Below are positions 1-64,000 of a stretch of DNA of 64,000 bases, piece by piece. This stretch comes from Gemmatimonadales bacterium (lineage in GTDB: Bacteria; Gemmatimonadota; Gemmatimonadetes; Gemmatimonadales; GWC2-71-9). A program made the translations under genes and the position numbers. The DNA lies in NCBI GenBank assembly GCA_040877595.1, contig JBBDNM010000062.1:10911-74910 (forward strand). Reading direction: 5' to 3'. Below the pieces are notes generated by a model. That model was not told where the DNA came from, made no database searches, and was given only the letters and a program-made list of their open reading frames with translations. Each line of letters begins with the position of its first letter. Within the stretch, counting starts at the first letter, position 1.

Positions 1-3000
1 GGGTCGTCCATCAGGTAGTCCACCGTGTCGCCGCGGAAGACGGTGGTGTGGCCGCCGCTTGGAGCGAAGGAGCGCGTGTTGGTGGTTGAGAACTGGCGGA
101 AGTAGGCGGCCACGCGGAGCGTCCCGCCAGTGATGGCGCTGTCGGTTGACGCTCCGGCGAAGATCACCGTATCGGCATTTATCTCCATGGCGCTGGACTG
201 GAGAAGCCGGCCGCTCTCGCGGGTCGCGAAGGTTGTCGTGTTGATGGTGCAGCTGTCACAGCGTACCAGGCCCGATCCTCCGACGTGCAGTGAAGCAACA
301 TTTGACGTTCCATTCAGGACCACACTGTCGGTCACGACCACGTTGCTGAACGGCGGACTGGTGAGCGTCATCGGCCCGGCGAGTTCGATGGTATCGGGTG
401 CAAGGGCCACGTTGCCGGAACCGCCGGCGTCGTCAAGCTCGATGTGGCTGGACACCACGGCGCGGAGCGTCGTGATCGCCGCCGTCCCCCCCCCAACGCC
501 GAGCAGGTGCAGGGTATCGCTGACGAGCGGGAACAAGCCCGTCACCTCCACATGCGCTCCGCCGCTTTCAAAGTCGGAAATGAACACCCGCGCGGCGCGC
601 ACGGGGGACGCAAGGGTAATGGAGTCCTCCGCCGGGGGATCGAAGGCGAGCGTCGCGAACCGCGAGGCGCCGGTGGCATCCGAGAACGTGAGGATGTGGT
701 TCCCGCGCGGGGACGCGCTCTGGAAGCTCACCACGTGGTCGAGCGTGGCGTGGAAGCTTGAATCCGACGCACCGCTCAGCTGGGTGAAGTCGCCGCCTAC
801 GACCATCGTGCCGTTGAGGAGCCGCCCGGCCGTCGAGCCACCGCCGAAGACGACGTTGCCGAGGACCGTGAGCGCCCCTTCGGGGAAGGCCATATGCAGG
901 GTGCCGGAATCGGCCGTGATCAGGTCTCCGTTCACCGTGACGCCAGCGAACGACCCGGTGAGGGCGAACAGGCCACCGCCGTCAATCACGAGCCGGTCCA
1001 TGCTGAAGGACGAGACCTCGTCCGCGACCACCGAGTCGCCGCGCACGATCACGGTGCGGTACGCACCGTCGGCGGGCATCAACTGGGGGCCCGCCACGCC
1101 GAGGAACACGGCGGTGTCCGGCTGGAAGATATTGCTCGACGAGGGGGTGAAGTGCAGCACGCCCTCGAGGTTCACGCGGCGCGGCCGGACGATGGCGCCC
1201 TCAAGGTTGACGCCGCTCAGAATCAAGCTGTCGCGAACAGCCAGTGCCCCAGGGCCACCAACAATCACCGGCCCACCACCGGCGGAATCCTGCACCGAGA
1301 CACGGTGGGTATAGACGTCCGACGCGAGGCTGATCGAGTCCCCCTGGTTCGCGGATCGCGTGAGCCGCACGTGGCCGAAATGCGACGCGGCGGGCCCTGG
1401 GGTCGTGAAGGAAACGATCGCGTTGGGCCGGAGAATGGTCGTGAAGCTCGAGTCCGCCGCGAAGCTCGTGCTCGAGCCCGTGTCGGTCTGCGTGAAATTG
1501 CCCAACACGTTGAGCGTGCCGGACTGCCACAGACCCGTAGCCCCGTTGAATGCGGCGTCGCCGGCAACCCGGATCGTGGCGAACGCCGCCATGATGATGT
1601 ACCCGCTTCCAGTCGTGACCAAGTTGCCGCCGACATCGATGAGGTCGGCTGTGTTGGGCGTGAACTGGCCGTCGCTGACGGTGAGGTCGCCGGCGATGCG
1701 GATCGGCGTGGTCGTGAAGTTGTTCGCTCCTCCCGTTACCTCGAGATGGTGGATCTGGCTGCCGGGGCCCATCGCGATCGATGTCGGCGCCGAGATGCTC
1801 GCGAGCTCCGTCACGTGGTTCCCGAACGCGTAGTACGCGGCCGAGTCGCCGGATACGCCGAGCGAAATGCTCGTCCCCGTACTGACGACCCGGCCGGACG
1901 TCAGCAGCCCGTTGGTGGAGCCGCCGCCGAAACTCAGGTTGCCGGCCAGCAGGCTGTCGCTCGCCTGCATGATGAACGTCCCGGTCCCGCGCGTCAGGAA
2001 GGTCCCGGTGGAGACATCGAACGTGGCGCCGTTCAGGTCGAGGTATCCGGCGGACACGACAGCAGAGTCGGTGACGGTGGTCCGCCCGCCCAGCACGATG
2101 CTGTCCTGGATCTCTAGGTTGACGACGGTGCCCTGGAGCACCTCCCCGCCGGCCGATCCTGTCATGATGACCCGGCCCGTGGAGCCGGTGACGCCGCCGC
2201 CGCCCGCGGCAACGTCGGTCGGCACCGTGATGTCGGACGTGCCGATGTTCAGGGTCCCCGACGGGTCGACCGTCAGGCCCGCGCCAATGGTGAGGTTGCC
2301 CGGCAGGGACGCGGTGCCATTCACGGTGAGCGCCTGATAGGGCAGGCCCAGGGGAATGGTCTGCGTCGCCCCGGCAAAGATTGTGTTGGCCACGTCATAG
2401 TCGCCCGATACGGACAGGGAGCCGCCGACCGTGAGCGCCGAGACCGAAAGACCGCTGCCCGAACCGGCGGTGACGTTTCCGAGCACCCCAAGCACGCCCG
2501 GGCTACCCACGCGGGCGTTGGCGCTCACGACCAGCGAACTGTCGAGCCAGGCGGTGCTCGTGAAATGCGTGCTGTCGGCCGACAGGCTCAGGTGGCCGAA
2601 TCCGGACGAGTCGGTCGTGGTGCCCGGCGTGTCGAAGTGCACCGTGGCGAGCGTGGGGTTGTCCAGGGTCGTCCGATGCGTGCCGCTGGCCCGGAACGCG
2701 TTGGACGTGCCCGTCTGCGTGAAATCCCCGCCGATGCTGAGGTCGCCGGCGGTGAGCCGGCCCGCCGTGCTGCCGCCGGCCATGGTCACCGAGCCGTCCA
2801 CGCGCAGCACCGTGCCGACCGTCTGCGTCAGCGTCCCGCCCGTCTGCGTGGCCAGGTTGCCGGTCACCGTGACGCTGGCGTTGACCTCGAGGTCAGCACC
2901 GGCACCCGCAATCGTCAGGTCGCCGTTTACCGTGATGCCGCCGGTCGCCTGGCGCGCGCCGGTGATGAGCAGACTCGGGAGGACGCCCTTGACGCCCAGC

Positions 3001-6000
3001 GGACCCGTGCCGCCGAGTTCGAGCACCCCGGGACCGGCGATGCTCGAGATGCCGCCGTCCACGACGCCCAGGCTCGTGAGCGTCACGGCGTCGGCGATGG
3101 TGAGCGACGCGCCGATCTCGACGATCAGGTCGCCCACGGTGGCAAGCGCGCCCACGGTGGGATAGTTCGGCGCGGACCACGGCACGAACACGTTGTCGCC
3201 GCTGGTCGGCGCGGTGCCGTCGTCCCAGTTGGCAGGGTTCGCCCAGTCGCCGTCGGCCGCGGCGGCCGTCCACAGGTCGGTCATGCCGGTGGGTGTGATG
3301 ATGAACTCCCCGCTCACCGCGCTGTCGAGGCCGGCGGTGACCACGCGCACGGTCACCCCGCTCACGAACCGGTCCACGCTCAGATCATTGAACGTGGCGA
3401 CGCCGTCCACCACCGTGACCGTCTTGGTGCCGGACAGGACCGGCGGGCAGATCTGGCAGAGGACCGGACCTTGCGGCAGGTTCGGGAACTCGATCGAGAT
3501 CTGCGTGGTATCGTCGCTGGTCACCGTGTTGCCGGACGCGTCCTTGAGGGCGACCTGGATCGCGCTCAGGGTCTGCGTTTCGGGCGCGTTGGCGGGCTGA
3601 ACCGTGAACTCCATGCTCGACGCCACGGAACTGCCCGCCAGGACGAGCAACGTGTCCGGGCCGCCGGCCACGATCACCGTCAGCGTGTCCAGCGCGATCC
3701 CCTCGATGGCGGGCAGGAGCACGTTGCCGAACGCGCCCACCGTGCTGTCCGCCACGAGGACGGCGAGACGGTCGCCGACCGTCGGCGTGTAGAACAGCTG
3801 GACGTCGAGCGTGCCGCCCCGCGTAAGAACGCCGTCCACCACCAGTTGGTCGTGGCCGCTCACCGGCACAGGGCCGCTCGCCTCGGCCAGCAGGATCACG
3901 CTGGCGTCGAACACCACGTCGCCCACCATCGTGAGCCGGCCGGGTGAGGCGCCCGGATCGATCGTGCCGAACAGCGTGTCCGGATCAATGGCGAGCAGGT
4001 TGAGCGTGCCGTCACCCTCGAGCCGGGACCCCGCACTTGGCGTAAACGGATCCCGGTCGAGCGTGGTGGTGCCGGTGTCGGCCCGGAGGACGCCGTTCTG
4101 TATCAGCCCCACGTCAAACCGATTGCCGTTGCCGACCCCCGCCAGGCTCCAGAGCAGGCCGTCGTTGACGAACAGCTTGTTGACGGACGTCGTGCCCCAG
4201 TCCACGTCGGCGCTGCCCTGCATCAGCCAAGTGGCCCCGACCTCGTTGAGGATGGTGGTTGGGTTGGAGCCCTCGAGGCGCACGACCCCGCCGTCCGGGA
4301 TGCGGAACACGCCCTGGTTACGGAACGTGCGCTGGTTGATGGTCCGGATGTTGGTGCTCGGCACGATCGCCGTAGCGGTTGCCGCGATGTAGGTCGTCCC
4401 GATACCAGCGTGGGTGCCGGCGGTCCAATGGAGCGAGTCCCGCACCGTGAAGGCGCCATCGCCGGTCACCGTGCCGCTGCTGTGATGGAATCGCGGCACG
4501 ACGATCGAGTCGCCCGCCGCCGCCGTCAGGGTGCCGTTGACCAGCTCGAGGATGCCGCTGTTCGGGAACGCGACGTCGCCCCCAAACCCAAACGCCGTGC
4601 CCGAGACGCCATCGAAGCGTACCCGGCCGGCGGGATCGATGTCCACCGTGCCCCCCAGCGTGCCGCCTCCGTCCAGGGTGAGGGCGAACGGGCCGACGTC
4701 CAGCAGGCCGGTCTGGGTGAACGCCACGTCAATGACGCCACCGCTATCTGCCCGGACCGTCCCGTCGTTCACGAGCGCCTTGCCGGTCGGCGTGGTGCCC
4801 CAGTCCATGGTCCGGGTGCCGAGGAACTCGATGGTCCCGGTGTTGACCACGCTCGTGGGGTTGCTGCCTTCCAGCCGCCAGATGCCCGTCACGAGCTGTA
4901 CCAGGCCGGCATTGCGGAACGTGCGCTGGCTCAGGACCTTGGTGTTGCCTGACGTCATCAGCGTCGTCGCGGTCGCCGAGAGGTAAGTGGTGCCGGGGCC
5001 GGTCTGCGTGCCGCTGCTCCAGAGGAGCGAGTCGGTCACGGTCAGGGCGCCGTCACCGGCCACTGTGCCGCCCGATTGCGCGAAGCGGGGCAGCACGATG
5101 GAGTCGCCGGCGGCGATGGTGATCGTATTGTTGATCAGCTCGACCCGGCCGGTGTTGGGGAACCGGAAATCGCTGGCAAAGACGACCGAGACATTCTGGA
5201 TGCGGAGCGCGCCCGCGGGGTCCACGTCCACCGTGTCGCCCAGCGTCGCGCCTTCATCCAGAATCAGCGTCGCCGGCCCCACCGTGAGCTGGCCGTTCTG
5301 CGTGAACGGCACGTCGATCGTGCCGCCGCTCAACGCGAGCAGGACGCCGTCGTTCTGGAGCAGCTTGCCGGTGGGCGTGGTGCCCAAGTCCATGGTGCGG
5401 GCGCCCACGAACTCGATGGTCCCGCTGTTCAGCACCGCGGTCGGATTGCTGCCGTCGAGCCGCCAGATGCCGTTCTCGAGGCGCACCAGCCCCGCATTCG
5501 CGAACGTGCGCTGATTCTGCAACTTGGTTGCCGTGCTCGTCAGCACCGCCGTCGCCCCCACCGGGATGTAGGTCGTGCCGGTGCCGGCGTGCGTACCGGC
5601 GCTCCAGAGCAGCGAATCGGTCACGGTGAGCCAGCCGTCGCCCGTCAGCGTCCCGCTGGTGTGCGCAAAGCGCGGCAGCACGATCGAATCCCCGGCCACC
5701 ACCGTCAGCGTCGTGCCCACGAGCTCGATCCGTCCCGTGTTCGGGAACGAGAAGTCGCTCGCGAACGCGACCGGCACGCTCTGGAAGCGGAGCACGCCGG
5801 CGGGGTCGACGTCCACGGTGTCGCCCAGGGTGGCCCCTTCGAGGAGGTCGAGCACCGCGGGCCCCACCGTGAGCTGGCCGTTCTGCGTGAAAGGCACGTC
5901 GATCGTGCCGCCGTCGGCGGCCAGCAGCACGCCGTCGTTCACCAGTGCCTTGCCAGTCGGCGTAGTGCCAAACTCGATCGTCCGGGCCCCCACCAACTCC

Positions 6001-9000
6001 AAGGTCCCGAGGTTCAGCAGGGTCGTGGGGTTGCTGCCGTCCAGCCGCCAGACGCCATTGTCGAGCTGGATCAGGCCGGCATTGTGGACCGTCCGCTGGT
6101 TCTGGAACTTGGTTGCCGTGCTCGTCAGCACCGCCGTGGCCCCCACCGGGATGTAGGTCGTGCCGGTGCCAGCGTGCGTACCGGCGCTCCAGAGCAGCGA
6201 ATCGGTGACGGTGAGCCAGCCGCCACCGGTCAGCGTGCCGCTCGTGTGGATGAACCGCGGCAACACGATCGAGTCGCCGGCCGCCACCGTGAGTGTCGTG
6301 CCCACGAGTTCGATCCGTCCCGTGTTCGGGAAGGAGAAGTCGCTGGCAAAGGTGACCGGCACGCTCTGGAAGCGGAGCACGCTGGCCGGGTCCACATCCA
6401 CCGTGCCGCCGAGGGTTCCGCCGCCCATGATGACCAGGGGGCCGCCCGCCGCCACGGTCACCGTCCCCTGCTGGGTCCAGCTGACCTCAATCGAGTCCGA
6501 CTCGGCGAGCAGGAGCCCGTTGTTGACGAAGCTCTTGCCCGCGTTCGTGCTGCCCCAGGTGATCCGGCGCCCGCCCACTGGGTCAATCGTCCCTCCCGTC
6601 TCGTTCACGATCTGGGTCGGATTGCTGCCCGTGAGCTGCCACCAGCCGCCATCCCACACTACGGTCCCAAAGTTCCGGAACGTCCGCGTGTCGAGAACCT
6701 TCGTGCTGCCGCCGGTGAAATGTGCCGTGGCGCTGGAAGCGAGAATCGTGGTTCCGGTGCCGCGCTGGGTTCCGGCACTCCAGGTCATCGTGTCTGTGAC
6801 CGTCAGCGTGCCATCGCCCTCGACGGACCCGCCCGACTGCACAAACTCGGATGCGGTGAGCGGACGGCCGACCTGAAGAATGCCTCCCAGCTGCGCGAGG
6901 CGGAGCAATGCCAGCGAGTCCCCGGCGGGGATGGTGAAGGTCGAGCTCACGAGCTCGACGAGGCCGGTGCCGGGGTAAGTGAACGTCCCATCCAGCGTGA
7001 CCGGTCCGTCCTGGATCCGGAGGATGGCCGTATCCGCCACGTCCACCGTGCCGCCCAGCGTGCCGCCTTCCTGAATCACGAACCGCCCTGCTTCGACCGA
7101 CACCGTGCCGGCCTGCGTGAACACCACGTCCACGGAGTCGTTCGAGCCCAGCAGGGTCCCATCGTTCACAAAGCTCTTGCCCGTCGGCGTGCTGCCCCAG
7201 GTGATCCGGCGCCCGCCCACCGCGTCAATCGTCGCCCCCGTCTCGTTCACGATCTGGGTCGGGTTGCTGCCTGTGAGCTGCCACCAGCCGCCGTCCCACA
7301 CGACGGTCCCGAAGTTCCGGAACGTCCGCGTGCTGAGGGCCTTGGTGCTGGTGCTCGTGAGATAGGCCACTGCCCCCCCCGACACCTGGGTGGTGCCAGA
7401 GCCGCTCTGCGTTCCGGCGCTCCAGATCAGGGAGTCCGTTACCGTAAGGGTCCCGCTTCCCTGGAAGATCCCGCCCGACTGGGCGAAGCGGGCCACCGTC
7501 AGGGTGCCGTCCCCCTCGAGGGTTCCGCCCGACTGAATGAAGCGTGAGAACGCCAGGGAATCGCCGCTCGGGAGCGTGAGGGTAGAGTTCAGAAGCTCAA
7601 CCCGTCCCGCGCCCGGGTATTCGAAGGTGGCTTCGACGGTGACGGGGGCATCCTGGACCCGGAGGGCCGCGGAATCCACGACGTCCACCGTGCCACGCAG
7701 CGTGCCACCCTCCTGAATCACGAACAGGCCTGACGCCACCGAGACCGTGCCGTTGTGGGTGAACAGTACGTCCACCGAATCGCCTGCCCCCAGCAGGGTC
7801 CCGTCGTTCACGAACGACTTGCCCGCGTTCGTGGTGCCCCAAGTCAGCCGCCGGCCGCCCACGGCGTCGATCGTGGCCCCCGCCTCGTTGACCACCTGGG
7901 TCGGATTGCTGCCCGTGAGCTGCCACCAGCCGCCGTCCCACACGACGGTCCCGAAGTTCCGGAACGTCCGCGTGTTGAGGGCCTTGGTGGCCGTTCCAGT
8001 AAGCGTCGCCGAATTGGTGGACGTCACGAGGGTGACACCGGTGCCGCTCATGGTGCCGCCCGACCAGAGCAGGTCGCCGTCGATCGTGATCGTGGCCGGT
8101 CCAGTGAGGGTGCCCGACGACAACGCCAAGGTGGTGGTCGGGCCGAAGAGGCCCGCCGTATCGACCGTGAGGGTGCCGCCCTCGATGCTCACCGTAGCGC
8201 TGGATCCTACCTCAAGCACCGCGGCCGCGGCCGAGACGCCGGACCCGACCGTGACGACATAACTGCCGCTCGCGATGATGCGTACCGTGTCGAGTGCCGT
8301 AGGCACAAGACCCGTGTTCCAGCGGGCCGGATCGTTCCAACTGCCGCTCACCGGCTCCGCCCAGAACGCCCCGGTCGGCGGGAACGTGATGTCGAACGTG
8401 GCGCTCGTATCGGGCGCGAGACCAACGGCCGTCGCCACCAGCTGGTACCCACCGCCGGCGTTGTCCACGCTCAGGTCGTCAAAGGCCGCCTGGCCACTCA
8501 CGGCAAGCACCCCGAGGGTACCGGACAGGATCCCGCCGGCGCCGGCGGTATCGAGCAGGCTGATGGTGATACTGTCGGTGGCCGTCGTCAGCAGTTGGCC
8601 GAGGGCGTCACGCACCGTCACGGTGATGACCGGCGCGATCGTGACACCCAACAGCGCGGTGGTCGGCTGCCCATCAAACGCGAGCCTGGCCGCGACCTGA
8701 TTGATCACCACCTGCGCCGTGTCGGTAATCGTGTCGGAGGCGGCCTCAACCAGTGCCACGCCATTGGCGAGCGCGGTGACGAGGCCGTTTGCATCCACGC
8801 TGGCAAGGGCCGGCGACAGCGACGTCCACGTGATGGTGGCGCCCGGCACCACGGTCGCGCTCAGGTCGAACGCGGTGGCCGCAAGGCGCACCGTGTCGGT
8901 GAGAGACGCCAGGTCGGTGCTGTCGGGCGTAATGACCACGCTGGCGACCGTCTGGCCGACGGTCAGCGTGGCGGTGTCGGCCACGCCGTGTGCGGTCGCA

Positions 9001-11498
9001 ATCACCGAGATGGTGCCGGCCAGGCCGGCCGTGACAAGCCCCGTGCCATCAATCGTCGCGACGCTGGAGTCGGTGGTCTCCCACAGGACCGCGGTCGCCA
9101 CCATCTGGCCGAGGCTGTCGGTCAGGGTGGCCGTGAACGGCGCGGTGGCGCCCGCAAACGTCAGGGTAGTATCGGAGGGCGCGATCACGACTGTCGCGAC
9201 GCGCTGGTCCACCACGAGCGTCGCCGTGTCGGCGGCAATCCCCGTGGTGGCGATCACGCTCACGGTCCCGTTGGCGATGGCGGTCACAACGCCGGCCACA
9301 TCAATGGATACGATGCTCGAGTCGGTCACTTCCCACGTGAACACGGCGCCGACGATCACGTTGCCGCCGGCATCGCGCGCCACGGCCGTGAACGGCGCGG
9401 TGGCGGTCAGGGCGTGCAGGGAGTCGAGGGCCGGCGCCACCAGCACGGACGCGGCGGCGCCAATCGTGATGTTGAAGGTGGCGCTTGTGGCGGCGGCCAG
9501 GCCCGTGGCGGTGGCCTGCAGGGCGTAGTTGGTGCCGGCGCTGTCAATCGAGAGCCCCGTGAACGTCGCGACGCCGGCGACAGCGGCTTGGGACATCGTG
9601 CCTGACAGCAGGGCGCCGCTCGTGCCGGTGCCGCCCACGATGGCCATCGTCACTCCGTCGGTAGCTCCGGTCGCGACGTTGCCGTACTGGTCATGAATGG
9701 CCACGGTAGCATTCAGCGCCTCGCCCGCGTTGGCCGTGACCGGATCGGTTGTGAACGCGAGCTGCGTCGGCGTCGCCGGGGTTACCGTCGCGGTGAAGGT
9801 CACCGTATCCACGGCGGCCAGGGCGGCGGTGACCGCATGGGCGGTCCCGGCCAACGTGCCCTGCGTCCACTGAATGGCGGCGCGCCCGTTGGCGTCAGCC
9901 GCCGTGCTGGCCGCGCTCGTGCTACCGCCACCAAGGGCAACGGCCCAGGTCACCACAGCGCCGGGTACCGTGTTGCCGAGGGCGTCGGTGGCGCGCACCA
10001 CCAGCGAATCGCCGAGCACGGCGGCGGCCGTGTCGGTCTGCGCGTTGCCGGCCAGGATCGTGAGCGTGGTCGCGGCGCCGGGAATCGCGGTGGCGGTGAA
10101 CGTCACGGCCAGCGTGTCCATCTCCGCGGCCTGCGGAGCGTTAAGTGGCGTCGCCTCGTCGCGGAGTCGCGTGGTGTCGGTGGGCAGGGAGCCCTGATGG
10201 GTGACGCTCACCGTCTGGGGCGCCGTGCCAATCACGAACGCGCGCAGGCTATTTGGTCCGACAATCGCGCCGAGGCTCCAGGAGCCCACGGTGGCGATGC
10301 CGGACGCGTTGGTGGTGGCCGCGGCACCGGTCAGGATCCCGCCACCCTGCACGATCTCGAACGTCACGGACGCAGCTGGCACCAGGTTGCCGTGCGCATC
10401 CGTCACGGTCACCGCCGGCGACACGGCCACCGCGACACCGGCAACAGCCGTCTGCCCGTCGCCCGCCGCGATCGCGATGGCGGCCGGGTCACCCGCGATC
10501 GCGGTCGCAGTGAAGTCGGTGGTCAGGCTCGGGGCAACAGCCACGGTCGCCCGCGTGGTCTGGGCACCGGCCGCGCCGCCCAGGCGCCAGGTCGCGCGCG
10601 CATCCCCGCTCGCGTCCGTGAGCGCCGAGTCGGGCGTCACCAGCCCGCCACCCGCCGTGGCGGCGAACCGCACCCAGACACCCGCCACCCCCAGGCCGTC
10701 GGTCGCGGTCACGCGGGCCACGAGCTCCTGCGCCAACAGACTGTCCACGATCGCCGTCTGGGCGTTCCCTCCCTGCACGGCGATCGCGCTCGGCGCGGGC
10801 TGGATAGACGCGGTGACCGTGTCGGCCTGATTGGTGAGAAGGCGGGCGACCACCAGTCCGGTCCCGCGGGTGCCGCGCGCCCGGATCAGGCCGTTGGCGG
10901 GGTTCGGCACCACGACGCGCGCGGTATCCAGCGACTCCCAGGCAATCGGCGTGTTGGGGATCGGGACGCCCGCGGAGTCCAGGGCCTCAGCCACCAGCGT
11001 CACGGAATCGCCCGCCAGCAACGGCACGGGTTCCGGCCCCAGGATCCGGACGGACGCCGCCTGGCTGCCGACTCCCACATACGTGATGGGGATGGACACG
11101 AGGGGCGGCGGCGCCGTCCCGCTGGTGGGGGTGACCGGCACCGGCCCGCCGCGGAAGACCACGACGCCGCTCGTGTCACGCAGCGCCACCTCCAGCGTGA
11201 ACGTTTCGCTGGAGCTGAACATGGCCACAGTGACCACGAGCTCCACGGAATCCTGGCCGACCGCGAGCTGGATCGTCGTGTCGCGGGCAGGGAGGGTGTC
11301 GGTTGACCGGCGGATGACGAATTGGATCGAGCTGAGCGGGATGATGCCCGCGAACTGGCTCTGGAACAGCGGCGCGATCCCGAACCGCCCCTCAATACTC
11401 GGGGCGGGACTGACCGAATCCGTACAGCTCGCGATCAAGCCCCCCGCCGTGAGCACGGCGAGCAACAGGGACAAGCGGCGGGCCCGGCGCGCGGCCAT
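1..11498 (-). CDS. Giant surface lipoprotein / adhesin-like protein, >3832 aa, C-terminus lies beyond window start (lipoprotein signal; Ig-like Big-type domain array; beta-helix-like repeat modules)
   Basis: I hand-translated the complement frame whose codon upper coordinate is 2 mod 3. Sampled stretches were 3-143 (..DSAITGGTLRVAAYFRQFSTTNTRSFAPSGGHTTVFRGDTVDYLMDD), ~5570-5760 (ASDFSFPNTGRIELVGTTLTVVAGDSIVLPRFAHTSGTLTGDGWLTVTDSLLWSAGTHAGTGT), ~8280-8400 (FWAEPVSGSWNDPARWNTGLVPTALDTVRIIASGSYVV) and 10830-11498. No stops were seen. None of the seven minus-strand ORFs listed in 1-11500 is in this frame, as expected for one ORF with no in-window stop. The ATG is complement(11496..11498). The N-terminus MAARRARRLSLLLAVLTAGGLIASCTD has a lipobox (LIAS|C). 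Downstream come repeated Ig-like segments (..VTATDGLGVAGVWVRFAAT.., ..DSSVATIDGTGLVTAGLAGTISVIATA..) and then G/T/V-rich beta-strand repeats. Confidence 0.85.
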   Translation of the reverse strand, partial: MAARRARRLSLLLAVLTAGGLIASCTDSVSPAPSIEGRFGIAPLFQSQFAGIIPLSSIQFVIRRSTDTLPARDTTIQLAVGQDSVELVVTVAMFSSSETFTLEVALRDTSGVVVFRGGPVPVTPTSGTAPPPLVSIPITYVGVGSQAASVRILGPEPVPLLAGDSVTLVAEALDSAGVPIPNTPIAWESLDTARVVVPNPANGLIRARGTRGTGLVVARLLTNQADTVTASIQPAPSAIAVQGGNAQTAIVDSLLAQELVARVTATDGLGVAGVWVRFAATAGGGLVTPDSALTDASGDARATWRLGGAAGAQTTRATVAVAPSLTTDFTATAIAGDPAAIAIAAGDGQTAVAGVAVAVSPAVTVTDAHGNLVPAASVTFEIVQGGGILTGAAATTNASGIATVGSWSLGAIVGPNSLRAFVIGTAPQTVSVTHQGSLPTDTTRLRDEATPLNAPQAAEMDTLAVTFTATAIPGAATTLTILAGNAQTDTAAAVLGDSLVVRATDALGNTVPGAVVTWAVALGGGSTSAASTAADANGRAAIQWTQGTLAGTAHAVTAALAAVDTVTFTATVTPATPTQLAFTTDPVTANAGEALNATVAIHDQYGNVATGATDGVTMAIVGGTGTSGALLSGTMSQAAVAGVATFTGLSIDSAGTNYALQATATGLAAATSATFNITIGAAASVLVAPALDSLHALTATAPFTAVARDAGGNVIVGAVFTWEVTDSSIVSIDVAGVVTAIANGTVSVIATTGIAADTATLVVDQRVATVVIAPSDTTLTFAGATAPFTATLTDSLGQMVATAVLWETTDSSVATIDGTGLVTAGLAGTISVIATAHGVADTATLTVGQTVASVVITPDSTDLASLTDTVRLAATAFDLSATVVPGATITWTSLSPALASVDANGLVTALANGVALVEAASDTITDTAQVVINQVAARLAFDGQPTTALLGVTIAPVITVTVRDALGQLLTTATDSITISLLDTAGAGGILSGTLGVLAVSGQAAFDDLSVDNAGGGYQLVATAVGLAPDTSATFDITFPPTGAFWAEPVSGSWNDPARWNTGLVPTALDTVRIIASGSYVVTVGSGVSAAAAVLEVGSSATVSIEGGTLTVDTAGLFGPTTTLALSSGTLTGPATITIDGDLLWSGGTMSGTGVTLVTSTNSATLTGTATKALNTRTFRNFGTVVWDGGWWQLTGSNPTQVVNEAGATIDAVGGRRLTWGTTNAGKSFVNDGTLLGAGDSVDVLFTHNGTVSVASGLFVIQEGGTLRGTVDVVDSAALRVQDAPVTVEATFEYPGAGRVELLNSTLTLPSGDSLAFSRFIQSGGTLEGDGTLTVARFAQSGGIFQGSGTLTVTDSLIWSAGTQSGSGTTQVSGGAVAYLTSTSTKALSTRTFRNFGTVVWDGGWWQLTGSNPTQIVNETGATIDAVGGRRITWGSTPTGKSFVNDGTLLGSNDSVDVVFTQAGTVSVEAGRFVIQEGGTLGGTVDVADTAILRIQDGPVTLDGTFTYPGTGLVELVSSTFTIPAGDSLALLRLAQLGGILQVGRPLTASEFVQSGGSVEGDGTLTVTDTMTWSAGTQRGTGTTILASSATAHFTGGSTKVLDTRTFRNFGTVVWDGGWWQLTGSNPTQIVNETGGTIDPVGGRRITWGSTNAGKSFVNNGLLLAESDSIEVSWTQQGTVTVAAGGPLVIMGGGTLGGTVDVDPASVLRFQSVPVTFASDFSFPNTGRIELVGTTLTVAAGDSIVLPRFIHTSGTLTGGGWLTVTDSLLWSAGTHAGTGTTYIPVGATAVLTSTATKFQNQRTVHNAGLIQLDNGVWRLDGSNPTTLLNLGTLELVGARTIEFGTTPTGKALVNDGVLLAADGGTIDVPFTQNGQLTVGPAVLDLLEGATLGDTVDVDPAGVLRFQSVPVAFASDFSFPNTGRIELVGTTLTVVAGDSIVLPRFAHTSGTLTGDGWLTVTDSLLWSAGTHAGTGTTYIPVGATAVLTSTATKLQNQRTFANAGLVRLENGIWRLDGSNPTAVLNSGTIEFVGARTMDLGTTPTGKLLQNDGVLLALSGGTIDVPFTQNGQLTVGPATLILDEGATLGDTVDVDPAGALRIQNVSVVFASDFRFPNTGRVELINNTITIAAGDSIVLPRFAQSGGTVAGDGALTVTDSLLWSSGTQTGPGTTYLSATATTLMTSGNTKVLSQRTFRNAGLVQLVTGIWRLEGSNPTSVVNTGTIEFLGTRTMDWGTTPTGKALVNDGTVRADSGGVIDVAFTQTGLLDVGPFALTLDGGGTLGGTVDIDPAGRVRFDGVSGTAFGFGGDVAFPNSGILELVNGTLTAAAGDSIVVPRFHHSSGTVTGDGAFTVRDSLHWTAGTHAGIGTTYIAATATAIVPSTNIRTINQRTFRNQGVFRIPDGGVVRLEGSNPTTILNEVGATWLMQGSADVDWGTTSVNKLFVNDGLLWSLAGVGNGNRFDVGLIQNGVLRADTGTTTLDRDPFTPSAGSRLEGDGTLNLLAIDPDTLFGTIDPGASPGRLTMVGDVVFDASVILLAEASGPVPVSGHDQLVVDGVLTRGGTLDVQLFYTPTVGDRLAVLVADSTVGAFGNVLLPAIEGIALDTLTVIVAGGPDTLLVLAGSSVASSMEFTVQPANAPETQTLSAIQVALKDASGNTVTSDDTTQISIEFPNLPQGPVLCQICPPVLSGTKTVTVVDGVATFNDLSVDRFVSGVTVRVVTAGLDSAVSGEFIITPTGMTDLWTAAAADGDWANPANWDDGTAPTSGDNVFVPWSAPNYPTVGALATVGDLIVEIGASLTIADAVTLTSLGVVDGGISSIAGPGVLELGGTGPLGVKGVLPSLLITGARQATGGITVNGDLTIAGAGADLEVNASVTVTGNLATQTGGTLTQTVGTVLRVDGSVTMAGGSTAGRLTAGDLSIGGDFTQTGTSNAFRASGTHRTTLDNPTLATVHFDTPGTTTDSSGFGHLSLSADSTHFTSTAWLDSSLVVSANARVGSPGVLGVLGNVTAGSGSGLSVSALTVGGSLSVSGDYDVANTIFAGATQTIPLGLPYQALTVNGTASLPGNLTIGAGLTVDPSGTLNIGTSDITVPTDVAAGGGGVTGSTGRVIMTGSAGGEVLQGTVVNLEIQDSIVLGGRTTVTDSAVVSAGYLDLNGATFDVSTGTFLTRGTGTFIMQASDSLLAGNLSFGGGSTNGLLTSGRVVSTGTSISLGVSGDSAAYYAFGNHVTELASISAPTSIAMGPGSQIHHLEVTGGANNFTTTPIRIAGDLTVSDGQFTPNTADLIDVGGNLVTTGSGYIIMAAFATIRVAGDAAFNGATGLWQSGTLNVLGNFTQTDTGSSTSFAADSSFTTILRPNAIVSFTTPGPAASHFGHVRLTRSANQGDSISLASDVYTHRVSVQDSAGGGPVIVGGPGALAVRDSLILSGVNLEGAIVRPRRVNLEGVLHFTPSSSNIFQPDTAVFLGVAGPQLMPADGAYRTVIVRGDSVVADEVSSFSMDRLVIDGGGLFALTGSFAGVTVNGDLITADSGTLHMAFPEGALTVLGNVVFGGGSTAGRLLNGTMVVGGDFTQLSGASDSSFHATLDHVVSFQSASPRGNHILTFSDATGASRFATLAFDPPAEDSITLASPVRAARVFISDFESGGAHVEVTGLFPLVSDTLHLLGVGGGTAAITTLRAVVSSHIELDDAGGSGNVALAPDTIELAGPMTLTSPPFSNVVVTDSVVLNGTSNVASLHVGGSGLVRCDSCTINTTTFATRESGRLLQSSAMEINADTVIFAGASTDSAITGGTLRVAAYFRQFSTTNTRSFAPSGGHTTVFRGDTVDYLMDD
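4387..8030 (-). repeat. Six tandem coding repeats (units ~594, 585, 585, 593, ~642, ~640 bp; 195-215 aa modules) inside the giant gene
   Basis: The phase marker atgtaggtcgt(g/c)cc recurs at 4387, ~4981, 5566, 6151 and ~6744, with more diverged copies near 7386 and 8025. Plus-strand shadow ORFs 4987, 5575 and 6160 start with near-identical peptides (MPVPACVPALQSSESVTV..). Shadow ORFs 6160, 7105 and 7747 share ..WVGLLPVSCHQPPSHTTVPKFRNVRV... Adjacent 585-bp copies appear roughly 85-90% identical by eye over the first ~250 nt. Confidence 0.85.
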
Positions 11499-11587
11499 GC
11501 AATTCCAATGGGCGGGAGGGTCAGCAAGTTTGCACCTGCGGACCCTTATCGGCAAGCAGCTACGACGCGTTCCGGGTGTGAGCTACA

Positions 11588-13447
11588 TCACGAAACGGTG
11601 CCGAGCCGCTCCAGCCAGAGATACTCGTCGGCCAGGACACGCCGCGCCATCTGGTACACGTCGTCGTCGTCGTTGTCGAAGAGCCGGTCGAACCGGTCTT
11701 CGATCCGGCGCCGCGCCAGCTTGGACGCCACATCGGCCAGGGTCGCGGCCTTCTCGGCAAAGGCGCGCTCTTCGGCCTCGGAACTCGTGCGGAGACTCTG
11801 GGCCTTCACACACACCGCCGTGATGGCAAACAGCTCGGCCCCGATGTCCACCAGTCGGGCCAGCACGCTCTGACGCTTCTCCAACCCCGGCCCGAACCGG
11901 ACAATGGCGTGGAACAGTCCGCGCGCTAACCGCCGTGATGTGCGGTTCACATAGCGGATATGCGCGGCCAGCTTGCCGAACTCGCGGTAGCGCGGCCAAC
12001 GACCCCACCCCAGCCAGCGGGACGGATACCACCACCCATAGAACAAGCCGGCCGACACCAAGCCCTTCAGCTTGGCCCCCATCGAGCTGTCGGCTTGGGC
12101 CAGACCGCCCGCCACCTTCAAATGCGTGTCCACTGCCTCGCGGGCGATGAACAACCGCATGATCTCGCTCGAACCTTCAAAAATCAGGTTGATGCGGAAG
12201 TCGCGGAGCATGCGTTCGACCGGCACGGGCTCCTCGCCGCGCGCCTTGAGTGACCACTCGGTCTCGTACCCGCGGCCGCCGCGCACCTGGAGCGTGTCGT
12301 CCACGATACGCCAGCCGCGCTCGGTGGTCCACATCTTGGCGATCGCCGCTTCGAGGCGGATGTCGTAGTTCAGGTCGTTCATCATGACCGCGATTTCCGA
12401 CATCGCATCCATGACCCAGGCATCGGCCGCGATGGCGCCGATCTTCTGTGCCACGGCATCGTGCCGGCCCACCGGCTGGCCCCACTGCACGCGCGATTGG
12501 CCGAACTTCCGCACGTACTCGACACACTTCTTGGCGGCCCCCGCCGCCACCGACGGAATGGACAGCCGCCCGGTGTTGAGCGTAATCAAGGCGAGCTTCA
12601 ACCCCTTGCCTTCCCCCAAGAGCACGTTGTCGGCCGGTACCTTGACGTTGGTGAACCGCATCACCGCGTTCTCGATGCCGTGCAATCCCATGAAATGGCA
12701 GCGCGTGACGACCTCGACGCCTTCCCACGCGGTCTCGACGATGAACGCCGTGATGCCTTTGGTGGTCTTGGCCATCACCACCATGATCTCGGCGATGGAC
12801 CCGTTGGTGCACCACAGCTTCTCGCCGTTCAGGATCCAGTGCTGGCCGTCCGGGGTGAGCTCCGCCGTCGCGGTCATCCGGGCGGGGTCGCTGCCGACCG
12901 TGTCTTCGGTCAGCGCAAAGGCGCTCACGGCACCCTTGGCGAGTCGCGGGAAGTATTGCTTTTTCTGTGCATCCGTGCCGAACAGCTTGAGCGGTTGCGG
13001 CACGCCAATGGATTGATGGGCCGAGAGCAAGGTGGCGATGGAGCCGTCCACGCTGCCGACCAGGGAAATGGCGCGGTTGTACGTGGTTTGCGTGAAGCCC
13101 AGGCCGCCGTACTCCTGCGGAATCTTGATGCCAAACGCGCCCAGCTTTCGGAGGCCGTCGATGACCTCGGGCGGCACCTTGCGGTTCCGGTCAATGGCGC
13201 TGGCATCCACCGTAGCCATGAAGGCGGCGAGCTGCTTGAGCCAGGGCTTGGCGCGCGCTTCCTCTTCGGCATCCACGACATCGGGCCAGGGGTGAATCAG
13301 GTCAAGACGGAGCGTGCCCTCGAAGAGCGAGCGCACGAAGCTCGGGGCTTTCCAATCTTTCTGGCGGGCCCCTTCGGCGACGGCGCGCGCTTCCTTTTCG
13401 GACACTTCGCGCACGGGCTTCCGGGTATCAGCAGCGACGGAGGTCAT
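11588..13447 (-). CDS. Acyl-CoA dehydrogenase family protein with long C-terminal extension (VLCAD/ACAD9-like, 619 aa)
   Basis: This is the lower part of track ORF 11588..14209. Diagnostic peptides include ..GAFGIKIPQEYGGLGF.., ..AFALTEDTVGSDPA.., ..LNGEKLWCTNG.. and ..LQVRGGRGYETE..IFEGSSEIM... The chosen start MTSVAADTRK is ATG at complement(13445..13447), preceded by GGAG 7 nt upstream. The upstream 254 codons of the ORF are Arg/Gly-rich and overlap a convincing plus-strand gene. Confidence 0.85.
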   Translation of the reverse strand: MTSVAADTRKPVREVSEKEARAVAEGARQKDWKAPSFVRSLFEGTLRLDLIHPWPDVVDAEEEARAKPWLKQLAAFMATVDASAIDRNRKVPPEVIDGLRKLGAFGIKIPQEYGGLGFTQTTYNRAISLVGSVDGSIATLLSAHQSIGVPQPLKLFGTDAQKKQYFPRLAKGAVSAFALTEDTVGSDPARMTATAELTPDGQHWILNGEKLWCTNGSIAEIMVVMAKTTKGITAFIVETAWEGVEVVTRCHFMGLHGIENAVMRFTNVKVPADNVLLGEGKGLKLALITLNTGRLSIPSVAAGAAKKCVEYVRKFGQSRVQWGQPVGRHDAVAQKIGAIAADAWVMDAMSEIAVMMNDLNYDIRLEAAIAKMWTTERGWRIVDDTLQVRGGRGYETEWSLKARGEEPVPVERMLRDFRINLIFEGSSEIMRLFIAREAVDTHLKVAGGLAQADSSMGAKLKGLVSAGLFYGWWYPSRWLGWGRWPRYREFGKLAAHIRYVNRTSRRLARGLFHAIVRFGPGLEKRQSVLARLVDIGAELFAITAVCVKAQSLRTSSEAEERAFAEKAATLADVASKLARRRIEDRFDRLFDNDDDDVYQMARRVLADEYLWLERLGTVS

Positions 13448-13540
13448 CGCGGAACTCCAGGCAGGAGTCAGAGGGATCCAACGCGTCAAATATAGCCGCC
13501 CCGTTGCGCACTCGGCGAGGGTGGGGCCAGATTCCCCGCT

Positions 13541-14185
13541 GTGAGCGACCCTCAGCCACTGTACCCGACCCGCAGCGCGGCAGGCGCCACGCTCGGCCGG
13601 CTCCTGACGGGCCGGGTGCGTCCGCCCGCGGTGTTGCTGGGGATCACCCCAACCGGGGTGGAGATCGCCGCCGCCGCGGCCCAGGCCATGGTCTGCGGTT
13701 TTGACGTGATCGTGGGCGCCTACGTGCGGTTGGAAGGGATGGGCATTATCGGCGCCGTGGCGGAAGACGGCGACGCCGTGATTGACCGCCAGTTCGAACC
13801 CCGCTTCAACATGCTCGAGACGCTCGACGCGGCCATTGACGCCGCCCGCCGCGCGGTCAAGACCGAACGCCTCCTGTTCCGCGGTCAGCGGCAGATGCGG
13901 TCCCTGGAGGAACACACGGTGGTTGTCGTGGATGGGCACGTGATTACGCCATGGAAGATGCTCGCCGCAGTCGAAACCGTCCGGAAGCTTGGGGCCGGCC
14001 ACGTGATGGCGGCGGCCGCCGTCGCCACCCAGGCGGTCAAGGAACGGATGAGCGCCTACCAGTGTGATCTCGTGTGTCCCTCGGTGGTCCTCGACCCGGG
14101 TGGCCATGCCAAACCCTTCGGCGACCCGCAGGATCCGAGCGCGGAACGGTTGCGGAGCATTGTTGTTGCTCGCCAGGCGGCCTAG
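13541..14185 (+). CDS. Phosphoribosyltransferase-like protein with degenerate PRPP-binding loop
   Basis: 214 aa. The layout ..AVLLGITPTGVEIAAAAAQAM..DVIVGAYVRL..GAVAEDGDAV.. followed by VVVVDGHVITPWKM matches the type I PRTase-like fold family (usual motif VILVDDGxATGxT). The acidic pair and TG loop are not conserved. Confidence 0.55.
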   Translation: MSDPQPLYPTRSAAGATLGRLLTGRVRPPAVLLGITPTGVEIAAAAAQAMVCGFDVIVGAYVRLEGMGIIGAVAEDGDAVIDRQFEPRFNMLETLDAAIDAARRAVKTERLLFRGQRQMRSLEEHTVVVVDGHVITPWKMLAAVETVRKLGAGHVMAAAAVATQAVKERMSAYQCDLVCPSVVLDPGGHAKPFGDPQDPSAERLRSIVVARQAA

Positions 14186-16472
14186 TTCCGTCCTGCTGGG
14201 CCTCTGCATCGCGATAGGCCTTTCCGCTCAACAGCCCGGTCCGCCAACCACCGGCGGGGTCGCCCGACTCGATTTCCTTCTGCAACATCTGGCGGAGACG
14301 CGCCGTGTCCTGATGATCGGGGCCCACCCCGATGATGAAGACACGGAGCTGCTGACCTGGGTGACGCGCCACGTCGGTGCGGACGCCGCGTATCTCTCCC
14401 TCACACGGGGGGAAGGCGGCCAGAACCTGATCGGCGACGAACTGGGCGTGGCGTTGGGCCTTTTGCGGACGCGGGAACTGGAAGCTGCCCGCGCCATTGA
14501 CGGGGCCCACCAGTTCTTCACCCGCGCGTACGATTTCGGGTTCACGCGCTCACTGGAAGAGACCGAGCGCTTCTGGTCCACCGATTCCATTCTCAAGGAT
14601 GTGGTGCGGATCATCCGACGGTTCCGGCCGCATGTGATCGTCACCGTGTTCAGCGGCACGCCGCGCGATGGGCACGGCCAGCACCAGTATTCGGGGCAGA
14701 TGGCGCTGCGCGGGTTCGCGGTGGCCGGCGATCGGTCCGTGTATCCCGCACTGATGACCGAGGAAGGGTTGGAGCCGTGGACGCCGCTCCGTCTGTTTCG
14801 CGCACGCGCGCCGCAGGCCGAGGTGACGCTGGAGATTGATGGTGGCGTCATGGACCATCGGGTGGGGAAGACGATTCACCAGATGGCCATGGATTCCCGC
14901 AGCCAGCATCGATCACAGAACTTCGGGTCACTCCAGACGATCGGTCCGACGACGCTGCGGCTCGCGTTGCTGGAGGATCGCACGGGGGCGGGGAGCGGGA
15001 GCCTGTTTGCCGGGGTGCCCATCGAGGAAACGCCCGTCACCCGCACGGCCGACTCGCTTCGTCGCCACCTGGCAGCGGCCAACATGCCGGCGGTGGTGAT
15101 GGCGCTGGCCAATACCCCCGGTGTGCCGGCTGAGGTCATCGCCGTGGCCCGCGGGCACCTCCGCGACGTTCGCGCGCCGCAACCGGTGGTGGCCGCCGAT
15201 GCCTCCGTTGAACTGGTGGTCGAAGAATGGGCGCCCGGCGATTCAGTTCTCCGGCGCGCGACGCGTGAGTGGCGACCGTATACGGCATCGAACCCATACT
15301 TTCTGGACCGCCGGATGAACGGGGCCATGTACGACTGGTCGTCGGTTGATCCGGCACATCGCGGGCTCCCGTTCCAGCCGGGACCGACGGCCACGTTTCG
15401 ATTGCGCGACCAGGTGCTGGGTGAAGTGCGCCAGCAGGTGCGGGTCGTGCCTCGCATCGGTGTCGCGGCGTCCCCCGAGATTGTGATCTGGCCTGACAAC
15501 GATTCCTCGCCGCGGACCATCGAGCTACAGATCACAAGCTACCGGCAGGATTCGATCACGGTTGACCTCCAGCTGACCACTCCCGGCTGGTTGCTCCCGA
15601 TGGTGAAGGCGATCTTGCTGGCCCCGGGCGAATCCCGGCAGGTCCCGGTGCGCCTTCCAGAGCCCCCGTCGGCCCGCGCCAGCTATCCTGTGCGGGTCTG
15701 GGTGTTCGCGCAGTCGGAATTGCGTGACAGCGCCGTGTTCTTCCGGGACGTGCGGTTGATCGACTATCCGCACATCGCGCCGGTTCAGTATCTCCCGTTG
15801 ACGGAGATCCAGGTCGCGGTGGCACCCATCACGCTTCCCGAGTTGCGCAACGTCGGATACGTCCGAGGCGCCGCCGACCGGATCCCGGAGGTGCTGACGG
15901 GCATTGGCCTGCCGCTGACGGTGCTCGATTCTGCCGTGCTCGCGACCGGTGACCTCTCGGTGTTCGATGTCATCGTCGTCGGTCCGCGCGCGTACGAAGC
16001 GGATGCGAACCTCGTGCGACACAATGCGCGCCTGCTCGCCTACGCGCGCGACGGCGGACGTCTCGTGGTGCAGTACCAGCAATACGAGTTCGTGACGGGC
16101 AACTTCGCGCCGTATCCACTGACCATTCGCCGTCCGCACGACCGCATCACCGACGAAACGGCGCCCGTGCGCCTCCTCCAGCCCGACCACGCAGTCTTCC
16201 GTACGCCGAATCGTATCACCGATGACGACTGGCTCGACTGGCCGCAGGAACGCGGCCTGTATTTTGCGGGTACATGGGACGACGCGTATGTGCCGTTGCT
16301 CGAGATGCAGGACCCGGGGCTGGACCCGGTACGCGGAGGCCTGCTCACCGCCCGCGTGGGCGCGGGCTCCTTCATTTATACTGGGATCAGCTTCTTTCGG
16401 GCGATTCCGGCGGGGAATGCGGGGGCGCTTCGGTTGTTTCTGAATCTGTTGGCCTTCCGAGGTGAACCATGA
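14106..16472 (+). CDS. Large secreted PIG-L (LmbE-like) family deacetylase with C-terminal glutamine-amidotransferase-like domain
   Basis: Motif VLMIGAHPDDEDTELL..SLTRGEGGQN..GHGQHQ is the PIG-L/LmbE signature. The signal-like segment is LLLLARRPSSVLLGLCIAIGLSAQQ. The start is uncertain: ATG 14106 overlaps the upstream gene by 80 nt, TTG 14160 gives a cleaner signal peptide, and track start 14064 is less likely. Confidence 0.8.
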   Translation: MPNPSATRRIRARNGCGALLLLARRPSSVLLGLCIAIGLSAQQPGPPTTGGVARLDFLLQHLAETRRVLMIGAHPDDEDTELLTWVTRHVGADAAYLSLTRGEGGQNLIGDELGVALGLLRTRELEAARAIDGAHQFFTRAYDFGFTRSLEETERFWSTDSILKDVVRIIRRFRPHVIVTVFSGTPRDGHGQHQYSGQMALRGFAVAGDRSVYPALMTEEGLEPWTPLRLFRARAPQAEVTLEIDGGVMDHRVGKTIHQMAMDSRSQHRSQNFGSLQTIGPTTLRLALLEDRTGAGSGSLFAGVPIEETPVTRTADSLRRHLAAANMPAVVMALANTPGVPAEVIAVARGHLRDVRAPQPVVAADASVELVVEEWAPGDSVLRRATREWRPYTASNPYFLDRRMNGAMYDWSSVDPAHRGLPFQPGPTATFRLRDQVLGEVRQQVRVVPRIGVAASPEIVIWPDNDSSPRTIELQITSYRQDSITVDLQLTTPGWLLPMVKAILLAPGESRQVPVRLPEPPSARASYPVRVWVFAQSELRDSAVFFRDVRLIDYPHIAPVQYLPLTEIQVAVAPITLPELRNVGYVRGAADRIPEVLTGIGLPLTVLDSAVLATGDLSVFDVIVVGPRAYEADANLVRHNARLLAYARDGGRLVVQYQQYEFVTGNFAPYPLTIRRPHDRITDETAPVRLLQPDHAVFRTPNRITDDDWLDWPQERGLYFAGTWDDAYVPLLEMQDPGLDPVRGGLLTARVGAGSFIYTGISFFRAIPAGNAGALRLFLNLLAFRGEP

Positions 16473-17581
16473 CTGCAACAGCAAGTGCAGCGTACAGGGG
16501 GCAAGGGGCAGGGGGCAGGGGCGCGAGCGGAGCGACCCTGCTCCCTGCCCCCTGCACCCTGCTCCTTGCACTTCTTGTGGGGTGTGGGGACGGGCGGACG
16601 CCTCTCGTCGTCTACTCCCCCCACGGCCGCGATCTGTTGTCCTTGTTCGAGGAACGCTTCGAGGCCGCGCACCCCGACATTGACCTCCGCTACCTCGACA
16701 TGGGCTCGCAGGATGCCCTCGATCGTGTGCGCACCGAGCGTGCCAACCCCCAAGCCGATGTCTGGTTCGGCGGGCCCTCGGCGTTGTTCGCGCGGGCGGC
16801 GGCGGAATCCTTGCTGACGGCCTATCGGCCGAGCTGGGCGGACCACATTGCCCCGCATGGGTGGGGAGCGGGCGACCTCTTCTTCGCCGCGTACGAGACG
16901 CCGGGCGTGATCTATTACAACGCCGCCGCGCTCCGACATCCCGACAGCGCGGACGATGGCCGCCGAGCGGCGCCGTCCGATTGGGATGACGTCCTCACGC
17001 CCGCGTGGCACGACCAGGTGCTGATTCGTGATCCGATCGCGTCCGGCACCATGCGCGCGATCTTCGGCATGATCATCCAGCGCGGGCTGCGGGAGACCGG
17101 CGACACCGCCTGGGGATTCCATTGGTTGCGCCGGCTGGATGCCAACACGCGCGAGTACGCGCTCAATCCCTCGCTGCTCGACCAGAAACTCATTCGCCAG
17201 GAGGGCCTGGTCTCGCTGTGGGACCTGCCCGACGTGCTGATCGCGCAGGGTACCGGAGCGCCGGTGGGGTTCGTGCTCCCCACGAGCGGCGCGCCGGTCA
17301 TCGTGGACGGCATCGCCATCGTGCGCGGCAGCGATCACTCGGAGGCGGCCCAGCGGTTTGTCGAGTGGGTCGGAACGGTTGCGGCCCAGTTGATGGCGGC
17401 GCGTGCGGTCTACCGCCTGCCGGCCCGTCTCGATCTGCCGGCGGACTCGGTGCCCGACTGGTACATTGCCGTGCGCACGCAGATGGTGGTGGCCGAGATG
17501 GACTGGGAGCAGCTCGCGGATCGCGGCAACGACTGGATGCAATGGTGGGACCGTCACGTCCGCAACAAGGGCGCCCCGTGA
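16469..17581 (+). CDS. ABC transporter substrate-binding lipoprotein, Fe(III)/thiamine-type (AfuA/FbpA-like)
   Basis: Lipobox LLALLVG|C, followed by a PBP2-like sequence (PLVVYSPHGRDLL..DVWFGGP..). The ATG at 16469 overlaps the upstream stop (ATGA). No other ATG, GTG or TTG lies between it and the lipobox. Residues ~9-30 are therefore encoded by the heptamer element. Confidence 0.8.
   Translation: MTATASAAYRGQGAGGRGASGATLLPAPCTLLLALLVGCGDGRTPLVVYSPHGRDLLSLFEERFEAAHPDIDLRYLDMGSQDALDRVRTERANPQADVWFGGPSALFARAAAESLLTAYRPSWADHIAPHGWGAGDLFFAAYETPGVIYYNAAALRHPDSADDGRRAAPSDWDDVLTPAWHDQVLIRDPIASGTMRAIFGMIIQRGLRETGDTAWGFHWLRRLDANTREYALNPSLLDQKLIRQEGLVSLWDLPDVLIAQGTGAPVGFVLPTSGAPVIVDGIAIVRGSDHSEAAQRFVEWVGTVAAQLMAARAVYRLPARLDLPADSVPDWYIAVRTQMVVAEMDWEQLADRGNDWMQWWDRHVRNKGAP
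16485..16571. repeat. Heptamer-unit inverted-arm element (G-rich arm gcagggg-type x5, 14-nt loop, C-rich arm x5); the G-arm is a canonical G4 motif
   Basis: Left arm is gtgcagc gtacagg gggcaag gggcagg gggcagg gg (16485-16521). Loop is cgcgagcggagcga. Right arm is ccctgct ccctgcc ccctgca ccctgct ccttgca c (16536-16571). The arms are imperfect reverse complements. 16497-16521 reads GGGGGcaaGGGGcaGGGGGcaGGGG. Confidence 0.8.
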
Positions 17582-18588
17582 CCGCGCCGTTCCTGCAGGT
17601 CGAAGGGCTGAGCAAGCGCTTCGGCGACCATCAGGCGGTCGCCGATCTTTCGTTTACGCTCGCGCGCGGTGCCATGCTCGCATTGCTCGGGCCCAGTGGC
17701 AGCGGCAAGACCACCACGCTCCGCATGCTGGCAGGCTTCGAGCAACTCGACGCGGGGCGCATCCTGGTCGAAGGCCGCGACGTGACGCCGCTCGGGCCGG
17801 CCGCTCGGCGGTTCGGCATGGTCTTTCAGCACTACGCGCTGTTTCCCCACTTGTCGGTGTTCGAGAACGTGGCGTTTGGCTTGTCCAAGGACGCCGATCG
17901 CGCGTCGCGCGTAGCCGAGGTGCTGCGTCTGGTGGACCTCGCCGGGTTCGAGTCGCGCAGCATCGGGCAACTGTCCGGCGGTCAGCAGCAACGCGTGGCA
18001 CTGGCGAGAGCCTTGGCGCCGGAACCGCGCCTCCTGTTTCTGGACGAACCCCTGTCCAACCTGGATCCCTCCTTACGCGAACGCACCCGCGCCGAGCTGC
18101 GCGCCGCGCTCAAGCAGATCGGGATCACCACGATCCTGGTAACCCACGAACAGGAAGAAGCGTTCGCGCTGGGCGATCTGGTCGCCGTGCTCAAGGACGG
18201 TCGTCTCCAGCAACTCGGCACGCCGACGGAGCTGTACGAACATCCGCAGAACCAGTTTGTGGCCACGTTCGTCGGCCGGGCCAGTGCACTTCCCGGCACG
18301 ATCACCGCCCCTGGGCGGGTGCGGGTGGGTGATGTGGACTGGCCGACCGCCGGCTCGGCGACCGGTGCGGTCACGACGGTGGTGCGACCGGAAGATGTGG
18401 TGTTCACCGACTCGGGCCTGCCCGGGACCGTCGTCGAGCGGCGGTATTTGGGCGGGCGCGCGCTCTTTCGCGTGTCCACCGCGGCGGGGACGCTCGAGAT
18501 CGAGGCCCCCATGGCGTCCGCCGAGTTGGAAGCGAAGGTGCACGTCACCGCCCGCCGATCCCTATCGTTCAACCGGGACAGCGTGTGA
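17578..18588 (+). CDS. ABC transporter ATP-binding protein (FbpC/PotA-like)
   Basis: Walker A GPSGSGKTT, signature LSGGQQQRVALARAL, Walker B LLFLDEP. The GTG at 17578 overlaps the upstream stop (GTGA). The upstream 152 codons of track ORF 17122 are rejected. Confidence 0.9.
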   Translation: MTAPFLQVEGLSKRFGDHQAVADLSFTLARGAMLALLGPSGSGKTTTLRMLAGFEQLDAGRILVEGRDVTPLGPAARRFGMVFQHYALFPHLSVFENVAFGLSKDADRASRVAEVLRLVDLAGFESRSIGQLSGGQQQRVALARALAPEPRLLFLDEPLSNLDPSLRERTRAELRAALKQIGITTILVTHEQEEAFALGDLVAVLKDGRLQQLGTPTELYEHPQNQFVATFVGRASALPGTITAPGRVRVGDVDWPTAGSATGAVTTVVRPEDVVFTDSGLPGTVVERRYLGGRALFRVSTAAGTLEIEAPMASAELEAKVHVTARRSLSFNRDSV

Positions 18589-20216
18589 AGCGTCCCTGGG
18601 GCGTACTGCTCGCCCTCCTGCTCACGTGGCTGGTGGTCTACCCGATAGGACTCATACTGATCGAGGCCTTCCGGGCGGATGGCGCGTGGTCGCTCGTCAA
18701 CCTGCGCGAGTTTGCCGAGCATCGGGAAGAGTGGGGCGCGCTGTGGAATACGCTGTGGATTTCGTTTGCGAGTGTGGCCTTGGCAGGGGTGATCGGCATA
18801 CCGGTCGCCTTTGTCTTTGAGCGCTTGGACTTTCCCGGTCGCCGCATGCTTGGCGCACTCGTGGCCCTGCCCGCCGTGTTGCCCCCGCTGGTCGGGGTGC
18901 TGGCGTTCATGTTCCTGTACGGCGAGAGCGGGTTCGTAGCACGCAGCGTGCAGGTGGTGTTGGGGCTCGCCAATGCACCGTGGCGCTTGCAGGGGGCCGG
19001 GGCCATTCTGCTGGTCCATGCGTATTCCATGTATGTGTATTTCTACTTGTTCACGCGGGCGGGGTTGGCTCGGCTCGATGCATCCATGCTCGAAGCCGCG
19101 CAGTCCCTGGGCGCCGGCCGGTGGGAGACGCTGCGGCGGGTAACGCTGCCGCTGCTCCGTCCCCAGATCGCGGCGGCGGCCTTGCTGGTGTTCATGACGT
19201 CACTCGGTTCCTTCAGCGCGCCGTACATCTTCGGCGGCGGCTTCCGCGTGATGACCACGCAAATTGTCTCCACCAAGCTCAACGGCAACGACGGACTCGC
19301 GATGGTGCAGACCGCCATGCTGGCCATCGTCGCCCTGGTGGGACTCTGGTTGCTGGAACGTGGGCGCGGCGCTCGCAACGTCGCCGTGCTCCAGAAAGGT
19401 GCGGCGCCTGACGCGCACGCGATTCGCGCGCCGCTCGCGCGATGGGGTGCCACCGGGCTCGGTTGGGCCTTCGCGCTCTTCCTGCTGCTGCCGCATCTCA
19501 CGTTGCTGGTGGTCTCGCTGGTGCCGCGCGGCACGTGGACCACCGAGCTGATTCCTCCGGCCTGGACCCTCGGCAACTACGCGGCGCTGCTGGCCGATCC
19601 CGAACGGTTGCGGCCGATGGTCAACTCGCTCTGGATGGCTGCCGTCGCGACGGTGGGCGTGGTGCTGTTGACGTTAGGGGCCGGTCGTATGGTGGTGCAA
19701 CGCAAAGCGCGGTTGGGTCGGGCCATCGAGGCGCTCACCAACGTGCCCTGGGCGGTGCCGGGCACCGTGCTCGCCATCGCGGTCGCCACCACGTTCAGCG
19801 TGCACGCCCCGTGGGTGGGACGGGTGGTGTTGATCGGGACGCTCGCGATCTTGCCGCTGGCGTATTTGATCCGGAACCTGCCGATTGCGGCCGGCTCCAT
19901 CCTGGCCGGCTTCCGTCAGCTCGATCCCGCGCTGGATGAAGCGGCGGCGTCGCTGGGCGCGGGACGCGCGCGCACGATGTGGCGGGTTACGGTCCCCCTG
20001 CTGCGGCCCGCGATTCTGGCCGGAGCGGCCCTGGCATTTGCCACCGCACTCGGCGACTTCGTCACGTCCATCGTGCTCTACACGTATCACACCCGGCCGA
20101 TCTCGATCGAGATTCTCTCGGTACTGCGAGGCTATGACGTCGGCCAGGCTGCCGCGTACGGCGTGGTGCTGATGCTGATCTCCGCCGGCGCCATGCTGAT
20201 TGGCACTCGGCGATGA
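18585..20216 (+). CDS. ABC transporter permease, duplicated two-domain type (FbpB/ThiP-like)
   Basis: 543 aa, hydrophobic, with two internal permease repeats. The second carries ..AASLGAGRARTMWRVTVPLLRPAI... GTGA overlap with the ATPase gene. Confidence 0.88.
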   Translation: MKRPWGVLLALLLTWLVVYPIGLILIEAFRADGAWSLVNLREFAEHREEWGALWNTLWISFASVALAGVIGIPVAFVFERLDFPGRRMLGALVALPAVLPPLVGVLAFMFLYGESGFVARSVQVVLGLANAPWRLQGAGAILLVHAYSMYVYFYLFTRAGLARLDASMLEAAQSLGAGRWETLRRVTLPLLRPQIAAAALLVFMTSLGSFSAPYIFGGGFRVMTTQIVSTKLNGNDGLAMVQTAMLAIVALVGLWLLERGRGARNVAVLQKGAAPDAHAIRAPLARWGATGLGWAFALFLLLPHLTLLVVSLVPRGTWTTELIPPAWTLGNYAALLADPERLRPMVNSLWMAAVATVGVVLLTLGAGRMVVQRKARLGRAIEALTNVPWAVPGTVLAIAVATTFSVHAPWVGRVVLIGTLAILPLAYLIRNLPIAAGSILAGFRQLDPALDEAAASLGAGRARTMWRVTVPLLRPAILAGAALAFATALGDFVTSIVLYTYHTRPISIEILSVLRGYDVGQAAAYGVVLMLISAGAMLIGTRR

Positions 20217-21400
20217 ATCCGTCGGTCAAGAAGCTGTCCGTCCTGATCGGCATCGCGTTCGTGGACATGATCGGGTTCGCGATGATCTTCCCGCTGCTGC
20301 CGTTTTACGCGCTGCGGCTGGAGGCCAGTCCCGCGACTATCGGCTGGATGATCGCGAGTTTCTCGATTGCGCAGATGGCCTCCTCGCCGCTGTGGGGCCG
20401 CGTGTCGGACCGTTTTGGCCGTCGGCCGGCGCTCATGGTGGGCCTGTTGGGCTCGTCCATCGGGTTTCTCGTGTTTGGATTCGCGACCTCCATCTGGATG
20501 TTGTTCCTCTCCCGCATCATTCAGGGTGCGGGCGGCGGCACCACGGGTGTAGCGCAGGCGTACATCGGGGACGCCGTCGAACCCAGGGAGCGCGCCAAGG
20601 CGCTGGGCTGGTTGTCGGCGGCGACGTCGGCAGGGGTCATGATCGGCCCGGCACTCGGATCGCTTGCGGCTAACCTGGGTCCCGAAGCGCCGGGCATCCT
20701 CGCCGCGGCCTTGTGTGCCATCAATCTCGGGTTTGCGTGGCGGTGGCTGCCCGAGACCAACGTGCGGAAGCCGCGCACGTCCACGGACGGACCCGAGCCG
20801 ATCATGCGCTCCGTCCGTACCGTCATGGCCGAGGTCGTGCTCAAGCCGGCGAACGACATCTCGAAGCTCATCTGGATCTACGCCACCGGCATGCTGGGCT
20901 TCATGTCCATGACGGCGGTGTTTGCGCTGTTCCTGGGAGCCGAGTTCGGGATTACGGAGCGTACCATCGGGTACTTCTTCGTGTATAACGGATTGGTGGG
21001 GGTGGTGATGCGGGCGGTACTGCTCGGGCCGCTGGTGGATCGGTTTGGCGAGGTCCGTCTCATGCGGGCGGGCGCGCTTATCATGACCTTGGGCCTGCTG
21101 CTCCTCCCGCTGACCCAGAGTGTCTGGATGGTTGCGGCGGTGATGGGACTGGTGCCTGTGGGTACGGCGCTGCTGTTTCCGGCGACCTCGGCGCTGGTGA
21201 CGCATCGCGCTCCCGCTCATGAGCGCGGCCAGGTACTGGGCGTGCAACAAACGTTCGGCGGTGTAGCCCGGGTGTTTGCCCCCATCTGGGCAACGTACGT
21301 CTTTCAGATCGGGACGCGCTTGCCGTTTCTGGTTGCGGCGGGGGTCGTGGCGGGGGTCGGGATACTGACGTTGCGCGTCAGGAGTACGGAGTCCGGGTAA
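20213..21400 (+). CDS. MFS transporter
   Basis: 395 aa with about 12 hydrophobic segments. MFS motif GRVSDRFGRRPALM. ATGA overlap with the permease stop. Confidence 0.88.
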   Translation: MNPSVKKLSVLIGIAFVDMIGFAMIFPLLPFYALRLEASPATIGWMIASFSIAQMASSPLWGRVSDRFGRRPALMVGLLGSSIGFLVFGFATSIWMLFLSRIIQGAGGGTTGVAQAYIGDAVEPRERAKALGWLSAATSAGVMIGPALGSLAANLGPEAPGILAAALCAINLGFAWRWLPETNVRKPRTSTDGPEPIMRSVRTVMAEVVLKPANDISKLIWIYATGMLGFMSMTAVFALFLGAEFGITERTIGYFFVYNGLVGVVMRAVLLGPLVDRFGEVRLMRAGALIMTLGLLLLPLTQSVWMVAAVMGLVPVGTALLFPATSALVTHRAPAHERGQVLGVQQTFGGVARVFAPIWATYVFQIGTRLPFLVAAGVVAGVGILTLRVRSTESG

Positions 21401-21454
21401 GGGTGCAAAAAGGTGCAAAGGCGCAAAGGTGCAAAGGTGCAAGGGTGCAAGGGG
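21401..21454. repeat. Direct octamer array (ggtgcaaa-type, ~6 units) filling a convergent intergenic gap
   Basis: gggtgcaaaaa ggtgcaaa ggcgcaaa ggtgcaaa ggtgcaag ggtgcaag gggg lies exactly between the MFS stop (21398-21400) and the amidohydrolase stop (21458-21460). No inverted partner arm was seen. Confidence 0.8.
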
Positions 21455-21457
21455 ACG

Positions 21458-23110
21458 CTACCGCCGGTAGACCACGTGTCCGCCGAGCACCGTCATGACA
21501 ACCTCCGTATCCAGTACCGCGCGCTCATCCACCGTCATGATGTCCTGACTCAAGACCACAAAATCCGCATACTTGCCCGCCGTCAACGATCCCGACTCGT
21601 TCTCCATGAACGCCGCATACGCCGGCCACAGCGTCATCGAGAGCAGCGCCTCCATGCGCGTCGTACGCTCGGCCGGGAACCAGCCGCCGGCCGGCCAGCC
21701 GTTGTTGTCCATGCGCGTAAAGAAGGCGCGGAACGAGATCAACGGGTTCACCTGCTCGACCGGAAAGTCTGAGCCGTTGGGAATCACGACACCGGTGTTG
21801 AGCAGGGACCGCCACACGTAGGCGCCCTGGCTGCGGTTCCAGCCGATGCGGTTCGGCACCCACGCCATGTCGCTGGTCTGGTGCGAGCCCTGCATGGAGG
21901 GAATCACGTCGAGCTGGGCAAAGCGCGGGATGTCCTGGCGGTGCAGGTTCTGCGCGTGTTCCACTCGGAACCGGTGATCGCCACGGGGTGCCTGGCCAAG
22001 CGCCCATTCAAAGGCGTCGAGGGCCATGCGATTGGCGCGGTCGCCGATGGCATGCACGTTGAGCTGGAACCCGCTGCGGAGTGCCTTGACGGCGATGCGG
22101 CGGAGCACAGAATCGGGGAAGGTGATGAGACCGGTGACGCCGGGCTCATCGCTGTACTCCTCGATCATCGCCGCCCCTCGGCTGCCGAGGGCCCCGTCGA
22201 CACTGATCTTGATGGATCGCACCCAGAGGCGGTCGTGGACCGCGAGGCGCGGTCCGCGCTCCATCAACCGGTCGAGTGTCGCTTCGTTGTCCCGCACCAT
22301 CACATAGTTGCGCAAGGGGTAGCGGCCGGTGCGGGCCAGTTCCTCGTAGACCGAGAGGAGCCCTTCGCTCACGCCAGCGTCGTGAATGCCGGTCAGGCCC
22401 CACCGGTTGGCTTCCGCGATGGCCGCGAGTACGGCGGCGCGCGTCTCATCGCCCGACTCACGGGCCATAACCCGGTTCACCAGCGCCATCGCGTTGTCCA
22501 CCAGCACGCCGGTGGCGTCGCCGTCGGCGTCCCGGATGATGCGGCCGCCGCTCGGGTCGGGCGTGTCGCGCGTGATGCCGGCCAGTTCAAGCGCGCGGGC
22601 GTTCACGAACAGCGCGTGCCCATCCACGCGGGTCATGGCTACCGGATGATCGGGTACCGCGCTGGACAGCGATTGATGGGTGGGGAAACGCGTGTCGGCC
22701 CAGAGGTTCTGGTCCCAGCCCCGGCCGCGAATCCAGTCGCCGCTTCGCGTGTCGACGGCCCGGGCCCGTACGCGGGCAATGACGTCGTCCAGCGACCGCG
22801 TGCCCACCAGGTCCACCCGCCGCAGGGCAAGCCCAAGGTTCAGCAGGTGCGCGTGAGCGTCCACCATGCCGGCGATGACGGTCAGGCCGCCCACATCCAT
22901 GCGTTCCGTGCGCGGGCCGGCCATGGCCTCCGCCCCGCGGCGGCTGCCGACAAAGACGATCAGGCCGTCCCGCACGGCCAAGGCTTCCGCCCGTGGCCGG
23001 TTGACGTCCGACGTCCAGATGTTGGCGTTGACCACGATCAAATCGGCGGGTTGCTGGGCCAGCACGGATTGCCCGGCGAGAGCGATGGCAAGCAGGGGGA
23101 TGAGTCGCAT
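21458..23110 (-). CDS. Secreted metal-dependent amidohydrolase (YtcJ/Amidohydro_3-like)
   Basis: Start MRLIPLLAIALAGQSVLAQQ is ATG at complement(23108..23110) and gives a signal peptide. Motifs include ..GMVDAHAHLLNLG.., ..NVHAIGDRAN.., ..RVEHAQ.. and ..GSDFPVE... The 49 upstream codons of the track ORF run through a repeat element and are rejected. Confidence 0.85.
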   Translation of the reverse strand: MRLIPLLAIALAGQSVLAQQPADLIVVNANIWTSDVNRPRAEALAVRDGLIVFVGSRRGAEAMAGPRTERMDVGGLTVIAGMVDAHAHLLNLGLALRRVDLVGTRSLDDVIARVRARAVDTRSGDWIRGRGWDQNLWADTRFPTHQSLSSAVPDHPVAMTRVDGHALFVNARALELAGITRDTPDPSGGRIIRDADGDATGVLVDNAMALVNRVMARESGDETRAAVLAAIAEANRWGLTGIHDAGVSEGLLSVYEELARTGRYPLRNYVMVRDNEATLDRLMERGPRLAVHDRLWVRSIKISVDGALGSRGAAMIEEYSDEPGVTGLITFPDSVLRRIAVKALRSGFQLNVHAIGDRANRMALDAFEWALGQAPRGDHRFRVEHAQNLHRQDIPRFAQLDVIPSMQGSHQTSDMAWVPNRIGWNRSQGAYVWRSLLNTGVVIPNGSDFPVEQVNPLISFRAFFTRMDNNGWPAGGWFPAERTTRMEALLSMTLWPAYAAFMENESGSLTAGKYADFVVLSQDIMTVDERAVLDTEVVMTVLGGHVVYRR

Positions 23111-23122
23111 ACGGAGTAAGAT

Positions 23123-23201
23123 GGCGGGAAGGCGGGAAGTCGGGAAGGCGGGACGGGCGAACCGCCTACTTCCCGCCCTCCCGCCCTTCCGCCTTCCCGC
23201 C
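23123..23201. repeat. Octamer-unit inverted-arm element (ggcgggaa-type); the G-arm is a G4 motif
   Basis: Left arm is ggcgggaa ggcgggaa gtcgggaa ggcgggac gggcg (23123-23159). Right arm is cttcccgccctcccgcccttccgccttcccgcc (23169-23201). The outermost 13 bp pair perfectly and the inner part needs bulges. The element lies between the decarboxylase stop (23166-23168, inside the element) and the amidohydrolase start (23110). Confidence 0.8.
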
Positions 23202-24602
23202 GAGCTCAACGACCACCTCAACCGCCACCGCAATATCCGGCATCTCCGTCCTCGCATTCACGATACATGCCCGTAGGCAGTAGATCCCGTCCACCGTCGT
23301 TCCCGACAGGAATACCCGACCGTCCTTCTGGAGGCGGTCCACCAACTTCTTGTTGATTGCGTCGGCGTGGCCCGAGGTCGGGAGGTAGCGGAAGCACACA
23401 ATAGAAAGGTCGGTCTCACCCACCAGTTCCAGGCGCGGGTGTGCCGCCACCTGACGTCTGAGCTCCGCGGCCATGGCGAGATCGTGGCGCCACAGCTCGT
23501 GGTATCCCTTGAGTCCCATCCGCCGCATGACCGCGTACACCTTGAGCGCGCGGAACGCCCGCGACAGCTGCGGCCCCTGCTGGTGGTACCAGAGCGGGCC
23601 GTTGTACCAGTCGTTGTCTTCCACTTCGAGATAATCGGCCTTGGTGGCGAACGCCTGGGTGAGGGCGTTCCGGTCCTTGACCAGCACCGCGCCCGCCTCA
23701 TAAGGCACGTAGAGCCACTTGTGCGGGTTCATCGTAAGGGAGTCCGCGAGTTCCATGCCGCGGTAGTGGTCGGCCAGTTCGGGCAACGAGCGCAGCGCGG
23801 CACCGTACGCGCCATCAACGTGGAGCCACAGCCCTTCGTCATCACCCACCTTGCGTAGCTCGGCCAGCGGATCAATCGCGCCCGTGTTCACGGTGCCCGC
23901 GGTCCCCACCACGCAGAGGGGCAGGCAACCGTCCGCACGATCCCGAGCAATGGCGGCGCGCAAAGCCTTGATGTCGAACACTCGGCCCCGCATGGGTACG
24001 AGCCGGAGCGAGTCATCGCCCAGGCCCAGCATCTCAACCGCACGGCGAATGGACGAATGCGTTTCGTGCGTCACATAAACCGCGGGCCGGATGCCCAGCT
24101 GGCCAAGTCCGGTCTTCCGGCTGCCGGGCAACAGGCGCTCGCGCATGGCGGCCAGGGCCACGAAATTGGCGGCAGATCCGCCCGAGAGCAGGATGCCGCC
24201 GGCGGACAGCTCGTAGCCGACGAGTTCCGCCAGCCACCGCATCACGCACATCTCCACCCAGGTCGCAATCTGCGCCGAGCCCGCGCAGTTGTTGTTCATG
24301 GTCGCGGCCAGCAGGTCGGCCGCCATGCCCATCGGGGCGGCGCTGCCGCGGATGTAGCCCCACCAGCGCGGATGCCCGATGCCGAGCGAGTAGGGCAGGA
24401 CGTCCCGCTCGAGGTCGGCGAGAATCGTGGCCGCGTCAGTGCCTTCCAGCGGCAGCGGCGCCCGCTCGAACCGGGCAATCACGTCATCGGGTGGTCGCAC
24501 AAACGCGGGGCGGTCCGGCAGGCCGCGCAGGTAGTCGGCAGCCATATGCGAAACGCGGGCCAGCGTCTGTTCAAAATCGTCAGGCGAAAAGTCAGGGTGC
24601 AT
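23166..24602 (-). CDS. Pyridoxal-dependent (group II) amino-acid decarboxylase
   Basis: Diagnostic peptides are ..SGGSAANFVALAA.., ..HVDGAYG.. and ..SLTMNPHKWLYVP.. (PLP-lysine motif). The chosen start MHPDFSPDDF is at complement(24600..24602). The last 11 residues (GGKAEGREGGK) are encoded by the right arm of the repeat element. Confidence 0.85.
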   Translation of the reverse strand: MHPDFSPDDFEQTLARVSHMAADYLRGLPDRPAFVRPPDDVIARFERAPLPLEGTDAATILADLERDVLPYSLGIGHPRWWGYIRGSAAPMGMAADLLAATMNNNCAGSAQIATWVEMCVMRWLAELVGYELSAGGILLSGGSAANFVALAAMRERLLPGSRKTGLGQLGIRPAVYVTHETHSSIRRAVEMLGLGDDSLRLVPMRGRVFDIKALRAAIARDRADGCLPLCVVGTAGTVNTGAIDPLAELRKVGDDEGLWLHVDGAYGAALRSLPELADHYRGMELADSLTMNPHKWLYVPYEAGAVLVKDRNALTQAFATKADYLEVEDNDWYNGPLWYHQQGPQLSRAFRALKVYAVMRRMGLKGYHELWRHDLAMAAELRRQVAAHPRLELVGETDLSIVCFRYLPTSGHADAINKKLVDRLQKDGRVFLSGTTVDGIYCLRACIVNARTEMPDIAVAVEVVVELGGKAEGREGGK

Positions 24603-25512
24603 CGGTGGCGAATGCCTTGGCGAGGAACGCATGGACCGTGTCGCGATACATGGGCCCCGCATCGTCGTAGGTCTCGTTGTGTCCGGCGCCCTCGATAGGC
24701 ACCAGGGTGGCCTGTCGTGCGGCGTCCGCCAGACGCTGCCCCATCCAGAATGGCGCGATCCGGTCTTGCGTTCCGTGCAGGATCAGGACCGGTACGTCCA
24801 CCGACCGCAGACGTTCCAGATTGTCGAGGTCGAGACGCGTCATGATGCGCGGCAGGAACCAGTAGTGCCGCCGCGCCATGTCGCGTGCGTTGGTGAACGG
24901 CGCGTCGAGCACCACCGCCGCCGGTGTGCGGTGCGCGGCAAGCCACGTGGCCGACACGCCGCCGATCGAGCGGCCGTACACCGCGATCCGCATCGCATCC
25001 ACGTCCGGTCGCGCGGCAAGCCAGTCCCATATGGCTTCTGCGTCGCGGTAGACGTCGGCCTCGGTCGGCTTGCCCGGGTTCTCCCCGTAGCCGCGGTAGT
25101 CCACGGCCAGCAGCGCGGCGCCGGGCAGTCGCATCTGGAGCAGCATCGGCGCCATCGCGCCGACGGTTTCCATGATGCCGGTGAACCAGATGACGGCAGG
25201 CGCAGGGCGGGAGGTCGGGCGGGCGGGAGGCAAGAACCATCCGCTGAGCGTGAGTCCGTCGTGGGTACGAATCGCGACCCGTTCGCCGCCCTCCGGGGTA
25301 CCGAGCACATGGCGCGGCGACGGAAACGCGAGCCGGTCCTGCATCAGCCAGGCGACGAACACAATGACCAGGTAACTGACCGCGATGTACGCGGCGATGC
25401 GGAGGGCAATCGTCACGACGGTGAATCTACTGTCCCCGCGTCTCCGCGCCTCCGCGTGAGTATCTTCTCTCGCCATGTCCGACCTTGCCATCAGCTGTCG
25501 CGGTCTCGTCAA
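24592..25512 (-). CDS. Membrane-anchored alpha/beta hydrolase
   Basis: N-terminal TM segment VVTIALRIAAYIAVSYLVIVFVAWLM, nucleophile elbow GRSIGG, then ..ILHGTQDRI.. and ..GAGHNE... The start is uncertain: 25512, 25491 or 25476. The last shares a CATG with the divergent ABC gene start. Confidence 0.75.
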   Translation of the reverse strand: MTRPRQLMARSDMAREDTHAEARRRGDSRFTVVTIALRIAAYIAVSYLVIVFVAWLMQDRLAFPSPRHVLGTPEGGERVAIRTHDGLTLSGWFLPPARPTSRPAPAVIWFTGIMETVGAMAPMLLQMRLPGAALLAVDYRGYGENPGKPTEADVYRDAEAIWDWLAARPDVDAMRIAVYGRSIGGVSATWLAAHRTPAAVVLDAPFTNARDMARRHYWFLPRIMTRLDLDNLERLRSVDVPVLILHGTQDRIAPFWMGQRLADAARQATLVPIEGAGHNETYDDAGPMYRDTVHAFLAKAFATDAP

Positions 25513-26404
25513 GCGCTATCCGCCCGACGTGATCGCCCTGGACGGCCTCGATCTCGAGGTCCGTCGCGGCGAATGCTTCGGCCTGCTTGGTCCGAACGGT
25601 GCGGGGAAGACCACGACGGTCGAGATCCTGCAGGGCCTGACCGCGCGCGATGCGGGTGCGGTGGAAGTGCTGGGCCAGACCTGGGAACGCAACGGCCATG
25701 CGCTTCGTGAGCGCTTGGGCACCGCCCTCCAGGAAACCAGGTTCCCCGACAAGCTGACCGTCATCGAGGTGCTGCGCCTCTTCCGGAGCTTCTATAAGGA
25801 AGGTACGGACATCGACAGGGCGTTGGCACAGGTGAATCTGCAGGAAAAGCGCAACGCGCGCGTCACCCAGCTCTCGGGCGGGCAGCATCAGCGGCTGGCG
25901 GTGGCCACCGCGCTCGTGGCGGATCCGGAGCTGCTGTTCCTGGATGAGCCCACCGCCGGTCTCGACCCGCAGGCTCGGCGCGGCTTGTGGGACATCATCC
26001 TCGACCTGCGTTCCCGTGGCCGCACGGTCCTGCTGACCACGCACTATATGGATGAAGCGGAACGCCTCTGCGATCGCGTCGCCATCGTGGATCACGGCAA
26101 GGTGATTGCGCTGGGGACGCCGCGCGAACTCATCGCGGGTCTGGGCGCCGAGCACGTGGTGGAGTTCGCGGTCGAAGACGGCATGCCGTCGGTGGCCGAC
26201 CTCGAACCCCTGCCGGGGGTACGGGCCGTCCGCGCCGAGACCAGCGCGATGCGGCTGACCGTGACCCGCGTCCATGAAGCCGTGCCGGCCCTGATGGGCC
26301 TGTTGCGCGACCGCGAACTCACGCTGAGCCAGCTCGCCACGCATCACGCCACGCTCGAAGACGTGTTCCTGCAGCTGACCGGTCGGAGCCTGCGCGATGG
26401 CTGA
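25475..26404 (+). CDS. ABC-2 type transporter ATP-binding protein
   Basis: Walker A GPNGAGKTT, signature LSGGQHQRLAVATAL, Walker B LLFLDEPT. Confidence 0.9.
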   Translation: MSDLAISCRGLVKRYPPDVIALDGLDLEVRRGECFGLLGPNGAGKTTTVEILQGLTARDAGAVEVLGQTWERNGHALRERLGTALQETRFPDKLTVIEVLRLFRSFYKEGTDIDRALAQVNLQEKRNARVTQLSGGQHQRLAVATALVADPELLFLDEPTAGLDPQARRGLWDIILDLRSRGRTVLLTTHYMDEAERLCDRVAIVDHGKVIALGTPRELIAGLGAEHVVEFAVEDGMPSVADLEPLPGVRAVRAETSAMRLTVTRVHEAVPALMGLLRDRELTLSQLATHHATLEDVFLQLTGRSLRDG

Positions 26405-27440
26405 GCGACACGGCGGCCCGCTGGTCCAGCTCACGCTGTGGCGCGTGCGGGAGCTCCTGCGCGAGCCGGAGGCGGTGTTCTGGGTGTTCGCGTTCCCGGT
26501 GCTCCTTGCGCTGGCGCTTGGGCTCGCGTTCAAGAACCGTGGGCCCCAGGCCATCACGGTGGGCGTCGTCGAGGGTACGGCCGACTGGGTGGAGGTCGAG
26601 CGCGTGCTGGGCGAAGCCGACGGCATCCGCGCTGAAGCGTTGTCGGCCGGCGAGGGCGCCCGCCGCCTGCGCACGGGTCGCATTGCGCTGCTCGTGACAC
26701 CGGGAGAACCGATCACGTTCACGTTCGACGAAACCCGCGAAGAGAGCGGGCTCGCGCGCATGCTGGTGAACAACGCCTTGCAGGAGGCCGGTGGGCGGCA
26801 TGATGTCCGCGAGGTGCGCGAAGTGCGCGTGACCGAAAAGGGCTCGCGCTACATTGATTTCCTGATCCCGGGCCTGCTGGGTCTCAACATCATGGGCACG
26901 GGGCTCTGGGGCATCGGGTTCGGGTTGGTGCGCACACGGAAGAACGGCCTGCTCAAGCGGCTCCTGGCGTCGCCGATGCCCAAGAGTCAATTGTTATTGT
27001 CGCAGATTCTCGCGCGGCTCGTCTTCCTGGTGCTGGAAGTGGCCGCGGTCGTACTGTTTGGCATCTTCGTTTTTGGCGTGCCGTTTCGCGGCGGACTGAT
27101 CGCGTTCCTGGCGGTGGTATTCATCGGGGCGACGGCGTTCTCAGGCCTGGGCTTGCTGGTGGCGGCGCGGGCGCGCACCATTGAAGGCGTCTCCGGCCTG
27201 ATGAATTTGGTGATGGTCCCGATGTGGATCTTCTCGGGGGTGTTCTTTGCCTGGGCGAACTTTCCGGACGCCATGCACCTGTACATTCAGATGTTGCCGC
27301 TCACGGCGTTGAACGACGCCTTACGCGCGGTCATGCTGGATGGCACGGGACTGGGGGGTATACTGGGGTGGTTAGGGATCCTCGCAGCCTGGGGCGTCGC
27401 GAGCTTCGCGGTCGCGCTACGGCTGTTCCGCTGGAGCTAG
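26397..27440 (+). CDS. ABC-2 type transporter permease
   Basis: 347 aa with a large N-terminal loop followed by about 6 hydrophobic helices. 8-nt overlap with the ATPase gene. Confidence 0.85.
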   Translation: MAERHGGPLVQLTLWRVRELLREPEAVFWVFAFPVLLALALGLAFKNRGPQAITVGVVEGTADWVEVERVLGEADGIRAEALSAGEGARRLRTGRIALLVTPGEPITFTFDETREESGLARMLVNNALQEAGGRHDVREVREVRVTEKGSRYIDFLIPGLLGLNIMGTGLWGIGFGLVRTRKNGLLKRLLASPMPKSQLLLSQILARLVFLVLEVAAVVLFGIFVFGVPFRGGLIAFLAVVFIGATAFSGLGLLVAARARTIEGVSGLMNLVMVPMWIFSGVFFAWANFPDAMHLYIQMLPLTALNDALRAVMLDGTGLGGILGWLGILAAWGVASFAVALRLFRWS

Positions 27441-27449
27441 GAGGCCGAG

Positions 27450-27821
27450 ATGGCGGGTTTGAAGCTGTCGTCCAAGGCGCAGAAAGCGATGGACACGTTG
27501 CAGCTCGTGCGCCGCAAGGTTGAACGAGTCCACTCGCTGGTCGAACAGTACTGCTCCGCCAGGTCCGCTCAGGACTCCATGGCGCAATCGTTGAGCCGCG
27601 CCGCCGCGGACGTCGGTCGCCTGCTCATGAACAACGGCCTGGGCGTGATGGCCGACTCGGCCAATCAGGTCGCCATGGGTGCCAAGCGCGGTGGGCACAC
27701 CCAAGCCAAGTACCGCCAGTTGCGCGAACTGGTTGGCGGCCTTCGGGTCGCCATCGATCGGGCGGAGAAGAATGTGCTGGACGCGGAGAGGCAGCATGAA
27801 CACGATGAGGCCGGACACTGA
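27450..27821 (+). CDS. Hypothetical helical protein (123 aa)
   Basis: Strong SD (aggagg) 6-7 nt upstream of the ATG, 9 nt after the permease stop. Non-repetitive, charged, helix-prone sequence. No family recognised. Confidence 0.6.
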   Translation: MAGLKLSSKAQKAMDTLQLVRRKVERVHSLVEQYCSARSAQDSMAQSLSRAAADVGRLLMNNGLGVMADSANQVAMGAKRGGHTQAKYRQLRELVGGLRVAIDRAEKNVLDAERQHEHDEAGH

Positions 27822-27861
27822 TGGCAAGGGTGTTTCACGCTAACCAACGGAAAGGCAGACC

Positions 27862-28326
27862 ATGCGTACGCTGATTACGGCAGGACTCCTCGGCGCGGCC
27901 CTGACGGCGGCGCCCACACTCACCGCGCAGGACCCCGGCGCGCGGCCCACGTACGGCGAGGTGCGGCTGGAGGGGGGCTTCCTGCCGGATCCGCACCGCA
28001 TGGAACTCACGGCCGGCGGCTCGATCCAGGTGAGCGTAAGCGGCTGTGCCTACGGGTTCGTAGCCAACGCACCCGACGTCAAGATGTACTATAGTGGCAA
28101 TGCCAAGCGCACGCTCCACTTCTACTCCACGTCCGATGACGACACGACGCTGCTGATCAACCTGCCGGATGGGTCGTGGGTCTGCAACGACGACGGCCTG
28201 GGGAACCGGAACCCGCTCGTGACGATCCCGAACGCCGCGTCCGGCCGCTACGATATCTGGGTGGGTACGTACGGGTCGACCATGGTGCGGGCGACGCTCA
28301 ACATCTCGGAAATCACGCCGCGCTGA
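27862..28326 (+). CDS. Secreted protein with pre-peptidase-C-terminal-like beta-sandwich domain
   Basis: Signal peptide MRTLITAGLLGAALTAAPTLTAQD. The body ..GFLPDPHRMELTAGG..C.GF....PDV..Y......L.F....DDDTTLLINLPDGSWVCNDDG..NPLV......GRYDIWVGTYG resembles a Cys-pair 'DTTL..PDG.W.C.DD' domain seen appended to secreted peptidases. That match is from memory and was not searched. Confidence 0.65.
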   Translation: MRTLITAGLLGAALTAAPTLTAQDPGARPTYGEVRLEGGFLPDPHRMELTAGGSIQVSVSGCAYGFVANAPDVKMYYSGNAKRTLHFYSTSDDDTTLLINLPDGSWVCNDDGLGNRNPLVTIPNAASGRYDIWVGTYGSTMVRATLNISEITPR

Positions 28327-28347
28327 CGGGGCACCGCCTCGTCTTGT

Positions 28348-28382
28348 GACGCGCGGGAGGGCCTGGGGTTCTCCCGCGCGTC
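28348..28382. terminator. Perfect 12-bp GC-rich hairpin between convergent genes (possible bidirectional terminator, no U-tract)
   Basis: gacgcgcgggag (28348-28359), 11-nt loop, ctcccgcgcgtc (28371-28382). It sits between stops at 28326 (+) and 28389 (-). Confidence 0.5.
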
Positions 28383-28388
28383 GTGCGT

Positions 28389-29138
28389 TCAACTGAGTGC
28401 CGCCACCGCGGCCCGCACCGCCTGCGGATGCGACAGCGGCGGAACGTGCCGCGCCCCCGGCAGCAATCGCAGCTCGGCTGAGAGGCCCGTGGCGAGCGCC
28501 TGGGCCTCGCGCACGCGGAAGTAGGTGTCATGGGTTCCGTGGAGCACGATCGCGGGAACGTTGACCTCCTGCAATCGGTTCCGCACGTCGTAACCCACCA
28601 TCCCGGCGCGATACGCCCGGCGCCCCCGCACGGTCGTCTGGCGCCAGCCGGCGATACCCACCGCCAGTTCACTCCGGCCGCGATACTGCTGGAAGTCCAC
28701 GGTCCCGGTGCGGCCACCACCCAGGATGAGCTTGGTCGCCGCGCTGACGATGCCACTGTTCCAGATGGGCATCAGGGGCTTGGCGGGAAGGCGGAAAGGC
28801 GGGAGGCGGACGGCCGCCACATCATACATCGGGCCCGCGGTCGTGGAAATCAGAACGAGTCCGTGGATCGGTGGTTGCCCGGTCCCGTTGTGGCGGAGCA
28901 GCCACGCCAGCGCGAGCATCCCACCAAAGCTGTGGCCGACCACGATGCGTCGAGTCGCGTCACGCCATGACGGGGTGTTGGTGAACGTGTCGAGCGCATC
29001 CATGTACGCACCCATGCCCGCCCCCGGGCCGCCCGGGCCGTCGGAAAAATCCGGCCCAAACGACTCGGCCCCGAACGCCGGAAAGATCGTGGCGTTCAGG
29101 GCCATGCCGGGCAGGAGGAGGATGCGCGGTGCGGTCAC
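28389..29138 (-). CDS. Alpha/beta hydrolase
   Basis: GTG start. Nucleophile elbow GHSFGG, then ..VLHGTHD.. and ..GARHVPPLSHP... Confidence 0.8.
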   Translation of the reverse strand: MTAPRILLLPGMALNATIFPAFGAESFGPDFSDGPGGPGAGMGAYMDALDTFTNTPSWRDATRRIVVGHSFGGMLALAWLLRHNGTGQPPIHGLVLISTTAGPMYDVAAVRLPPFRLPAKPLMPIWNSGIVSAATKLILGGGRTGTVDFQQYRGRSELAVGIAGWRQTTVRGRRAYRAGMVGYDVRNRLQEVNVPAIVLHGTHDTYFRVREAQALATGLSAELRLLPGARHVPPLSHPQAVRAAVAALS

Positions 29139-29330
29139 CTACCCAAGTGTAGCCGAACGCCAGCCCTCCGCGCAGACGCCAATTCCGGTGCGGCGCTTCG
29201 CGACGACCACCGATGTCACCCCATCGGGCCTCCCCGATCACGTCCGCAAAGAACTGGCCAGGAAGCAACCGTAGGCCGAACTCCGCAACCGGCGTGGCGT
29301 GACGGGACCATCCCTGAAACTCTTCAACAC

Positions 29331-29370
29331 TTGACTCCGTAGTTAACCTTGTTAACTTAACGCCGTTAAG
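29331..29370 (+). promoter_or_regulatory. Putative sigma70-type promoter with two overlapping TTAAC-core palindromes (candidate TetR operators)
   Basis: This is the only AT-rich patch of the locus. TTGACT (29331-29336), 16-nt spacer, TAACTT (29353-29358). IR1 is AGTTAAC-ctt-GTTAACT (29341-29357). IR2 is CTTAACG-c-CGTTAAG (29356-29370), a perfect 15-bp palindrome overlapping the -10. The site lies 55 nt upstream of the TetR start. Confidence 0.45.
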
Positions 29371-29424
29371 ATTGTGAAATCAGTAACAAACTATTAAAGT
29401 CGTTGTCTGACAAGGACTTGCAGG

Positions 29425-30057
29425 TTGTCTCCGCAAGAAGTGGCAGTTCGCGAACAAGAATCCCAGATCCTGGAAGCCGCGCGGGACTTGATACTCGAAG
29501 GTGGTATCGAGGCCATTTCGATGCGCGCCGTGGCGGATCGTGTGGGGGTCAGTGCCACCGCGCTCTACCATTATTTCGCCAGCAAGCAGGACCTGGTTGA
29601 CCGCGTCAGTCGCCGCGCTTTTGAAGCCTTTGACGAAGCGGTCCGTAAGGCCGCTGAGCAACAGCCGGAGGGCTCAATAGACCGGATCCGCGCGATCGGC
29701 GAAGCCTACATCCGGTTTGCATTCGAGAACGAGGCGTATTTCCGGGTGATTTTCGGCGCCGAAGCCCCCGACCCCCGCGCCATCGAAGACCTGCCCGGCG
29801 GTGGCGGCTATCCCGTGCTTCGCCAGGCGGTCGTCCGGGCCATGGAATCCGGCCAGATGCGCTCTGGCGATCCGGACATATCTTCGGTATATCTTTGGTC
29901 CCTCGTTCACGGCCTGGTCACGCTGTATCTGGCCTGCCGGATCGGGGATGAGAAGTGCCAGAACGCGCAGTTGCCCGGTGATCCGCAAGTGATGTTCGCC
30001 GCATTCGGCGATCTGTTGGCGCACGGCCTCCGCGCGCCGGACCCGAAAGGACCGTGA
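29425..30057 (+). CDS. TetR/AcrR family transcriptional regulator
   Basis: N-terminal HTH ..ILEAARDLILEGGIEAISMRAVADRVGVSATALYHYFASKQDL... TTG start at 29425, with GTG 29440 as an alternative. Confidence 0.88.
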   Translation: MSPQEVAVREQESQILEAARDLILEGGIEAISMRAVADRVGVSATALYHYFASKQDLVDRVSRRAFEAFDEAVRKAAEQQPEGSIDRIRAIGEAYIRFAFENEAYFRVIFGAEAPDPRAIEDLPGGGGYPVLRQAVVRAMESGQMRSGDPDISSVYLWSLVHGLVTLYLACRIGDEKCQNAQLPGDPQVMFAAFGDLLAHGLRAPDPKGP

Positions 30058-31490
30058 CCCGTTCCATGATACGGTGGTTGATGGGCGCCACGCTGGTGCC
30101 CTGGACGCTTGCAGCCCAAGTCCCCGATACGCTCCCGCTCGGCCAGGCCCTTCGGCTCGCGCTCGCCAACAATCGCGAGCTTGCCCAGGCCGAGGCCGCG
30201 GTGCGCGGCGCCAACGCCCGCGTTACCGAAGCGTTCGCGACGGCCATGCCCGACGTGTCGGCCAGTGCGTCGTACCAGCGCAATTTCCGCGTGCAGGAAG
30301 CCTTCCTGCCCGCCATCATCTTCGATCCGACGGCGGATCCGGACGACCTGATCCCGGTCCGCTTCGGCGCGGACAATCAATGGTTTGCCGGCCTCACGCT
30401 GAGCCAGACGCTGTTCGAGTACGGCGTGTTGGTCGGCATTGGCGCGGCCGGCCGGTTCCGGCAACTCGAAAACGAACGTGCCCGCGGCGTGGCGCAACAG
30501 GTGGTCACCACCGTGCGGCGTGCGTATTTCGATGTGCTGTTGGCCACGGAGCAGGAACGGCTGACCGCGCAGTCCGTCGAACGCGTGCGCCAGACGTTGG
30601 CCGAGACCCAGGCACTGAACCAGCAGGGACTCGCGAGCGACTACGACGTGCTGCGGCTCGAGGTTCAGCTGGCGAATCTGGAGCCCAATCTCCGCCGCGC
30701 TCGCGATCAGGTGCGTGCCACGCGTCGCCAGCTGGCCATCACGGTCGGCCTGGAGCCGGAAGTGGCCTTTGTGGTCAGCGGATCCCTGCACACCGTCGTC
30801 GTGGACGACCGCACCGGGAATGATGCGGCCAACCTCGAGCTGCTGGCCGCCTCCGGCGGTGTGGGGCTTGAGGTGCTCACCTACGACGACGCTTGGCGCC
30901 GGGCAACGATCGATCGGTCGGACGTGCGGCAGACGCAGCTGGCCGTGTCATTGGAACAATCCCGCGTCAAAGTGGAGATCGCGGAATACTTCCCGCGCGT
31001 GTCGCTGTTCTCGAACTACAACATCACGGCGCAGGAGAATCGCGCGCCGAATTTCTTCGGCGATGCCAACTCGCGCACCACGTCGTTTTTTGGCGGCATC
31101 CGGGTAGAGATGCCGATCTTCCGCGGCTTCACGCGGCCGGCCCGGGTGACGCAGGCGCGGGCGAGTCTCGCCCAGGCGGAGGCGGTCGCCTCACTCACGG
31201 AAGACCAGGCGGCCCATCAGTTGCAGTCGTTGTTCGACGGGCTGGCCGAGGCGCGCGACCGCGTGGCCAGCCAACGCCGGGCGGTCGAGCAGGCGCGACG
31301 CGGGTTCGAGATCGCGTCCGCCGAGTACCGGGCGGGGACGGGGTCCCAATTGCAGATCACCGATGCCGAAGTGGCGCTCCGGCAGTCGGAATTCAATTAC
31401 GCGCAGGCAGTCTACGATTACCTCACGACCCGATCGGCCCTTGAAGCGGCTGTCGGTACCGTCGCTGTGGGCGACGGGCAGGAGTTCTAG
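30054..31490 (+). CDS. TolC family outer-membrane efflux protein
   Basis: 478 aa with a signal peptide and two-repeat OEP-like sequence (..LAQAEAAVRGANARVTEA.., ..YRAGTGSQLQITDAEVALRQSEFNYAQAVYDY..). GTGA overlap with the TetR stop. Confidence 0.85.
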   Translation: MTRSMIRWLMGATLVPWTLAAQVPDTLPLGQALRLALANNRELAQAEAAVRGANARVTEAFATAMPDVSASASYQRNFRVQEAFLPAIIFDPTADPDDLIPVRFGADNQWFAGLTLSQTLFEYGVLVGIGAAGRFRQLENERARGVAQQVVTTVRRAYFDVLLATEQERLTAQSVERVRQTLAETQALNQQGLASDYDVLRLEVQLANLEPNLRRARDQVRATRRQLAITVGLEPEVAFVVSGSLHTVVVDDRTGNDAANLELLAASGGVGLEVLTYDDAWRRATIDRSDVRQTQLAVSLEQSRVKVEIAEYFPRVSLFSNYNITAQENRAPNFFGDANSRTTSFFGGIRVEMPIFRGFTRPARVTQARASLAQAEAVASLTEDQAAHQLQSLFDGLAEARDRVASQRRAVEQARRGFEIASAEYRAGTGSQLQITDAEVALRQSEFNYAQAVYDYLTTRSALEAAVGTVAVGDGQEF

Positions 31491-31492
31491 TC

Positions 31493-32572
31493 ATGACGAC
31501 GAAGTATCTGATGGCCGTTGCCGCCCTCCTTGTGGTGGCGGCCTGCGCGGATTCCGAAGCCGAAGTGCCCGTCCAGGGCGACGACACGACGGGCGTGCGC
31601 ATCGTGAACGTCGAGGTGACGACGCTCGCCCCGACCGACTTCACGGAGTACCTGCGCGTGACCGGTGAGGCCGCGGCCCTGCACAACGTGACGCTGTCGG
31701 CGGAGGAAATGGGCCAGGTCACGCGGTTCCTGGTCGAGAAGGGTGCGCGCGTGCGCGCCGGCCAGGTCATCGCCGAGCTCGACGCCTCGGTGCTTCGGGC
31801 CCAGGTGGACGAAGCGCGCGCCGCGGCGGAACTCGCCGCGCAGCAGTTTGAGCGCCAGGGCACCCTGTGGGAAGATCAGCGCATCGGCAGCGAGATGGCG
31901 TTCCTACAGTCGCGGAGCGCGTCGGCGACGGCGGCCGCGCGGCTCGCCCAGCTCGAGGCGCGGCTGGAGAACACGCGCATCCGGGCTCCGGTGGACGGGG
32001 TGCTCGATGCGCGACTCATCGAAGCCGGTGAGATGGCGACGCCGGGCATGCCGATCGCCCGCGTGATTTCGGCCGGTCGACTCAAGATCGAGGCTGGCGT
32101 GCCGGAGCGTGCGGCCCTGGCCATCCGCGCGGGGTCGGCGGCCATCGTGACGTTTGATGTCCTTCCCGGCCAGCGCTTTGCCGGCCGCGTCACGTTCGTG
32201 GCGGCCAGCGTGGATCGCGTCAACCGGACCGTGCCCGTGGAAATCCAGCTGGATGACACCGGCAATCTCGTCAAGGCGCACATGGTGGCCAACGTGGAAC
32301 TCGTGCGCGAACAGCGGACCGGCGTGCTGGTCGTGCCGCAACAGGCCGTGCTGCGCACCGAATCCGGGTATCAGGTGTTCGTGGTGGAAGAACGGGAGGG
32401 ACGCACCGTTGCCGCGGCGCGTGCGGTCCGGCTCGGACCGGCGTGGGCGAGCCAGGTCGTAATTGAAGAGGGCCTGGCGCCCGGCGACCGCTTGATCCGG
32501 CTCGGCCAACAGCTGGTGGATCCGAACACGCGCGTCCGTGTGGTTGCCGCCGCTGCCGCGGGGAGGAACTGA
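31493..32572 (+). CDS. Efflux RND transporter periplasmic adaptor (MFP) lipoprotein
   Basis: Lipobox LVVAA|C. HlyD/MFP-like sequence ..IRAPVDGVL.. with a coiled-coil hairpin region. Confidence 0.88.
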   Translation: MTTKYLMAVAALLVVAACADSEAEVPVQGDDTTGVRIVNVEVTTLAPTDFTEYLRVTGEAAALHNVTLSAEEMGQVTRFLVEKGARVRAGQVIAELDASVLRAQVDEARAAAELAAQQFERQGTLWEDQRIGSEMAFLQSRSASATAAARLAQLEARLENTRIRAPVDGVLDARLIEAGEMATPGMPIARVISAGRLKIEAGVPERAALAIRAGSAAIVTFDVLPGQRFAGRVTFVAASVDRVNRTVPVEIQLDDTGNLVKAHMVANVELVREQRTGVLVVPQQAVLRTESGYQVFVVEEREGRTVAAARAVRLGPAWASQVVIEEGLAPGDRLIRLGQQLVDPNTRVRVVAAAAAGRN

Positions 32573-35500
32573 TGACGCCGCACAACGCCCCCGGCGAGTT
32601 CCGGGAGTTCGGCCTCACGTCGCTCGCCATCCGGCACCCCACAGTGGTGCTGGTGATGACGGCGATCATCATCCTGACAGGGCTTTCGGCGTATATCACG
32701 ATCCCCAAGGAGTCGTCGCCCGAAATCGTGGTGCCGATGGTGGTCGTGAACACGATCTATACCGGCGTGGCGCCGCGCGATATCGAGACCCTGCTCACGC
32801 GCCCGCTGGAAGAAGAGCTCAACACGATCGCCGACGTGAAACGCATCACGTCCACGTCGGTGGAAGGCTACTCGTCCATCATCGTCGAGTTCGATGCGGG
32901 GATGGATATGGATGAGGCGTTGCAGCGGGTGCGCGAGAAGGTGGACATCGCCAAGCCCAGGTTGCCAACAGCCGCCGAGGAGCCGGGCATCTTCGAGATC
33001 AACTTCGCGCAGTTCCCGATCATGCAGGTGAACATCGCCGGGCCCTATTCGCTGGTGCGCCTGCGGGAGGTGGCCGAAGACCTGCAGGATCGCATCGAAC
33101 AGATCCCGAGCGTGCTCGAAGTGACCCTGTCGGGCGGACTGGAACGCGAGGTCCAGGTTGATGTGGACCTGGCCAAGCTCCAGTTCTACAACCTGGCGTA
33201 CGGTGACGTGATTGACGCCATCCGTGACGAGAACGTCACGATCCCGGGCGGGTCGGTGGACGTGGGGGACATGAAGTTCCTCGTGCGTGTGCCCGGCCAG
33301 TTCGAGGCGACGGCGCTCATTGCCGACATCGTGGTCAAGGTGGCGGGCGGGCGGGCCATCTACGTGCGTGACGTGGCCACCGTGGATTTCGGCTTCAAGG
33401 AACGGGACTCCTATGCGCGCCTCGACGGGCAGTCGGTGGTGTCGCTGGCCATTTCCAAGCGCGCCGGCGAGAACATTATCGCGACCGCCGAGGCCGTGCG
33501 GGATGTCCTCGCGAGCCGCGAGGCCCATTTCCCCGTGGGGACCGTCGTGAAGGTGACGGCGGATCAGTCCGAAGACATTCACGACATGGTGAGCAGCCTC
33601 GAGAACAACATCATCTCGGGGCTCATTCTGGTGGTCGCCGTCCTCTTGTTCTTCCTCGGTATGCGGACCGCCTCGTTTGTCGGTCTCGCGATCCCGATGT
33701 CCATGCTGCTGTCATTCAGCGTGATGCAACTGACCGGCATGACCATGAACATGGTCGTGCTGTTCGCGCTGATCCTGGCGCTCGGCATGCTGGTGGACAA
33801 CGCCATCGTAGTGGTGGAGAACATTTATCGTTTTGTCGAACAGGGATTTGACCGCAAGACGGCCGCACGGTATGCCGTGGGCGAAGTGGCCGTGCCCATT
33901 ATCGCCTCAACGCTCACCACCCTCGCCGCGTTCTTTCCGCTGACCTTCTGGCCCGGCATTGTGGGCGAGTTCATGAAGTTCCTGCCGCTCACGCTGATCA
34001 TCACGCTCTCCGCCTCGCTGTTCGTCGCACTCGTGATCGTCCCGGTCCTGTGCTCGTTGCTGCTGGAGTTGGAAGGCGCGCGCACGCCGCCGATGACGCC
34101 TGCGGCGCGGTGGACCCTGATCGGTGGTGGTGGCGTCGCGATGCTGATCGTCGGGTCGGGTGCGTGGCTGGCGCCGCCGCTGTTGATCCTGACCGGTATC
34201 CTGATCTGGCAGTTCCATACGCGCGTGGCGGCACCCATCGGCGCGTGGTTCATGACCGCAGCGCTTCCCCGCATCATAAGCCGCTATGAGCACCTCTTGC
34301 GCTGGGCGCTGGAACACCGCCTGCGCATGCTGGCCGCCGCTGCCGGCGCCATGGTGCTGGCGATCATGGCCTTCAGCGTCCTGAATGCCGGGATTGAGTT
34401 CTTCCCCGAAGATATTCCGCCGGCCACCGTGTACGTGCAGGTCGAGGCCCCGGCGGGCACTCGGCTGGAAGCGACCGACGCCATGGTCCAGGGTCTCGAG
34501 GCCGAACTGCGCGCGCTCAGCGGCAGCGAGGATTTTCAGTCCGTGGTGGCCACGTCAGGCAACCGCGTGAGCCAGAATTTCGGCGGCCCCAGCAATGGGT
34601 CGCACCTGGCGACGATCGCGGTCAACTTCGTGGACTTCCAGGATCGCCGGACCGACGGCTTCGTGACGCTCGAACGGATGCGGCAGACCATCGGTCGTAC
34701 CGTAGCGGGCGCGCACATCTCCGTGGAGGCCATGCAGGGTGGACCGCCGAGCGGAGCGCCGGTCGCCATCGAGATTGCGGGTGAAGACCCCGAAGTCTTG
34801 CGCGACCTTGGCGCCGAGGTTGTACGCATTCTGGAAAACAGTCCGGCGTATCCCAAGCTCGATGGCCTGGCCAGCGACATGGAAGGCGGCCGGCCGGAGC
34901 TGGTCATCAACGTCGACCGTGAACGGGCCGCGTTGTGGGGTCTGAACACGCAGGACGTCGGCTTCATGGTCCGTAGCGCCATCAACGGCACGGAGGCGTC
35001 CAAGTACCGCGATGGCAAGGATGAGTACGACATTACGGTCCGGCTGGCGCCGGCGTGGCGTAGCGACCTCTCGGCGCTGGGCGACTTGATGCTCGCCACC
35101 GATGACGGCGCGCAGGTGCCGTTGTCGTCCGTGGCGTCGTGGCACGTCGGCACCGGCATGGGCGATGTCCGCCGGAAGGACCTGGACCGCGTGGTCAGCA
35201 TCACGTCCGACGTACGCGCCGGGTACAACGCCAATGCCGTGGTCGCCGAGGTGCGTGAGCTGCTCGCGCCGTTCGAGCGCGAGTTACCCGCGGGCTACAC
35301 GTTCGCGTTCGGCGGCCAGCAGGAAGAGCAGGCCGAAGCCCAGGCCTTCCTGTCCGCCGCGTTCGTGATGGCTGTGCTGTTGATCGGGTTTATCCTGGTC
35401 AGCCAGTTCGACTCGGTGACCAAGCCGCTCATCATCCTGAGCTCGGTCGTGCTTTCCACGATCGGCGTGCTGATCGGGCTGATCGTGTTCCGCATGCCGT

Positions 35501-35991
35501 TCGGCATCATCATGACGGGAGTCGGCGTGATTTCGCTGGCCGGCGTGGTGGTGAACAATGCTATCGTGCTGCTTGACTACACCGACATTCTGCGCGATCG
35601 CGACGGCCTCACGCGCCGGGAGGCCGTGGTCACCGCCGGTCGCACCCGGTTCCGCCCGGTCGTGCTCACCGCGATCACCACCGTGCTCGGCCTCGTGCCA
35701 CTGGCCATTGGGCTCAACTTTGATTTTCTCGGCCTCTACACGCGCCTGGCGCCGGAATTCTACTGGGGCGGGGAACAGGCCGCCTGGTGGGGCCCGATGG
35801 CCATCGCGGTCATTGCCGGCCTCACCTTCGCGACGTTCCTCACGTTGGTGATTGTGCCGGTGATGTACTCACTGCTGGACGACCTGGACAAAGTCATCAA
35901 GCGGTACTTCCTGCCGCAGGAGACCTCGGAGGCGGCCGTGCCGCACGCGCCGGTTCGACCGAGTCGGGAGACGGAAGCGATTACTGTATAG
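32572..35991 (+). CDS. RND efflux permease (AcrB/HAE1-like, 1139 aa)
   Basis: Typical N-terminus ..SLAIRHPTVVLVMTAIIILTGL... 12-TM pattern with two large loops. ..LGMLVDNAIVVVENI.. and ..LAGVVVNNAIVLLDY... The start shares one base with the MFP stop (TGATG). Confidence 0.92.
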   Translation: MTPHNAPGEFREFGLTSLAIRHPTVVLVMTAIIILTGLSAYITIPKESSPEIVVPMVVVNTIYTGVAPRDIETLLTRPLEEELNTIADVKRITSTSVEGYSSIIVEFDAGMDMDEALQRVREKVDIAKPRLPTAAEEPGIFEINFAQFPIMQVNIAGPYSLVRLREVAEDLQDRIEQIPSVLEVTLSGGLEREVQVDVDLAKLQFYNLAYGDVIDAIRDENVTIPGGSVDVGDMKFLVRVPGQFEATALIADIVVKVAGGRAIYVRDVATVDFGFKERDSYARLDGQSVVSLAISKRAGENIIATAEAVRDVLASREAHFPVGTVVKVTADQSEDIHDMVSSLENNIISGLILVVAVLLFFLGMRTASFVGLAIPMSMLLSFSVMQLTGMTMNMVVLFALILALGMLVDNAIVVVENIYRFVEQGFDRKTAARYAVGEVAVPIIASTLTTLAAFFPLTFWPGIVGEFMKFLPLTLIITLSASLFVALVIVPVLCSLLLELEGARTPPMTPAARWTLIGGGGVAMLIVGSGAWLAPPLLILTGILIWQFHTRVAAPIGAWFMTAALPRIISRYEHLLRWALEHRLRMLAAAAGAMVLAIMAFSVLNAGIEFFPEDIPPATVYVQVEAPAGTRLEATDAMVQGLEAELRALSGSEDFQSVVATSGNRVSQNFGGPSNGSHLATIAVNFVDFQDRRTDGFVTLERMRQTIGRTVAGAHISVEAMQGGPPSGAPVAIEIAGEDPEVLRDLGAEVVRILENSPAYPKLDGLASDMEGGRPELVINVDRERAALWGLNTQDVGFMVRSAINGTEASKYRDGKDEYDITVRLAPAWRSDLSALGDLMLATDDGAQVPLSSVASWHVGTGMGDVRRKDLDRVVSITSDVRAGYNANAVVAEVRELLAPFERELPAGYTFAFGGQQEEQAEAQAFLSAAFVMAVLLIGFILVSQFDSVTKPLIILSSVVLSTIGVLIGLIVFRMPFGIIMTGVGVISLAGVVVNNAIVLLDYTDILRDRDGLTRREAVVTAGRTRFRPVVLTAITTVLGLVPLAIGLNFDFLGLYTRLAPEFYWGGEQAAWWGPMAIAVIAGLTFATFLTLVIVPVMYSLLDDLDKVIKRYFLPQETSEAAVPHAPVRPSRETEAITV

Positions 35992-36060
35992 GGTGTAAGG
36001 TGTAGGGTGTACGGTGTGCCATTCCCTTACACCCTACACCTTACACCCTTCACCTTGTAC
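35991..36060. repeat. Heptamer-unit hairpin (ggtgtaa-type): perfect 21-bp stem, 16-nt loop, plus extra right-arm units; possible bidirectional terminator
   Basis: gggtgtaaggtgtagggtgta (35991-36011) is the exact reverse complement of tacaccctacaccttacaccc (36028-36048). Further units ttcac cttgtac run to 36060. The element fills the gap between the RND stop (35989-35991) and the nitrilase-family stop (36061-36063). Confidence 0.85.
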
Positions 36061-36906
36061 CTAAATCTCAAACCAGCTCTGATATAGATCCGCCCGCCGA
36101 TCCCGCCAAAACAACGTCTTCGCCGGTGACGCCTGGTTCGCATCCAGATCCACGGTGCAGACGAGGAGATCTTCCTCGAGCCGCTTCCCGCGCGCCACCA
36201 CAGCGCCCGCCGCGTCTACCACGAACGATTCGCCGGCAAACGTGAGCTTCTCCTCGACGCCTACGCGGTTGCACAGCGCCGCCACGTAGCCGTTCTGGAA
36301 CGCCGCCGTCCGCACCTCGGCTTCGAACAATCCCTCCGGCCATTCATCCAGCGCGCCGGCCTGCGGAATGATCACGACCTCCGCCCCGCCAAGTGCGAGG
36401 GCACGCATGTACTCCGGGTAGTGACGGTCGTAGCAGATGGCGACAGCGATCTTGCCCACCGCCGTGTCGTACACCGGCGCGCCGGTGTCACCCTGATCGT
36501 AGTACTGCTGCTCGTGAAAACAGGCGTACTCGGTGATATGCAGCATGCGGGTGACGCCGAGCAACGTGCCATCGGCGTCGAACACGGGGGAACTGTCGTA
36601 GCAACGGTCGCCGGCCTGCTCGTACAGGTTGAAGACGGTGACCAGCCCAAGCGCCCTGGCCGCGGCCGCGATGCGTTGGGTCGTGGGGCCGGGAATCGGC
36701 TCCGCCAGCGCCCGCGCCCCGCCGTATCCCTCGTGTTGCGGGAAGAACCGCGTGACCGCGAGCTCGGGAAACGCGATGAGACCGGCACCCAGCGCGTGGG
36801 CGCGACGCATGGCGTCGAGCGCCTTGTCGAGATTGACGGCCGGGTCGGCGTCCGCCGCGAGCTGCGCCAAGGCCAGCGTGACGGTCCGGCCCGCCTCCCG
36901 TCTCAC
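36061..36906 (-). CDS. Carbon-nitrogen hydrolase (nitrilase superfamily)
   Basis: ..VTLALAQL.., ..LIAFPELAVTRF.., ..KIAVAICYDRHYPE.. (catalytic Cys context) and ..IIPQAG... The chosen start is GTG at complement(36904..36906) inside the heptamer array. The upstream 162 codons of the track ORF are rejected because they overlap the hemoglobin gene in another frame. Confidence 0.8.
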   Translation of the reverse strand: MRREAGRTVTLALAQLAADADPAVNLDKALDAMRRAHALGAGLIAFPELAVTRFFPQHEGYGGARALAEPIPGPTTQRIAAAARALGLVTVFNLYEQAGDRCYDSSPVFDADGTLLGVTRMLHITEYACFHEQQYYDQGDTGAPVYDTAVGKIAVAICYDRHYPEYMRALALGGAEVVIIPQAGALDEWPEGLFEAEVRTAAFQNGYVAALCNRVGVEEKLTFAGESFVVDAAGAVVARGKRLEEDLLVCTVDLDANQASPAKTLFWRDRRADLYQSWFEI

Positions 36907-36962
36907 GTCTCCCGTCTCCCGTCTCCCGTCTCCCGTCTCCCGTCTCCCGTCTCCCGTCTCCC
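36897..36962. repeat. Direct heptamer array (cccgtct / GGGAGAC on minus strand), 9 units + 3 nt, no inverted partner
   Basis: Eight consensus units and one variant unit cacgtct (36904-36910). It encodes the hemoglobin tail GRRETGDGRRETGDGRRET. The variant unit supplies the minus-strand GTGA, which is the hemoglobin stop (36903-36905) and the candidate nitrilase start (36904-36906). The minus strand is a (G3N4)n G4 motif. Confidence 0.9.
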
Positions 36963-37421
36963 AACGATCTCCGCCCGCACCGCCCGCAGAATCGCATCCA
37001 ACTCGCGCCGCTCTCGCGTGGGGATGCCGAACGCATCGAACGTGGCAAGCAAATGCTGCACCGCGACGTTCCATACAGCCGGCGTTATCTCCATCTCGGC
37101 GTGCGCGGTCGCCATGTCGAGACCCACGTAGAAGCACGGGCCGCCGGCGGCCGCACAGAGCTGATCGACCACCATCTGGCGAACGTAGCGCATCCCGTCC
37201 GTATCGAGGTGTGCAAAGAACGGTCCCAGGATGGAATCCTGGTGCCAGCGACCCATGAAGTCGTCGACGACGGCGGCGATCGCATCGTAGCCGCCGAGCC
37301 GGCGATACAGCGTGCCGTCGGCTGGGGGGCCGGCCGCGGATGGGGCAGGGGGCGCGGAGGCTGCAGGTCCTGCACCGCGGCAAGCCAGACACATGAGGAC
37401 GCTGAAGAGCACGATGCGCAT
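36903..37421 (-). CDS. Truncated hemoglobin (group I trHb-like) with N-terminal signal-like hydrophobic segment
   Basis: Start MRIVLFSVLMCLACRGAG is ATG at complement(37419..37421), 11 nt after the kinase stop. The core is ..TLYRRLGGYDAIAAVVDDFMGRW..D..LGPFF..D....R.MVDQLCAAAGGPCFYVG.DMATAHAEMEITPAVWNVAVQHLLATFDAFGI.., matching the 2-on-2 globin pattern. Confidence 0.75.
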   Translation of the reverse strand: MRIVLFSVLMCLACRGAGPAASAPPAPSAAGPPADGTLYRRLGGYDAIAAVVDDFMGRWHQDSILGPFFAHLDTDGMRYVRQMVVDQLCAAAGGPCFYVGLDMATAHAEMEITPAVWNVAVQHLLATFDAFGIPTRERRELDAILRAVRAEIVGRRETGDGRRETGDGRRET

Positions 37422-37432
37422 AGACGATCCGC

Positions 37433-39226
37433 CTAGAAGGGAAACAGTTTGCGCAGGCGCGGGAGCGGGTTGAATCGCGGTCGTCGCATGGCCGCCTGCA
37501 CCGCCTGACGGAAGCGCTCGGCCGACGGGTACCGCATCTCGGCGTCGCACGAGGCCGCGGTCAGCAGGACCCGCACGAACTCGGGCGGGACATCGTCCCG
37601 CGCGGCGCGAATATCCGGCAACAGGCCGGCATTCTGCCGCGCCAGAATGGCCTCGATCGTGCCTCTCCCGAACGGCGGCTGCCCGGTGAGGGCAAAGATC
37701 GCCACGAGCGCCAGCGAATAGAGGTCGGCCCTGAGATCCACGGCCTCGCCCATCAGTTGCTCGGGCGCCGCGAACTCCGGCGTGCCCGAGCGGGAGTGGT
37801 GACGCGAAGGTTGCCCGGCGGTCACGGTCAGCGCCAGACCGAAGTCGGTGATGAGGGCGTCGCCCGATCGGCGCTCCAAAAGCACGTTCTCAGGTTTCAG
37901 GTCGCGATGCACCAGCCCACGCTGGTGCGCGTGCTGGAGCGCATCGAGACTCTGCAACAGGAGCTTCACCGCGCGGGCTACTGGCAGCGGTCCGTGCTGG
38001 CGCACATGTTGCGCCACGTTCTCGCCCGGGACGTACGCCATTTCGTACCAGATGAACCCACCGCGCCCGCCCGTGCCGTACACATCCACGATGTGGGGAT
38101 GACTCAGGCTGGCGGCGAGGCGCGCCTCGCGCACGAAGCGCTCCACAACATCCGGATGGGCCGTGAGACCCGTATGCAGCACCTTGAGCGCCACTTCGCG
38201 CTCCAGCGACAGATCCCGCACCAGGTACACGCGACCGAACCCACCCGCGCCGAGTTCGCCCAACAGCTCGTAGTCGTCGCCCAGGGCACGGCGGAGCCGT
38301 TTCTCCGTCTGGGCTGCGTCGTCGCCGGTGGGCGGGCCGACATGGGTGTGGAACTCGAGGTCGCCGAGGTCGGACACCAGGTCCTCGCCCATCTCGTGGG
38401 CGGAGAGGAACCGGGTGCTGGGGCTGGCCTGCAGTGCGCGGAGGATGACACGCTCCAGCGCCTGTGGCGTGCTGGCCCGCCGTTCGCGCGGTGGGATCAA
38501 CAGGGCCGGCTCCGCTTCAGGAGCATGTCCCGTGGCCGCGAAGTACAGCAGGGCGCCCGCGGTGTACACGTCGGCGGTCGGGTCCCCGGCCGCGCCATTG
38601 CGCACTTCCGGCGCAAGGAACGGCAGGGCTTCGTTCGCGACGATCGGGACATCGGCCACATCCATGCAGCGGTTGGCCCACCGCAGGTCCGTGATCACGG
38701 CGCGGCCCAATCGGTCGAGCATGAGGGACTCGGGCGTGATTCGCCGAACCACGATTCCGGTGGAGTGCACGTGGTCGAGCGCGCCGATCAGGTCGCGTGC
38801 CAGCTGGAGTACGGCGGGCAGGGGCCGCGGTGCGCGGTCCACCGCACTGGCCAGGCTTTCGCCGTCAATCCATTTGCTGACGCGGTAGGCCCAGTCGCCC
38901 CGGTACCCGGCGGAGAACACCGGCCGTACGCCCGAATGATCCACCAGTGCGAGCAGCTCGCCTTCGCGCACGAACCAGTCGCGCCCCGCGCCCTGGGGTT
39001 CGAGATGAACTCGCAGGGCCACGCGCCGCTTGAGTACCGCATGGCGGGCCCGGAAGAGCGCGCGCACCTCGTTGGCGGCCACCAGTTCCTCCAACTCGAA
39101 GAACCCGGCGAACACGCCCTCGGCCCGCGTAAACAGGCGGGGAGCGTCAACGGTCGGCAGGACCTGCGGCTGGGACGGCCGAGAGGGTCGAGAAGGTTGG
39201 GAGGGGGCGGCCATGGATGAAAGCAA
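37433..39226 (-). CDS. Tandem pseudokinase + Ser/Thr protein kinase (Hanks type)
   Basis: The C-terminal domain has GAGGFGRV, VALKV, HRDLKPEN, DFG and APE. The N-terminal domain aligns to it with VAANEVRA (no Gly loop), VALRV (Lys to Arg), VVRRITPES (HRD..K..N lost), DLR (DFG) and retained APE. The start is uncertain (ATG 39226 or 39214) because it abuts the divergent gene. Confidence 0.85.
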   Translation of the reverse strand: MLSSMAAPSQPSRPSRPSQPQVLPTVDAPRLFTRAEGVFAGFFELEELVAANEVRALFRARHAVLKRRVALRVHLEPQGAGRDWFVREGELLALVDHSGVRPVFSAGYRGDWAYRVSKWIDGESLASAVDRAPRPLPAVLQLARDLIGALDHVHSTGIVVRRITPESLMLDRLGRAVITDLRWANRCMDVADVPIVANEALPFLAPEVRNGAAGDPTADVYTAGALLYFAATGHAPEAEPALLIPPRERRASTPQALERVILRALQASPSTRFLSAHEMGEDLVSDLGDLEFHTHVGPPTGDDAAQTEKRLRRALGDDYELLGELGAGGFGRVYLVRDLSLEREVALKVLHTGLTAHPDVVERFVREARLAASLSHPHIVDVYGTGGRGGFIWYEMAYVPGENVAQHVRQHGPLPVARAVKLLLQSLDALQHAHQRGLVHRDLKPENVLLERRSGDALITDFGLALTVTAGQPSRHHSRSGTPEFAAPEQLMGEAVDLRADLYSLALVAIFALTGQPPFGRGTIEAILARQNAGLLPDIRAARDDVPPEFVRVLLTAASCDAEMRYPSAERFRQAVQAAMRRPRFNPLPRLRKLFPF

Positions 39227-41354
39227 AGCTAATCTGGTCGGGGGCCGCTGCGCGCTGTATGTTCGCCATCACATGGCCTATCTCCGACTCCACGATCTCC
39301 GTGACCACAGCCGGATCGAGTTCGACGACGTGGCACTGGTCCGCGTTGGTCGCGATCCCTCCTCCGAGTTCGTGGTGGCGGGACCGGGCAGCGAAGTCGT
39401 CTCGGGATCGCATGCCCGGTTCACGCACCGCGACGGTGCGTGGTATGTCGAAGATGCGGGTGGTCGCAACGGCACGTTCGTGAAGGGCACCCGCGTGACG
39501 CCCGAAGCCCCATTGCGGCTCACGGCGGACGTGGAAATCCGTTTTGGCCAGCAGGGGCTGCGGTTTCAGGTCGAGGCCGTGACCAAACGGATCATCGCCG
39601 AGACCATCGCGGAGGCTCCAGTACGCGCGGTGGACCCGGAGAGGACGGCGCCCATGGACGCGGTGGATATCCCGGCGCCGCCGCCGCCACCGAAACCGGT
39701 TCCGCCACCGCCGCCGCCCCCGAAGCCGGCTCCGCCGCCGCCACCCAAGGCGCCAGAACCACCGAAGCCGCCGTCCGGCCTGGTGGTCACGCTGCGGCAC
39801 GGTGCCAGCGGCAACACGTTCACGGGGCAGGGGGGACGCCAGCGGATTGGTCGCGGGCGGGAGTGTGAACTGCGACCGGTGGAGCCGGGTGACGCCGCCG
39901 TGTCGCGGGTGCACGCCGAGATCGTGCAGAAGCCCGATGGATCGGTCGTGTTGCGGGATGCCCAGAGCCGGAACGGCACCCTGCTCAACGGCCAACGTGT
40001 GGAGGGCGAGCGTCCCGTCAACGTCGGGGATCGCATTCAGCTCGGTGATCACGGACCGGAGCTGGTGGTGGAATCCCTCACGGGCGCGGCATCCGTCGCA
40101 GCGTCCGCGGCCCCGCCTCCGCCGCGTCCGGTGGTGGTCTCGGGCGCCCCGAAGGACTCACGACGCTCGTTCGCGGGGAAGGGGCGCACGCTCTTCTTCA
40201 AGGATTTGATTCAGGAGACGGAGCGCAAGAGCCGGGATCGGGTCCGCGCGATTGTGTGGACGTTCGTTGTGCTGCTCGCCGGAGCGGCCGGCGGCCTGTG
40301 GTGGGTTGGTGAGCTCCGCGTGCGGGGGACCGAGGCCGTGCTCGAGGCGCAGCGCCTGGCCGCTGACTCGGTCAGTCAGGCGGCGCAAGCGGAGGTGCGC
40401 CGCCTCACGTCCGAGATCCTTGCCGCGCGCGCCGGGTCGGCACCGGTGGCAGTGCTCGATTCCCTCCGGAACGCGCTGTCCTCCGCCGAACGACGCACCA
40501 CGCAGCTCGAAGGCGCGCTCGCGCGCTCGCAGGCGTTGATCACTGAACAGCTGGCCTCCGGCGATTCGCTGCGCGTGGCCGCCGAGCGGGAAACCGCGCG
40601 GCTGCGGCAGCAGCTCCAATCGGGGGGTGGGAGCGGCTCCAGCGCCGCGCTCGACAGCATTCGCGCGGCGATGCGCGCGGCGGAGGAACGCGCCGCCGAG
40701 CTGGAGGCAGGGCTCCGGGCCGTGCGCGGCGTGGATCTGGCGCACATCGCCGAGCGGAATCAGGCCGCCGTCGGACTGGTCACGGCCTTCTCAGCGGGCG
40801 GCGCCTTTGATGGATCCGGATTCGTGCTCACCGCCTCCGGGTATCTCGTCACCAACCGGCACGTGGTGACGCCCGATGGCCGGCGCGCGGATTCGGTGCA
40901 CGTGATGATGGCGGACCAGCAAACACCGTTCCGCGCGGACATTATCGCCGTCGCGGATGCCCAGGGACCCGATCTGGCGGTGCTCCGGTTGCGTAGCTAC
41001 TCCGGCGCGCGCATCGCGGCAGTGGATTGGCGCGGCGATGCGGCACGCCAGGGTGAACCGGCTGCCTCCATTGGCTTCCCGACGGGCATTGCCGCCGCCT
41101 ACGACCAGACCACCCGCACCGTGCGCACCTCCCTGAGCGGTGGATACTTCTCAAAAGTGTCCGAAGACATGATCCAGTACGATGGATTCACGGTCCCGGG
41201 GTCGAGCGGCAGTCCGATCTTCAACGCCTCCGGGACGGTCGTGTCGGTGCATGCCCGGGGCTTGCGTGAAGGGCCGGGCTTGGCGTTCACCGTGCCCATT
41301 CGTCTGGTGCTTCCCCTCTTGCCAGCGGAGGCGCGTCGCGAACTGGGGCTGTGA
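39213..41354 (+). CDS. FHA-FHA / TM / coiled-coil / trypsin-like (S1) serine protease
   Basis: FHA1: ..VGRDPSSEFVV..VSGSHARF..WYVEDAGGRNGTFVKG... Pro-rich linker PPPPPKPVPPPPPPPKPAPPPPPK. FHA2: ..IGRGRECEL..VSRVHAEI..LRDAQSRNGTLLNG... TM: IVWTFVVLLAGAAGGLWWV. About 150 aa of Ala/Arg/Glu/Leu-rich helix. Protease triad contexts TNRHV, DLAVLRL and GSSGSPIF. The start is ATG 39213 or ATG 39273. Confidence 0.85.
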   Translation: MDESKANLVGGRCALYVRHHMAYLRLHDLRDHSRIEFDDVALVRVGRDPSSEFVVAGPGSEVVSGSHARFTHRDGAWYVEDAGGRNGTFVKGTRVTPEAPLRLTADVEIRFGQQGLRFQVEAVTKRIIAETIAEAPVRAVDPERTAPMDAVDIPAPPPPPKPVPPPPPPPKPAPPPPPKAPEPPKPPSGLVVTLRHGASGNTFTGQGGRQRIGRGRECELRPVEPGDAAVSRVHAEIVQKPDGSVVLRDAQSRNGTLLNGQRVEGERPVNVGDRIQLGDHGPELVVESLTGAASVAASAAPPPPRPVVVSGAPKDSRRSFAGKGRTLFFKDLIQETERKSRDRVRAIVWTFVVLLAGAAGGLWWVGELRVRGTEAVLEAQRLAADSVSQAAQAEVRRLTSEILAARAGSAPVAVLDSLRNALSSAERRTTQLEGALARSQALITEQLASGDSLRVAAERETARLRQQLQSGGGSGSSAALDSIRAAMRAAEERAAELEAGLRAVRGVDLAHIAERNQAAVGLVTAFSAGGAFDGSGFVLTASGYLVTNRHVVTPDGRRADSVHVMMADQQTPFRADIIAVADAQGPDLAVLRLRSYSGARIAAVDWRGDAARQGEPAASIGFPTGIAAAYDQTTRTVRTSLSGGYFSKVSEDMIQYDGFTVPGSSGSPIFNASGTVVSVHARGLREGPGLAFTVPIRLVLPLLPAEARRELGL

Positions 41355-42082
41355 ACTGCGTCGTGGTGGTGCATCGGTCGCAGAACATCATCAACCTCGC
41401 GTCCATCGTGCGGTTGATGAAGAACTATGGCCTGCGCGACCTCCGGCTGGTGGAACCAGCCGAGTTCGATGTCCGCCGCATCGAGGGGGTGGCGCACCAG
41501 TCGGGTGATGTGCTCAAGCGCGTGCAGGAATTCCCCACGCTCGACGCTGCCCTGGCCGACTGCACGCACGTCGTGGCCCTCACCGCGCGCGGACGTACGG
41601 CCAAGCGGAACTACCAGCGCCCCCGTGACGCGGCGCCCGAGATCCTCGCCGAGAGTGCTCACGGTCTCGCGGCGCTCGTACTGGGCCCGGAGGACAAGGG
41701 ATTATCCAATGACGACCTGGACCGCTGCCACCGCGCTGTCGTGATTCCGACGCATCCGGACTATCCCTCCCTCAACGTCGCGCAGGCATTCAACGTCATG
41801 GCGTACGAGCTGTTCGTGGCCGCCGATGCCGCCGCGCCGCTCAAGCCGGCCAAGCGGGAGGCCGAACCCGCCAGCCGCGATCAGGTGGAACGCCTCTTCG
41901 TGGACGTTGAAGCGGCGTTGCACCGCGTGGATTTCTTCAAGGCGCGCGAACCCGAGCTGATCCTGCGTTCGATCCGCACGATGGTGCACCGGACGCCGCT
42001 CGACGGGCGGGAGACGACCCTGCTGCGGGCGATGGCCCTGGAAGTGGTGCGCTATCTCGATCGCGTCGAGGCGCGCGCATGA
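41351..42082 (+). CDS. SpoU/TrmH-family RNA 2'-O-methyltransferase (TrmJ/LasT-like)
   Basis: ..VVVVHRSQNIINLASIVRLMKNYGL.., ..ALVLGPEDKGLSNDDL.. and ..IPT...YPSLNVAQAFNVMAYEL.. are SPOUT motifs. GTGA overlap with the protease gene and ATGA overlap with the following kinase. Confidence 0.8.
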   Translation: MNCVVVVHRSQNIINLASIVRLMKNYGLRDLRLVEPAEFDVRRIEGVAHQSGDVLKRVQEFPTLDAALADCTHVVALTARGRTAKRNYQRPRDAAPEILAESAHGLAALVLGPEDKGLSNDDLDRCHRAVVIPTHPDYPSLNVAQAFNVMAYELFVAADAAAPLKPAKREAEPASRDQVERLFVDVEAALHRVDFFKAREPELILRSIRTMVHRTPLDGRETTLLRAMALEVVRYLDRVEARA

Positions 42083-44061
42083 AGGAGCGGCCCAAGCGCT
42101 GCACCCAGTGCGGGCGCGAAGCGCCGGGGGACCTGTTCCGCTGCCCCAACTGTCAGGTGTGGTTGCCGGCGCAGAGTGCCACCGACCGGCTGGCGGCGCG
42201 TGTGTCGGCCGCGTTGGGCGAGGGGTACCGTCTGGAAGAACAGATGGGGCGCGGCGGGTGCGCGATGGTGTTTCGCGTGCGGGACCTGCGTCTCGAACGG
42301 GACTTGGCCATCAAGGTCCTGTTGCCTGCCTTGGCCGGTAGCGAGGAACTGGCGGCGCGCTTCCGGCGCGAGACGCGTGTCGCCGCCGGATTGTCGCATC
42401 CCAATATCGTCCCCATCTATTTCCTGGGACCTGACGACGGGTTGCCGTGGTTTGCCATGCCACGCGTCCATGGGGAGTCGCTCGCCGACCGCATGAAGCG
42501 TGAGGGCCCCCAGCCGTATGCCGTGGCCCTGGGCATTGCGCGCGATGTCGCCGCGGCCCTCGATGCCGCACACGCCACCGGCGTGATCCACCGTGACGTC
42601 AAGCCGGCCAACATCCTGCTCGAACTGGCCACCGGGCGGGCGCTGCTCACGGACTTCGGGATCGCCAAGGCGATGAGCGGCGACGCCAACTTCCGCACGG
42701 CGTCCGGCATCGTGGTGGGCACGCCGTACTATGTGTCGCCCGAGCAGGCGGCCGCCGACCCGAACGTGGACGGCCGGAGCGACGTGTACAGTCTCGCGGT
42801 GGTGCTGTACGAAATGCTGGCGGGGGAGCCGCCGTTCACCGGGCCGTCGGCGCAGGCGGTATTTGCGGCCCATCAGGCCGGAACCGTACCGCCTCTCGTC
42901 ACCAAGCGGCCGGACCTGCGTCCTGCCGTGGCTGACACGCTGATCGCGGGCTTGGCCAAGGACCCGGCACATCGCCCAGGCACGCCGAGCGAGCTGGTGG
43001 CCCTCATCGAGCGGGCGCAGGGCCGGGCCAGTCTGCGCCGCTCCGGCGCCACCATCGTGCCGCGGATGTCCCTGGACGATCCGCACTTGTTCCGGTCGGC
43101 TGACGCCGCCGGTCACGATCCCCTGAATCCCGAGGGTGAGTTGCCGGTGTGGATCGAGGCGGTGGCCGAGACGGAGCGAACCATCGAAGCGGCCCTGGCC
43201 CAGGGGCCGGAGCAGGTTGTGGAGGCGGTGGCGCGCCTTGCCCGACATACGGGACTTGAGCGCGCCGCGTATCGCAACCCGGTGGAGACCGCCCTCCAGC
43301 GTCTGGGTGAACGTGCGGAACTGGTCGCCATACTCATTGATGTGTGGCAGCGCGGGGTGGGCCGCGATCCCGCCACCATCGAGCAGCATGTGCGCGCGCT
43401 GTTGCCTGCGGCGCGCCGAGCCCTGGTGGACCTGGCCGACCAGCGCCGTGATCCGGCGGTGTTTCTGCTGCTGGACCGGTTGGGGCTGCTGGATGAGGCC
43501 GCCGGCCGCTCGTTCGCCGAGCATCGCAGTCCCGCGGTTGCGCAGGCGTTTGCCGAAGCGCTCAGGGAGAGCACCCGGGCGGGCGCCGTGGTGGAAGGAT
43601 GGTTGCTGCGGTTGGCCCGACACGAATCCGCGGCCGTGCGGGTCGCGGCGGGGTCCACGGCCGCGGCAAGGCGCGGGGCGGTGGCCACGGTACTGGGGCG
43701 GCACCTGGTTTCGGACAAACAGCCCGTGGTGCGCCGGGCCGGACTCGCGGTCCTCGGTGCGTCGGGTCGCCGGGACGCCATCGTGGATCTGGATGGGACG
43801 CTCAAGCGGGGGGATCGGGATGACAAGCTCGCGGCGATCGAAGCGCTGGCAGCCCTGGGCTTGGCCGAGGTCGTGCCAGTCCTGGCCGCCATCCTCAGCG
43901 GACGTTCGATGTTTGGTGGGTCGGGTCACGCCGTGCTTCGGCGGGCGGCTGCCCGGGCCCTGTCCACACTCCCGCACGAGGCCGCCCGAACGGCCCTGGC
44001 CGCCTGCCGAGACGATAAGGACGACGAGGTCCGGGCGCTGGCCCGTTCGGTAGTTGTGTGA
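42079..44061 (+). CDS. Ser/Thr protein kinase with N-terminal zinc ribbon and C-terminal HEAT-like repeats
   Basis: CTQCG..x..CPNC ribbon. Kinase motifs GRGGCAMV, AIKVL, HRDVKPANILL, DFG and SPEQ. The C-terminal ~300 aa are Ala/Arg/Leu-rich repeats (..DDEVRALARS.., ..AIEALAALG..). Confidence 0.88.
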   Translation: MKERPKRCTQCGREAPGDLFRCPNCQVWLPAQSATDRLAARVSAALGEGYRLEEQMGRGGCAMVFRVRDLRLERDLAIKVLLPALAGSEELAARFRRETRVAAGLSHPNIVPIYFLGPDDGLPWFAMPRVHGESLADRMKREGPQPYAVALGIARDVAAALDAAHATGVIHRDVKPANILLELATGRALLTDFGIAKAMSGDANFRTASGIVVGTPYYVSPEQAAADPNVDGRSDVYSLAVVLYEMLAGEPPFTGPSAQAVFAAHQAGTVPPLVTKRPDLRPAVADTLIAGLAKDPAHRPGTPSELVALIERAQGRASLRRSGATIVPRMSLDDPHLFRSADAAGHDPLNPEGELPVWIEAVAETERTIEAALAQGPEQVVEAVARLARHTGLERAAYRNPVETALQRLGERAELVAILIDVWQRGVGRDPATIEQHVRALLPAARRALVDLADQRRDPAVFLLLDRLGLLDEAAGRSFAEHRSPAVAQAFAEALRESTRAGAVVEGWLLRLARHESAAVRVAAGSTAAARRGAVATVLGRHLVSDKQPVVRRAGLAVLGASGRRDAIVDLDGTLKRGDRDDKLAAIEALAALGLAEVVPVLAAILSGRSMFGGSGHAVLRRAAARALSTLPHEAARTALAACRDDKDDEVRALARSVVV

Positions 44062-44148
44062 GGCCGGACCACTCCATACTTTTCCCGCGGCCGTAAGCCC
44101 GGTTTTCGTTCTCGGCCCACTCAACACCCCGGTTTCAAAGGCGGATTC

Positions 44149-44736
44149 ATGGCGAAGTGGGTCAGGCCCATGGCCAAGGCAAGCGGCGTGCTGATGACCG
44201 GCGCCCTCCTTGTGGTCCTGGTCGGCGCCATGCAGACCAGCCAAACCGCGCCGTCGGCGACGATGCAGTCGTTCGAGCCCTTCCAGGCCCCGCGCGACGT
44301 GGACACCACCAACCTCCGTGGCCCGCGCCAGCCGATTCTTTACCGTCACGACATTCATGCCGGCCAGTACCAGATGGATTGCCGGTACTGCCACGGGTAC
44401 GTCGAGGTCAGCAGCAGTCCCGGCCTGCCCTCCACGGCGGTCTGCATGGGCTGTCATATGGTCGTCCAGACCCAGAGCCCGGAAGTACAGAAGCTGGCGG
44501 AGGCCCATAACAGCGGCACGCCCGTGGAGTGGGTAGAGGTCCACGAGCTCGCGCAGTTCGTCCGCTTCCCACACCAGCGGCACGTCGTGGCCGGCCAGGT
44601 GGCCTGCCAGGAGTGCCATGGCCCGGTGCAAGAGATGGTGCAGGTCTGGCAGTTCAGCTCGCTCAAGATGGGTTGGTGCCTTGACTGCCATAAAGAGCGC
44701 GGTCAGACCACCGACTGCACGGCCTGCCACTACTAA
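44149..44736 (+). CDS. actA: Alternative complex III subunit ActA (pentaheme cytochrome c)
   Basis: Five CxxCH motifs (CRYCH, CMGCH, CQECH, CLDCH, CTACH) and an N-terminal TM anchor. First gene of the act-type order. Confidence 0.88.
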   Translation: MAKWVRPMAKASGVLMTGALLVVLVGAMQTSQTAPSATMQSFEPFQAPRDVDTTNLRGPRQPILYRHDIHAGQYQMDCRYCHGYVEVSSSPGLPSTAVCMGCHMVVQTQSPEVQKLAEAHNSGTPVEWVEVHELAQFVRFPHQRHVVAGQVACQECHGPVQEMVQVWQFSSLKMGWCLDCHKERGQTTDCTACHY

Positions 44737-44748
44737 GAGGACCGACCA

Positions 44749-47736
44749 ATGACCGACGGGATGGACCGACGGAAGTTCCTCAAGGTGCTGGGCGTCACCG
44801 GTGGCGGTACCGCGGCGTTGGCGGGCTGCTCCACGGATGACGTGGCCAAGCTCATTCCGTATATGGTGCCGGTGGAAGACCAGATCCCAGGGGTCGCCAC
44901 CTACTACGCCTCGACCTGCCGCGGATGTGCCGCCGGGTGCGGCGTCCACGTCAAGGTCCGCGAGGGCCGGGCGGTGAAGCTCGAGGGCAACCCCGAGGCG
45001 CCCATCAATCGCGGCAAGCTCTGCGCCCGCTCGCAGGCCTCGCTCCAAGCCACGTATCACCCCGATCGCAACCGCTCCGCGATGATGCGCCAGGGCGAGG
45101 GGCTCGCGCCGGCCGAGTGGGAAGCGGCGCTGGCGGAAGTCGCCACCCGCCTGCAGGCGGCTCCGGCCGGGTCCGTGTGGTTCATGCACGGCACGCAGAC
45201 GGGCTCGCTGGACGCGTTGATCGGGGAGTTCGTCACGGCCATCGGCGGTCGCCGCCTGGTGTTCGAGGCATTTGCCCACGAAGCGGTGCGGCACGCCAGC
45301 CGTGAGACGTTCGGCCGCGACGAAGTGCCGCTGTATCGGTTTGCCGACGCGCAGTACATCCTGTCGTTCGGCGCCGACTTCCTCGAAACGTTCATGAGCC
45401 CCGTCGAGTACACGCGGGGCTTTGCCGACGCCCACGGCTACCGCGACGGGCGCATGGCCAAGTACGTGCATATCGAGCCGCGCATGAGCGGCACGGCCAT
45501 GAGCGCCGACGAGTGGATCGCGCCGACGCCCGGCTCGGAAGGCACGCTGGCCCTGGCGATGGCGCAGGTGATCGTCGAACGCGGGCTCGGCCGCCCGCCG
45601 GCGGACGCGCGCTCATTGCGGGCGGCCCTGGCGTCGTTCACGCCCGACCTGGCGGCGCAGGCCACCGACATTGATGCCGCCACGATCACGCGGCTCGCCC
45701 AGGAGTTTGCGGCGGGCCCAAGCGTGGCCCTGCCGGGCGGCATCGGGACCCAGCATGCCGACGCGCATCGCACGGCGGCCGCGGTCAACGTGCTCAACTA
45801 CGTGGCCGGCAACATCGGCCACACGGTCGAGTACGGCCACGGACTCCGCCAGGGCGATGGCTACGCCACGTTGCGGGAGTTCACGGTCGCTGCCGAGGCG
45901 GGCAGCATTCAGGTGTTGCTGATCCACGACGCGAATCCGGTGCATGCGAGCCCGAGCGCGCTGAATGTGAGCGGTGCACTCGGCCACATTCCGTTCGTCG
46001 CGAGCTTCAGCCGGTTCCAGGACGAGACGTCGGCCTGGGCCCACGTGGTCCTGCCCGATCACGATGCGATGGAACAGTGGAATGACTGGCAGCCCCGCGC
46101 CGGCGTGCAGATGCTGCTCCAGCCGGCCATGGCGCCGGTGTTCGACACGCGCCAGACCGGTGATGTCCTGCTCGACCTGAGCCGCCGGATGGGTCGCACC
46201 CCGCGCCAGGCCACCTACAAGGAATACGTGCAGGCGCGCTGGGCCGATCTGCAGCGTACCCTCGGCGATCGCGCGCCGTTCGACACGTTCTGGCGCAACG
46301 CCCTCCAGCGGGGCGGGGTATGGACCGAAGCGCGTCCCGCCACCGTACGGTTAGCGGCGGGCGCCACACGCGTCACGAATCCCGCGTGGGCACCGACCGA
46401 AGGCCAACTCACGCTGATCGCCTACCCATCGTCCACGTTCTATGACGGTCGCGATGCGCACGTGCCGTGGCTGCAGGAACTGCCCGATCCCGTCACCAAG
46501 ATGACCTGGGGATCGTGGGTCGAGATTCATCCCGACACGGCTGACCGGTTCGGGATCATGGAAGGTGACGTGGTGCAGGTGACGTCGGCGCAGGGCACGG
46601 TGGCAGTGCCCGCCTACCTCTACCCCGGCTTGCGCCCCGATGTGGTCGCGATGCCGCTGGGCCAGGGGCATACGGCCTACACGCGCTACGCCACCGGCGT
46701 CGGTGTGAACACGTGGTCGCTGTTGCCGGGTGAAGCGGCGGTGTTCGGTGGTGCCCAGCATTACGTGTCGGTGTCGCTCACGCGCACCAGCCGCCACGAG
46801 CGCCTGGCCAAGACCGAGGGCCGCAATCGCCAGCTGGGTCGCGGGATCGCGCAGGCCGTCACGTTGGGCGGCATCGCCCACGGGGCGCTGGACCACCCGT
46901 TCCACGTGGCGCACGCGGCCCCGGTGCCCGAGCGCGAGGAACACCTGCTTGATGAAGTGGCCGCGGCCCAACGGCGCGCCACGGACTATGGCCCCTACGC
47001 CCTGCGCAACACGCGCTGGGGCATGACGATTGACCTGTCGCGCTGCACGGGCTGTAACGCCTGTGTGGCGGCGTGCAGCGCCGAGAACAACGTGCCGTAC
47101 ATCGGTGCCGAGCAGGTACGCCGCGGCCGCGCGATGCAGTGGATCCGTATCGAGCGGTACTTCGAGGGCGGCGAGCACGGCGAGCCGCTGGAGACCCGCT
47201 TCGTGCCGATGCTGTGCCAGCACTGCGGCAACGCCCCCTGCGAGCCGGTCTGCCCGGTGTTCGCGGCGTACCACACGCCGGACGGCCTGAACGGCCAGGT
47301 GTACAACCGCTGCGTCGGCACGCGGTACTGCGGCAACAACTGTCCGTACAAGGTCCGCTACTTCAACTGGTATGACATGTCGGAACCCGGCGCGCCCAAG
47401 TTTGCCTGGCCGGACCCGATGCATTGGATGCTCAATCCCGACGTGACCGTGCGGTCCCGGGGCGTCATGGAGAAGTGCACGTTCTGCGTCCAGCGTATTC
47501 GCGGGGCACAACACCGGGCCGCGACGGAGGGTCGCGCGCTGGTGGATGGCGAAGTGCGCACCGCGTGCCAACAGACCTGCCCGGCGGACGCCATCACCTT
47601 CGGCAACATGATGGACCCGGAAGCCCAGGTCACGCGGACGGCCGCCGACCCGCGCGGGTATCGCGTGCTCGAGGGACTCAACACCAAGCCCGCGGTGACG
47701 TACCTGATGAAGGTACGCCACCTCGAGGAGGCCTGA
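44749..47736 (+). CDS. actB: Alternative complex III subunit ActB (molybdopterin-oxidoreductase-like + 4Fe-4S ferredoxin fusion)
   Basis: Tat signal MDRRKFLKVLGV. N-terminal MopB-like domain with ..CRGCAAGCGV... C-terminal Fe-S cluster motifs CTGCNACVAAC, CQHCGNAPCEPVCP, CVGTRYCGNNCPY and CTFC..C..CP. Confidence 0.9.
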   Translation: MTDGMDRRKFLKVLGVTGGGTAALAGCSTDDVAKLIPYMVPVEDQIPGVATYYASTCRGCAAGCGVHVKVREGRAVKLEGNPEAPINRGKLCARSQASLQATYHPDRNRSAMMRQGEGLAPAEWEAALAEVATRLQAAPAGSVWFMHGTQTGSLDALIGEFVTAIGGRRLVFEAFAHEAVRHASRETFGRDEVPLYRFADAQYILSFGADFLETFMSPVEYTRGFADAHGYRDGRMAKYVHIEPRMSGTAMSADEWIAPTPGSEGTLALAMAQVIVERGLGRPPADARSLRAALASFTPDLAAQATDIDAATITRLAQEFAAGPSVALPGGIGTQHADAHRTAAAVNVLNYVAGNIGHTVEYGHGLRQGDGYATLREFTVAAEAGSIQVLLIHDANPVHASPSALNVSGALGHIPFVASFSRFQDETSAWAHVVLPDHDAMEQWNDWQPRAGVQMLLQPAMAPVFDTRQTGDVLLDLSRRMGRTPRQATYKEYVQARWADLQRTLGDRAPFDTFWRNALQRGGVWTEARPATVRLAAGATRVTNPAWAPTEGQLTLIAYPSSTFYDGRDAHVPWLQELPDPVTKMTWGSWVEIHPDTADRFGIMEGDVVQVTSAQGTVAVPAYLYPGLRPDVVAMPLGQGHTAYTRYATGVGVNTWSLLPGEAAVFGGAQHYVSVSLTRTSRHERLAKTEGRNRQLGRGIAQAVTLGGIAHGALDHPFHVAHAAPVPEREEHLLDEVAAAQRRATDYGPYALRNTRWGMTIDLSRCTGCNACVAACSAENNVPYIGAEQVRRGRAMQWIRIERYFEGGEHGEPLETRFVPMLCQHCGNAPCEPVCPVFAAYHTPDGLNGQVYNRCVGTRYCGNNCPYKVRYFNWYDMSEPGAPKFAWPDPMHWMLNPDVTVRSRGVMEKCTFCVQRIRGAQHRAATEGRALVDGEVRTACQQTCPADAITFGNMMDPEAQVTRTAADPRGYRVLEGLNTKPAVTYLMKVRHLEEA

Positions 47737-47737
47737 G

Positions 47738-49075
47738 GTGATGGCTACCGGGAAGGCCCCTCAGCCCACGTACGCCGAGATCACCCGCGATATCGCGGCC
47801 ACCCTCGGCAATCCGGGCAAAGGGTATTACGCCCTGCTCACGACCGCCGTCGTGCTCTTCCTGGCGGGCGCGATCACGGTCCTGCTCGAGGTGCGCTATG
47901 GCCTCGGGCTCGCGGGCTACCGCACGCCGGTCTTCTGGGGTGTGTACATCACGACCTTCGTCTTCTGGGTCGGCATCGCGCACTCGGGCACGCTGATCTC
48001 GGCGATCCTGTACCTGTTCCGGTCGGCGTGGCGCACGGCGGTGTACCGCACCGCGGAAGCGATGACAGTCTTCGCGGTGCTCACCGCCGGCCTGTTTCCG
48101 CTGATCCATGTCGGGCGCATGTGGTACGCGTACTGGCTGATCCCGTACCCGAACCAGCGGCAACTGTGGGTCAACTTCAAGTCGCCGCTCATCTGGGACG
48201 TGTTCGCCGTCTCGACGTATCTGACCGTGTCCACGCTCTTCCTGATGGTCGGCCTGATCCCGGATATCGCGTCGCTGCGTGACAAGGCGACCGGCTGGCG
48301 CAAGAAGCTGTACCAGGCCACCGCACTCGGCTGGCGCGGCACCGACCAGCAGTGGCGCCACTACACCAAGGCCTACATGTACATGGCCGCCCTGGCCACG
48401 CCGCTCGTGCTCTCCGTGCACAGCGTCGTGTCCTGGGACTTCGCCATGGCCATCGTGCCCGGCTGGCACGCTACCATCTTCGCCCCGTACTTCGTGGCGG
48501 GCGCCATTTACTCCGGCGTCGCGATGGTGATCACCCTGCTGGTGCCCATCCGGAAGGTGTTCAAGCTTGAGCGGTACATCCACGAAGATCATTTTGAAAA
48601 CCTGAGCAAGCTGATGCTCCTGACGGGCATGATCGTCGCGTATGCCTACGTCACGGAGTACTTCATCGCCTGGTACAGCGGGAACCCGTTCGAACAGGCC
48701 TCGTTCTGGAACCGCGCGTTCGGCGATTACTGGTGGGCCACCTGGACCATGCTGATCTGCAACGGCCTCCTGCCGTTGTTCCTGTGGTCCCGGAAGATCC
48801 GTCGCAGCATCCCGGCGCTGTTTGTCCTGTCGCTCTTCGTCAACCTCGGGATGTGGTTCGAGCGGTTCGTCATCATCGTCGTCTCATTGTCGTTCGAGTA
48901 TGAGCCCTATGCGATGGGCCATTACTCGGCCACCTGGGCGGACTGGCTGGTGCTGTCCGGCAGCTTCGGATGGTTCTTCATGTGGTTCCTGCTGTTCGCC
49001 AAGAACTTCCCGACCGTCTCGATCACCGAGGTGAAAGAAGTGATCCCGATGCCACGGAAGGGAGGAGCGCACTGA
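47738..49075 (+). CDS. actC: Alternative complex III subunit ActC (NrfD/PsrC-like membrane subunit)
   Basis: 445 aa polytopic NrfD-like protein. The start is GTG 47738 or ATG 47741, 2-5 nt after the actB stop. Confidence 0.88.
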   Translation: MMATGKAPQPTYAEITRDIAATLGNPGKGYYALLTTAVVLFLAGAITVLLEVRYGLGLAGYRTPVFWGVYITTFVFWVGIAHSGTLISAILYLFRSAWRTAVYRTAEAMTVFAVLTAGLFPLIHVGRMWYAYWLIPYPNQRQLWVNFKSPLIWDVFAVSTYLTVSTLFLMVGLIPDIASLRDKATGWRKKLYQATALGWRGTDQQWRHYTKAYMYMAALATPLVLSVHSVVSWDFAMAIVPGWHATIFAPYFVAGAIYSGVAMVITLLVPIRKVFKLERYIHEDHFENLSKLMLLTGMIVAYAYVTEYFIAWYSGNPFEQASFWNRAFGDYWWATWTMLICNGLLPLFLWSRKIRRSIPALFVLSLFVNLGMWFERFVIIVVSLSFEYEPYAMGHYSATWADWLVLSGSFGWFFMWFLLFAKNFPTVSITEVKEVIPMPRKGGAH

Positions 49076-49581
49076 TGTCGGCGCATCCCGGCGGCGTGCT
49101 CGCCGCCTTCCTCCATGAAGACGCGGCGGTGTCGGCCATCCGCTCGCTCAAGGAACTGGGCTACAAGGACTTCACGGTCTATTCGCCGGCGCCGAATCAC
49201 GCGCTGATGGAGGCCGTGGGCCACAAGATCAGCCCGGTCCGGCTCTGGACCCTGGTCGGCGGTCTGGTTGGCGTGACCTCGGGGTTTGCCATGACCATCT
49301 GGATGTCGCTGGATTATCCGATCGTGGTGGGGGGCAAGCCGATTCCGTCGTGGATCCCGTACGTCGTGATCGGGTTCGAGTTGACCATCCTGATTGGCGC
49401 CATCGCCACGCTGACGGGGTTGGCGGTGCACATCCTGCTGACCCGGAAGGCGGCCGCCTACGATCCCCGGTTTACCGATGACCAGATCGGCGTGTTCGTG
49501 CCGTGCCCCACGGAACGGCGCGGCGCCGTGGAACAGATGCTCAATGCCGCGGGAGCGGTGGAGGTGCGCGTTGCCGCGTAA
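49075..49581 (+). CDS. actD: Alternative complex III subunit ActD (DUF3341-like)
   Basis: MSAHPGGVLAAFLHEDAAVSAIRSLKELGYKDFTVYSP.. followed by two TM helices. The ATG shares a base with the actC stop (TGATG). The upstream 35 codons of the track ORF are rejected. Confidence 0.85.
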   Translation: MSAHPGGVLAAFLHEDAAVSAIRSLKELGYKDFTVYSPAPNHALMEAVGHKISPVRLWTLVGGLVGVTSGFAMTIWMSLDYPIVVGGKPIPSWIPYVVIGFELTILIGAIATLTGLAVHILLTRKAAAYDPRFTDDQIGVFVPCPTERRGAVEQMLNAAGAVEVRVAA

Positions 49582-49585
49582 ACCC

Positions 49586-50137
49586 ATGCTCGCCGTCATC
49601 GCCGCGGTCCTGCTGCTGAGCGGATGCACCCGAGACCAGTGGCAGCGGTTCCCGGGGCCGGATGAAGCCGTCAAGCTGATCCCGCTCTTTGCCACCATGA
49701 CCAGGGGCCTCGCGGTGCAGCCGTACAAGTGGCCCACGCCGCGCCCGCCGGTCGAAGGCACCGTCCCGGTGACGGGGGGCGAGGCGCCGACCCCAATTAC
49801 CAACCGGCCCGACGATCTCGCGCGCATCAACGCGCTGCGGAACCCGGTGCAGATGACCGCGCTGTCGCTCGAACGGGGCCGCGAGCGGTACGACATCTAC
49901 TGCACGCCCTGTCACGGTGCGATGGGTGATGGTCAGGGGCCGGTGCCGGTCGGCACCAACCTGCCGTGGGTGCCGAGCCTGCTGACGCCGATCGCAGCGC
50001 GGCATTCCGACGGCATGCTGTATGCCATCACGCGCCACGGCCGGGGCCTGATGCCTGCCTATGGTGATCGCCTGCGCGGCGAGGACCGGTGGCACGTGGT
50101 CAACTACGTGCGCCAGCTCCAGGGAGCCGCCCGATGA
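49586..50137 (+). CDS. actE: Alternative complex III subunit ActE (monoheme cytochrome c lipoprotein)
   Basis: Lipobox LLLSG|C and a single CTPCH heme motif. An alternative TTG start at 49571 would add MPRKP. Confidence 0.85.
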   Translation: MLAVIAAVLLLSGCTRDQWQRFPGPDEAVKLIPLFATMTRGLAVQPYKWPTPRPPVEGTVPVTGGEAPTPITNRPDDLARINALRNPVQMTALSLERGRERYDIYCTPCHGAMGDGQGPVPVGTNLPWVPSLLTPIAARHSDGMLYAITRHGRGLMPAYGDRLRGEDRWHVVNYVRQLQGAAR

Positions 50138-51387
50138 GCGCCCCCGTGAATCATGCGGACGCCTACGCGCGGGCGGCCCACGCGCCGGCCGGTGGCATGC
50201 TGCTGGTGGGCGCGATCCTTGCCGTCATCGGCACGGGCGCGTTCCTCGTGCTGACGCACGGTGAGCAGCATCATCTCGCCTGGCAGCTCTTCCTCGTCAA
50301 CTTCGTGTTCTTCACGGGGCTCTCGACGGGCGCGGTCATCTTCGCCGCCGTGCAGAAGATCACCAAGGGCAAGTGGTCCGGCCCGATCGTCCGGTTCGCC
50401 GAAGCCGGCGTGGCGTTTCTCCCCGTGGCCGTCCTCGGGTTCCTCGTGCTGTGGATCGGGCGCGACCATCTGTTCCCGTGGATCGACAGCCCGACCCCCG
50501 CCCGCGGGCCGTGGCTCACCGAAGGGTTCGTGTTCTGGCGCGATCTGCTGAGCCTGGTCATCGTGATGCTGGTGTCCATCCGCTTCGTCATGCTCGACCT
50601 GCGCCCCGACCTGCTGCCGCTGCGGGATGCGGCGACCGGACTCAAGCGCATGAAGTACGATTTCATCCTCGGGAACTACACCGGCACGCCGGAGCAGGTG
50701 GCCCAGAACGAGCACAAGATTCACTGGTTGGCGCCGGTCCTGGTGTTGCTGTACGCCTACCTGTACTCGCTGCTGGCGTTCGACCTCATCATGTCGCTCG
50801 CGCCCTACTGGATCAGCAACCTGTTCGGCGCCTACTATTTCATGGGGTCGTTCCTGACCGGGCTCACCATGCTGGCCATGATGACCCTGTACTGGCGCAA
50901 GACGCTGGGTCTGGAGCAGTTGATCGGTCGCCAGCAGTTCCATGACCTGGGCAAGCTGATCTTCGGCTTCACGGTCTTCTGGGCGTACCTCACGTACAGC
51001 CAGGTATTGGTGATCTGGTACGGCAACCTGCCTGAGGAAACCGCGTTCCTGTTCTGGCGTATCTTCGGTGAGTGGCAGCCGGTCACCATCATGGTGGGCC
51101 TGATGGTGTTCGCCATCCCGTTCTGGGGGCTGATCTGGGTCAAGTCCAAGACCACGCCGCTCACGTTCGGCCTGTTCGCGTTGATCAGCTTTAGCGGCAT
51201 GTGGCTGGAGAAGTACGTGCAGGTGGTGCCCTCGTACGGCGCGCGTGAAACGCTCGGCCTCCCGGCCGTCCTGATCACGCTCGGGTTCCTCGGCCTGTTC
51301 CTGCTGAGTTATGGGGCGTTTGCGAAGATGTTCCCCATGGTAAGCCCCCGTCTGGCCGAGCAGGTGAAAGAGATGGTGCACCACTAG
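50134..51387 (+). CDS. actF: Alternative complex III subunit ActF (second NrfD-like membrane subunit)
   Basis: Polytopic protein. ATGA overlap with the actE stop (ATG 50134). The upstream 15 codons of the track ORF are rejected. Confidence 0.85.
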   Translation: MSAPVNHADAYARAAHAPAGGMLLVGAILAVIGTGAFLVLTHGEQHHLAWQLFLVNFVFFTGLSTGAVIFAAVQKITKGKWSGPIVRFAEAGVAFLPVAVLGFLVLWIGRDHLFPWIDSPTPARGPWLTEGFVFWRDLLSLVIVMLVSIRFVMLDLRPDLLPLRDAATGLKRMKYDFILGNYTGTPEQVAQNEHKIHWLAPVLVLLYAYLYSLLAFDLIMSLAPYWISNLFGAYYFMGSFLTGLTMLAMMTLYWRKTLGLEQLIGRQQFHDLGKLIFGFTVFWAYLTYSQVLVIWYGNLPEETAFLFWRIFGEWQPVTIMVGLMVFAIPFWGLIWVKSKTTPLTFGLFALISFSGMWLEKYVQVVPSYGARETLGLPAVLITLGFLGLFLLSYGAFAKMFPMVSPRLAEQVKEMVHH

Positions 51388-51408
51388 GCGGCGAGGCGTC
51401 TCGCCGCC
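51387..51408 (+). terminator. 9-bp GC hairpin directly after actF stop (possible attenuator/terminator, no U-tract)
   Basis: ggcggcgag (51387-51395), loop gcgt, ctcgccgcc (51400-51408). Confidence 0.35.
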
Positions 51409-51420
51409 TATGTTCCCCGC

Positions 51421-51765
51421 ATGACCGACTCCCTCGCCGAGTTCGAGCATTTTCGCTCGAAGATGAACGCCGCTATCTCGGCGGCCGACAATCTCGTCAT
51501 CAACCGGTTCTTCAATCTCGATACCCGGACGTACGAACCCGGGGCGCTTGACGCGAAAACCAAGGAGCTGCTCGGCCTGGTCGCCTCGATGGTGCTCCGA
51601 TGTGATGATTGCATCACCTACCACATCATCGAATCGCACAAGGAAGGCGTCACCAAGGCGCAGTTCTTCGAGGCGTTCTCGGTGGCACTCGTGGTGGGAG
51701 GATCCATTGTGATCCCGCATCTGCGTCGCGCGGTGGCGCGGCTCGAGGAACTCGGCGTTCAGTGA
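51421..51765 (+). CDS. Carboxymuconolactone decarboxylase / AhpD-like family protein
   Basis: 114 aa with ..LLGLVASMVLRCDDCITYH.. (CxxC of the AhpD core). Confidence 0.8.
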   Translation: MTDSLAEFEHFRSKMNAAISAADNLVINRFFNLDTRTYEPGALDAKTKELLGLVASMVLRCDDCITYHIIESHKEGVTKAQFFEAFSVALVVGGSIVIPHLRRAVARLEELGVQ

Positions 51766-52715
51766 GCGACCACGCGGGCGTATGGCGCGCGGCCGCGGAA
51801 GCGGCGGGGCGGGGCGCCAGGGCGGCGCTCGCCACGGTGTCGCGACGGCGCGGCTCATTGCCCATGGCGTCCGACGCCAAACTGTTCATCTCGCCCGAGC
51901 GGCGCGTGGGGACCGTCGGCGGGGGATGTGTGGAGGCCGATGTCATCCTGCAGGCGCTGGGCACGGATCGGCCCGTGACGGTGCAACACACTCTCAACAG
52001 CGACGTGGCCGGCGACCTGGGTCTTTCGTGCGGCGGGACCGTGGACCTCTTTCTCGAGCCCGTCGTACCGGAAGCCGCGGTGCTGTATGCCGCCGTCGCG
52101 GACGCCATCGACCGGCGCGTGGCGGGGCAGGTGACGACCGCGCACCGGTGGGAACGAGGACCGCGCAAGCTGGCCCGGTTGGGCGAGGCGTCCGTGGTAG
52201 TGGGTGACATGCCCTCGGGCGAGGTATTTGAAGAGCGCGTGCCGCGGGCACCGCGCCTGGTGCTGTTCGGGGCAGGTCACGTGGCCGAGGCCATCGCGCG
52301 GGTAGCCGCTGCCACGGACTTCCGCGTCACGGTGGTGGATGACCGGGCGGAGTTCGCGCACCTCGATCGTTTTCCCGGAGCGGAGGTCGTGGTGGATGAC
52401 CTGCGCGCGGCGCTGCGCGGGTTCACATGGGATGCGGACGATTACGTGATCGCCTGTACGCGCGGCCACGCGCAGGATGCGCTGGTGGTTCAGTCCGTCG
52501 CAGGAACTTCCGCGCGATACGTGGGGATGTTGGGGAGTCGGCGGAAGCAGGCGGTGATCTGGAAGGCGCTGGCGCAGGCCGGCGTCAGCGAGCAGGCACT
52601 GGCGCGAGTCAAGGTGCCCATTGGGGAACGGATCGGAGCCGACACGCCGGGGGAGATCGGCGTGTCGGTAATGGCTGAGCTGATCCGCCTGCGGCGCCTT
52701 ACTTCGCCTGCTTGA
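51762..52715 (+). CDS. XdhC/CoxI family accessory protein
   Basis: ..VGGGCVEADV.. in the N-domain and ..LVLFGAGHVAEAIARVAAATDFRVTVVDDR..YVGMLGSRRK.. in the Rossmann-like C-domain. The GTG at 51762 overlaps the upstream stop (GTGA). Confidence 0.8.
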   Translation: MSDHAGVWRAAAEAAGRGARAALATVSRRRGSLPMASDAKLFISPERRVGTVGGGCVEADVILQALGTDRPVTVQHTLNSDVAGDLGLSCGGTVDLFLEPVVPEAAVLYAAVADAIDRRVAGQVTTAHRWERGPRKLARLGEASVVVGDMPSGEVFEERVPRAPRLVLFGAGHVAEAIARVAAATDFRVTVVDDRAEFAHLDRFPGAEVVVDDLRAALRGFTWDADDYVIACTRGHAQDALVVQSVAGTSARYVGMLGSRRKQAVIWKALAQAGVSEQALARVKVPIGERIGADTPGEIGVSVMAELIRLRRLTSPA

Positions 52716-53235
52716 CGGTGACCGCCGGCAGGTCCGGCGCCGCGACATGCTGGGACGCGACCGGCGTGATCTCCATTGTGTACGGTCCCGTGTCGTCGCT
52801 GCCGAACCCATTCATGACGACAAAGTAGTCCAGGTTGACCTGGAGCGACGCGCCCGCAATCAGGGCGTTGAAGCCGGGGCCCGAGTCGTCGTCCGCCGCG
52901 ATAGTCGTGAGCGTGGCGGATTCGCCAGTGTACGATTCGAGGCGCAGCAGCACCACGAAGTTGTCGAACTCGGACTCGGCCCCAATGCGATACGTCCCGC
53001 TCTCGCCGACGCGGACGCGCCACACCTCGTAGTAGGAGCCGTCGTCGAGCTGGCAATCGCCGGTCGAGATGGTTCCCGAGATCGCGTCGCCGGGCGCGCG
53101 ATCACCGCGCACGCAGAACGCGTCGAGCAGTTCGGCTGGGAGCGCTGGGAACGTGACGTTGGGGCCGCTCGAGTCGCCGCATCCGATCAAGACAGCGAGC
53201 AACATCATTGGGACGGACCGTTGCATCCACGCCAT
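52699..53235 (-). CDS. Lipoprotein with pre-peptidase-C-terminal (PPC)-like domain
   Basis: Lipobox AVLIG|C. ..GTISTGDCQLDDGSYYEVWRVRVGESGTYRIGAESEFDNFVVLL.. resembles PPC beta-sandwich domains. The start may be 53235, 53226 or TTG 53265. The 3' end overlaps the convergent xdhC-like gene by 17 nt. Confidence 0.7.
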   Translation of the reverse strand: MAWMQRSVPMMLLAVLIGCGDSSGPNVTFPALPAELLDAFCVRGDRAPGDAISGTISTGDCQLDDGSYYEVWRVRVGESGTYRIGAESEFDNFVVLLRLESYTGESATLTTIAADDDSGPGFNALIAGASLQVNLDYFVVMNGFGSDDTGPYTMEITPVASQHVAAPDLPAVTVKQAK

Positions 53236-53300
53236 GGCAGACCCCACAGGAAAAAGGATGAACAAGTATAGGGTCTGCCGGTGAGGTCCGCCAGCAGCGT

Positions 53301-54200
53301 CTACTGCAGGCGCAGCAACAGCGCCCGGAGGGAGTCACGCGGGATCGGCGCGCGACCGGACACCTCGAAGTCGCCGCGACGCACGGCATCCGCGGCAAGG
53401 AGATTGTCCCGCAGGCGTCGCTGCAACAGCTCAAGCACCGCACCACCCCCCAACACTTGTTCCGTGCGCACCTCCACGCCGCCGCGCACGGCGCGCACCG
53501 CGTAGCCCAGCGTCTGCAGACCAGCCACGGTCTGCAAGTCACCGCCGAGCATGGTCTGCGCCTCCTCCAACGAGACCGCGCGCCAGTCCGAGATGGCGTC
53601 CTGCTCCTCGCGAAGGCGGCCCAGGCGTTGCGCAGCCTCTGGTTCCGCTTGGCGCAGGGCAAAGGCCCGTTCGGGTGGCGGGGCCGCTGGCAGCCGCTCG
53701 ATCCCGCCGACCGTTCCGGTCCCAGCGCCTGCGCCCGAGGTTGTGGGACCCGCGAGGTCCGCCATGGTCACCGGACTCGGAGCTGGCGCGGCCGGAGTAG
53801 CGGGCGCCTCCGACGCCGGTGCCTCAGCCATCACGATCAGGGACTCGCCCACGGGCACCTGGATGTAGGTGACAACCGGGGTCGGGGCCGGAAGCACCAA
53901 CGCTCGACCGTACCAGCCCAGCCCGGCGGCCAACGCCACAGTGGCCGCCCACGCCAGACCCCGATACGAACGACGGCGCACGGGCGTCCGGCCCGCGCGT
54001 GCCAGAATCCCAGTGAACGGTGGTGGATCCGCGGTCGCGAGCCCGCGGTGCAGGATCGCCTTCGCCTGCTCGCGCACCCGCACGGCGTCCTCCACCAGCA
54101 CGCGGCACTCGGCACACGCGCTCAGGTGGCGTTCGTGGTCCCGGCTGATCACCGCCGTGTCGATATACTCGGCGATGACCGCGTCATCCAGATGCAGCAT
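53301..54200 (-). CDS. Anti-sigma factor (zf-HC2 type, single TM)
   Basis: Start MLHLDDAVIAEY is ATG at complement(54198..54200) with GGAGGA 4-5 nt upstream. H-x3-C-x2-C motif (HERHLSACAEC). TM segment GLAWAATVALAAGLGWY. 17-nt overlap with the sigma gene. Confidence 0.8.
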   Translation of the reverse strand: MLHLDDAVIAEYIDTAVISRDHERHLSACAECRVLVEDAVRVREQAKAILHRGLATADPPPFTGILARAGRTPVRRRSYRGLAWAATVALAAGLGWYGRALVLPAPTPVVTYIQVPVGESLIVMAEAPASEAPATPAAPAPSPVTMADLAGPTTSGAGAGTGTVGGIERLPAAPPPERAFALRQAEPEAAQRLGRLREEQDAISDWRAVSLEEAQTMLGGDLQTVAGLQTLGYAVRAVRGGVEVRTEQVLGGGAVLELLQRRLRDNLLAADAVRRGDFEVSGRAPIPRDSLRALLLRLQ

Positions 54201-54684
54201 CGCGTCCTCCGATCTGTTCATACGCCTCGACCAGTCGTTTCCGCGCGCGGGACAGCGTGGTCCCGATCGCGCCTTTGGTGAGCCCGGTCTCGCCGGCGAT
54301 CGCCTCGTAATCCAACCCGGCATCCCACAACAGCAGCACGTCGCGGTCACGATCCGTCAGCAGGGCCAACGCCTCCCGAACCAAACGCAGCTGCTGCCCC
54401 CGCTCCATCTCCTCAATCGGATCCGGCGCAGTGGGCGCGGGTTCCGATTTGATCAACTCGAGCTTGTGGCGGCGCCGAATGTCTCCGCGCGCCTCATCGC
54501 GCGCGAGGTTCGCCGCCACCGTGAACAACCACGCACGCGCGTCCTCTGGGTCCTCGTCCAGTGCGCGCACAAACACCTCCTGCGCCAGGTCGCGGGCCCG
54601 GTCCGCGTCCCACACCTTGTGGTGCAGGAAGCGAACCAGGTCTCCCCACGTCGCGGTGTACACGCTCGCCCAATCGGTTGGCAC
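54184..54684 (-). CDS. ECF-type RNA polymerase sigma factor
   Basis: 166 aa. Region 2 is ..DLAQEVFVRAL..W.WLFTVAANLARDE... Region 4 is ..REALALLTDRDRDVLLL..GLDYEAIAGETGLTKGAIGTTLSRARKRL... GTG start 13 nt after the vWA gene stop. Confidence 0.88.
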   Translation of the reverse strand: MPTDWASVYTATWGDLVRFLHHKVWDADRARDLAQEVFVRALDEDPEDARAWLFTVAANLARDEARGDIRRRHKLELIKSEPAPTAPDPIEEMERGQQLRLVREALALLTDRDRDVLLLWDAGLDYEAIAGETGLTKGAIGTTLSRARKRLVEAYEQIGGRDAASG

Positions 54685-54697
54685 GAGCGGAACCTAC

Positions 54698-56836
54698 CTA
54701 CCGACCGCGGAAGTCCGCGACCAGCCGGTCCACGCCGGACACGGTATCGCGACCACCTTCGGCAATGCGAATCCGCACCCGGACGCCCGCCACCGTGACG
54801 GCGTCGAACGCCTCCGCGTACGGTACCAATTCCGGCAACGCCCGCAGCACCGCGAAGTACGCCGGGCTGAACGGAGCGATATGCACCAACCGCAGACTGT
54901 CCCGCGCTGACGCATCGGTCCATACACCCGCTTCCTGCCGGAACACGCGGCCCGCCACCGTGCGCCCCGTGCCCCTCGGTGCGAACTGCGCCGCGACGGC
55001 ATCTTCGGCCGCGGTCGCCTGAACGAGGGTGCGTTGCTCCCGCCGACCGCGGTCTCGCTCAGCCTGCTGCACCGCGCCCATCCCGGAGGCGCCGGCGCCC
55101 GGCGCGGCCGGCGCTGGCATCGGCGTCACGCGACCGTTGAGCGCGAACTGCGGTTCCTGCACCAGATACGCTGTGTACTCGCTCAACAGACCGTACCGCA
55201 ATGCGTGATCGCGGATCTCGGCGATCAGCGCAGGCGTGGCGCCCTCGAGTCGAGCCTGCCGATGCAACTCGCCCAGCTTGCGCCCGGCCCAGAGCTTGGC
55301 CACGAAGTCATTCGCCTCCACCGTGGGCGCCAGATCGGCCCGCACCGTGAACCGACGCGATTCGCCGCCCGCGCGGCCCATCAGGGCGATGGTCTGCGTT
55401 CCGCGTGCCTCGCGGTAGCGCCCGAAGATGATCAGCTCTTCACCCTGGAAGAGATCCGGCAACTGGCGCGGATACACATCCGTGATGCCGGCGGGCAACG
55501 TAAGAGCGAGATCGGTCAGCAGGGGCCGGCTGATCATGCTCGCCAGACGGCCCACGCTCGCTTCAATGTCCTGATCGGGCTCGACGTACTCGGTGCGACC
55601 GCGACCCGCAGCGCTCAGGCGATCCAGCAGGTACGTGTTGACGTCGTAGCCCACGCCGAACGCGAACACCCGAGCGCGCCCGTGCTGCGACTCGGCGTGG
55701 TCGGCGATGACTTCCGGGTCCCGCTCGCCCACGGTGGGCAGGCCGTCGGTCAGGAACAGCACGATCGGCAGGTGCTGCGCGGCCGGTTCCACGCGGAAGG
55801 CCTCCTGCAGGGCGCCCGCGATGTTGGTGCCGCCATCCGCGCGCAGGCCATCCACCCACGTGCGCGCCTCGCGTACCGCGTCCGGCGTGGCGGGTGTCCA
55901 GTCCGGTGCTTGTGCCCGCACCTGTGGGCCAAACGCGATGAGCCGGAACCGGTCGCGCGGGGTCAGTGTGCCCAACAGCTGGTGCAGCGCGCCACGCGCC
56001 TGCTCCATCTTGCTGCCCGACATCGAGCCGGAGACGTCCACCACAACCGCAATGTCCCGGGGCACGGATTGTTGCGCATCATTGCCCGGCGTGAGCGTCA
56101 GCATGAACCAGCCGTCGCGTTCGCCGGCAGGGCGATGGGTCACCATCGTGAGCCCTACGGTTGGCTCGGCGGGCGGGAAGAAGATCGCGATCTCGCCGGT
56201 GGGGCGCGCGGTTGGACGGACCACCAATCGGCCGCGGTCGCGGCGCACGTCCAGCTCATGGGTCGGGGAGAAGGGTTCGAGAAACTGCGCGCCGTCAGGA
56301 ACCGTGACCGTGATGGCTACCGGCACCGAGTCGCGCCGGCCTGCCACGTAGCGGAACCCGAGCGCCTGGCCCGCGGCATCCAACATCTGCACGTAGCGCA
56401 GCGTGACACGGCGCTCTTCGCCGGGCGCGAACGGAAACACGCGGGCGCGAATCAGCCCGCGGCCGGCGAACTCGATGAGCGCAGGGTCGCGGCGGCGGCG
56501 GACGATGTCTTCGTAGATCTGGCGGGCGTCCTGGGCATGCATCATCTCGCCGCGGAGTTCCTGGTCTCCCTGCCACAGGGAGTAGTTGCCGAAGACCGCT
56601 TCGCCGGGCAGCGGGAAGTGGTAGTCGGCCTCACCGAAGGGGCCGCCACGGTTCATAAACCATTCATTGACAACAACTTCCGCGATCCTGCCACGGATGG
56701 TGACATCGACCTGCGTCCGAATCTTGACGACGCTCATGACTGCCGGCCGCGGGCGACCGGGCAGGGGCTCGATCCAGCCCTGGGCCGCGAGGGGCGCCGA
56801 CACCAGAACTCCAAGTACTCTCATGACTCCGCGCAT
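54698..56836 (-). CDS. Secreted VIT + von Willebrand factor A domain protein
   Basis: VIT-like region: ..VKIRTQVDVTIRGRIAEVVVNEWF.N......ADYHFPLP..A....SLW.GD.. and ..ARVFPF.PGEERRVTLRY... vWA MIDAS: ..VVVDVSGSMSG.K.. and ..FLTDGLPT... Signal MRVLGVLVSAPLAAQG. The start is 56836 or 56824. Confidence 0.85.
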   Translation of the reverse strand: MRGVMRVLGVLVSAPLAAQGWIEPLPGRPRPAVMSVVKIRTQVDVTIRGRIAEVVVNEWFMNRGGPFGEADYHFPLPGEAVFGNYSLWQGDQELRGEMMHAQDARQIYEDIVRRRRDPALIEFAGRGLIRARVFPFAPGEERRVTLRYVQMLDAAGQALGFRYVAGRRDSVPVAITVTVPDGAQFLEPFSPTHELDVRRDRGRLVVRPTARPTGEIAIFFPPAEPTVGLTMVTHRPAGERDGWFMLTLTPGNDAQQSVPRDIAVVVDVSGSMSGSKMEQARGALHQLLGTLTPRDRFRLIAFGPQVRAQAPDWTPATPDAVREARTWVDGLRADGGTNIAGALQEAFRVEPAAQHLPIVLFLTDGLPTVGERDPEVIADHAESQHGRARVFAFGVGYDVNTYLLDRLSAAGRGRTEYVEPDQDIEASVGRLASMISRPLLTDLALTLPAGITDVYPRQLPDLFQGEELIIFGRYREARGTQTIALMGRAGGESRRFTVRADLAPTVEANDFVAKLWAGRKLGELHRQARLEGATPALIAEIRDHALRYGLLSEYTAYLVQEPQFALNGRVTPMPAPAAPGAGASGMGAVQQAERDRGRREQRTLVQATAAEDAVAAQFAPRGTGRTVAGRVFRQEAGVWTDASARDSLRLVHIAPFSPAYFAVLRALPELVPYAEAFDAVTVAGVRVRIRIAEGGRDTVSGVDRLVADFRGR

Positions 56837-56837
56837 G

Positions 56838-56871
56838 AAAAATCCCCTGATGGGAGGTACACAGCAGGGGA
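56838..56871 (-). terminator. Candidate intrinsic terminator of the sulfur operon (7-bp stem, 15-nt loop, T5 tract)
   Basis: The minus strand reads tcccctg-ctgtgtacctcccat-cagggga-ttttt. It lies 27 nt after the stop at 56898. The T-tract ends 1 nt before ATG 56836. Confidence 0.4.
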
Positions 56872-56897
56872 CGAATCAAGGGCGCAGACTTGCACAA

Positions 56898-58037
56898 CTA
56901 CATCACGGCACACTCGTTTCGCCCGGATTCCAGTACTTCGGCCTCCTCGTCAGATACGCTGCGAAGGCCAATATTGATCGCCTTCATTTCCCGGTAGGCA
57001 TCGGGGGCGGGTTTCTCGCGCTTGAGAACCCAGCGCACGAACGTAGCCTTGTCCTGCATCCGATGCACGGCGTTGCGGCCGGGCAAGTCGCCGAACGCCA
57101 CGGATACCACGCCGTCCGATCCCCGTTCGTCGGCCCCCGCGTAGTGGGCTGGGAAAATCCGCATGCTCGTCGGCCACTCGGCGCGTACGCGTTCGAGCGA
57201 GTGCCACAGGTCCTCCGCCCACGCGGCGGTCTTGCCGGCGAGGTCAGGGCGCCCAATGGACAGGACGAACAGGAAGTCACCAGTCAGCGCGGCATCACCG
57301 GTCACCAGCGTTACGCTCCCCGACGTGTGGCCCGGCGTGTGGAGCACGCGGACCACGGCCTTGCCGACACGAATCTCCTGCCCCTCCTCCATCCTCTCGA
57401 ATCCGATGGTCCCAGGTGTCCCGTCGTACGGATACACCGCGTCGGCCGGGTGCAGGTAGTACGGCACCCCGAATTGCTCGGCGAGTGCGACCGCACCAGA
57501 CAGATAGTCCGCATGCACGTGCGTATCGGCGACGCCGATGATCCGGGCGTGAACGCGCTCGGCCTCGGCGAGGATGACGGACGCATCGCGTGGTGGATCA
57601 ACCACCAGCGCCGCACCATCGGCCACGAGCAGGTACGCGAGCGCGCCTTTGCCGATCCGGTCGAACTGGATCAGGTGGGAAAACCCGGCGGGCGCTGGCA
57701 CCGCGTGGGGGACCAGCAGTCGGTCCCAGGCCGCCATGCCGCCGGTGAGCGACCGTGCGGCGAATCCGTGGCTCAGCAGCCAGCGCGTGGTCTGTCGCGA
57801 GGCGTTCCCGTGCCCGCAGACGGCGATCACGGGCCGATCGGTGTCGAGCCCCGTCGCGGCGGGGTCGGTGAGGGCAAACAACTGCGAGTTCGGCATGTTC
57901 ACGAACCGCGCGGTGGCCGGCGTCTCGATGGTGCCGTTGGCCAGCCGATGCGGCGCCCGGACATCGAGCACCTGCACGCGCTCGCCCTGGGCAAGCGCAC
58001 GGGCCAGTTCGTCGGGGGGAATCTCAGGTACGCTCAT
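56898..58037 (-). CDS. Rhodanese-domain + metallo-beta-lactamase-fold protein (persulfide dioxygenase-like)
   Basis: N-terminal rhodanese-like region (..QVLDVR.., ..VIAVCGHGNASR..). MBL motif ..GVADTHVHADY.., later ..LHTPGHTSGS... Confidence 0.8.
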   Translation of the reverse strand: MSVPEIPPDELARALAQGERVQVLDVRAPHRLANGTIETPATARFVNMPNSQLFALTDPAATGLDTDRPVIAVCGHGNASRQTTRWLLSHGFAARSLTGGMAAWDRLLVPHAVPAPAGFSHLIQFDRIGKGALAYLLVADGAALVVDPPRDASVILAEAERVHARIIGVADTHVHADYLSGAVALAEQFGVPYYLHPADAVYPYDGTPGTIGFERMEEGQEIRVGKAVVRVLHTPGHTSGSVTLVTGDAALTGDFLFVLSIGRPDLAGKTAAWAEDLWHSLERVRAEWPTSMRIFPAHYAGADERGSDGVVSVAFGDLPGRNAVHRMQDKATFVRWVLKREKPAPDAYREMKAINIGLRSVSDEEAEVLESGRNECAVM

Positions 58038-58040
58038 GAC

Positions 58041-58787
58041 TCATCCGAAAGTTCGCTCGATCAAGATAGCCGAGCCCATGACGAGAAGGAAAACGGCAAA
58101 CGCCCGCTTCAGTCGGGCGGCCGGGACATGCCGCGCGAGGCGACTCCCAGCCAGCACGCCCAGAATCGCGACGGCCGAAAAGCCCGCCAGAAAGGTCCAG
58201 CGCACCTCAACCTGATCGAGGTAGCCCGCAAACCCCGCAAACGATTTGAGGGCGATGACAAAAAGGGATGTCCCGATGGCATCTTTCATGGGGACCCGCG
58301 CGAACAGCACCAGCGCAGGTACGATCAGGAACCCGCCGCCGACGCCCACCAACCCCGTCAACACGCCAACGACCAGGCCCTCGATCGCAATCAGCGCCAT
58401 GCCGCCACGCCGCGTGCCGGGAATGGCGTCCATGGATCGGTCGCGCAACATCGCGACCGCCATCGCCAGCATGACCACGGCAAACAGCACCAGTTGGACG
58501 GTGCCGGTGACCAGGGTGGCGAGCCGCGCGCCGAGGAAGGTGCCGACCATCGCGACGAGCGCGAAGGGGACCGCCACGCGCCACACCACATGGCCCTGAC
58601 GCCAGTGGCTGATGGTGCCCACGGCGGCGGTGGTACCCACCACGGCGAGCGACATGGCGATGGCTGGTTTCGGGGCCATGCCGAGGATGTAGACGAAAAT
58701 CGGAACGGTCAGGATGGATCCGCCACCGCCCAGCAGACCCAGACTCGCCCCGATCAGGGCGGCGAGCGCAAGCCCAAGCAGTATCAC
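58041..58787 (-). CDS. TauE/SafE family sulfite/anion exporter
   Basis: 248 aa with ~8 TM helices, ..GGGSILTVP.. and ..GVGGGFLIVPAL... The GTG start overlaps the upstream stop (GTGA). Confidence 0.82.
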   Translation of the reverse strand: MILLGLALAALIGASLGLLGGGGSILTVPIFVYILGMAPKPAIAMSLAVVGTTAAVGTISHWRQGHVVWRVAVPFALVAMVGTFLGARLATLVTGTVQLVLFAVVMLAMAVAMLRDRSMDAIPGTRRGGMALIAIEGLVVGVLTGLVGVGGGFLIVPALVLFARVPMKDAIGTSLFVIALKSFAGFAGYLDQVEVRWTFLAGFSAVAILGVLAGSRLARHVPAARLKRAFAVFLLVMGSAILIERTFG

Positions 58788-59548
58788 GAGGCGTCGGTCA
58801 GGAACACACAGCCCGGATGCCCGGTGAAACCCTTGCGGTCAAAATCCGGCCATTCGTAGCACACGCCCGGCTTGGCATTGGAGCCGTCGGGGCGTTTCCG
58901 GTCGTGCAACACGCAGGTGACCTTGTCGTCCGGGGTCAGGTAGTCGCAGGCCGAGATGACCTCGCACTCCATGGAACGATCATCCACTCGCTCCACCTTG
59001 CAGAGGTAGGGTGACTTGCGGCTGCGGAGCAGGTCTTCGTCGTGGGTCTTGTCGGCGGGCAGGATGATGTCGAGCGTGAGGTCTCGACAACAGGCGGCTC
59101 CGCGGGTGTTGTCGGCGGTGCGGCACGGGGCTCCGACACACGGATTGGTCCCGAGGGTCGGAAGGGCTCGCGTGCGCGTGGGCGCCAGGGCGAGCGTGCG
59201 CATGCGCCCTCTGTGAAAGACGGTGTGGCGGCCATCCGGATGCCTTCTTGTCGCGTCCTCCCCATGGGGCACGGATCTCGGTAACGACCCGATATGCCCG
59301 TGCACCTTGCACCGTGCACCTTGCACGTTCTTCTCAAGATGCTTGCACGGCACCCGTACCACCGCCTCCACCAGCACCTCGCCCCCCGCCCGATACGGTT
59401 TCCCGAAGCTGATGCGCTCCGTGTGGCCGAGCAGCCAGGTCCCGAGGTCGTTCTGGGTCTCGGCGCTGTCGCTGGTGTCGGCGATATACAGGGTGAGGTG
59501 GAGTTCCTGGCAGTATCGGCCAAGGCGGGTACAGGCGGGGGCGGGCAT
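58784..59548 (-). CDS. Cysteine-rich protein, C-terminal half YkgJ/CxxCxxCC-like (putative Zn/Fe-binding)
   Basis: 254 aa with 17 Cys. ..NPCVGAPCRTADNTRGAACC.. and ..CVLHDRKRPDGSNAKPGVCYEWP.. resemble the cysteine-cluster family. Assignment is tentative. The gene contains a 14-mer x2 repeat at 59299-59326. Confidence 0.55.
   Translation of the reverse strand: MPAPACTRLGRYCQELHLTLYIADTSDSAETQNDLGTWLLGHTERISFGKPYRAGGEVLVEAVVRVPCKHLEKNVQGARCKVHGHIGSLPRSVPHGEDATRRHPDGRHTVFHRGRMRTLALAPTRTRALPTLGTNPCVGAPCRTADNTRGAACCRDLTLDIILPADKTHDEDLLRSRKSPYLCKVERVDDRSMECEVISACDYLTPDDKVTCVLHDRKRPDGSNAKPGVCYEWPDFDRKGFTGHPGCVFLTDAS
59299..59326. repeat. cgtgcac/cttgcac heptamer alternation (14-mer x2) inside the Cys-rich CDS
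   Basis: cgtgcac cttgcac cgtgcac cttgcac. On the minus strand it reads gtgcaag gtgcacg x2 and is translated as VQGARCKVHG. The unit is related to the gtgcaag-type units at 16.5 kb and 21.4 kb. Confidence 0.7.
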
Positions 59549-59596
59549 TAGGGGATAAAGTAATAGAAGGTTTGCGAGGCGGTCGGGGACCGATTA

Positions 59597-59618
59597 CTTT
59601 GTGAAGGTTTTCACAAAG
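59597..59618. promoter_or_regulatory. Perfect CRP/FNR-family-type palindrome (TGTGA-N6-TCACA core) in divergent promoter region
   Basis: CTTTGTGAaggtTTCACAAAG has 9-bp perfect arms and a 4-nt spacer. It is centred ~50 nt upstream of cupredoxin ATG 59658 and ~59 nt upstream of the divergent Cys-rich gene start (59548). Confidence 0.5.
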
Positions 59619-59657
59619 TCCCCTTCCATCGTTCCGTCTCAAGGAGCAGGTCAGCAT

Positions 59658-60122
59658 ATGCGTACGATTCTGGCAGGGTTGGTCCTCGTTGCCGTTGCGT
59701 GTGGTGGTGGTGAGAGCGGTTCATCTGACAGTGCCCCGGCCGCGACGCCGGCAGCCGATGCTGCGCAGCCGGCCGCGCAGGGTGCCGTGCACGAAGTGCG
59801 CATGGAGCTCACCGCGGGTGGCGATTACGTCTATAGCCCCGCCGCGCTTACGATCCGGCAGGGCGACCGCGTCCGCTGGCTCAACATCAGCGGATTTCCG
59901 CACAACGTCGCCTTCTACGGTGACCGGATTCCGGCCGGCGCCGAGGCGATCCTGAACGCCGCGATGACCAACCGCATGGGCAGCCTGTCCGGCGCGCTCA
60001 TGGTGGCACCGAATGCCGTGTATGAGATCAGTTTTGCCGGCGCCCCGACGGGCACCTACAACTATTTCTGCACGCCGCATGAAATGGTTGGCATGGTCGC
60101 GACGCTGACGATTACCCAATAG
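59658..60122 (+). CDS. Plastocyanin/azurin-family blue-copper lipoprotein (cupredoxin)
   Basis: SD aaggag (59641-59646). Lipobox VAVA|C. Type-1 Cu ligand contexts FPHNV and FCTPHEMVGM. The upstream 19 codons of the track ORF are rejected. Confidence 0.85.
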   Translation: MRTILAGLVLVAVACGGGESGSSDSAPAATPAADAAQPAAQGAVHEVRMELTAGGDYVYSPAALTIRQGDRVRWLNISGFPHNVAFYGDRIPAGAEAILNAAMTNRMGSLSGALMVAPNAVYEISFAGAPTGTYNYFCTPHEMVGMVATLTITQ

Positions 60123-60130
60123 CGAGAGCT

Positions 60131-60222
60131 GGGAGATGGGAGACGGGAGACGGAACACAGCCGCCATCTCCCGTCTCCTATCTCCCGTCTCCCGTCTCTC
60201 GTCTCCCGTCTCCCGTCTCTCG
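60131..60222. repeat. GGGAGAC heptamer element: 3-unit left arm, 10-nt loop, 8-unit right arm (asymmetric hairpin + direct array)
   Basis: gggagatgggagacgggagacgg (60131-60153) pairs with ccatctcccgtctcctatctccc (60164-60186) with 2 mismatches in 23 bp. Five more gtctc(c/t)c units run to 60222 and end exactly at ATG 60223. It uses the same unit as the array at 36897-36962. Confidence 0.88.
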
Positions 60223-61626
60223 ATGCCCCCCCGCGCCACCCTGATCATCCTCGACGGGGCTCGTCCCGACGTGTTCCGTCATGTGGTGGATCGCGGCGAC
60301 CTGCCGCACGTCAGTCGTCACCTGCTGGAACCGGGCGGTATCACGCCCGCCACCACCGTCTTTCCCTCGACCACCGGAGTGGCCTACCTGCCATTCCTGA
60401 CGGGATGCTACCCCGGCACCTGTGACGTGCCGGGGATTCGTTGGCTCGACCGGCGCCACTACGGTGGGCACTGGTGGCGTGATCGGGAGCACGTCCGGAG
60501 CTATTGCGGGTATCAGGGAGGCCGTCTGAACTCCGACCTGCCGGATGGCATGCGGACCGTGTTCGACCTCGAACCCGACAGCGTCGCGCTCTGTACGCCC
60601 TTTAACCGTGGGCTGAAGCCGGGCCGTGAAGGCGCGACCCGCGCACGCGCGTTGTGGGGCGGACTCGCGCACTATACCATGGGGTACGACCTGCTTGAGC
60701 GCGCCGTTGGCGCGGAACTCGTGCGTCGGGCACGTCAGCGGCATCGGTTCACGTTTGCCGTGTTCCCCGGCGTGGACGGTGTCACACACTTCTACGATCC
60801 GTGGCACGAAGACGTGCTCGATACGTACCGCGCCTTCGACGACATCTTTGGCGACTTCGCCAAGGCAGGCGGCACGGACGGCAATCACCTGATCGTTCTC
60901 GCGAGCGATCATGGGCTTTCCCGTGTGGATCGCCATACCGATATCGCCGTGGCGCTGGAGGGCAGGGGCGTGCCGGTTCTCCGCCATCCGCTGCACCTGT
61001 GGCGTCGCACCCCGCAGGCCGCGGTCATGGTCTCCGGCAATGCGTCGGCGCAGGTCTACTTCCATCCTGGCGACCAGCGCGCCGAGCGCTACACGGTGTC
61101 GGCTATGGAATCAGGGCTCCGTGGCATCCCCAACGGCATCGTCACGTGGTTGGCCAACCTGCCTGGGATCGCGTTCGTGGTGGGTACGGAAGGAAACGAC
61201 GTGGTCGCGGTGGGCCCGGGCGGGCGCGCGCGCCTGAGGGATCGGGGGAACGGCCGGATTGCCTACCAGCCGGAGACCGGCGACCCGCTGGCTCTTGGCG
61301 CCGCCGCCGAGCGGCATGAACGGGAATGGCTGGCCCTGAGCCACGACGGGGCATTTCCCGACGCGCCGATGCAGCTGCTCCAGTTGTTTCGCTCAGCGCG
61401 TACCGGCGATCTGGCGGTGATTGCCGCGCCCGGCGCCGACCTGCGCGCCGATTGGGAAATACCGGAGCACCGATCCGGCCACGGCTCGCTGCACGGTGAA
61501 CACATGCGGTGCCTGGTAGCCGCCAATCAGGCGTGGCCCGGCCCGATCCGCACGCCCGATCTGTTCCCCATCCTGCTGCGCCATCTGGGGCTGCCGGTAC
61601 CCGACGGATTGGACGCTGCGGCGTGA
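60223..61626 (+). CDS. Alkaline-phosphatase-superfamily nucleotide pyrophosphatase/phosphodiesterase-like protein
   Basis: MPPRATLIILDGARPDVF.., ..FPSTTGVAYLPFLTG.., ..LASDHG.. and ..HRSGHGSLH.. fit the type I phosphodiesterase/AP superfamily metal-site pattern. The 29 upstream codons of the track ORF are repeat-encoded (SRLLSPVSRLSSPVSRLS) and rejected. Confidence 0.8.
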   Translation: MPPRATLIILDGARPDVFRHVVDRGDLPHVSRHLLEPGGITPATTVFPSTTGVAYLPFLTGCYPGTCDVPGIRWLDRRHYGGHWWRDREHVRSYCGYQGGRLNSDLPDGMRTVFDLEPDSVALCTPFNRGLKPGREGATRARALWGGLAHYTMGYDLLERAVGAELVRRARQRHRFTFAVFPGVDGVTHFYDPWHEDVLDTYRAFDDIFGDFAKAGGTDGNHLIVLASDHGLSRVDRHTDIAVALEGRGVPVLRHPLHLWRRTPQAAVMVSGNASAQVYFHPGDQRAERYTVSAMESGLRGIPNGIVTWLANLPGIAFVVGTEGNDVVAVGPGGRARLRDRGNGRIAYQPETGDPLALGAAAERHEREWLALSHDGAFPDAPMQLLQLFRSARTGDLAVIAAPGADLRADWEIPEHRSGHGSLHGEHMRCLVAANQAWPGPIRTPDLFPILLRHLGLPVPDGLDAAA

Positions 61627-62309
61627 CGTGGTGGCAGCGGCTGACCCGCCGTCGCGGGAGTCTGGCGTGGGATGGCGTCGTGCGGGGCACGCTGGTGCTC
61701 GCCATCATCGGGATCGTCGTGTTGTTGCTGGGATCAGACGACGCGGGTGGACTGGTGGGCTTTACGATTGTGACGGTGTGGGTGAATGGCCCCATCGGGA
61801 TGTTCCTGCCCGCCACGTACGAACCCATCCTGATGCTGTTCGGTACGCTGTACCCAGCGGTGCTGATTGCCTCGTTTGGCATTGCCGGTACGCTGTACAT
61901 CGAAGGCCTCAACTACTACCTCTACCAACGTTTGCTGCACACGCGGGCGATGCGTCCCGCGCGCGACAACGCCCTCGTGCGGCGCCTCACGCGCATGTTT
62001 ACCCGCGCGCCGTTCTTCACGATCTGGATGTGCAGCTGGTCGCCGTTGCCCTACTGGGCGGTGCGCATCATGGCGCCGCTCGCCAACTATTCCGTTCCGC
62101 GCTACCTGTTCGCGACATTCCTGGGGCGTTTTCCGCGACTGTGGTTCTTTGCGTGGCTCGGCCCAGCCCTCAATCTCTCCACGCGGACGCTTGCGATTGT
62201 GACGGGGGCCTCGATACTTCTGTTTACCTCGATATTTCTCCTCAAGGGAAGGAGAGACGTGGAGCAAACACACGTGGAGCAAACACACGTGGAGCGCTCC
62301 AAGCGCTAG
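61623..62309 (+). CDS. VTT-domain (DedA/TVP38-like) membrane protein
   Basis: The GTG at 61623 overlaps the upstream stop (GTGA). Polytopic, with ..SPLPYWAVRIMAPLANYSVPRYLFATFLGRFPRLWFFAWLG... The C-terminal RRDVEQTHVEQTHVERSKR is encoded by the left inverted repeat. Confidence 0.65.
   Translation: MTWWQRLTRRRGSLAWDGVVRGTLVLAIIGIVVLLLGSDDAGGLVGFTIVTVWVNGPIGMFLPATYEPILMLFGTLYPAVLIASFGIAGTLYIEGLNYYLYQRLLHTRAMRPARDNALVRRLTRMFTRAPFFTIWMCSWSPLPYWAVRIMAPLANYSVPRYLFATFLGRFPRLWFFAWLGPALNLSTRTLAIVTGASILLFTSIFLLKGRRDVEQTHVEQTHVERSKR
62244..62297. repeat. Left inverted repeat (15-mer acgtggagcaaacac x2.6) of the element carrying the four-helix-bundle gene
   Basis: 62256-62282 gacgtggagcaaacacacgtggagcaa is the exact reverse complement of 62743-62769. 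Flanking similarity (aaggga..gg..gacg and cgt(g/t)gagcgc) extends the match to ~50 bp. Confidence 0.9.
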
Positions 62310-62371
62310 TTCAGCCCTCAGGTGCGCGATTCTGGTTAACGGCGGGATCGCCGGCCGCGTTATGGTCCGTG

Positions 62372-62728
62372 ATGCACCCCTTCGAGCGACTGGAAGCCTG
62401 GCAACTCAGTCATCGCCAGACCATCCGCGTCTACAAGCTTACGAGATCGTTTCCGGCTGACGAACGCTTTGGCCTGACGAACCAGCTACGACGGTCCGCG
62501 GCTTCGGTGTCGGCGAACATCGCGGAAGGCAGCGTCGCCTCCTCAAAGAAGGAGTTTCTGCGCTACCTCGGGATCGCGAAGAAATCTCTGAATGAGGTGG
62601 CCCACTGGTATATCCTGGCTCGGGATATTGAGTACATCACCTACGAGGTGTGGAGGGACCTGAACAACCTGAACCACCGGGTGGGCAAAGTCATCTGGGC
62701 TCTCCACAACCACTTGGGTGGTTCGTAG
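62372..62728 (+). CDS. Four-helix-bundle protein (23S rRNA intervening-sequence protein / DGR Avd family; TIGR02436/PF05635-like)
   Basis: MHPFERLEAWQLSHRQTIRVYKLTRSFPADERFGLTNQLRRSAASVSANIAEGSVASSKKEFLRYLGIAKKSLNEV..W..LARDIEYI matches the family hallmark (F..L.vWQ.a..l...iY.lt..FP.eE.ygLtsQlrRAa.Si..NIAEG......kef..fl.iA.gSl.E). The upstream 248 codons of track ORF 61628 are rejected. Confidence 0.9.
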   Translation: MHPFERLEAWQLSHRQTIRVYKLTRSFPADERFGLTNQLRRSAASVSANIAEGSVASSKKEFLRYLGIAKKSLNEVAHWYILARDIEYITYEVWRDLNNLNHRVGKVIWALHNHLGGS

Positions 62729-62777
62729 CGCTCAACGTCTTCTTGCTCCACGTGTGTTTGCTCCACGTCCCTCCCTT
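62728..62777. repeat. Right inverted repeat of the four-helix-bundle element
   Basis: gcgctcaacgtcttcttgctccacgtgtgtttgctccacgtccctccctt starts at the last base of the stop codon (62726-62728). Confidence 0.9.
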
Positions 62778-62888
62778 ACTTGCGACGAGGCCAATGAAGA
62801 GACCGATACCTAGTCCCGCAATCGCATCAACAGCATAGTGCATCTGAGACCAACCCAAGCCACCCCGCCAGCAGCTTGTCGGTGGCGG

Positions 62889-63845
62889 TCAGAGCCATCC
62901 GTGCCGCCGGTACCACGACGCCGTGTGCTCCAGCCCGCGCTCCAGATTCATCGCGGCCTTCCAGCCGGCGGCCGTCTCGAAGGGCTTGGGGTCGGCCGTC
63001 CACGCCGGCGCCAGAAACTCCGGTGCCTTGTCAGGCGAGAGCAATGTGGCCTTGCCCGCAAGCCGCGCGGCCGCACCCGTCAGCATCAGCGCGCCCCGGG
63101 CGAGGAAGCCTGGGATGGGCAGGATCCATGGCGCCTTCCCACGCACCTCACGCCCGATGGCGGTGACCAATTCGCGGGAGGTAACCGTTTCGGGGTGCGC
63201 GACGAACCAGGATTTTCGTGTGGGGACCGCCGTCGCGGCGAGCAGCGCGGCCACGAGGTCGTCCACATGAATGAGTGACAGTTCCTGCGCGCCCGTCCCA
63301 AACACCGGAGCGAGGCCCCAGCGGGCCAGCTTGAACACGCGGAGCAGCTCGACATCGCGCGGTCCGTACACGGTGGGTGGCCGGACAATGGTCCATTCGC
63401 CCGCATGACGCTCGACGGCTTCCTCAGCTGCGCGCTTGCTCCGCCCATAGGGCGTCACGGGGCGTGCGGGTTCGGTGCCACGCAACGGCCGGCCGGGCTC
63501 GCTGGGTCCCGCCGCCGCGAAACTGGAGACAAACACGAACCGCCCCGCGGTCGCGGCGAGCAACTTCTCGGTGGCCTGCACGTTGACGCGGTGGAACTCG
63601 GGCCAGCCCAGCGCGGCGGTCAGCGCCGCCAGGTGATACACGACCTCGGCCTCGCCGGCGCCGCGCGCAATGACGTCGGTGTCATGCAGGCTGCCCCGGA
63701 GGTAATGCGGCGCGCGCGCGCCAAACAGGCGGTCGGCCTTGGGCTGCGAGCGCACGAGCGCCGTGACGTCATGCCCCTCGGCCAGCAGGCGTTCCACCAG
63801 GTGGGAGCCGACAAAGCCCGTGCCCCCGGTAACGAATGCTTTCAC
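62889..63845 (-). CDS. NAD-dependent epimerase/dehydratase (extended SDR)
   Basis: MKAFVTGGTGFVGSHLVERLL (GxxGxxG). The GTG start overlaps the upstream stop (GTGA). Confidence 0.88.
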   Translation of the reverse strand: MKAFVTGGTGFVGSHLVERLLAEGHDVTALVRSQPKADRLFGARAPHYLRGSLHDTDVIARGAGEAEVVYHLAALTAALGWPEFHRVNVQATEKLLAATAGRFVFVSSFAAAGPSEPGRPLRGTEPARPVTPYGRSKRAAEEAVERHAGEWTIVRPPTVYGPRDVELLRVFKLARWGLAPVFGTGAQELSLIHVDDLVAALLAATAVPTRKSWFVAHPETVTSRELVTAIGREVRGKAPWILPIPGFLARGALMLTGAAARLAGKATLLSPDKAPEFLAPAWTADPKPFETAAGWKAAMNLERGLEHTASWYRRHGWL

Positions 63846-64000
63846 AGGGTGCGGTCGTACAGGCGGAGGGTCTTGTAGCGGCGGAACCCGATGTGCTCGA
63901 GCGCGTTGCTCATGGCCACGTTGTCATCGAGGATCCAACCGGCCTCGCCCCAGTCGTGCCCGCGCGCGCGAGCCTTCTCCCAGAGCCAGTGATACATCAA
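63842..64000 (-). CDS. 3' fragment of a gene running off the window end (possible N-acetyltransferase-like C-terminus)
   Basis: The complement frame gives ..LMYHWLWEKARARGHDWGEAGWILDDNVAMSNALEHIGFRRYKTLRLYDRTL* with the stop at 63842-63844. It is not in the ORF track because there is no in-window start. The functional guess is from memory of a W.LEDN...YK..R.Y C-terminal motif. Confidence 0.5.
   Translation of the reverse strand: MMYHWLWEKARARGHDWGEAGWILDDNVAMSNALEHIGFRRYKTLRLYDRTL

What the first reader, a model, noticed from the sequence alone, without database searches (positions are those of the whole stretch)
1..11498. The largest gene in the window (>11.5 kb, minus strand) is absent from the supplied ORF track
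The region is covered in the track only by overlapping plus-strand ORFs with Arg/Gly- or Ser/Pro/Thr/Val-rich junk translations. Reading the complement strand from ATG 11496-11498 gives a lipoprotein signal peptide, Ig-like domain repeats, two 'W..W.DP..W..G..P...D.V' module starts (~8350 and ~3230) and hundreds of beta-strand-like repeats. The reading stays open down to base 3. No listed minus-strand ORF occupies that frame, which fits a single ORF dropped for lack of an in-window stop. Any automated annotation based on the track would miss it and call antisense artefacts instead. A protein of more than 3832 aa anchored by a lipid at its N-terminus is an unusual topology for an adhesin-like beta-helix protein.
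Basis: seen in the sequence. Interest (0 to 1): 0.55.

Follow-up and report, generated by a model that had tools for sequence, protein, structure and literature searches.

The report
Giant lipid-anchored beta-helix surface protein gene
The first 11.5 kb of the window is the start of one real, very large gene of a Gemmatimonadales bacterium, encoding a lipid-anchored protein of more than 3832 residues made of Ig-like domains and beta-helix repeats; it belongs to an unnamed but widespread family of such proteins.

Summary
Complement(3..11498) is 3832 codons with no stop, while the other five frames have 12 to 176 stops. It is a real gene. Public gene calls on identical DNA start at the same ATG, GC3 is 0.89, and Big_2 passes Pfam's cut-off.

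Layout of the product:
- a lipoprotein signal ending in the lipobox IAS-C25
- a family-specific N-terminal domain
- about 10 Ig-like domains
- a W-motif cap followed by seven tandem repeats of 170 to 214 aa, with an AlphaFold model at pLDDT 96 that is all short beta strands
- a cap and an Ig-like spacer
- a second W motif followed by at least five looser repeats, the last one cut by the window edge

About 2800 residues match no Pfam, NCBIfam or PDB sequence. The gene is missing from the ORF list only because ORFs that run off the window are not listed.

The lipid-anchored topology is not a one-off. The C-terminal part has 678 relatives, many of 2000 to 6195 aa. Nearly all that are complete at the N-terminus carry the same lipobox and N-domain. 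A related MAG has three such genes downstream of the same acyl-CoA dehydrogenase gene.

My best reading is an outer-membrane-tethered surface fibre or adhesin. That function is inferred, not shown. The true stop could not be reached.

The parts
3..11498 (-). Open 5' part (3832 codons) of one giant gene. It continues beyond window base 1; bases 1-2 are a partial codon.
   Evidence: 0 stops. GC by codon position is 0.63/0.56/0.89, like neighbouring genes. A public gene call on identical DNA starts at the same ATG.
11424..11498 (-). Residues 1-25: lipoprotein (signal peptidase II type) signal peptide, MAARRARRLSLLLAVLTAGGLIAS-C25.
   Evidence: Fits the lipobox pattern. It is conserved in the closest relative, upstream of that protein's annotated start: MAPRRTRLLTLLFAAVSAGLLVASC. 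76 of the 150 best relatives also carry a lipobox.
11094..11423 (-). Residues 26-135: family-specific N-terminal domain directly after the lipidated Cys.
   Evidence: No Pfam hit above cut-off; Cadherin-like at E=0.011 only. Local phmmer finds the domain in 13 relatives and jackhmmer in 76 of 150; 61 of those 76 also have the lipobox.
8379..11093 (-). Residues 136-1040: about 10 Ig-like domains (Big_2 type, Big_1-like and others), the presumed stalk.
   Evidence: Pfam Big_2 at 38.1 bits passes its cut-off; Big_1 and Big-like are sub-threshold. Internal similarities of 32 to 57% link the domains.
8136..8378 (-). Residues 1041-1121: first W motif (W..W.DP..W..G..P...D.V) and the N-terminal cap of beta-solenoid region A.
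   Evidence: Read directly from the sequence. The motif appears in the consensus of 34 aligned sequences. Modelled with pLDDT above 90.
3987..8135 (-). Residues 1122-2504: seven tandem type-A repeats: 1122-1335, 1336-1548, 1549-1746, 1747-1941, 1942-2136, 2137-2334, 2335-2504.
   Evidence: Self-BLAST and MAFFT give 40 to 81% pairwise identity. DNA direct repeats have periods of 585 and 642 nt. The AlphaFold2 model of residues 1040-1560 has pLDDT 96.2 and pTM 0.90 and consists of short beta strands throughout. 41 relatives in several phyla.
3639..3986 (-). Residues 2505-2620: C-terminal cap of region A (IDPGASPGRLTMVGDV...HDQLVVDG...GGTLDVQL).
   Evidence: The same element closes the repeat run in P0010, P0044 and P0051. 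No Pfam or NCBIfam hit.
3285..3638 (-). Residues 2621-2738: Ig-like spacer domain, which contains a CxxC.
   Evidence: 41% identity to the Ig-like domains at residues 601-689 and 962-1049.
3174..3284 (-). Residues 2739-2775: second W motif, the N-cap of beta-solenoid region B.
   Evidence: Read directly from the sequence. Weak sub-threshold match to the N-terminus of Pfam Amnionless, E=0.038. Relatives hit Amnionless and G8 weakly at the same motif.
3..3173 (-). Residues 2776-3832: region B, with at least five looser type-B repeats marked by GGST.G.L..G.L...G.F.Q....F.A.G.H.T near residues 2908, 3192, 3320, 3553 and 3782. The last copy is cut by the window edge.
   Evidence: Motif scan and self-BLAST. 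The AlphaFold2 model of residues 2740-3440 is a confident all-beta structure over residues 2740-3080 and largely so over about 3150-3340. phmmer finds 678 relatives, 108 of them at E<=1e-30.
11588..13447 (-). Upstream neighbour on the same strand: acyl-CoA dehydrogenase, 619 aa, 89 nt from the giant gene. This is context and a synteny marker, not part of the protein.
   Evidence: Pfam Acyl-CoA_dh_N/M/1. The exact protein is on record as MEX0691897.1, Gemmatimonadales bacterium. A 61% identical ACAD precedes the giant-gene array in L007.

Best explanation
Window 3..11498 (minus strand) is the first 3832 codons of a real gene of a Gemmatimonadales bacterium.

Shown or directly supported:
- The product starts with a lipoprotein signal peptide. 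Cys25 would become the lipidated N-terminus.
- A conserved N-terminal domain and about 10 Ig-like domains follow.
- Two beta-solenoid regions come next, each opened by a W-rich cap motif.
- Region A is seven tandem repeats of 170 to 214 aa, closed by a cap.
- Region B is at least five looser repeats and runs off the window.

Inferred mechanism:
- The protein crosses the inner membrane unfolded through Sec and is lipidated.
- It is carried to the outer membrane and displayed on the cell surface, held by its N-terminal lipid.
- The Ig-like domains act as a stalk, and the beta-helical rods project outward as a fibre that binds surfaces, polysaccharide or other cells.
- If fully extended, the visible part would be of the order of 100 nm, far longer than a periplasm is wide. 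This is my estimate from typical Ig-domain and beta-helix rung dimensions.

It is one member of a family of giant lipoproteins that occur as several paralogues per genome.
For: It is a gene:
- 0 stops in 3832 codons.
- Coding-type GC3.
- The same start is called in independent assemblies of identical DNA.
- Big_2 is above Pfam's cut-off.
- The closest relative is 55% identical from residue 1.

It is a lipoprotein:
- The lipobox pattern is met.
- It is conserved in the closest relative, upstream of that protein's mis-annotated start.
- It is conserved in 76 of the 150 best relatives. Most of the rest are N-terminal fragments.
- The N-domain co-occurs with the lipobox in 61 relatives.

The repeat regions are beta-solenoids:
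- AlphaFold2 gives pLDDT 96.2 and pTM 0.90 for residues 1040-1560, with 58 short strands and no helices.
- pLDDT is above 90 for residues 2740-3080.
- All weak Foldseek hits are beta-helix proteins: autotransporter passengers, TpsA proteins, PL6 lyases, tailspikes and RsaA.

It is extracytoplasmic and probably surface-located:
- Type-A repeats occur in other phyla in proteins that carry the Pfam domains PF18962, PF07589 and PF00404. From my memory of Pfam these are the T9SS sorting domain, the PEP-CTERM anchor and the dockerin domain.
- The composition is acidic, Thr/Gly/Ala/Val-rich and Lys-poor, with only paired Cys (CxxC).
- Relatives end in Cys-x(20-30)-Cys loops or in '...NWP', with no other domain.

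Family and paralogy:
- 678 relatives, many of 2000 to 6195 aa.
- Three lipobox-bearing paralogues (2632, 3720 and more than 866 aa) lie downstream of the syntenic ACAD in L007.
Against: - No experiment or dedicated predictor (SignalP, LipoP) was available. Lipidation and localisation are inferred.
- No surface-export machinery, and no conserved partner other than ACAD, is seen next to the gene here or in L006 and L007.
- How a diderm outside Bacteroidota, spirochaetes or Neisseria would flip such a lipoprotein to the surface is unknown.
- The acidic residues after the Cys resemble the Bacteroidetes export signal. They also occur in other lipobox-bearing ORFs of this window, at least one of which (a solute-binding protein, 16469) I would not expect on the surface, so they prove nothing.
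- There is no significant structural match to any solved adhesin: Foldseek E>=0.07, TM 0.1-0.3.
- The C-terminus lies outside the window and could carry a domain that changes the picture.
- Window bases 1-7944 have no independent assembly to confirm repeat copy number.
Confidence: 0.6

Rival explanations
1. It is a surface-displayed carbohydrate-active or carbohydrate-binding protein. The beta-helices would be polysaccharide lyase- or hydrolase-like modules that bind or cut extracellular polymers, not passive adhesive rods.
For: The top weak Foldseek hit for both models is a PL6 alginate lyase (E=0.3 and 0.07). Other weak hits include polygalacturonases, phage depolymerase tailspikes and tapirins. 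Right-handed beta-helices are the usual scaffold of such enzymes (general knowledge).
Against: No hit is significant (TM 0.1-0.3). There is no Pfam Beta_helix, Pectate_lyase or NosD match and no recognisable catalytic motif. Seven near-identical tandem repeats look structural rather than catalytic.
Confidence: 0.15
2. It is an envelope-internal or shed protein. The lipid would hold it on the inner membrane or on the inner leaflet of the outer membrane, as a periplasmic or envelope scaffold. Alternatively the protein is released into the matrix or into outer-membrane vesicles, with the lipobox serving export only.
For: Default Lol sorting in most diderms leaves lipoproteins facing the periplasm (general knowledge). 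No surface-export partner is seen nearby. In Bacteroides, acidic lipoprotein export signals direct cargo into vesicles (titles and abstracts of PMC6222051 and PMC10319031).
Against: A rod of about 10 Ig-like domains plus about 2800 residues of beta-solenoid is several times longer than a periplasm is wide (inference). The same repeat types are attached to extracellular sorting domains in other phyla.
Confidence: 0.15
3. It is a delivery stalk for a polymorphic toxin or other effector, like CdiA or other TpsA proteins, with the active domain at the C-terminus outside the window.
For: The C-terminus is missing. Giant beta-helical proteins with variable tips and several paralogues per genome are typical of contact-dependent competition systems (general knowledge). 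TpsA proteins (HxuA, HMW1, EtpA) are among the weak fold hits.
Against: No TPS secretion domain is present; the N-terminus is a lipoprotein signal instead. Full-length relatives P0044, P0050 and P0052 have no toxin or other C-terminal Pfam domain. Most relatives end at a module boundary ('NWP') or a short Cys loop. No immunity-like small gene pattern was examined.
Confidence: 0.07
4. It is not a gene: a chance open frame in GC-rich DNA, or an assembly chimera, with the plus-strand ORFs being the real genes.
For: The DNA is 68% G+C, which produces long spurious ORFs. Plus-strand ORFs of up to 823 aa exist, some with high GC3.
Against: The chance of 3832 open codons is about e^-86. The product has Pfam domains, hundreds of homologues along its length and confident folds. 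The plus-strand ORFs are Arg/Gly/Ala-rich shadows, and some share the third codon position with the real gene. The longest exact internal repeat is only 60 nt.
Confidence: 0.01

Closest known systems
Unnamed family of giant Gemmatimonadales lipoproteins, for example HEX9727682.1 ('hypothetical protein VGA37_04200', 3720 aa; P0193/P0044), and P0001 ('Ig-like domain-containing protein, partial')
   Same: - Same order of parts: lipobox, N-terminal domain, Ig-like domains, W motif plus type-A repeats plus cap, then W motif plus type-B repeats.
- 45 to 55% identity over the first 500 to 700 residues.
- Same position downstream of an acyl-CoA dehydrogenase gene in L007.
   Different: - No relative above about 55 to 64% identity was found.
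- This copy has more Ig-like domains and seven type-A repeats (P0044 has three by HMM).
- It is already longer than those relatives without having reached its end.
- The family has no name, model or described function.
Type V secretion passengers and two-partner-secretion exoproteins (Ag43, Hbp, EspP, Hap, IcsA; HMW1, HxuA, EtpA, FHA)
   Same: Long, Thr/Gly/Ala/Val-rich beta-helical rods on the cell surface with adhesive roles. They are the commonest weak fold matches. JGI names two type-A relatives 'fibronectin-binding autotransporter adhesin'.
   Different: - The anchor is at the opposite end and of a different kind: an N-terminal lipid rather than a C-terminal barrel or a TpsB partner.
- There is no TPS domain, and full-length relatives have no autotransporter barrel.
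- There is no significant sequence or structure match.
'Beta strand repeat-containing proteins' of Planctomycetota, Verrucomicrobiota, Acidobacteriota and Actinomycetota (NCBI's generic name; P0002 to P0041)
   Same: They share the type-A unit of about 200 aa (consensus SGGTL.G.G.LTV.G.L.WSGGTM.G.G.T...K.L..RT..N.GT..W.G), the opening W motif and the closing cap, at 28 to 35% identity.
   Different: - Those proteins carry other Pfam domains: PF18962, PF07589, PF00404 and PF00932. From memory these are the T9SS CTD, PEP-CTERM, dockerin and LTD.
- They lack the lipobox, N-domain and Ig-like stalk arrangement seen here.
Surface-exposed lipoproteins of Bacteroidota with a lipoprotein export signal (Lauber et al. 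2016, PMC5080379)
   Same: An N-terminal lipid anchor on an outward-facing protein, with acidic residues just after the Cys. Here the sequence is C-T-D-S. In the family it is C-[GST]-[DR]-[ED]-x-[TP]-G-P, with D or E at +2..+5 in 73 of 77.
   Different: - The published signal is K-(D/E)2 or Q-A-(D/E)2 (abstract); the motif here differs.
- A similar acidic residue is also present in a probable periplasmic lipoprotein of this window.
- Bacteroidota examples are ordinary-sized proteins, not proteins of about 4000 aa.
G8 domain (PF10162) and the Amnionless N-terminus (PF14828) of animal proteins
   Same: The W..NW....P...D.V.IP motif that opens a beta-helix. There are weak hits at this motif in relatives (E=2e-6 to 6e-3, below cut-offs) and in this protein (E=0.038).
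   Different: All hits are sub-threshold and cover about 30 to 60 residues only. This is a shared cap motif at most, not family membership.
Giant genes of uncultivated bacteria (for example Omnitrophota; bioRxiv 10.1101/2023.11.21.568195)
   Same: A very long ORF that breaks in metagenome assemblies. [quoted passage not shown]
   Different: A different phylum and much smaller than the giant proteins that abstract discusses. No cell-wall-degrading domains were found here.

Membership tests
Bacterial lipoprotein (signal peptidase II substrate; PROSITE PS51257 type) | A positively charged n-region, a hydrophobic h-region, and a lipobox [LVI][ASTVI][GAS]-C within about the first 40 residues. | tested here: met
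   MAARRARRLSLLLAVLTAGGLIAS-C25 matches the pattern. It is conserved in the closest relative and in 76 of 150 relatives.
Bacterial lipoprotein (signal peptidase II substrate; PROSITE PS51257 type) | Actual diacylglyceryl modification and cleavage at the Cys. | not testable with these tools
   Needs palmitate labelling, globomycin treatment or mass spectrometry.
Bacterial Ig-like domain group 2 (Pfam PF02368 Big_2) | A score above Pfam's gathering threshold. | tested here: met
   38.1 bits against 22.8, two stretches, best at residues 768-847.
Bacterial Ig-like domain group 1 (PF02369 Big_1) and Big-like (PF22359) | A score above Pfam's gathering threshold. | tested here: not met
   25.6 against 34.9, and 23.9 against 27. 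These are similar domains, but membership is not established.
Right-handed parallel beta-helix (pectate-lyase-like; Pfam Beta_helix, NosD, Pectate_lyase) | A sequence match to a curated model. | tested here: not met
   No such Pfam or NCBIfam hit, even at E<=5, on whole or split sequences.
Right-handed parallel beta-helix (pectate-lyase-like; Pfam Beta_helix, NosD, Pectate_lyase) | A three-dimensional fold superposable on solved beta-helices. | tested here: inconclusive
Classical autotransporter (type Va) | A C-terminal 12-strand beta-barrel translocator (PF03797). | tested here: inconclusive
   The C-terminus is outside the window. Full-length relatives P0044, P0050 and P0052 show no such domain.
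Two-partner secretion exoprotein (TpsA/FHA type) | An N-terminal TPS secretion domain (PF05860) after a Sec signal. | tested here: not met
   No hit. The N-terminus is a lipoprotein signal followed by a different domain.
PATR / autotransporter-associated beta-strand repeat (PF12951, TIGR02601) | A match to the repeat model. | tested here: not met
   No Pfam or NCBIfam hit.
T1SS RTX/LapA-type giant adhesins | RTX nonapeptide repeats and a C-terminal T1SS signal, with no Sec signal. | tested here: not met
   An N-terminal lipoprotein signal is present. There is no HemolysinCabind or RTX hit in 3832 residues. The C-terminus itself is unseen.
Bacteroidota-type surface lipoprotein with export signal (LES) | K-(D/E)2 or Q-A-(D/E)2 directly after the lipidated Cys (PMC5080379 abstract). 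| tested here: inconclusive
   Here the sequence is C-T-D-S. The family shows D or E at +2..+5 in 73 of 77. Other lipobox-bearing ORFs of this window, including a solute-binding protein, also have D or E there.
G8 domain (PF10162) / Amnionless (PF14828) | A score above the gathering threshold. | tested here: not met
   Amnionless at 13.2 bits against 30.4 at the second W motif; no G8 hit in this protein. Relatives are also sub-threshold, except G8 at 24.2 against 22.9 in P0052 with no stretch that passes on its own.

The most novel reading that the evidence does not exclude
This gene would represent an undescribed class of cell-surface fibre, widespread in Gemmatimonadales-like bacteria. Its defining features would be:
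- proteins of 2000 to more than 6000 aa, tethered by an N-terminal lipid plus a dedicated N-domain
- two beta-solenoid repeat families that no curated model covers
- several paralogues per genome, arranged in arrays
- transfer to the cell surface by a lipoprotein surface-export route not yet known in this phylum
Probability: 0.4. Interest if true: 0.55.

Novelty: new variant of a known kind. Interest (0 to 1): 0.38.

Why it matters
Practical point: a raw ORF list that drops ORFs open at the window edge hides the largest gene here and offers antisense shadow ORFs in its place. Short-read assemblies also break inside this gene, at a 60-nt exact repeat.

Biological point: giant beta-helix surface proteins are well known, but the described ones are held by a C-terminal barrel, a partner transporter or a secretion tag. 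Here, and in hundreds of unnamed relatives, the anchor is an N-terminal lipid plus a conserved N-domain. About 2800 residues fall outside every curated domain model.

If these proteins are on the cell surface, Gemmatimonadota must have a way to move very large lipoproteins across the outer membrane. These little-studied soil bacteria would also carry a large, diversifying set of surface fibres.

The two repeat types and the N-domain could be turned into new family models, which would improve annotation of many MAGs.

Tried and rejected
Attempts to find the rest of the gene all failed:
- The peptide-pattern scan of GTDB genomes with residues 2767-3832 found nothing.
- Exact 45-mer scans of JGI metagenomes and GTDB genomes found nothing.
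- The k-mer homologue search with residues 3300-3832 gave one hit at 29% identity.
- Contig look-ups through neighbouring genes returned only short contigs that end inside the gene. The 125.6-kb contig on record was not shown.
- Two look-ups used start codons that are not on record.

Searches that failed or found nothing:
- The whole-protein homologue search timed out.
- One call had a frame error.
- The N-terminal 250-aa homologue search found nothing, although relatives exist. This is a sensitivity limit of that tool.
- Tandem Repeats Finder found nothing because the period exceeds 500 nt.
- Plain self-BLAST returned only the identity hit.
- PDB sequence searches found nothing meaningful.
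- No sigma-70-like promoter or intrinsic terminator lies between ACAD and the gene.
- The literature search for Gemmatimonadota giant lipoprotein adhesins found nothing relevant.

Ideas rejected:
- The plus-strand ORFs as real genes.
- Membership of the autotransporter, TPS, RTX or PATR families.
- The post-Cys acidic motif as evidence for surface export, because it is not specific within this window.
Full report
**1. Check of the observation**

Complement(3..11498) translates to 3832 residues without a stop. The other five frames of the same stretch contain 12 to 176 stops. The window is 67% G+C. From its base composition a random codon is a stop with probability of about 0.022, so 3832 open codons have a chance of about e^-86.

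The frame shows a coding pattern of G+C by codon position (0.63/0.56/0.89), like the MFS transporter gene at 20213-21400 (0.62/0.50/0.84). The next in-frame stop upstream lies 29 codons above the ATG at 11496-11498.

The mechanical ORF list shows only plus-strand ORFs and four short minus-strand ORFs over 1..11498. The plus-strand ORFs are 16 to 21% Arg and rich in Gly and Ala. Some have high GC3 only because they share third codon positions with the true gene.

**2. Independent support that it is a gene**

Identical DNA exists in other public assemblies.
- A Logan contig of SRR27977662 equals window 7945..15016 with no mismatch. Its gene call starts at the same ATG and runs 1184 aa to the contig end.
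- An NCBI MAG contig (GCA_040881015.1) carries a 251-aa fragment.

The Logan contig ends inside the longest exact internal repeat of the gene, 60 nt at 7273 and 7915. That explains why assemblies break here.

The neighbouring proteins are on record as belonging to a 'Gemmatimonadales bacterium' MAG. The acyl-CoA dehydrogenase is MEX0691897.1, and the longest contig on record is 125,639 bp. That contig was not returned. Scans of other collections found nothing, so the true stop could not be reached.

**3. Anatomy (residue numbers; residue i starts at window base 11498-3(i-1))**

- **1-25:** MAARRARRLSLLLAVLTAGGLIAS-C, a lipoprotein signal with the lipobox IASC.
- **26-135:** a domain with no curated model.
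- **136-1040:** about ten Ig-like domains. Big_2 passes Pfam's cut-off; Big_1 and Big-like are below theirs.
- **1046-1075:** the first W motif.
- **1122-2504:** seven tandem type-A repeats of 214, 213, 198, 195, 195, 198 and 170 aa at 40 to 81% identity. The DNA periods are 642 and 585 nt.
- **2505-2620:** a cap element (IDPGASPGRL...), also found at the end of such repeat runs in relatives.
- **2621-2738:** an Ig-like spacer.
- **2742-2772:** the second W motif.
- **2776-3832:** at least five looser type-B repeats sharing the signature GGST.G.L..G.L...G.F.Q....F.A.G.H.T. The last is cut about 25 residues after the signature.

Residues 1041-3832 have no Pfam, NCBIfam or PDB-sequence match.

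**4. Fold**

With a 34-sequence alignment, AlphaFold2 models residues 1040-1560 at mean pLDDT 96.2 and pTM 0.90. The model has 58 short strands and no helices.

Residues 2740-3440 give pLDDT 80 overall. Confidence is above 90 for 2740-3080 and about 80 to 96 for roughly 3150-3340. The low-confidence stretches are about 3084-3148 and beyond about 3340.

Foldseek against the PDB gives no significant hit for either model. Every weak hit is a beta-helix protein: PL6 alginate lyases, Hbp, EspP, Ag43, IcsA, Hap, HMW1, HxuA, EtpA, tapirins, tailspikes, VacA and RsaA.

The beta-solenoid reading is therefore well supported. Membership of a particular beta-helix family is not.

**5. Relatives**

Type-A repeats have 41 detectable relatives at 28 to 35% identity, with source names pointing to Mycobacteriales, Phycisphaerae, Terriglobia and Verrucomicrobiae. 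Some carry the Pfam domains PF18962, PF07589, PF00404 or PF00932. From memory these are the T9SS sorting domain, the PEP-CTERM anchor, dockerin and LTD. That would argue that the repeat is an extracellular building block.

The closest relative is P0001, from a Gemmatimonadales MAG. It is 55% identical from residue 1 once its start is corrected, and it too is cut by a contig end.

A full HMMER scan with residues 2740-3832 against 1.84 billion cluster representatives finds 678 proteins at E<=1e-3 and 108 at E<=1e-30. The best full-sequence identity among the top hits is 36%. Many hits are 2000 to 6195 aa long.

Among the best 150:
- 76 have a PROSITE-type lipobox. Most of the rest begin mid-domain, so they are fragments.
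- Iterated search with residues 26-135 finds the N-domain in 76, of which 61 also have the lipobox. The other 15 are truncated or have near-lipobox variants.
- Seven also contain type-A repeats.

P0044 (3540 aa) and P0193 (3720 aa; HEX9727682.1, 'hypothetical protein', Gemmatimonadales) have the same order of parts as this protein. They end without any known sorting, barrel or toxin domain.

**6. Genomic context**

Upstream on the same strand, 89 nt away, lies an acyl-CoA dehydrogenase gene. The genes beyond it are metabolic and transport genes. No promoter-like or terminator-like site is seen in the gap.

In the related MAG GCA_036397455.1, a 61% identical ACAD gene is followed by this series: a 2632-aa gene, a 332-aa gene, a 3720-aa gene, a 287-aa gene and a gene of more than 866 aa. 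The three large ones all start with a lipobox and the same N-domain, 44 to 45% identical to this protein.

More giant genes may therefore follow this one beyond the window. No secretion machinery is adjacent in any locus seen.

**7. How it most likely works**

Shown:
- It is a Sec-type lipoprotein precursor by sequence.
- It has Ig-like domains.
- It has two beta-solenoid repeat regions.
- The lipobox plus N-domain anchor is conserved across a large family.

Inferred:
- After lipidation the protein is tethered by its N-terminus. About 10 Ig-like domains plus about 2800 residues of solenoid would, if extended, measure of the order of 100 nm. It therefore cannot be housed in a periplasm and is probably displayed on the outer surface.
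- The Ig-like stalk would hold the beta-helical rods away from the cell to bind surfaces, polymers or other cells.
- Paralogue arrays and repeat-number differences suggest diversification of a surface repertoire.

The acidic residues after the Cys recall the Bacteroidetes lipoprotein export signal, K-(D/E)2 or Q-A-(D/E)2 (PMC5080379). In the family the motif is C-[GST]-[DR]-[ED]-x-[TP]-G-P, with D or E at +2..+5 in 73 of 77. However, other lipobox-bearing ORFs in this window, including a solute-binding protein, also have D or E there. I do not count this as evidence.

**8. Comparison, novelty and verdict**

In its likely working it resembles beta-helical adhesins of the autotransporter and two-partner-secretion kind. 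It fails their membership tests. It has no TPS domain, its relatives have no barrel, it has no PATR or RTX repeats, and its anchor is at the opposite end.

It is a member of an unnamed family that public annotation labels 'hypothetical protein' or 'Ig-like domain-containing protein'. I rate it a new variant of a known kind. The known kind is the giant beta-helix/Ig surface protein. The new aspects are the N-terminal lipid plus N-domain anchor and two repeat families without models.

The 'missing from the track' point is a property of that track. The 'unusual topology' is real compared with textbook adhesins but is the norm in this lineage.

Interest is moderate. Nothing here overturns expectations for environmental diderms. 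The family is large, uncharacterised and raises a concrete question about surface export of very large lipoproteins.

Noticed in passing
L007 (GCA_036397455.1, DASWIX010000021.1) 1-24763; compare window 3-13447: Synteny is conserved. In a related Gemmatimonadales MAG, an acyl-CoA dehydrogenase gene is followed by three giant lipoprotein paralogues (2632, 3720 and more than 866 aa), separated by unannotated genes of 332 and 287 aa. The window may therefore be the start of a similar array.
   Followed up: partly
L001 9830-10000 (upstream of P0001): The public start of P0001 is too far downstream. The in-frame upstream sequence encodes a conserved lipoprotein signal, MAPRRTRLLTLLFAAVSAGLLVASC, and aligns with this protein from residue 1.
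   Followed up: yes
window 7273-7332 and 7915-7974: This is the longest exact repeat inside the gene (60 nt). The Logan contig L004 ends at window 7945, inside the second copy. Short-read assemblies break at the tandem repeats, so repeat copy number in 1-7944 rests on this assembly alone.
   Followed up: yes
N-termini of relatives P0043-P0192; window 11394-11423: The mature N-terminus has a conserved motif, C-[GST]-[DR]-[ED]-x-[TP]-G-P (C-T-D-S-V-S-P-A-P in this protein). It resembles the acidic Bacteroidetes lipoprotein export signal. However, lipobox-bearing ORFs elsewhere in the window (16469, 31493, 44749, 49544, 52702, 59658) are also acidic there.
   Followed up: partly
window 44749-47733 (+): A 995-aa ORF begins with a twin-arginine-like motif followed by a lipobox (MTDGMDRRKFLKVLGVTGGGTAALAGC). 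It may be a Tat-exported lipoprotein. Its domains were not scanned.
   Followed up: no
window 11588-14209 (-) and 13541-14185 (+): The mechanical 873-aa ORF over-extends the acyl-CoA dehydrogenase gene. Public calls start at 13447 (619 aa). They also place a 214-aa plus-strand gene with no Pfam hit at 13541-14185, inside the over-extension. Whether that small gene is real was not checked.
   Followed up: partly
W motifs: window 8274-8363 and 3183-3275; P0050 residues 1134-1188; P0052 residues 360-426: The cap motif W..NW....P...D.V.IP gives weak, sub-threshold hits to the N-termini of the animal Amnionless and G8 domain models. This may be a shared beta-helix cap motif.
   Followed up: partly
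C-termini of relatives (for example P0044, P0051, P0057, P0066; P0045, P0053, P0080): Many full-length relatives end either exactly at a module boundary ('...NWP') or in a short Cys-x(20-30)-Cys loop (for example '...FFACS' or '...NNACIIP'). No known sorting domain is present.
   Followed up: partly

Follow-up and report, generated by a model that had tools for sequence, protein, structure and literature searches.

Short inverted arrays of tandem repeats lie at the gene boundaries of a soil bacterium of the Gemmatimonadales, which raises the question of what they are and whether they belong together. In the window analysed here (the whole stretch of 64,000 nt, 67% GC), the original prediction described eight loci that share an architecture but not a sequence, and all eight are real, at or a few bases off the coordinates first given. 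Four of them (loci 1, 3, 4 and 7) are true hairpins, compact structures built from head-to-head arrays of 7-8-nt units in which a unit array is followed by a 7-17-nt loop and a reverse-complement array. The others are three one-armed arrays (loci 2, 5 and 6) and one pair of 15-mer arrays that flanks a gene (locus 8). According to TRF, loci 1-7 have a period of 7 or 8 and 3.3-10.4 copies, which places them within the definition of heptanucleotide long SSRs (at least 3 head-to-tail copies of a 5-11-nt unit), and locus 8 has a period of 15.

The arrays are far more abundant than composition predicts. Arrays of period 6-9 number 15 in the window versus 1.7 +/- 1.3 in 100 dinucleotide shuffles, those with a score of at least 45 number 7 versus 0.01, and those with a reverse-complement partner 6 versus 0.03; chance is therefore excluded. 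They constitute one structural class, heptamer-array stem-loops in spacers following genes, whose unit is 7 nt long in most cases, with lengths of 8 and 15 nt also occurring here. This class is non-random, Gemmatimonadales-wide, intergenic, biased towards gene 3' ends and fixed in polarity. The interpretation that came with the original prediction is partly supported. Our preferred reading, to which we assign a probability of roughly 0.6, is that the loci are slippage-prone stem-loops, similar to the intervening sequences (IVS) of 23S rRNA, that mark or process transcript ends.

Array-built hairpins and their overlap with coding sequence

Locus 1 (16478-16578; like the other three hairpins, not assigned to a strand) consists of degenerate heptamers (CAGGGGG/CAAGGGG, of the GCAGGGG type) in two 47-nt arms (16478-16524 and 16532-16578) that are 79% complementary, and its RNA folds at -79.8 kcal/mol (z -6.0). 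It sits in the 5' coding region of the gene for a solute-binding lipoprotein, 370 aa long in independent gene calls, and the ATG of this gene (16469) overlaps the TGA upstream. The C-rich arm encodes the signal-peptide h-region preceding the LVGC lipobox, in agreement with the proposal that this hairpin contributes to the signal peptide of the binding protein. The one-armed locus 2 (21401-21454, plus strand) holds about five copies of GGTGCAAA (TRF: period 8, 5.2 copies, score 70) and occupies the 57-nt spacer of convergent MFS transporter and amidohydrolase genes; two short-read contigs, L083 and L084, terminate within it.

Locus 3 (23123-23201; arms 23123-23153 and 23171-23201, 87% complementary) is made of the 8-mer GGCGGGAA, lies between decarboxylase and amidohydrolase genes that are both on the minus strand, and folds at -70.6 kcal/mol (z -5.7). 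Since the decarboxylase stop codon (23166-23168) falls between the arms, the last 11 codons of the gene are array sequence; orthologues of this decarboxylase end in ...VEL* at the point where the array starts. Locus 4 (35986-36053), a hairpin of the heptamer GGTGTAA/GGGTGTA with 25-nt arms that are 96% complementary, fills the spacer of a convergent AcrB-type gene (stop 35991) and nitrilase gene (stop 36061) and folds at -47 to -48 kcal/mol on either strand (z about -7.2).

The one-armed locus 5 (36890-36962, minus strand, which is the sense strand) contains 10.4 copies of GGGAGAC (TRF score 132), polymorphic in number, between the globin and nitrilase genes, and the globin TGA and nitrilase GTG overlap (GTGA) within the array. 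In the L081 strain it differs by 14 nt (2 units) and the globin and nitrilase form one fused ORF. The short one-armed locus 6 (59298-59326, minus strand; GGTGCAA/GGTGCAC x 4) falls within a Cys-rich ORF (58784-59548) at a depth of about 235 nt, where coding potential is low; it is the exception to the proposed placement of all loci on start or stop codons. Locus 7 (60123-60222), a hairpin of GGGAGAC with a left arm of about 3.5 units (60123-60160) and a right arm of about 8 units (60164-60222), is exactly the 100-nt spacer from the cupredoxin stop (60122) to the phosphodiesterase ATG (60223) and folds at -59.9 kcal/mol (z -6.6). A different unit at every locus had been claimed, and this stands except for GGGAGAC: the eight loci use seven different units. 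The conservation of architecture without conservation of sequence is confirmed, and the elements fill gene-to-gene spacers.

Locus 8 begins with a G-rich arm (62243-62298, plus strand) of 2.6 copies of the 15-mer ACGTGGAGCAAACAC with 100% matches (TRF), which also encodes the tail of the VTT protein (...DVEQTHVEQTHVERSKR*). Its reverse complement forms the C-rich right arm (62727-62782, plus strand); the arms pair over 56 nt at 86%, including 24 nt at 100%, around a 428-nt 'loop'. The C-terminal tails of the decarboxylase, the globin and the VTT protein are thus array-encoded, as had been proposed. Such coding overlaps, tails and signal peptide alike, would be by-products; the G-rich arms lack stop codons and the C/T-rich arms encode Leu, Pro, Ser and Phe.

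The RNA folding that had been suggested as a check showed that the four hairpins are very stable (-47 to -80 kcal/mol, z -5.7 to -7.3). The one-armed arrays (3 of the 8 loci) fold weakly, and a helix therefore cannot be the function of these three. No T-run of the kind found in intrinsic terminators follows any of the four hairpins, and a scan of the window for Rfam families, rRNAs and tRNAs found nothing.

An S23p/IVP gene enclosed by an inverted array pair

The 'loop' of locus 8 contains a gene (62369-62728, plus strand) whose product is an S23p/IVP four-helix bundle (PF05635; TIGR02436, 113 bits) that matches PDB 2gsc, the structure of XCC0516, at E = 2e-17. The identity of this ORF, like the polarity of the arms described below, had been overlooked. 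The cassette lies between the VTT gene and an epimerase gene and not in helix 25 or 45 of 23S rRNA. S23p/IVP genes in many bacteria are flanked by the same design, and locus 8 is one such cassette. Inverted arrays enclose 41 of 63 metagenomic IVP homologues (65%) versus 2 of 150 controls (1.3%); 37 of these 41 have a period of 7 or 14, and the 63 loci come from diverse taxa. A cassette of the same build occurs at locus L070 of Gemmatimonas. PADLOC defence models gave 0 matches to the IVP protein.

These observations raise the possibility, which we put forward tentatively, that S23p/IVP proteins (Avd homologues) belong with heptamer-array stem-loops to a single widespread system of two components, in which the gene lies inside an array pair and the ORF-less hairpins dispersed behind genes are partners of it or derive from it. 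A functional tie between the hairpins and the IVP protein is plausible but unproven. In a literature search mostly outside subscription journals, we found no link between S23p genes and dispersed heptamer arrays.

In a more specific form, the IVP protein would be a dedicated array partner, comparable to RAYT and its REPINs, that binds, maintains or propagates the ORF-less hairpins; these would then be non-autonomous elements instead of locally evolved structures. Besides the enrichment of enclosing arrays around IVP genes, this idea draws on the co-divergence of array units with the IVP protein (Spearman -0.51) and on counts from 1.1 Mb of Gemmatimonadales DNA, where about 30 array pairs with a period of 7-9 stand against a single IVP gene. 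The protein also has a weak match to Avd, a nucleic-acid-binding factor of diversity-generating DGR retroelements (PMC10053308). In Xanthomonas, the XCC0516-type genes are flanked by GGGAATC arrays, the very unit that is dispersed through that genome (PMC4692102), and at L140 an ORF-less hairpin of the cassette's own unit stands 1 kb from the cassette. In the window, however, the units of the ORF-less hairpins are unrelated to the cassette 15-mer, unlike in Xanthomonas, and only 2 of 37 metagenomic cassettes have a same-unit array within 1.5 kb, although this test is underpowered. Furthermore, the protein has no known biochemical activity, target-site duplications are absent, and the cassette site is constant: relatives L171 and L172 carry it at the same site with diverged arms and 72-85% protein identity, and in Xanthomonas it is fixed between accB and accC. 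The constant site therefore points to vertical descent and not to recent mobility. Taken on both sides, a dedicated partner protein appears rather doubtful.

Slippage, recurrence and polarity of arrays at gene ends

The array architecture is present across Gemmatimonadales MAGs, with further differing units; pooled, the units have an information content no better than that of shuffled units and yield no universal motif. Genes in related loci were called with our own codon log-odds model trained on Pfam-confirmed genes, which we used instead of a GC3-only caller that picked antisense frames. Strong arrays are intergenic in 56 of 67 cases (about 84%), compared with 13% of random positions (p = 5e-39). 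An array is carried by 27 of 175 convergent junctions (15%), 30 of 607 co-directional junctions (5%) and 3 of 167 divergent junctions (1.8%), a difference between convergent and divergent junctions with an odds ratio of 10 (p = 4e-6). Arrays are thus enriched behind the 3' ends of genes; at divergent promoters they are rare, a scarcity that purifying selection against insertions alone might explain. Whichever strand is read, the G-rich, C-poor arm almost always comes first: 14 to 0 among ORF-less stems of at least 20 nt, to which the test was confined because a generic 12-nt-stem detector was too noisy, and 35 to 5 among IVP cassettes. One-armed arrays showed no sense-strand bias relative to genes (8 versus 10).

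Comparison of related genomes revealed both unit-number polymorphism and presence or absence at orthologous junctions. Two same-species assemblies compared over 23.4 kb have as their sole indel 2 units (14 nt) of the 36890-36962 array, and L085 differs by 7 nt in the 60164-60222 arm of locus 7, close to a contig end. Such slippage of units between near-identical strains supports the local process acting on arrays that had been suggested. At the decarboxylase-amidohydrolase junction, 4 of 5 syntenic genomes have a hairpin with diverged units, and at the junction between the PIG-L and solute-binding protein genes both the window and L014 have one, with differing units. This recurrence at orthologous junctions supports the second suggestion made originally, selection on structure. 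Whole-unit length changes between near-identical strains and recurrence at the same junction in different genera are therefore both observed. Hairpins are missing at some orthologous junctions (L017, L016) and are thus dispensable.

Under our preferred reading, replication slippage would expand and contract the arrays, while selection on the helix would keep the arms complementary, possibly aided by arm-to-arm templated correction. Once transcribed, the near-perfect helix of 25-47 bp may behave as the stems of 23S rRNA intervening sequences do and serve as a substrate of RNase III, for which the cut stem of the Coxiella IVS provides a precedent (PMC4990558); with the arms of locus 8 included, the window helices are near-perfect and 25-56 bp long, a property of RNase III substrates. 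Judged by structure and position, the hairpin would be a 3'-end structure that ends or segments transcripts; a consensus scan of 14000-33900 placed none of its U-tract terminator matches at a gene end.

Alternatively, the arrays could be neutral by-products of slippage, ordinary long SSRs accumulating under weak selection and without a role in the cell, with hairpins produced by occasional fold-back copying. Length polymorphism in whole units, presence or absence that varies among genera, the variety of units and the lack of strand bias of one-armed arrays agree with such an origin, as does the over-representation of heptanucleotide repeats in many bacteria, as summarised in PMC4679880. However, neutral slippage predicts neither the G-rich-first polarity nor the 10-fold convergent over divergent excess per junction. 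Nor does it predict the mirrored unit variants in near-perfect stems, or hairpins at the same junction in 4 of 5 syntenic genomes given an array frequency of about 5% at co-directional junctions. We consequently regard it as unlikely.

Action through G-quadruplexes or i-motifs of the G-rich and C-rich arms, a structural alternative in the original prediction, is very improbable. The canonical G4 rule (G3+N1-7 x4), which several G-arms were said to satisfy, does apply to loci 1, 3 and 5; half of the 12 G4 motifs of the window fall in arrays, and GGGAATC oligonucleotides formed G4 in vitro (PMC4692102). However, the other five loci do not satisfy it, many related units, such as GAGCACA, GATTGCG, GTTGATA and AGGTATT of related genomes and IVP cassettes, cannot form G4, and the hairpin pairs the G arm with its complementary arm at -47 to -80 kcal/mol. 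As a general explanation, G4 is already largely refuted.

Assembly artefacts of a metagenome-assembled genome are of negligible probability: short-read contigs often end within arrays, but loci 1, 3, 4, 5 and 8 were recovered in independent assemblies, as was the greater part of loci 2 and 7, the hairpins are identical in independent NCBI and Logan assemblies of different runs, so that the window loci are not artefacts, and the same architecture is found in finished Xanthomonas genomes and in scores of MAGs, megabase-scale contigs among them.

Relation to described repeats and significance

In proteobacteria, REP/BIME and REPIN-RAYT elements are extragenic hairpins that follow genes and lie where neighbours are convergent or co-transcribed. 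The gene associated with REPINs is itself repeat-flanked, and REPs protect mRNA 3' ends or act as weak terminators. Each genome has one REP sequence family, mobilised by a Y1 transposase. The window elements share with them the extragenic hairpins after genes and a repeat-flanked gene, but differ in their internally periodic arms, in the lack of a shared sequence and in a protein that is a four-helix bundle without known catalytic activity. In accordance with the original prediction, neither REP/BIME nor MITE applies: besides GGGAGAC at two loci no sequence is shared, direct repeats flanking the elements do not exceed 4 nt, and the window has no near-identical copies. Mobility of the compact hairpins was rejected as the main explanation on the same grounds, namely no shared sequence and no target-site duplications. 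No transposase was found among the part of the window's genes that was scanned against Pfam.

Knowledge of heptanucleotide repeats goes back to 1990 for cyanobacteria, where Mazel et al. 1990 reportedly described the STRR heptamers, and to 2007 for bacteria at large. Like the window arrays, long SSRs and STRR are tandem heptamers in excess over expectation, with a non-coding bias and slippage-type variation. They are described as direct arrays, and their descriptions include neither a mirror arm nor a polarity nor a tie to a gene family. Heptanucleotide long SSRs were the subject of Mrazek et al. 2007, as summarised in PMC4679880. The intergenic TAACTGA heptamer arrays of marine Beggiatoaceae and cyanobacteria likewise end a few bases from start codons and sometimes overlap the upstream gene end, but are almost exclusively direct (one indirect repeat in 170 sets), with a single unit per genome (PMC4679880).

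The elements had been considered an undescribed class, which two precedents contradict. Rehm et al. 2015 described the G-rich heptamers GGGAATC of Xanthomonas and GGGGAYT of Nostoc, which are tandem, over-represented in non-coding DNA, close to start and stop codons, favoured between aligned ORFs and rare between divergent ones. In each genome 70-75 pairs are inverted and convergent, with the G-rich arm first, and their copy number varies between relatives; G4 formation was proposed, and the repeats were not connected with the S23p gene XCC0516 (PMC4692102). Tandem heptamers, non-coding location, convergent G-rich-first pairs able to form stem-loops, variable number and the depletion at divergent junctions (15%, 5% and 1.8%, as above) are all found here as well. 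However, Xanthomonas and Nostoc have one consensus unit per genome, and the Gemmatimonadales have nearly locus-specific units with periods of 7, 8, 9 and 15. The second precedent is the 23S rRNA IVS of Coxiella, a 28-bp stem with tandem GACAGAT heptamers of variable number that RNase III cuts at the first repeat, with demonstrated excision (PMC4990558). The IVS of Coxiella and Leptospira resemble locus 8 in having a PF05635 ORF framed by terminal inverted repeats, which build a long stem, and that of Coxiella is likewise array-built, with strain-variable heptamers in its 5' arm region (PMC4990558). The resemblance in the enclosed ORF is limited to locus 8, as 7 of the 8 window loci enclose none; moreover, IVS sit in helix 25 or 45 of 23S rRNA, whereas the cassette and hairpins of the window lie between protein-coding genes. 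For Gemmatimonadota, a literature search conducted mostly outside subscription journals returned no paper on such repeats.

Heptamer repeats, inverted pairs included, being already known, the new lead is the S23p/IVP gene inside locus 8. PF05635 is a family of thousands of proteins with a structure solved but, to our knowledge, no established function; the origin of rRNA intervening sequences is a question that dates from the early 1990s. Three puzzles, the intergenic heptamer hairpins, the S23p/IVP gene and the stems of rRNA intervening sequences, may thus be one. Tractable objects for testing this are XCC0516, which in Xanthomonas lies between accB and accC, and the hairpin that separates groES from groEL. 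In practice, the arrays fragment short-read assemblies and produce N-terminal extensions that are false and C-terminal tails that are genuine. A heptamer is not a whole number of codons, so that gaining or losing units can fuse or uncouple neighbouring genes, and the globin and nitrilase are separate genes in one strain and a single ORF in another (L081). If the two-component system exists, it would offer a single explanation for the bacterial excess of heptanucleotides, from Xanthomonas GGGAATC to cyanobacterial STRR, and would also account for how rRNA intervening sequences arose, for the role of the very large orphan family PF05635 and for the elements of this window.

Heptamer-array stem-loops at gene ends

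All eight loci of the original prediction were found in the window, and they are heptamer-array stem-loops. Loci 1 (16478-16578), 3 (23123-23201), 4 (35986-36053) and 7 (60123-60222) are hairpins in which an array and its reverse complement enclose a loop of 7-17 nt. Locus 8 is a 56-nt inverted pair of 15-mers spaced by 428 nt (62243-62298 and 62727-62782), and loci 2 (21401-21454), 5 (36890-36962, 10.4 copies) and 6 (59298-59326) are one-armed arrays. The loci do not each have a unit of their own, as GGGAGAC is common to two of them. Weaker arrays that had not been listed lie at 25204-25230, 28782-28810 and 39180-39205, with a G-rich CGAGAGGGT stretch in a divergent kinase/FHA spacer and the AGGGCGGG and GGCGGAAA arrays within coding regions.

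The arrays are non-random. Compared with 100 dinucleotide shuffles, the window contains 15 arrays of period 6-9 (1.7 +/- 1.3 expected), 7 arrays scoring at least 45 (0.01 in the shuffles) and 6 arrays with a reverse-complement partner (0.03). RNA folding gave -47 to -80 kcal/mol for the four hairpins (z-scores -5.7 to -7.3), and no strong fold for the one-armed arrays.

Neutral repeats, G4 elements, mobile elements and artefact were considered as rival explanations. Loci 1, 3, 4, 5 and 8 are also present in independent assemblies, as is the greater part of loci 2 and 7, which rules out an assembly artefact for these; contig ends in short-read assemblies tend to fall within the arrays. Sequences that fit the G4 rule, claimed for several G-arms, occur at loci 1, 3 and 5 and at no other locus. 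G+C content of the 64-kb window is ~67%, and the closest relatives of its proteins are found in Gemmatimonadales metagenome-assembled genomes (MAGs), with up to 73% identity for the amidohydrolase orthologue. Exact-protein look-ups retrieved the same species from four assemblies, two of them MAGs at NCBI (GCA_040899675.1, GCA_040881015.1) and two from Logan, all 99.7-100% identical to the window.

Genes, including those of related loci, were called by codon log-odds, with genes confirmed by Pfam as the training set; a GC3-only caller was dropped as it chose antisense frames. Contrary to the claim that every locus sits on a gene boundary, locus 6 lies ~235 nt within an ORF. Locus 7 takes up exactly the 100-nt spacer that separates the stop at 60122 from the ATG at 60223, and loci 2 and 4 each occupy the whole gap separating two convergent stops. 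The anticipated coding overlaps were confirmed: where its orthologues end with ...VEL-stop, the decarboxylase continues for 11 codons of array sequence, the globin and VTT proteins end in GRRETGD and VEQTH repeats, respectively, and hairpin 1 encodes the signal peptide of a solute-binding lipoprotein (SBP). The ATG of the latter overlaps the TGA of the upstream gene, and the C-rich arm provides the Leu/Pro-rich core ahead of the LVGC lipobox. G-rich arms are free of stop codons; the codons of C/T-rich arms specify hydrophobic residues. We read these overlaps as tolerated by-products. The window also contains a giant ORF (3-11498, minus strand, continuing past the window) that exceeds 3,830 codons and for which Pfam gives only a few bacterial Ig-like domains.

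Placement and polarity in Gemmatimonadales

Sequence totalling 1.12 Mb, drawn from 80 further Gemmatimonadales genomes, holds the same architecture with other units (for example GGAACGC, GGAGCAC, GGATGGAA, GGGAGCC, GATTGCG and GGCATTC). Strong arrays were intergenic in 56 of 67 cases, vs 13% of random positions. Counted per spacer, an array was present in 15% of the convergent, 5% of the co-directional and 1.8% of the divergent ones. This is the distribution of elements placed after genes, not at promoters. No terminator-like match with a U-tract was found at gene ends between 14000 and 33900 of the window.

Every well-formed hairpin devoid of an ORF has its G-rich, C-poor arm first and its C-rich arm second, a polarity that the original prediction had not reported. 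Among stems of at least 20 nt, the count was 14 to 0 with one neutral (p = 1e-4). Because the element is a palindrome, reading either strand gives this polarity, and in each arm it is the G-rich strand that points inward. One-armed arrays showed no bias relative to the sense strand, and non-periodic intergenic hairpins of these genomes likewise have the purine arm first, by about 2 to 1. Two candidate causes can be put forward: a pyrimidine-rich 3' arm might stand in for a U-tract by forming a weak RNA:DNA hybrid, or the arrangement might leave no free C-rich arm for Rho loading.

Other elements were observed in the compared loci. Elements of ~170 nt with CGCGAAT-type 9-mer arms and a ~100-nt core occur as two diverged copies in one genome (L059, 3175-3345 and 7790-7965) and as one copy in another (L063, 4850-5045), which gives them the look of a dispersed family, possibly intermediate between cassettes and compact hairpins. 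A compound element in L030 (751-899) consists of a CTCGGCG array, eight CCGATGA units and an array complementary to the first. The first ~120 nt past the amidohydrolase stop form a conserved non-coding block in loci L002, L004, L005, L007, L010-L012, L015 and L017, built of a hairpin (gaagcccccgg...ccgggggcttc) followed by ggctacccggagtcgggggcttgc. This block, found in many Gemmatimonadales and without match in an Rfam search, is missing from the window, where a GGTGCAAA array replaces it.

Slippage and drift of the units

The arrays slip by whole units. Over 23.4 kb, the window differs from the same-species MAG L081 by one substitution and one indel, the latter corresponding to exactly two units of the 36890-36962 array. 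Relative to the window, locus 7 of contig L085 has a 7-nt difference in its right arm, close to the contig end. As a 7-nt unit does not hold a whole number of codons, the frame depends on how many units are present: in the window, the globin stop (TGA) and the nitrilase start (GTG) overlap as GTGA, and with two fewer GGGAGAC units in L081 (13490-14836) both genes become one 448-aa ORF. In this, the array behaves like a phase-variation-type frame switch. The first 287 nt of L082, another same-species contig, fail to match the window (compared segment 24850-25137). The breakpoint lies 67 nt from the weak AGGGCGGG array (25204-25230) within a hydrolase gene, and could reflect a chimeric contig or a rearrangement.

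Hairpins also recur at the same junctions with different units. Four of five syntenic genomes carry one at the decarboxylase-amidohydrolase junction (units GGCGGGAA, GAGCACA/GAGCACG and GGGAGCC); some of these units differ at just two positions, which suggests that the element is old and that its unit drifts concertedly. The PIG-L-SBP junction has a hairpin in the window and in the compared locus L014, with different units and the signal peptide encoded in both, and none in L016.

S23p/IVP cassettes and known systems

The ORF between the 15-mer arms of locus 8, left without identity in the original prediction, encodes an S23p/IVP four-helix-bundle protein (PF05635; TIGR02436, 113 bits; weak match to Avd; E = 2e-17 against XCC0516, PDB 2gsc). 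Relatives at 85% and 72% protein identity occupy the same site with four copies of diverged 15-17-mers, and a Gemmatimonas homologue (L070) is surrounded by 150-nt inverted arms made of three 59-nt tandem units. We examined 80 metagenomic loci with IVP homologues (38-52% identity, G+C 0.41 to 0.67), 63 of which were testable. Inverted repeats surrounded the ORF in 41 of these 63 vs 2 of 150 shifted control positions (p = 3e-25), with a period of 7 or 14 in 37 of the 41 cassettes, a G-rich first arm in 35 against 5, and arms lying ~30 nt from either ORF end. No universal unit motif was found across cassettes. Mismatches per unit rose from 0.4 above 75% protein identity to 1.5 at 60-75% and ~3.2 below 50%; because unit similarity tracks protein similarity, this comparison indicates that arms and ORF descend together. 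In L177 (9961-10410), a moxR-bat operon carries an IVP cassette with arms of AGCTNTT between its DUF58 and batA genes, a further insertion within an operon.

In Xanthomonas, the XCC0516-type gene sits between accB and accC (L167, 1380-1920; L179, 9929-10372), inside an essential operon; it has GGGAATC-type arrays at one flank and the complementary arrays at the opposite flank, and the downstream arm runs directly into the accC ATG without a Shine-Dalgarno sequence. Within the same 20 kb, the groES-groEL spacer (L179, 2295-2450) carries an ORF-less inverted pair of GGGATTC-type heptamers, a one-substitution variant. Some 190 GGGAATC arrays have been described per Xanthomonas genome, with 70-75 inverted pairs in convergent orientation among them, and they occupy gaps between aligned ORFs and seldom those between divergent ORFs (Rehm et al., PMC4692102); XCC0516 is not mentioned in that study. 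The unit flanking XCC0516 is also the one dispersed through that genome, whereas the ORF-less hairpins of the present genome have units different from that of its cassette. The 23S rRNA intervening sequence of Coxiella combines an S23p ORF, a terminal stem of 28 bp and tandem GACAGAT heptamers in strain-dependent number, and RNase III cleaves it at the first repeat (PMC4990558). Heptanucleotides are the commonest long simple-sequence repeats in bacteria (summarized in PMC4679880).

The suggestion of an undescribed class is therefore not retained: this kind of element has been partly described (PMC4692102, PMC4990558), and our results add a new phylum, locus-specific units and a clear tie to S23p cassettes. 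Selection, and perhaps templated correction, may keep the arms matched. The array helices would act as RNase III substrates or transcript-end hairpins, and IVP may be functionally tied to the arrays.

Follow-up and report, generated by a model that had tools for sequence, protein, structure and literature searches.

We identified, in a 64,000-nucleotide stretch of DNA from a Gemmatimonadales bacterium (GCA_040877595.1, JBBDNM010000062.1:10911-74910; the window), two divergent genes that probably (we put the chance at about 0.6) form a two-gene module in which a kinase would control an extracytoplasmic protease through FHA domains, next to four genes that are not part of a conserved system. Our best reading of the functional unit is a divergent phospho-signaling pair restricted to Gemmatimonadota as far as sampled. 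The features of the locus, in window coordinates, are:

36061 to 36906, minus strand: nitrilase-superfamily enzyme (CN_hydrolase, Pfam 2.8e-45), a backbone neighbor
36890 to 36962, minus strand: G-rich heptamer tandem array (GGGAGAC), 10.4 copies with 8 perfect units (TRF)
36903 to 37421, minus strand: probable group 1 truncated hemoglobin (trHb; Pfam Bac_globin 3e-08), a bystander in a variable slot
37433 to 39214, minus strand: tandem pseudokinase-kinase, 593 aa, predicted soluble (two Pfam Pkinase stretches, 1.8e-53), core
39215 to 39272, no strand: divergent intergenic region between the core genes, 58 bp by direct sequence reading
39273 to 41354, plus strand: FHA1-FHA2-TM-helical stalk-HtrA-like protease (Pfam: two FHA, 3.5e-32; Trypsin_2, 1.6e-22), core
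residues 1-105 of the 39273 to 41354 product: FHA1
residues 170-270 of the same product: FHA2
residues 500-693 of the same product: PDZ-less HtrA-like serine protease domain, putative triad His530/Asp567/Ser645
41351 to 42082, plus strand: SpoU RNA 2'-O-methyltransferase, probably of the TrmJ/YjtD family (Pfam SpoU_methylase 4e-24), a bystander
42079 to 44061, plus strand: Zn-ribbon, PknB-like kinase, HEAT-repeat protein (Pfam Pkinase 3.4e-40, HEAT_2 2.5e-08), a bystander and lineage-specific insertion

The six genes, their domains and their tight junctions are present as a sequence-only reading of the locus had described them. Read directly, the tandem kinase gene ends in TAG, which is followed by 11 nt and the ATG of the trHb gene; the trHb and nitrilase genes share GTGA (36903-36906), the FHA-protease and SpoU methyltransferase genes GTGA (41351-41354), and the methyltransferase and kinase-HEAT genes ATGA (42079-42082). 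The two arms, said to start 0-60 bp apart, are separated by 58 bp between the starts at 39214 and 39273. This region presumably holds the promoters of both core genes, and a search of its 58 bp for the sigma-70 consensus gave no match.

The synteny of the genes was examined in 80 species-level Gemmatimonadota loci carrying the FHA-protease, 64 of which were informative, that is, had enough upstream sequence. The tandem kinase and FHA-protease genes were divergent neighbors in 56 of the 64, within 300 bp of each other in 35 of the 56, with intergenic gaps of 49-243 bp in 35 species besides this one. In the most distant group (39-42% protein identity) the pair was kept in each of the 12 informative loci; no other neighbor carries over there, and the nitrilase, RND and TrmJ genes are all absent from the flanks. 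Some loci had a gene for a Zn-ADH or a YdjM-like membrane protein inserted between the two, which otherwise were still neighbors. The FHA-protease can also be encoded apart from the tandem kinase, because the kinase gene was not within 10 kb in 8 of the 64 loci; in five of these eight the protease gene lies instead downstream of an E2/E1-beta-like operon. Across the phylum the pair occupies a fixed chromosomal site, with an RND efflux operon on one side and respiratory or sugar genes on the other. The surrounding 22 kb showed no gene for a PP2C phosphatase. Conservation beyond close relatives, which had been named as the check on a six-gene cluster, thus held for the pseudokinase-kinase and the FHA-protease and failed for the trHb, nitrilase, TrmJ and kinase-HEAT genes. 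These four are neighbors only through local insertions and deletions and stand outside any conserved system.

The C-terminal domain of the tandem kinase carries, as read from the translation, the G-loop GAGGFG, VALK, HRDLKPEN, DFG and APE, all invariant in alignment A2, a motif set that suggests an active, canonical PknB-like Hanks kinase. The N-terminal domain lacks the Gly-rich loop and has VALR for VAIK, V/LRR for HRD and DLR for DFG, and the same degraded motifs occur in all 55 aligned orthologues. Alignments of this domain with canonical kinases show 27-30% identity (E from 1e-15 to 1e-24), and the AlphaFold model of the protein has two kinase folds with PknB as the top Foldseek match (TMt 0.90-0.93). 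Degraded motifs on a kinase-like fold therefore point to a pseudokinase. A hydropathy scan of the whole protein found no hydrophobic or membrane segment. Above about 200 bits, the N-terminal domain matched just six representatives of clusters at 50% identity, several of which are fragments. Multi-Pkinase proteins were common among the remote matches. JAK-type tandems and bacterial multi-kinase proteins share the pseudokinase-then-kinase order in one chain, but their sequence relationship to the tandem kinase is no closer than the kinase fold (26-33% identity). Recent surveys of the pseudokinase families of bacteria make no mention of such a tandem.

The FHA half of the partner matched PF00498 in two stretches (111 bits against a cut-off of 20.7). 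The phosphothreonine-binding residues of FHA1 (G26/R27, S44/H47, N66/G67) and FHA2 (G193/R194, S211/H214, N234/G235) showed little or no variation among 119 sequences, and together with the Pfam score they argue that both domains are phosphothreonine readers. The linker between them is disordered and contains two conserved threonines, T111 (112 of 119 aligned sequences) and T125 (113 of 119), the latter in a T-x-x-M/L context with M or L at +3 in 116 of 119. In the linker that follows FHA2, marked by an invariant RRSFxGKGxTxFF, S299 and T306 are each found in 119 of 119. The segments around all four residues have pLDDT values below 50 in an AlphaFold model with a mean of 76, in which the three globular domains all exceed 85-90. 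Hydropathy revealed a single hydrophobic segment, a TM helix at residues 326-346, with a net positive charge on its N-terminal flank in the translation. The charge distribution predicts an N-in topology with the FHA half in the cytoplasm and the protease in the periplasm. Long helices at residues 306-486 of the model suggest that a helical stalk, some 150 aa long, separates the membrane from the protease.

The catalytic triad of the protease (H530, D567, S645) was invariant in the 119 sequences. Profile searches of the PDB matched HhoA, HtrA, HTRA1 and DegP (1e-16 to 1e-9), and Foldseek matched the protease domains of DegP, DegQ, HTRA1 and DegS (TMt 0.74-0.82). The HtrA/DegP (S1C) family models of NCBIfam were not reached (degP_htrA_DO, 59.3 against 416.2; DegS, 31.3 against 423). 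Neither Pfam nor the model placed a PDZ domain C-terminal of the protease, and the protein stops at residue 693, right after this domain. The protein thus resembles the HtrA family (DegS, DegP/DegQ, HhoA, HTRA1) in its protease fold and triad, and DegS also in the predicted combination of an inner-membrane anchor with a periplasmic protease, but it has no PDZ domain and carries instead the helical stalk and a cytoplasmic FHA module of 320 aa.

Phosphothreonine docking is known from other kinase/FHA systems, to which the proposed two-gene unit would add. The mycobacterial kinase PknB phosphorylates the pseudokinase domain of MviN, and the phosphorylated domain recruits FhaA, an FHA protein (PMC12599244). 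Like the pair described here, the PknB-MviN-FhaA system combines a Hanks kinase, a pseudokinase domain and an FHA protein, and docking controls an envelope process there; FHA2 matched FHA structures of FhaA (TB39.8) at 1e-9. Our pair differs in that one soluble protein carries both kinase-fold domains, the pseudokinase N-terminal to the active kinase, and in that the FHA reader is itself membrane-bound and bears an extracytoplasmic protease. Orthology to MviN/MurJ, PASTA or FhaA is lacking, and the score with the NCBIfam FhaB/FipA model was 93 against a cut-off of 125. GarA and OdhI likewise join an FHA domain to a flexible segment with a conserved Thr, which in the FHA-protease could be phosphorylated and then bound in cis, and the PknB-GarA complex (6i2p) is among the Foldseek matches of the tandem kinase. 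They are, however, small soluble metabolic regulators, and the OdhI model reached 40 bits here against a cut-off of 200. From the conservation of T125-x-x-M/L we infer that the FHA-protease could bind its own Thr. In the threonine-phosphorylation pathway of type VI secretion (PpkA-Fha1/TagH-PppA), a Hanks kinase and an FHA protein turn on an envelope machine, and the TagH model matches FHA1 of the FHA-protease, but with a score of 76.7 against a cut-off of 120, and the neighborhood of the pair contains no T6SS genes or PP2C phosphatase.

In the mechanism that we propose for the pair, the active kinase domain would phosphorylate conserved threonines, with T125-x-x-M/L and T306 in the FHA linkers, sites on the pseudokinase, or both as candidates, and the FHA domains would bind the resulting phosphothreonines in cis or in trans. 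A change in docking or in oligomeric state could then pass through the single TM helix and the stalk and set how active the HtrA-like protease is on the far side of the membrane. Envelope proteolysis would thereby be controlled from the inside out, though we infer both the direction of signaling and the phosphosites. That the pair is a phylum-wide inside-out device, in which a cytoplasmic phosphothreonine read by FHA domains on the protease's own polypeptide switches an HtrA-type protease across the membrane, is a tentative proposal, which we hold with much less confidence than the module itself. To our knowledge, such switching of an extracytoplasmic protease has not been described in bacteria.

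Signals could also travel in the opposite direction, with the periplasmic protease and its stalk sensing the state of the envelope (e.g., misfolded proteins, as DegS does) and the FHA domains recruiting or releasing the kinase, which would phosphorylate other cytoplasmic targets. Lacking both a sensor domain and a membrane segment, the tandem kinase must receive its input from a partner; DegS and DegP use the HtrA-like fold found by Foldseek as sensor-effector, and conservation of the pair supports either direction equally. Yet the protease lacks the PDZ domain with which DegS senses, and its fully conserved triad argues that proteolysis is itself an output. We regard the outside-in scheme as unlikely, though not negligible.

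Next to the pair, the plus arm might be extended in this lineage alone: trmJ and the kinase-HEAT gene would share a transcript and translational coupling with the FHA-protease gene, and the second kinase would make phosphothreonine ligands for the FHA domains. The GTGA and ATGA overlaps are compatible with real co-transcription, and a second assembly (L082) has the identical FHA-protease/SpoU overlap; codon overlaps are, however, common in compact, high-GC genomes and an automatic outcome of deletions. The methyltransferase only just reached the cut-off of the NCBIfam subfamily model TIGR00050 (169.1 against 167.15) and fell short of that of the TrmJ equivalog NF011694 (121 against 280). Its gene directly follows that of the FHA-protease in one of 69 loci and elsewhere lies 1-8.6 kb away, beyond GHMP-kinase, GH38 and ABC-transporter genes; its conserved neighbor is the downstream alternative complex III operon, with the order TrmJ-ActA-ActB in 7 loci. 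The kinase-HEAT protein, which has a CxxC...CxxC motif at residues 8-25, retains intact kinase motifs in its translation (GRGGCA, LAIK, HRDVKPAN, DFG, SPE), a set that suggests an active Hanks-type kinase and favors the extension. Against this, the kinase-HEAT gene was found in none of the 80 FHA-protease loci. Among about 35 full-length homologues, the order TrmJ-kinase-ActA recurs only in a 78%-identical relative, which favors the extension, but one homologue (47%) sits upstream of ActA and 6 kb from TrmJ, and another (44%) has an unrelated context. In our main reading, deletions of 1-8 kb of sugar-metabolism genes probably brought trmJ against the protease gene in this lineage, and the kinase-HEAT gene was probably inserted in front of the alternative complex III operon. 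We consider an extended plus arm improbable.

On the minus arm, the trHb scored 34.3 with Bac_globin (cut-off 21) and matched group 1 trHbN and Chlamydomonas sequences in the PDB at 1e-11, with the proximal His aligned. Position B10 is Met in the window and Leu or Ile in homologues, not Tyr. The protein carries a lipoprotein signal, MRIVLFSVLMCLAC, whose lipobox was also present in all nine homologues read, and it is therefore predicted to reside outside the cytoplasm. Its gene was present in 4 of 80 loci, where, as in the window, it always directly follows that of the tandem kinase; other species have a SAM methyltransferase or a GT4 glycosyltransferase gene in this slot, or nothing. The nitrilase gene, which is convergent with the RND efflux operon, persists in 26 of 42 loci, where its distance from the kinase gene and the genes in between vary. 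Its product scored 155 with PF00795 (cut-off 23.2), an assignment to the superfamily only. We rejected AguB (N-carbamoylputrescine amidase) and any other defined nitrilase subfamily, as the best NCBIfam score, that of AguB, was 177.7 against 410.25 and all other models scored lower.

A single circuit of all six genes, with a heme protein that signals to the kinases and these in turn gating proteolysis in the periplasm and methylation of RNA, would fit their tight packing in two arms in this genome and the invariable place of the trHb, where present, behind the tandem kinase (four loci and the window). The rarity of the trHb, its predicted lipoprotein nature, the missing Tyr B10, the other occupants of its slot, the isolated TrmJ adjacency (1/69), the kinase-HEAT count (0/80) and the origin of the trHb/nitrilase overlap in a variable repeat all speak against it, and we consider it very improbable. 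This circuit is the redox/NO/O2-informed model proposed from the sequence, and it also has to contend with a trHb predicted to be extracytoplasmic and a kinase with no membrane segment; the synteny check, failed by four of the six genes, already largely refutes it. An anti-phage or conflict system of kinase and protease is less credible still: PADLOC models PD-T4-6, mad6 and PglW match both kinases and RT-Protease_XI the protease domain, NCBIfam MAD6 and PglW alignments cover both kinase-like domains, and there are multi-kinase proteins that carry TIR or EAD domains, but the matches are generic to kinases and trypsins (NCBIfam MAD6, 228.6 against 460; PglW, 105.6 against 990), the fixed site of the pair is no variable island, and the flanks carry no methylase, nuclease, BREX or other defense partner genes.

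The heptamer array spans the 3' end of the trHb ORF, whose C-terminal tail it encodes, and the start region of the nitrilase gene. The TGA stop of the former and the GTG start of the latter both come from a single unit with a G-to-T change (GTGAGAC). Where the nitrilase starts is uncertain, its GTG at 36906 being part of the repeat; orthologues have 273-274 aa. A public contig (L081, 99.93% identical) has 6 units, two fewer, and the trHb and nitrilase are annotated on it as one 448-aa fusion, and relatives L038 and L043 have no array and 1-3 nt between the trHb stop and the nitrilase start. The copy numbers and a simulation of the reading frames indicate that the apparent trHb/nitrilase overlap is the product of a slippage-prone variable repeat. 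The G-rich heptamer units recall the GGGNATC-type intergenic repeats of Xanthomonas and Nostoc, although the unit here is GGGAGAC, the host belongs to the Gemmatimonadota and the array enters two reading frames.

Domain searches located all six flagged genes and recovered the domains that the sequence-only reading had named; the last line below, taken from public gene calls, is the operon that follows them:

36061-36906, minus strand: nitrilase-superfamily enzyme
36903-37421, minus strand: truncated haemoglobin (trHb)
37433-39214, minus strand: pseudokinase-kinase (tandem kinase)
39273-41354, plus strand: FHA-FHA-TM-helical stalk-Trypsin_2 protein (FHA-protease)
41351-42082, plus strand: SpoU/TrmJ-family methyltransferase (TrmJ)
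42079-44061, plus strand: Zn-ribbon-kinase-HEAT protein (kinase-HEAT)
44149-51354, plus strand: alternative complex III operon (multihaem cytochrome, molybdopterin/FeS subunit, NrfD, ActD, cytochrome c and a second NrfD-like gene)

The junctions were also confirmed by reading the sequence (an 11-nt gap, GTGA, GTGA and ATGA), as was the proximity of the two divergent arms, which start 58 bp apart. In the public gene calls of a near-identical contig, the six genes lie between a TetR-OEP-MFP-RND efflux operon, which converges on the nitrilase gene, and the alternative complex III operon. This contig (JBBEAC010000019.1 of GCA_040899675.1) aligns to window 29259-51354 with 99.93% identity, 2 mismatches and one 14-nt gap, and an NCBI protein of a Gemmatimonadales MAG matches the FHA-protease with 100% identity. 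The G+C content of the window is 65-71%. Because a sigma-70 promoter scan returned 0 sites and terminator-like sites did not exceed the frequency seen in shuffled sequence, operon boundaries are not derivable from the sequence. No family reached its gathering score in an Rfam scan of 35-45 kb. At the window start, a single open frame (1-11555, minus strand; at least 3851 codons, GC3 0.89) runs off the edge, with one Big_2 domain as its only Pfam match.

Alignment of 24 FHA-protease homologues and a scan of one genome per species yielded 229 relatives, the best 80 of which were used for the synteny counts with nine window proteins searched by tblastn. Nearly all of these 80 loci are labelled Gemmatimonadota, Gemmatimonadales or Gemmatimonadaceae, three being titled otherwise (two "bacterium HR33" and one "uncultured bacterium"). 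Genes were placed by tblastn anchoring and public gene calls, in place of two crude GC3-based gene finders; neither of these found the trHb and nitrilase genes, and the first also missed the FHA-protease gene. The tandem kinase gene lies divergently upstream of the FHA-protease gene in 56 of the 64 loci whose upstream sequence reaches 2.5 kb or more, within 300 bp in 35 of them. The other 21 carry one inserted gene for either a Zn-dependent alcohol dehydrogenase or a YdjM-like membrane protein, the latter in the most distant group (39-42% identity). That group retains the kinase in 12/12 informative loci and the nitrilase, RND and TrmJ genes in 0/12; thus, conservation of the pair exceeds background synteny. 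An adjacent kinase is missing from 8/64 loci, five of which place the FHA-protease gene after an E2/E1-beta-like operon. The link between kinase and FHA-protease is strong, yet not obligatory in gene order. In the five loci, which represent a subclade (L037, L045, L047, L051 and L060), the putative E1-beta and lipoyl-E2 ORFs (2-oxoacid dehydrogenase-like), identified by eye, are directly upstream of the FHA-protease gene, about 3.5 kb from the match. Their position is curious, since 2-oxoglutarate dehydrogenase is regulated by the FHA proteins GarA/OdhI. In two distant species, an ORF in which DRRSGVDRR motifs recur lies upstream of the FHA-protease gene (L062 9621-9965 and L072 9633-9956, both plus strand); this ORF is absent from the window.

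Neighbourhood conservation thus upheld the core pair (56/64) and failed for the trHb (4/80 loci), for a TrmJ gene directly downstream of the FHA-protease gene (1/69) and for kinase-HEAT (0/80). The six genes do not form a system, which argues against a redox/NO/O2-informed kinase circuit that gates proteolysis and RNA methylation. Local compaction of the genome brought the haem protein, the RNA methyltransferase and the two kinases together, and the cluster is not worth pursuing as a redox-to-translation circuit. Among the 42 loci with room beyond the kinase, the nitrilase gene follows directly in 10, at 150-700 bp in 4, at 0.7-3 kb in 11 and further away in 1, and is absent from 16; in other species the interval holds a SAM methyltransferase gene, a GT4 glycosyltransferase gene, both or neither. 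TrmJ is encoded within 10 kb of the FHA-protease gene in 17/41 loci. Elsewhere the interval contains a GHMP-kinase gene or spans 7-8 kb with genes for a GH38 mannosidase, a peptide ABC transporter, a GHMP kinase and a heparinase-like protein. The placement of trmJ against the protease stop codon is the outcome of gene loss in this lineage. The stable neighbour of TrmJ is the alternative complex III operon, found downstream of it in seven loci from seven other species.

The kinase-HEAT family has about 35 full-length members, and the HEAT half searched separately was likewise without a match in the 80 loci at E 1e-3. A 78%-identical relative shows the same TrmJ-kinase-ActA order as the window, ActA being an alternative complex III subunit; a 47% homologue is encoded just upstream of ActA, yet 6 kb from TrmJ, and a 44% homologue has an unrelated neighbourhood. 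We considered PknG as an analogue of this Zn-ribbon-kinase-repeat protein and rejected it: the kinase domain is PknB-like, PknG is not among the best 60 PDB matches listed, and the resemblance is architectural only.

What is left is an uncharacterised module conserved among at least 56 species, in a phylum that is mostly uncultured and has been little studied. The C-terminal domain of the tandem kinase is a canonical PknB-like kinase, and its N-terminal domain has a kinase fold with degraded catalytic motifs in 55/55 orthologues. Domain search and hydropathy revealed neither a sensor domain nor a membrane segment. When the pseudokinase domain was run with HMMER against 1.84 billion representatives, six matches scored above about 200 bits; below them came remote multi-kinase proteins (26-33% identity), each with a score summed over several domains, and the search yielded no hint of function. 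The 120 matches listed for a kinase-HEAT query contained no tandem-kinase orthologues, consisting of single-domain kinases and a few remote multi-kinase proteins. In the FHA-protease, both FHA domains keep all phosphothreonine-binding residues. The linkers, disordered by prediction, nonetheless contain conserved T111 and T125 (M/L at +3) and an invariant RRSFxGKGxTxFF immediately before the single TM helix. From its charge distribution, the protein is predicted to have a cytoplasmic N-terminus. Past the helix, long helices extend over about 150 residues and lead to an HtrA-like protease domain, whose triad is invariant. The linker between FHA1 and FHA2 varies widely in length among homologues, and a 30-nt tandem repeat (39678-39742, plus strand) encodes its Pro-rich (PPPPKP) part.

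The kinase, FHA and protease parts each fall in a known superfamily. The FHA-protease lies outside the HtrA family as defined, having no PDZ domain and scoring far under the cut-offs. The pair did not match any defined kinase/FHA system that was tested (T6SS TagH, FhaB/FipA, OdhI, MAD6 and PglW). PADLOC returned generic kinase/trypsin domain matches only, which do not count as evidence for a defence system. Published surveys of bacterial kinases and pseudokinases make no mention of such a tandem or of a Gemmatimonadota family, and a literature text search found no paper combining FHA with serine protease or HtrA. The single paper that matched Gemmatimonadetes, threonine kinase and FHA together is a broad survey of polymorphic toxin systems. 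A Hanks kinase, an FHA reader and an HtrA protease, each well understood, are joined here in an arrangement absent from the literature searched. The pair is conserved and testable, so far with no pointer to an unexpected principle.

GarA/OdhI provides an example of a self-binding FHA switch. By analogy with it and with the PknB-MviN pseudokinase-FhaA pathway (PMC12599244), we propose that the pair may operate as a phosphothreonine relay. The tandem kinase would place phosphothreonine on the linkers of the FHA protein or on its own pseudokinase domain, the FHA domains would read these marks, and the resulting change in docking or oligomerization would reach the protease by way of the TM helix and stalk. 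Signalling may also run in the opposite direction, from the protease side to the kinase. If the coupling is true, the relay would link Ser/Thr phosphorylation in the cytoplasm directly to proteolysis in the envelope, and it would be a bacterial case of a pseudokinase-kinase tandem with a dedicated partner.

The trHb, whose core was searched against the 80 loci at E 1e-3 and which is encoded directly downstream of the kinase in each of its four loci, was classed by sequence as a group 1 truncated haemoglobin. Like 9/9 homologues read, it has an N-terminal lipoprotein signal peptide and then a Pro/Ala-rich tether, and the usually conserved Tyr B10 is Met, Leu or Ile in the window protein and its Gemmatimonadota homologues. 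As a predicted exported lipoprotein, it is poorly placed to pass gas or redox information to a kinase lacking any membrane segment.

The proposed translational coupling of trHb and nitrilase traces to a (GGGAGAC)n array (36890-36962), which holds the last 24 trHb codons and the GTG start of the nitrilase gene and encodes GDGRRET whichever frame is read. Both the TGA stop and the GTG start come from a single variant unit, GTGAGAC. The window has 8 perfect units and the 99.93%-identical contig 6 (L081 7600-7700), where a single 448-aa Bac_globin + CN_hydrolase protein is called in place of the two. Simulating the number of units (n) gave three outcomes:

n mod 3 = 2: trHb and nitrilase separate, with GTGA overlap
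n mod 3 = 0: in-frame trHb-nitrilase fusion
n mod 3 = 1: trHb with a long tail, out of frame

Relatives with trHb beside nitrilase have no array and a stop-to-start distance of 1-3 nt, and none of the best 120 trHb homologues is fused to a nitrilase. Given the variable units, the array-less relatives and the lack of fusions, we regard the GTGA overlap as a by-product of an unstable repeat rather than evolved coupling. Such an array can flip the annotation between two genes and a "fusion protein" across near-identical genomes. A metagenome scan for the repeat junction recovered an unrelated thiS-thiG locus and no further alleles of the trHb/nitrilase locus; in that contig (L089 3500-3790), an identical 30-mer with the same variant units sits in a multi-array between thiS and thiG. 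Elsewhere in the window, GGGAGAC/GTCTCCC forms an inverted pair between two co-directional ORFs (60125-60222), a long GGTGTAA-type hairpin of heptamer-like repeats parts the convergent RND and nitrilase stops (35989-36056), and an 8-mer array lies at 21.4 kb (21409-21450). These short-unit intergenic arrays resemble the G-rich heptamer repeats described in Xanthomonas and Nostoc (PMC4692102).
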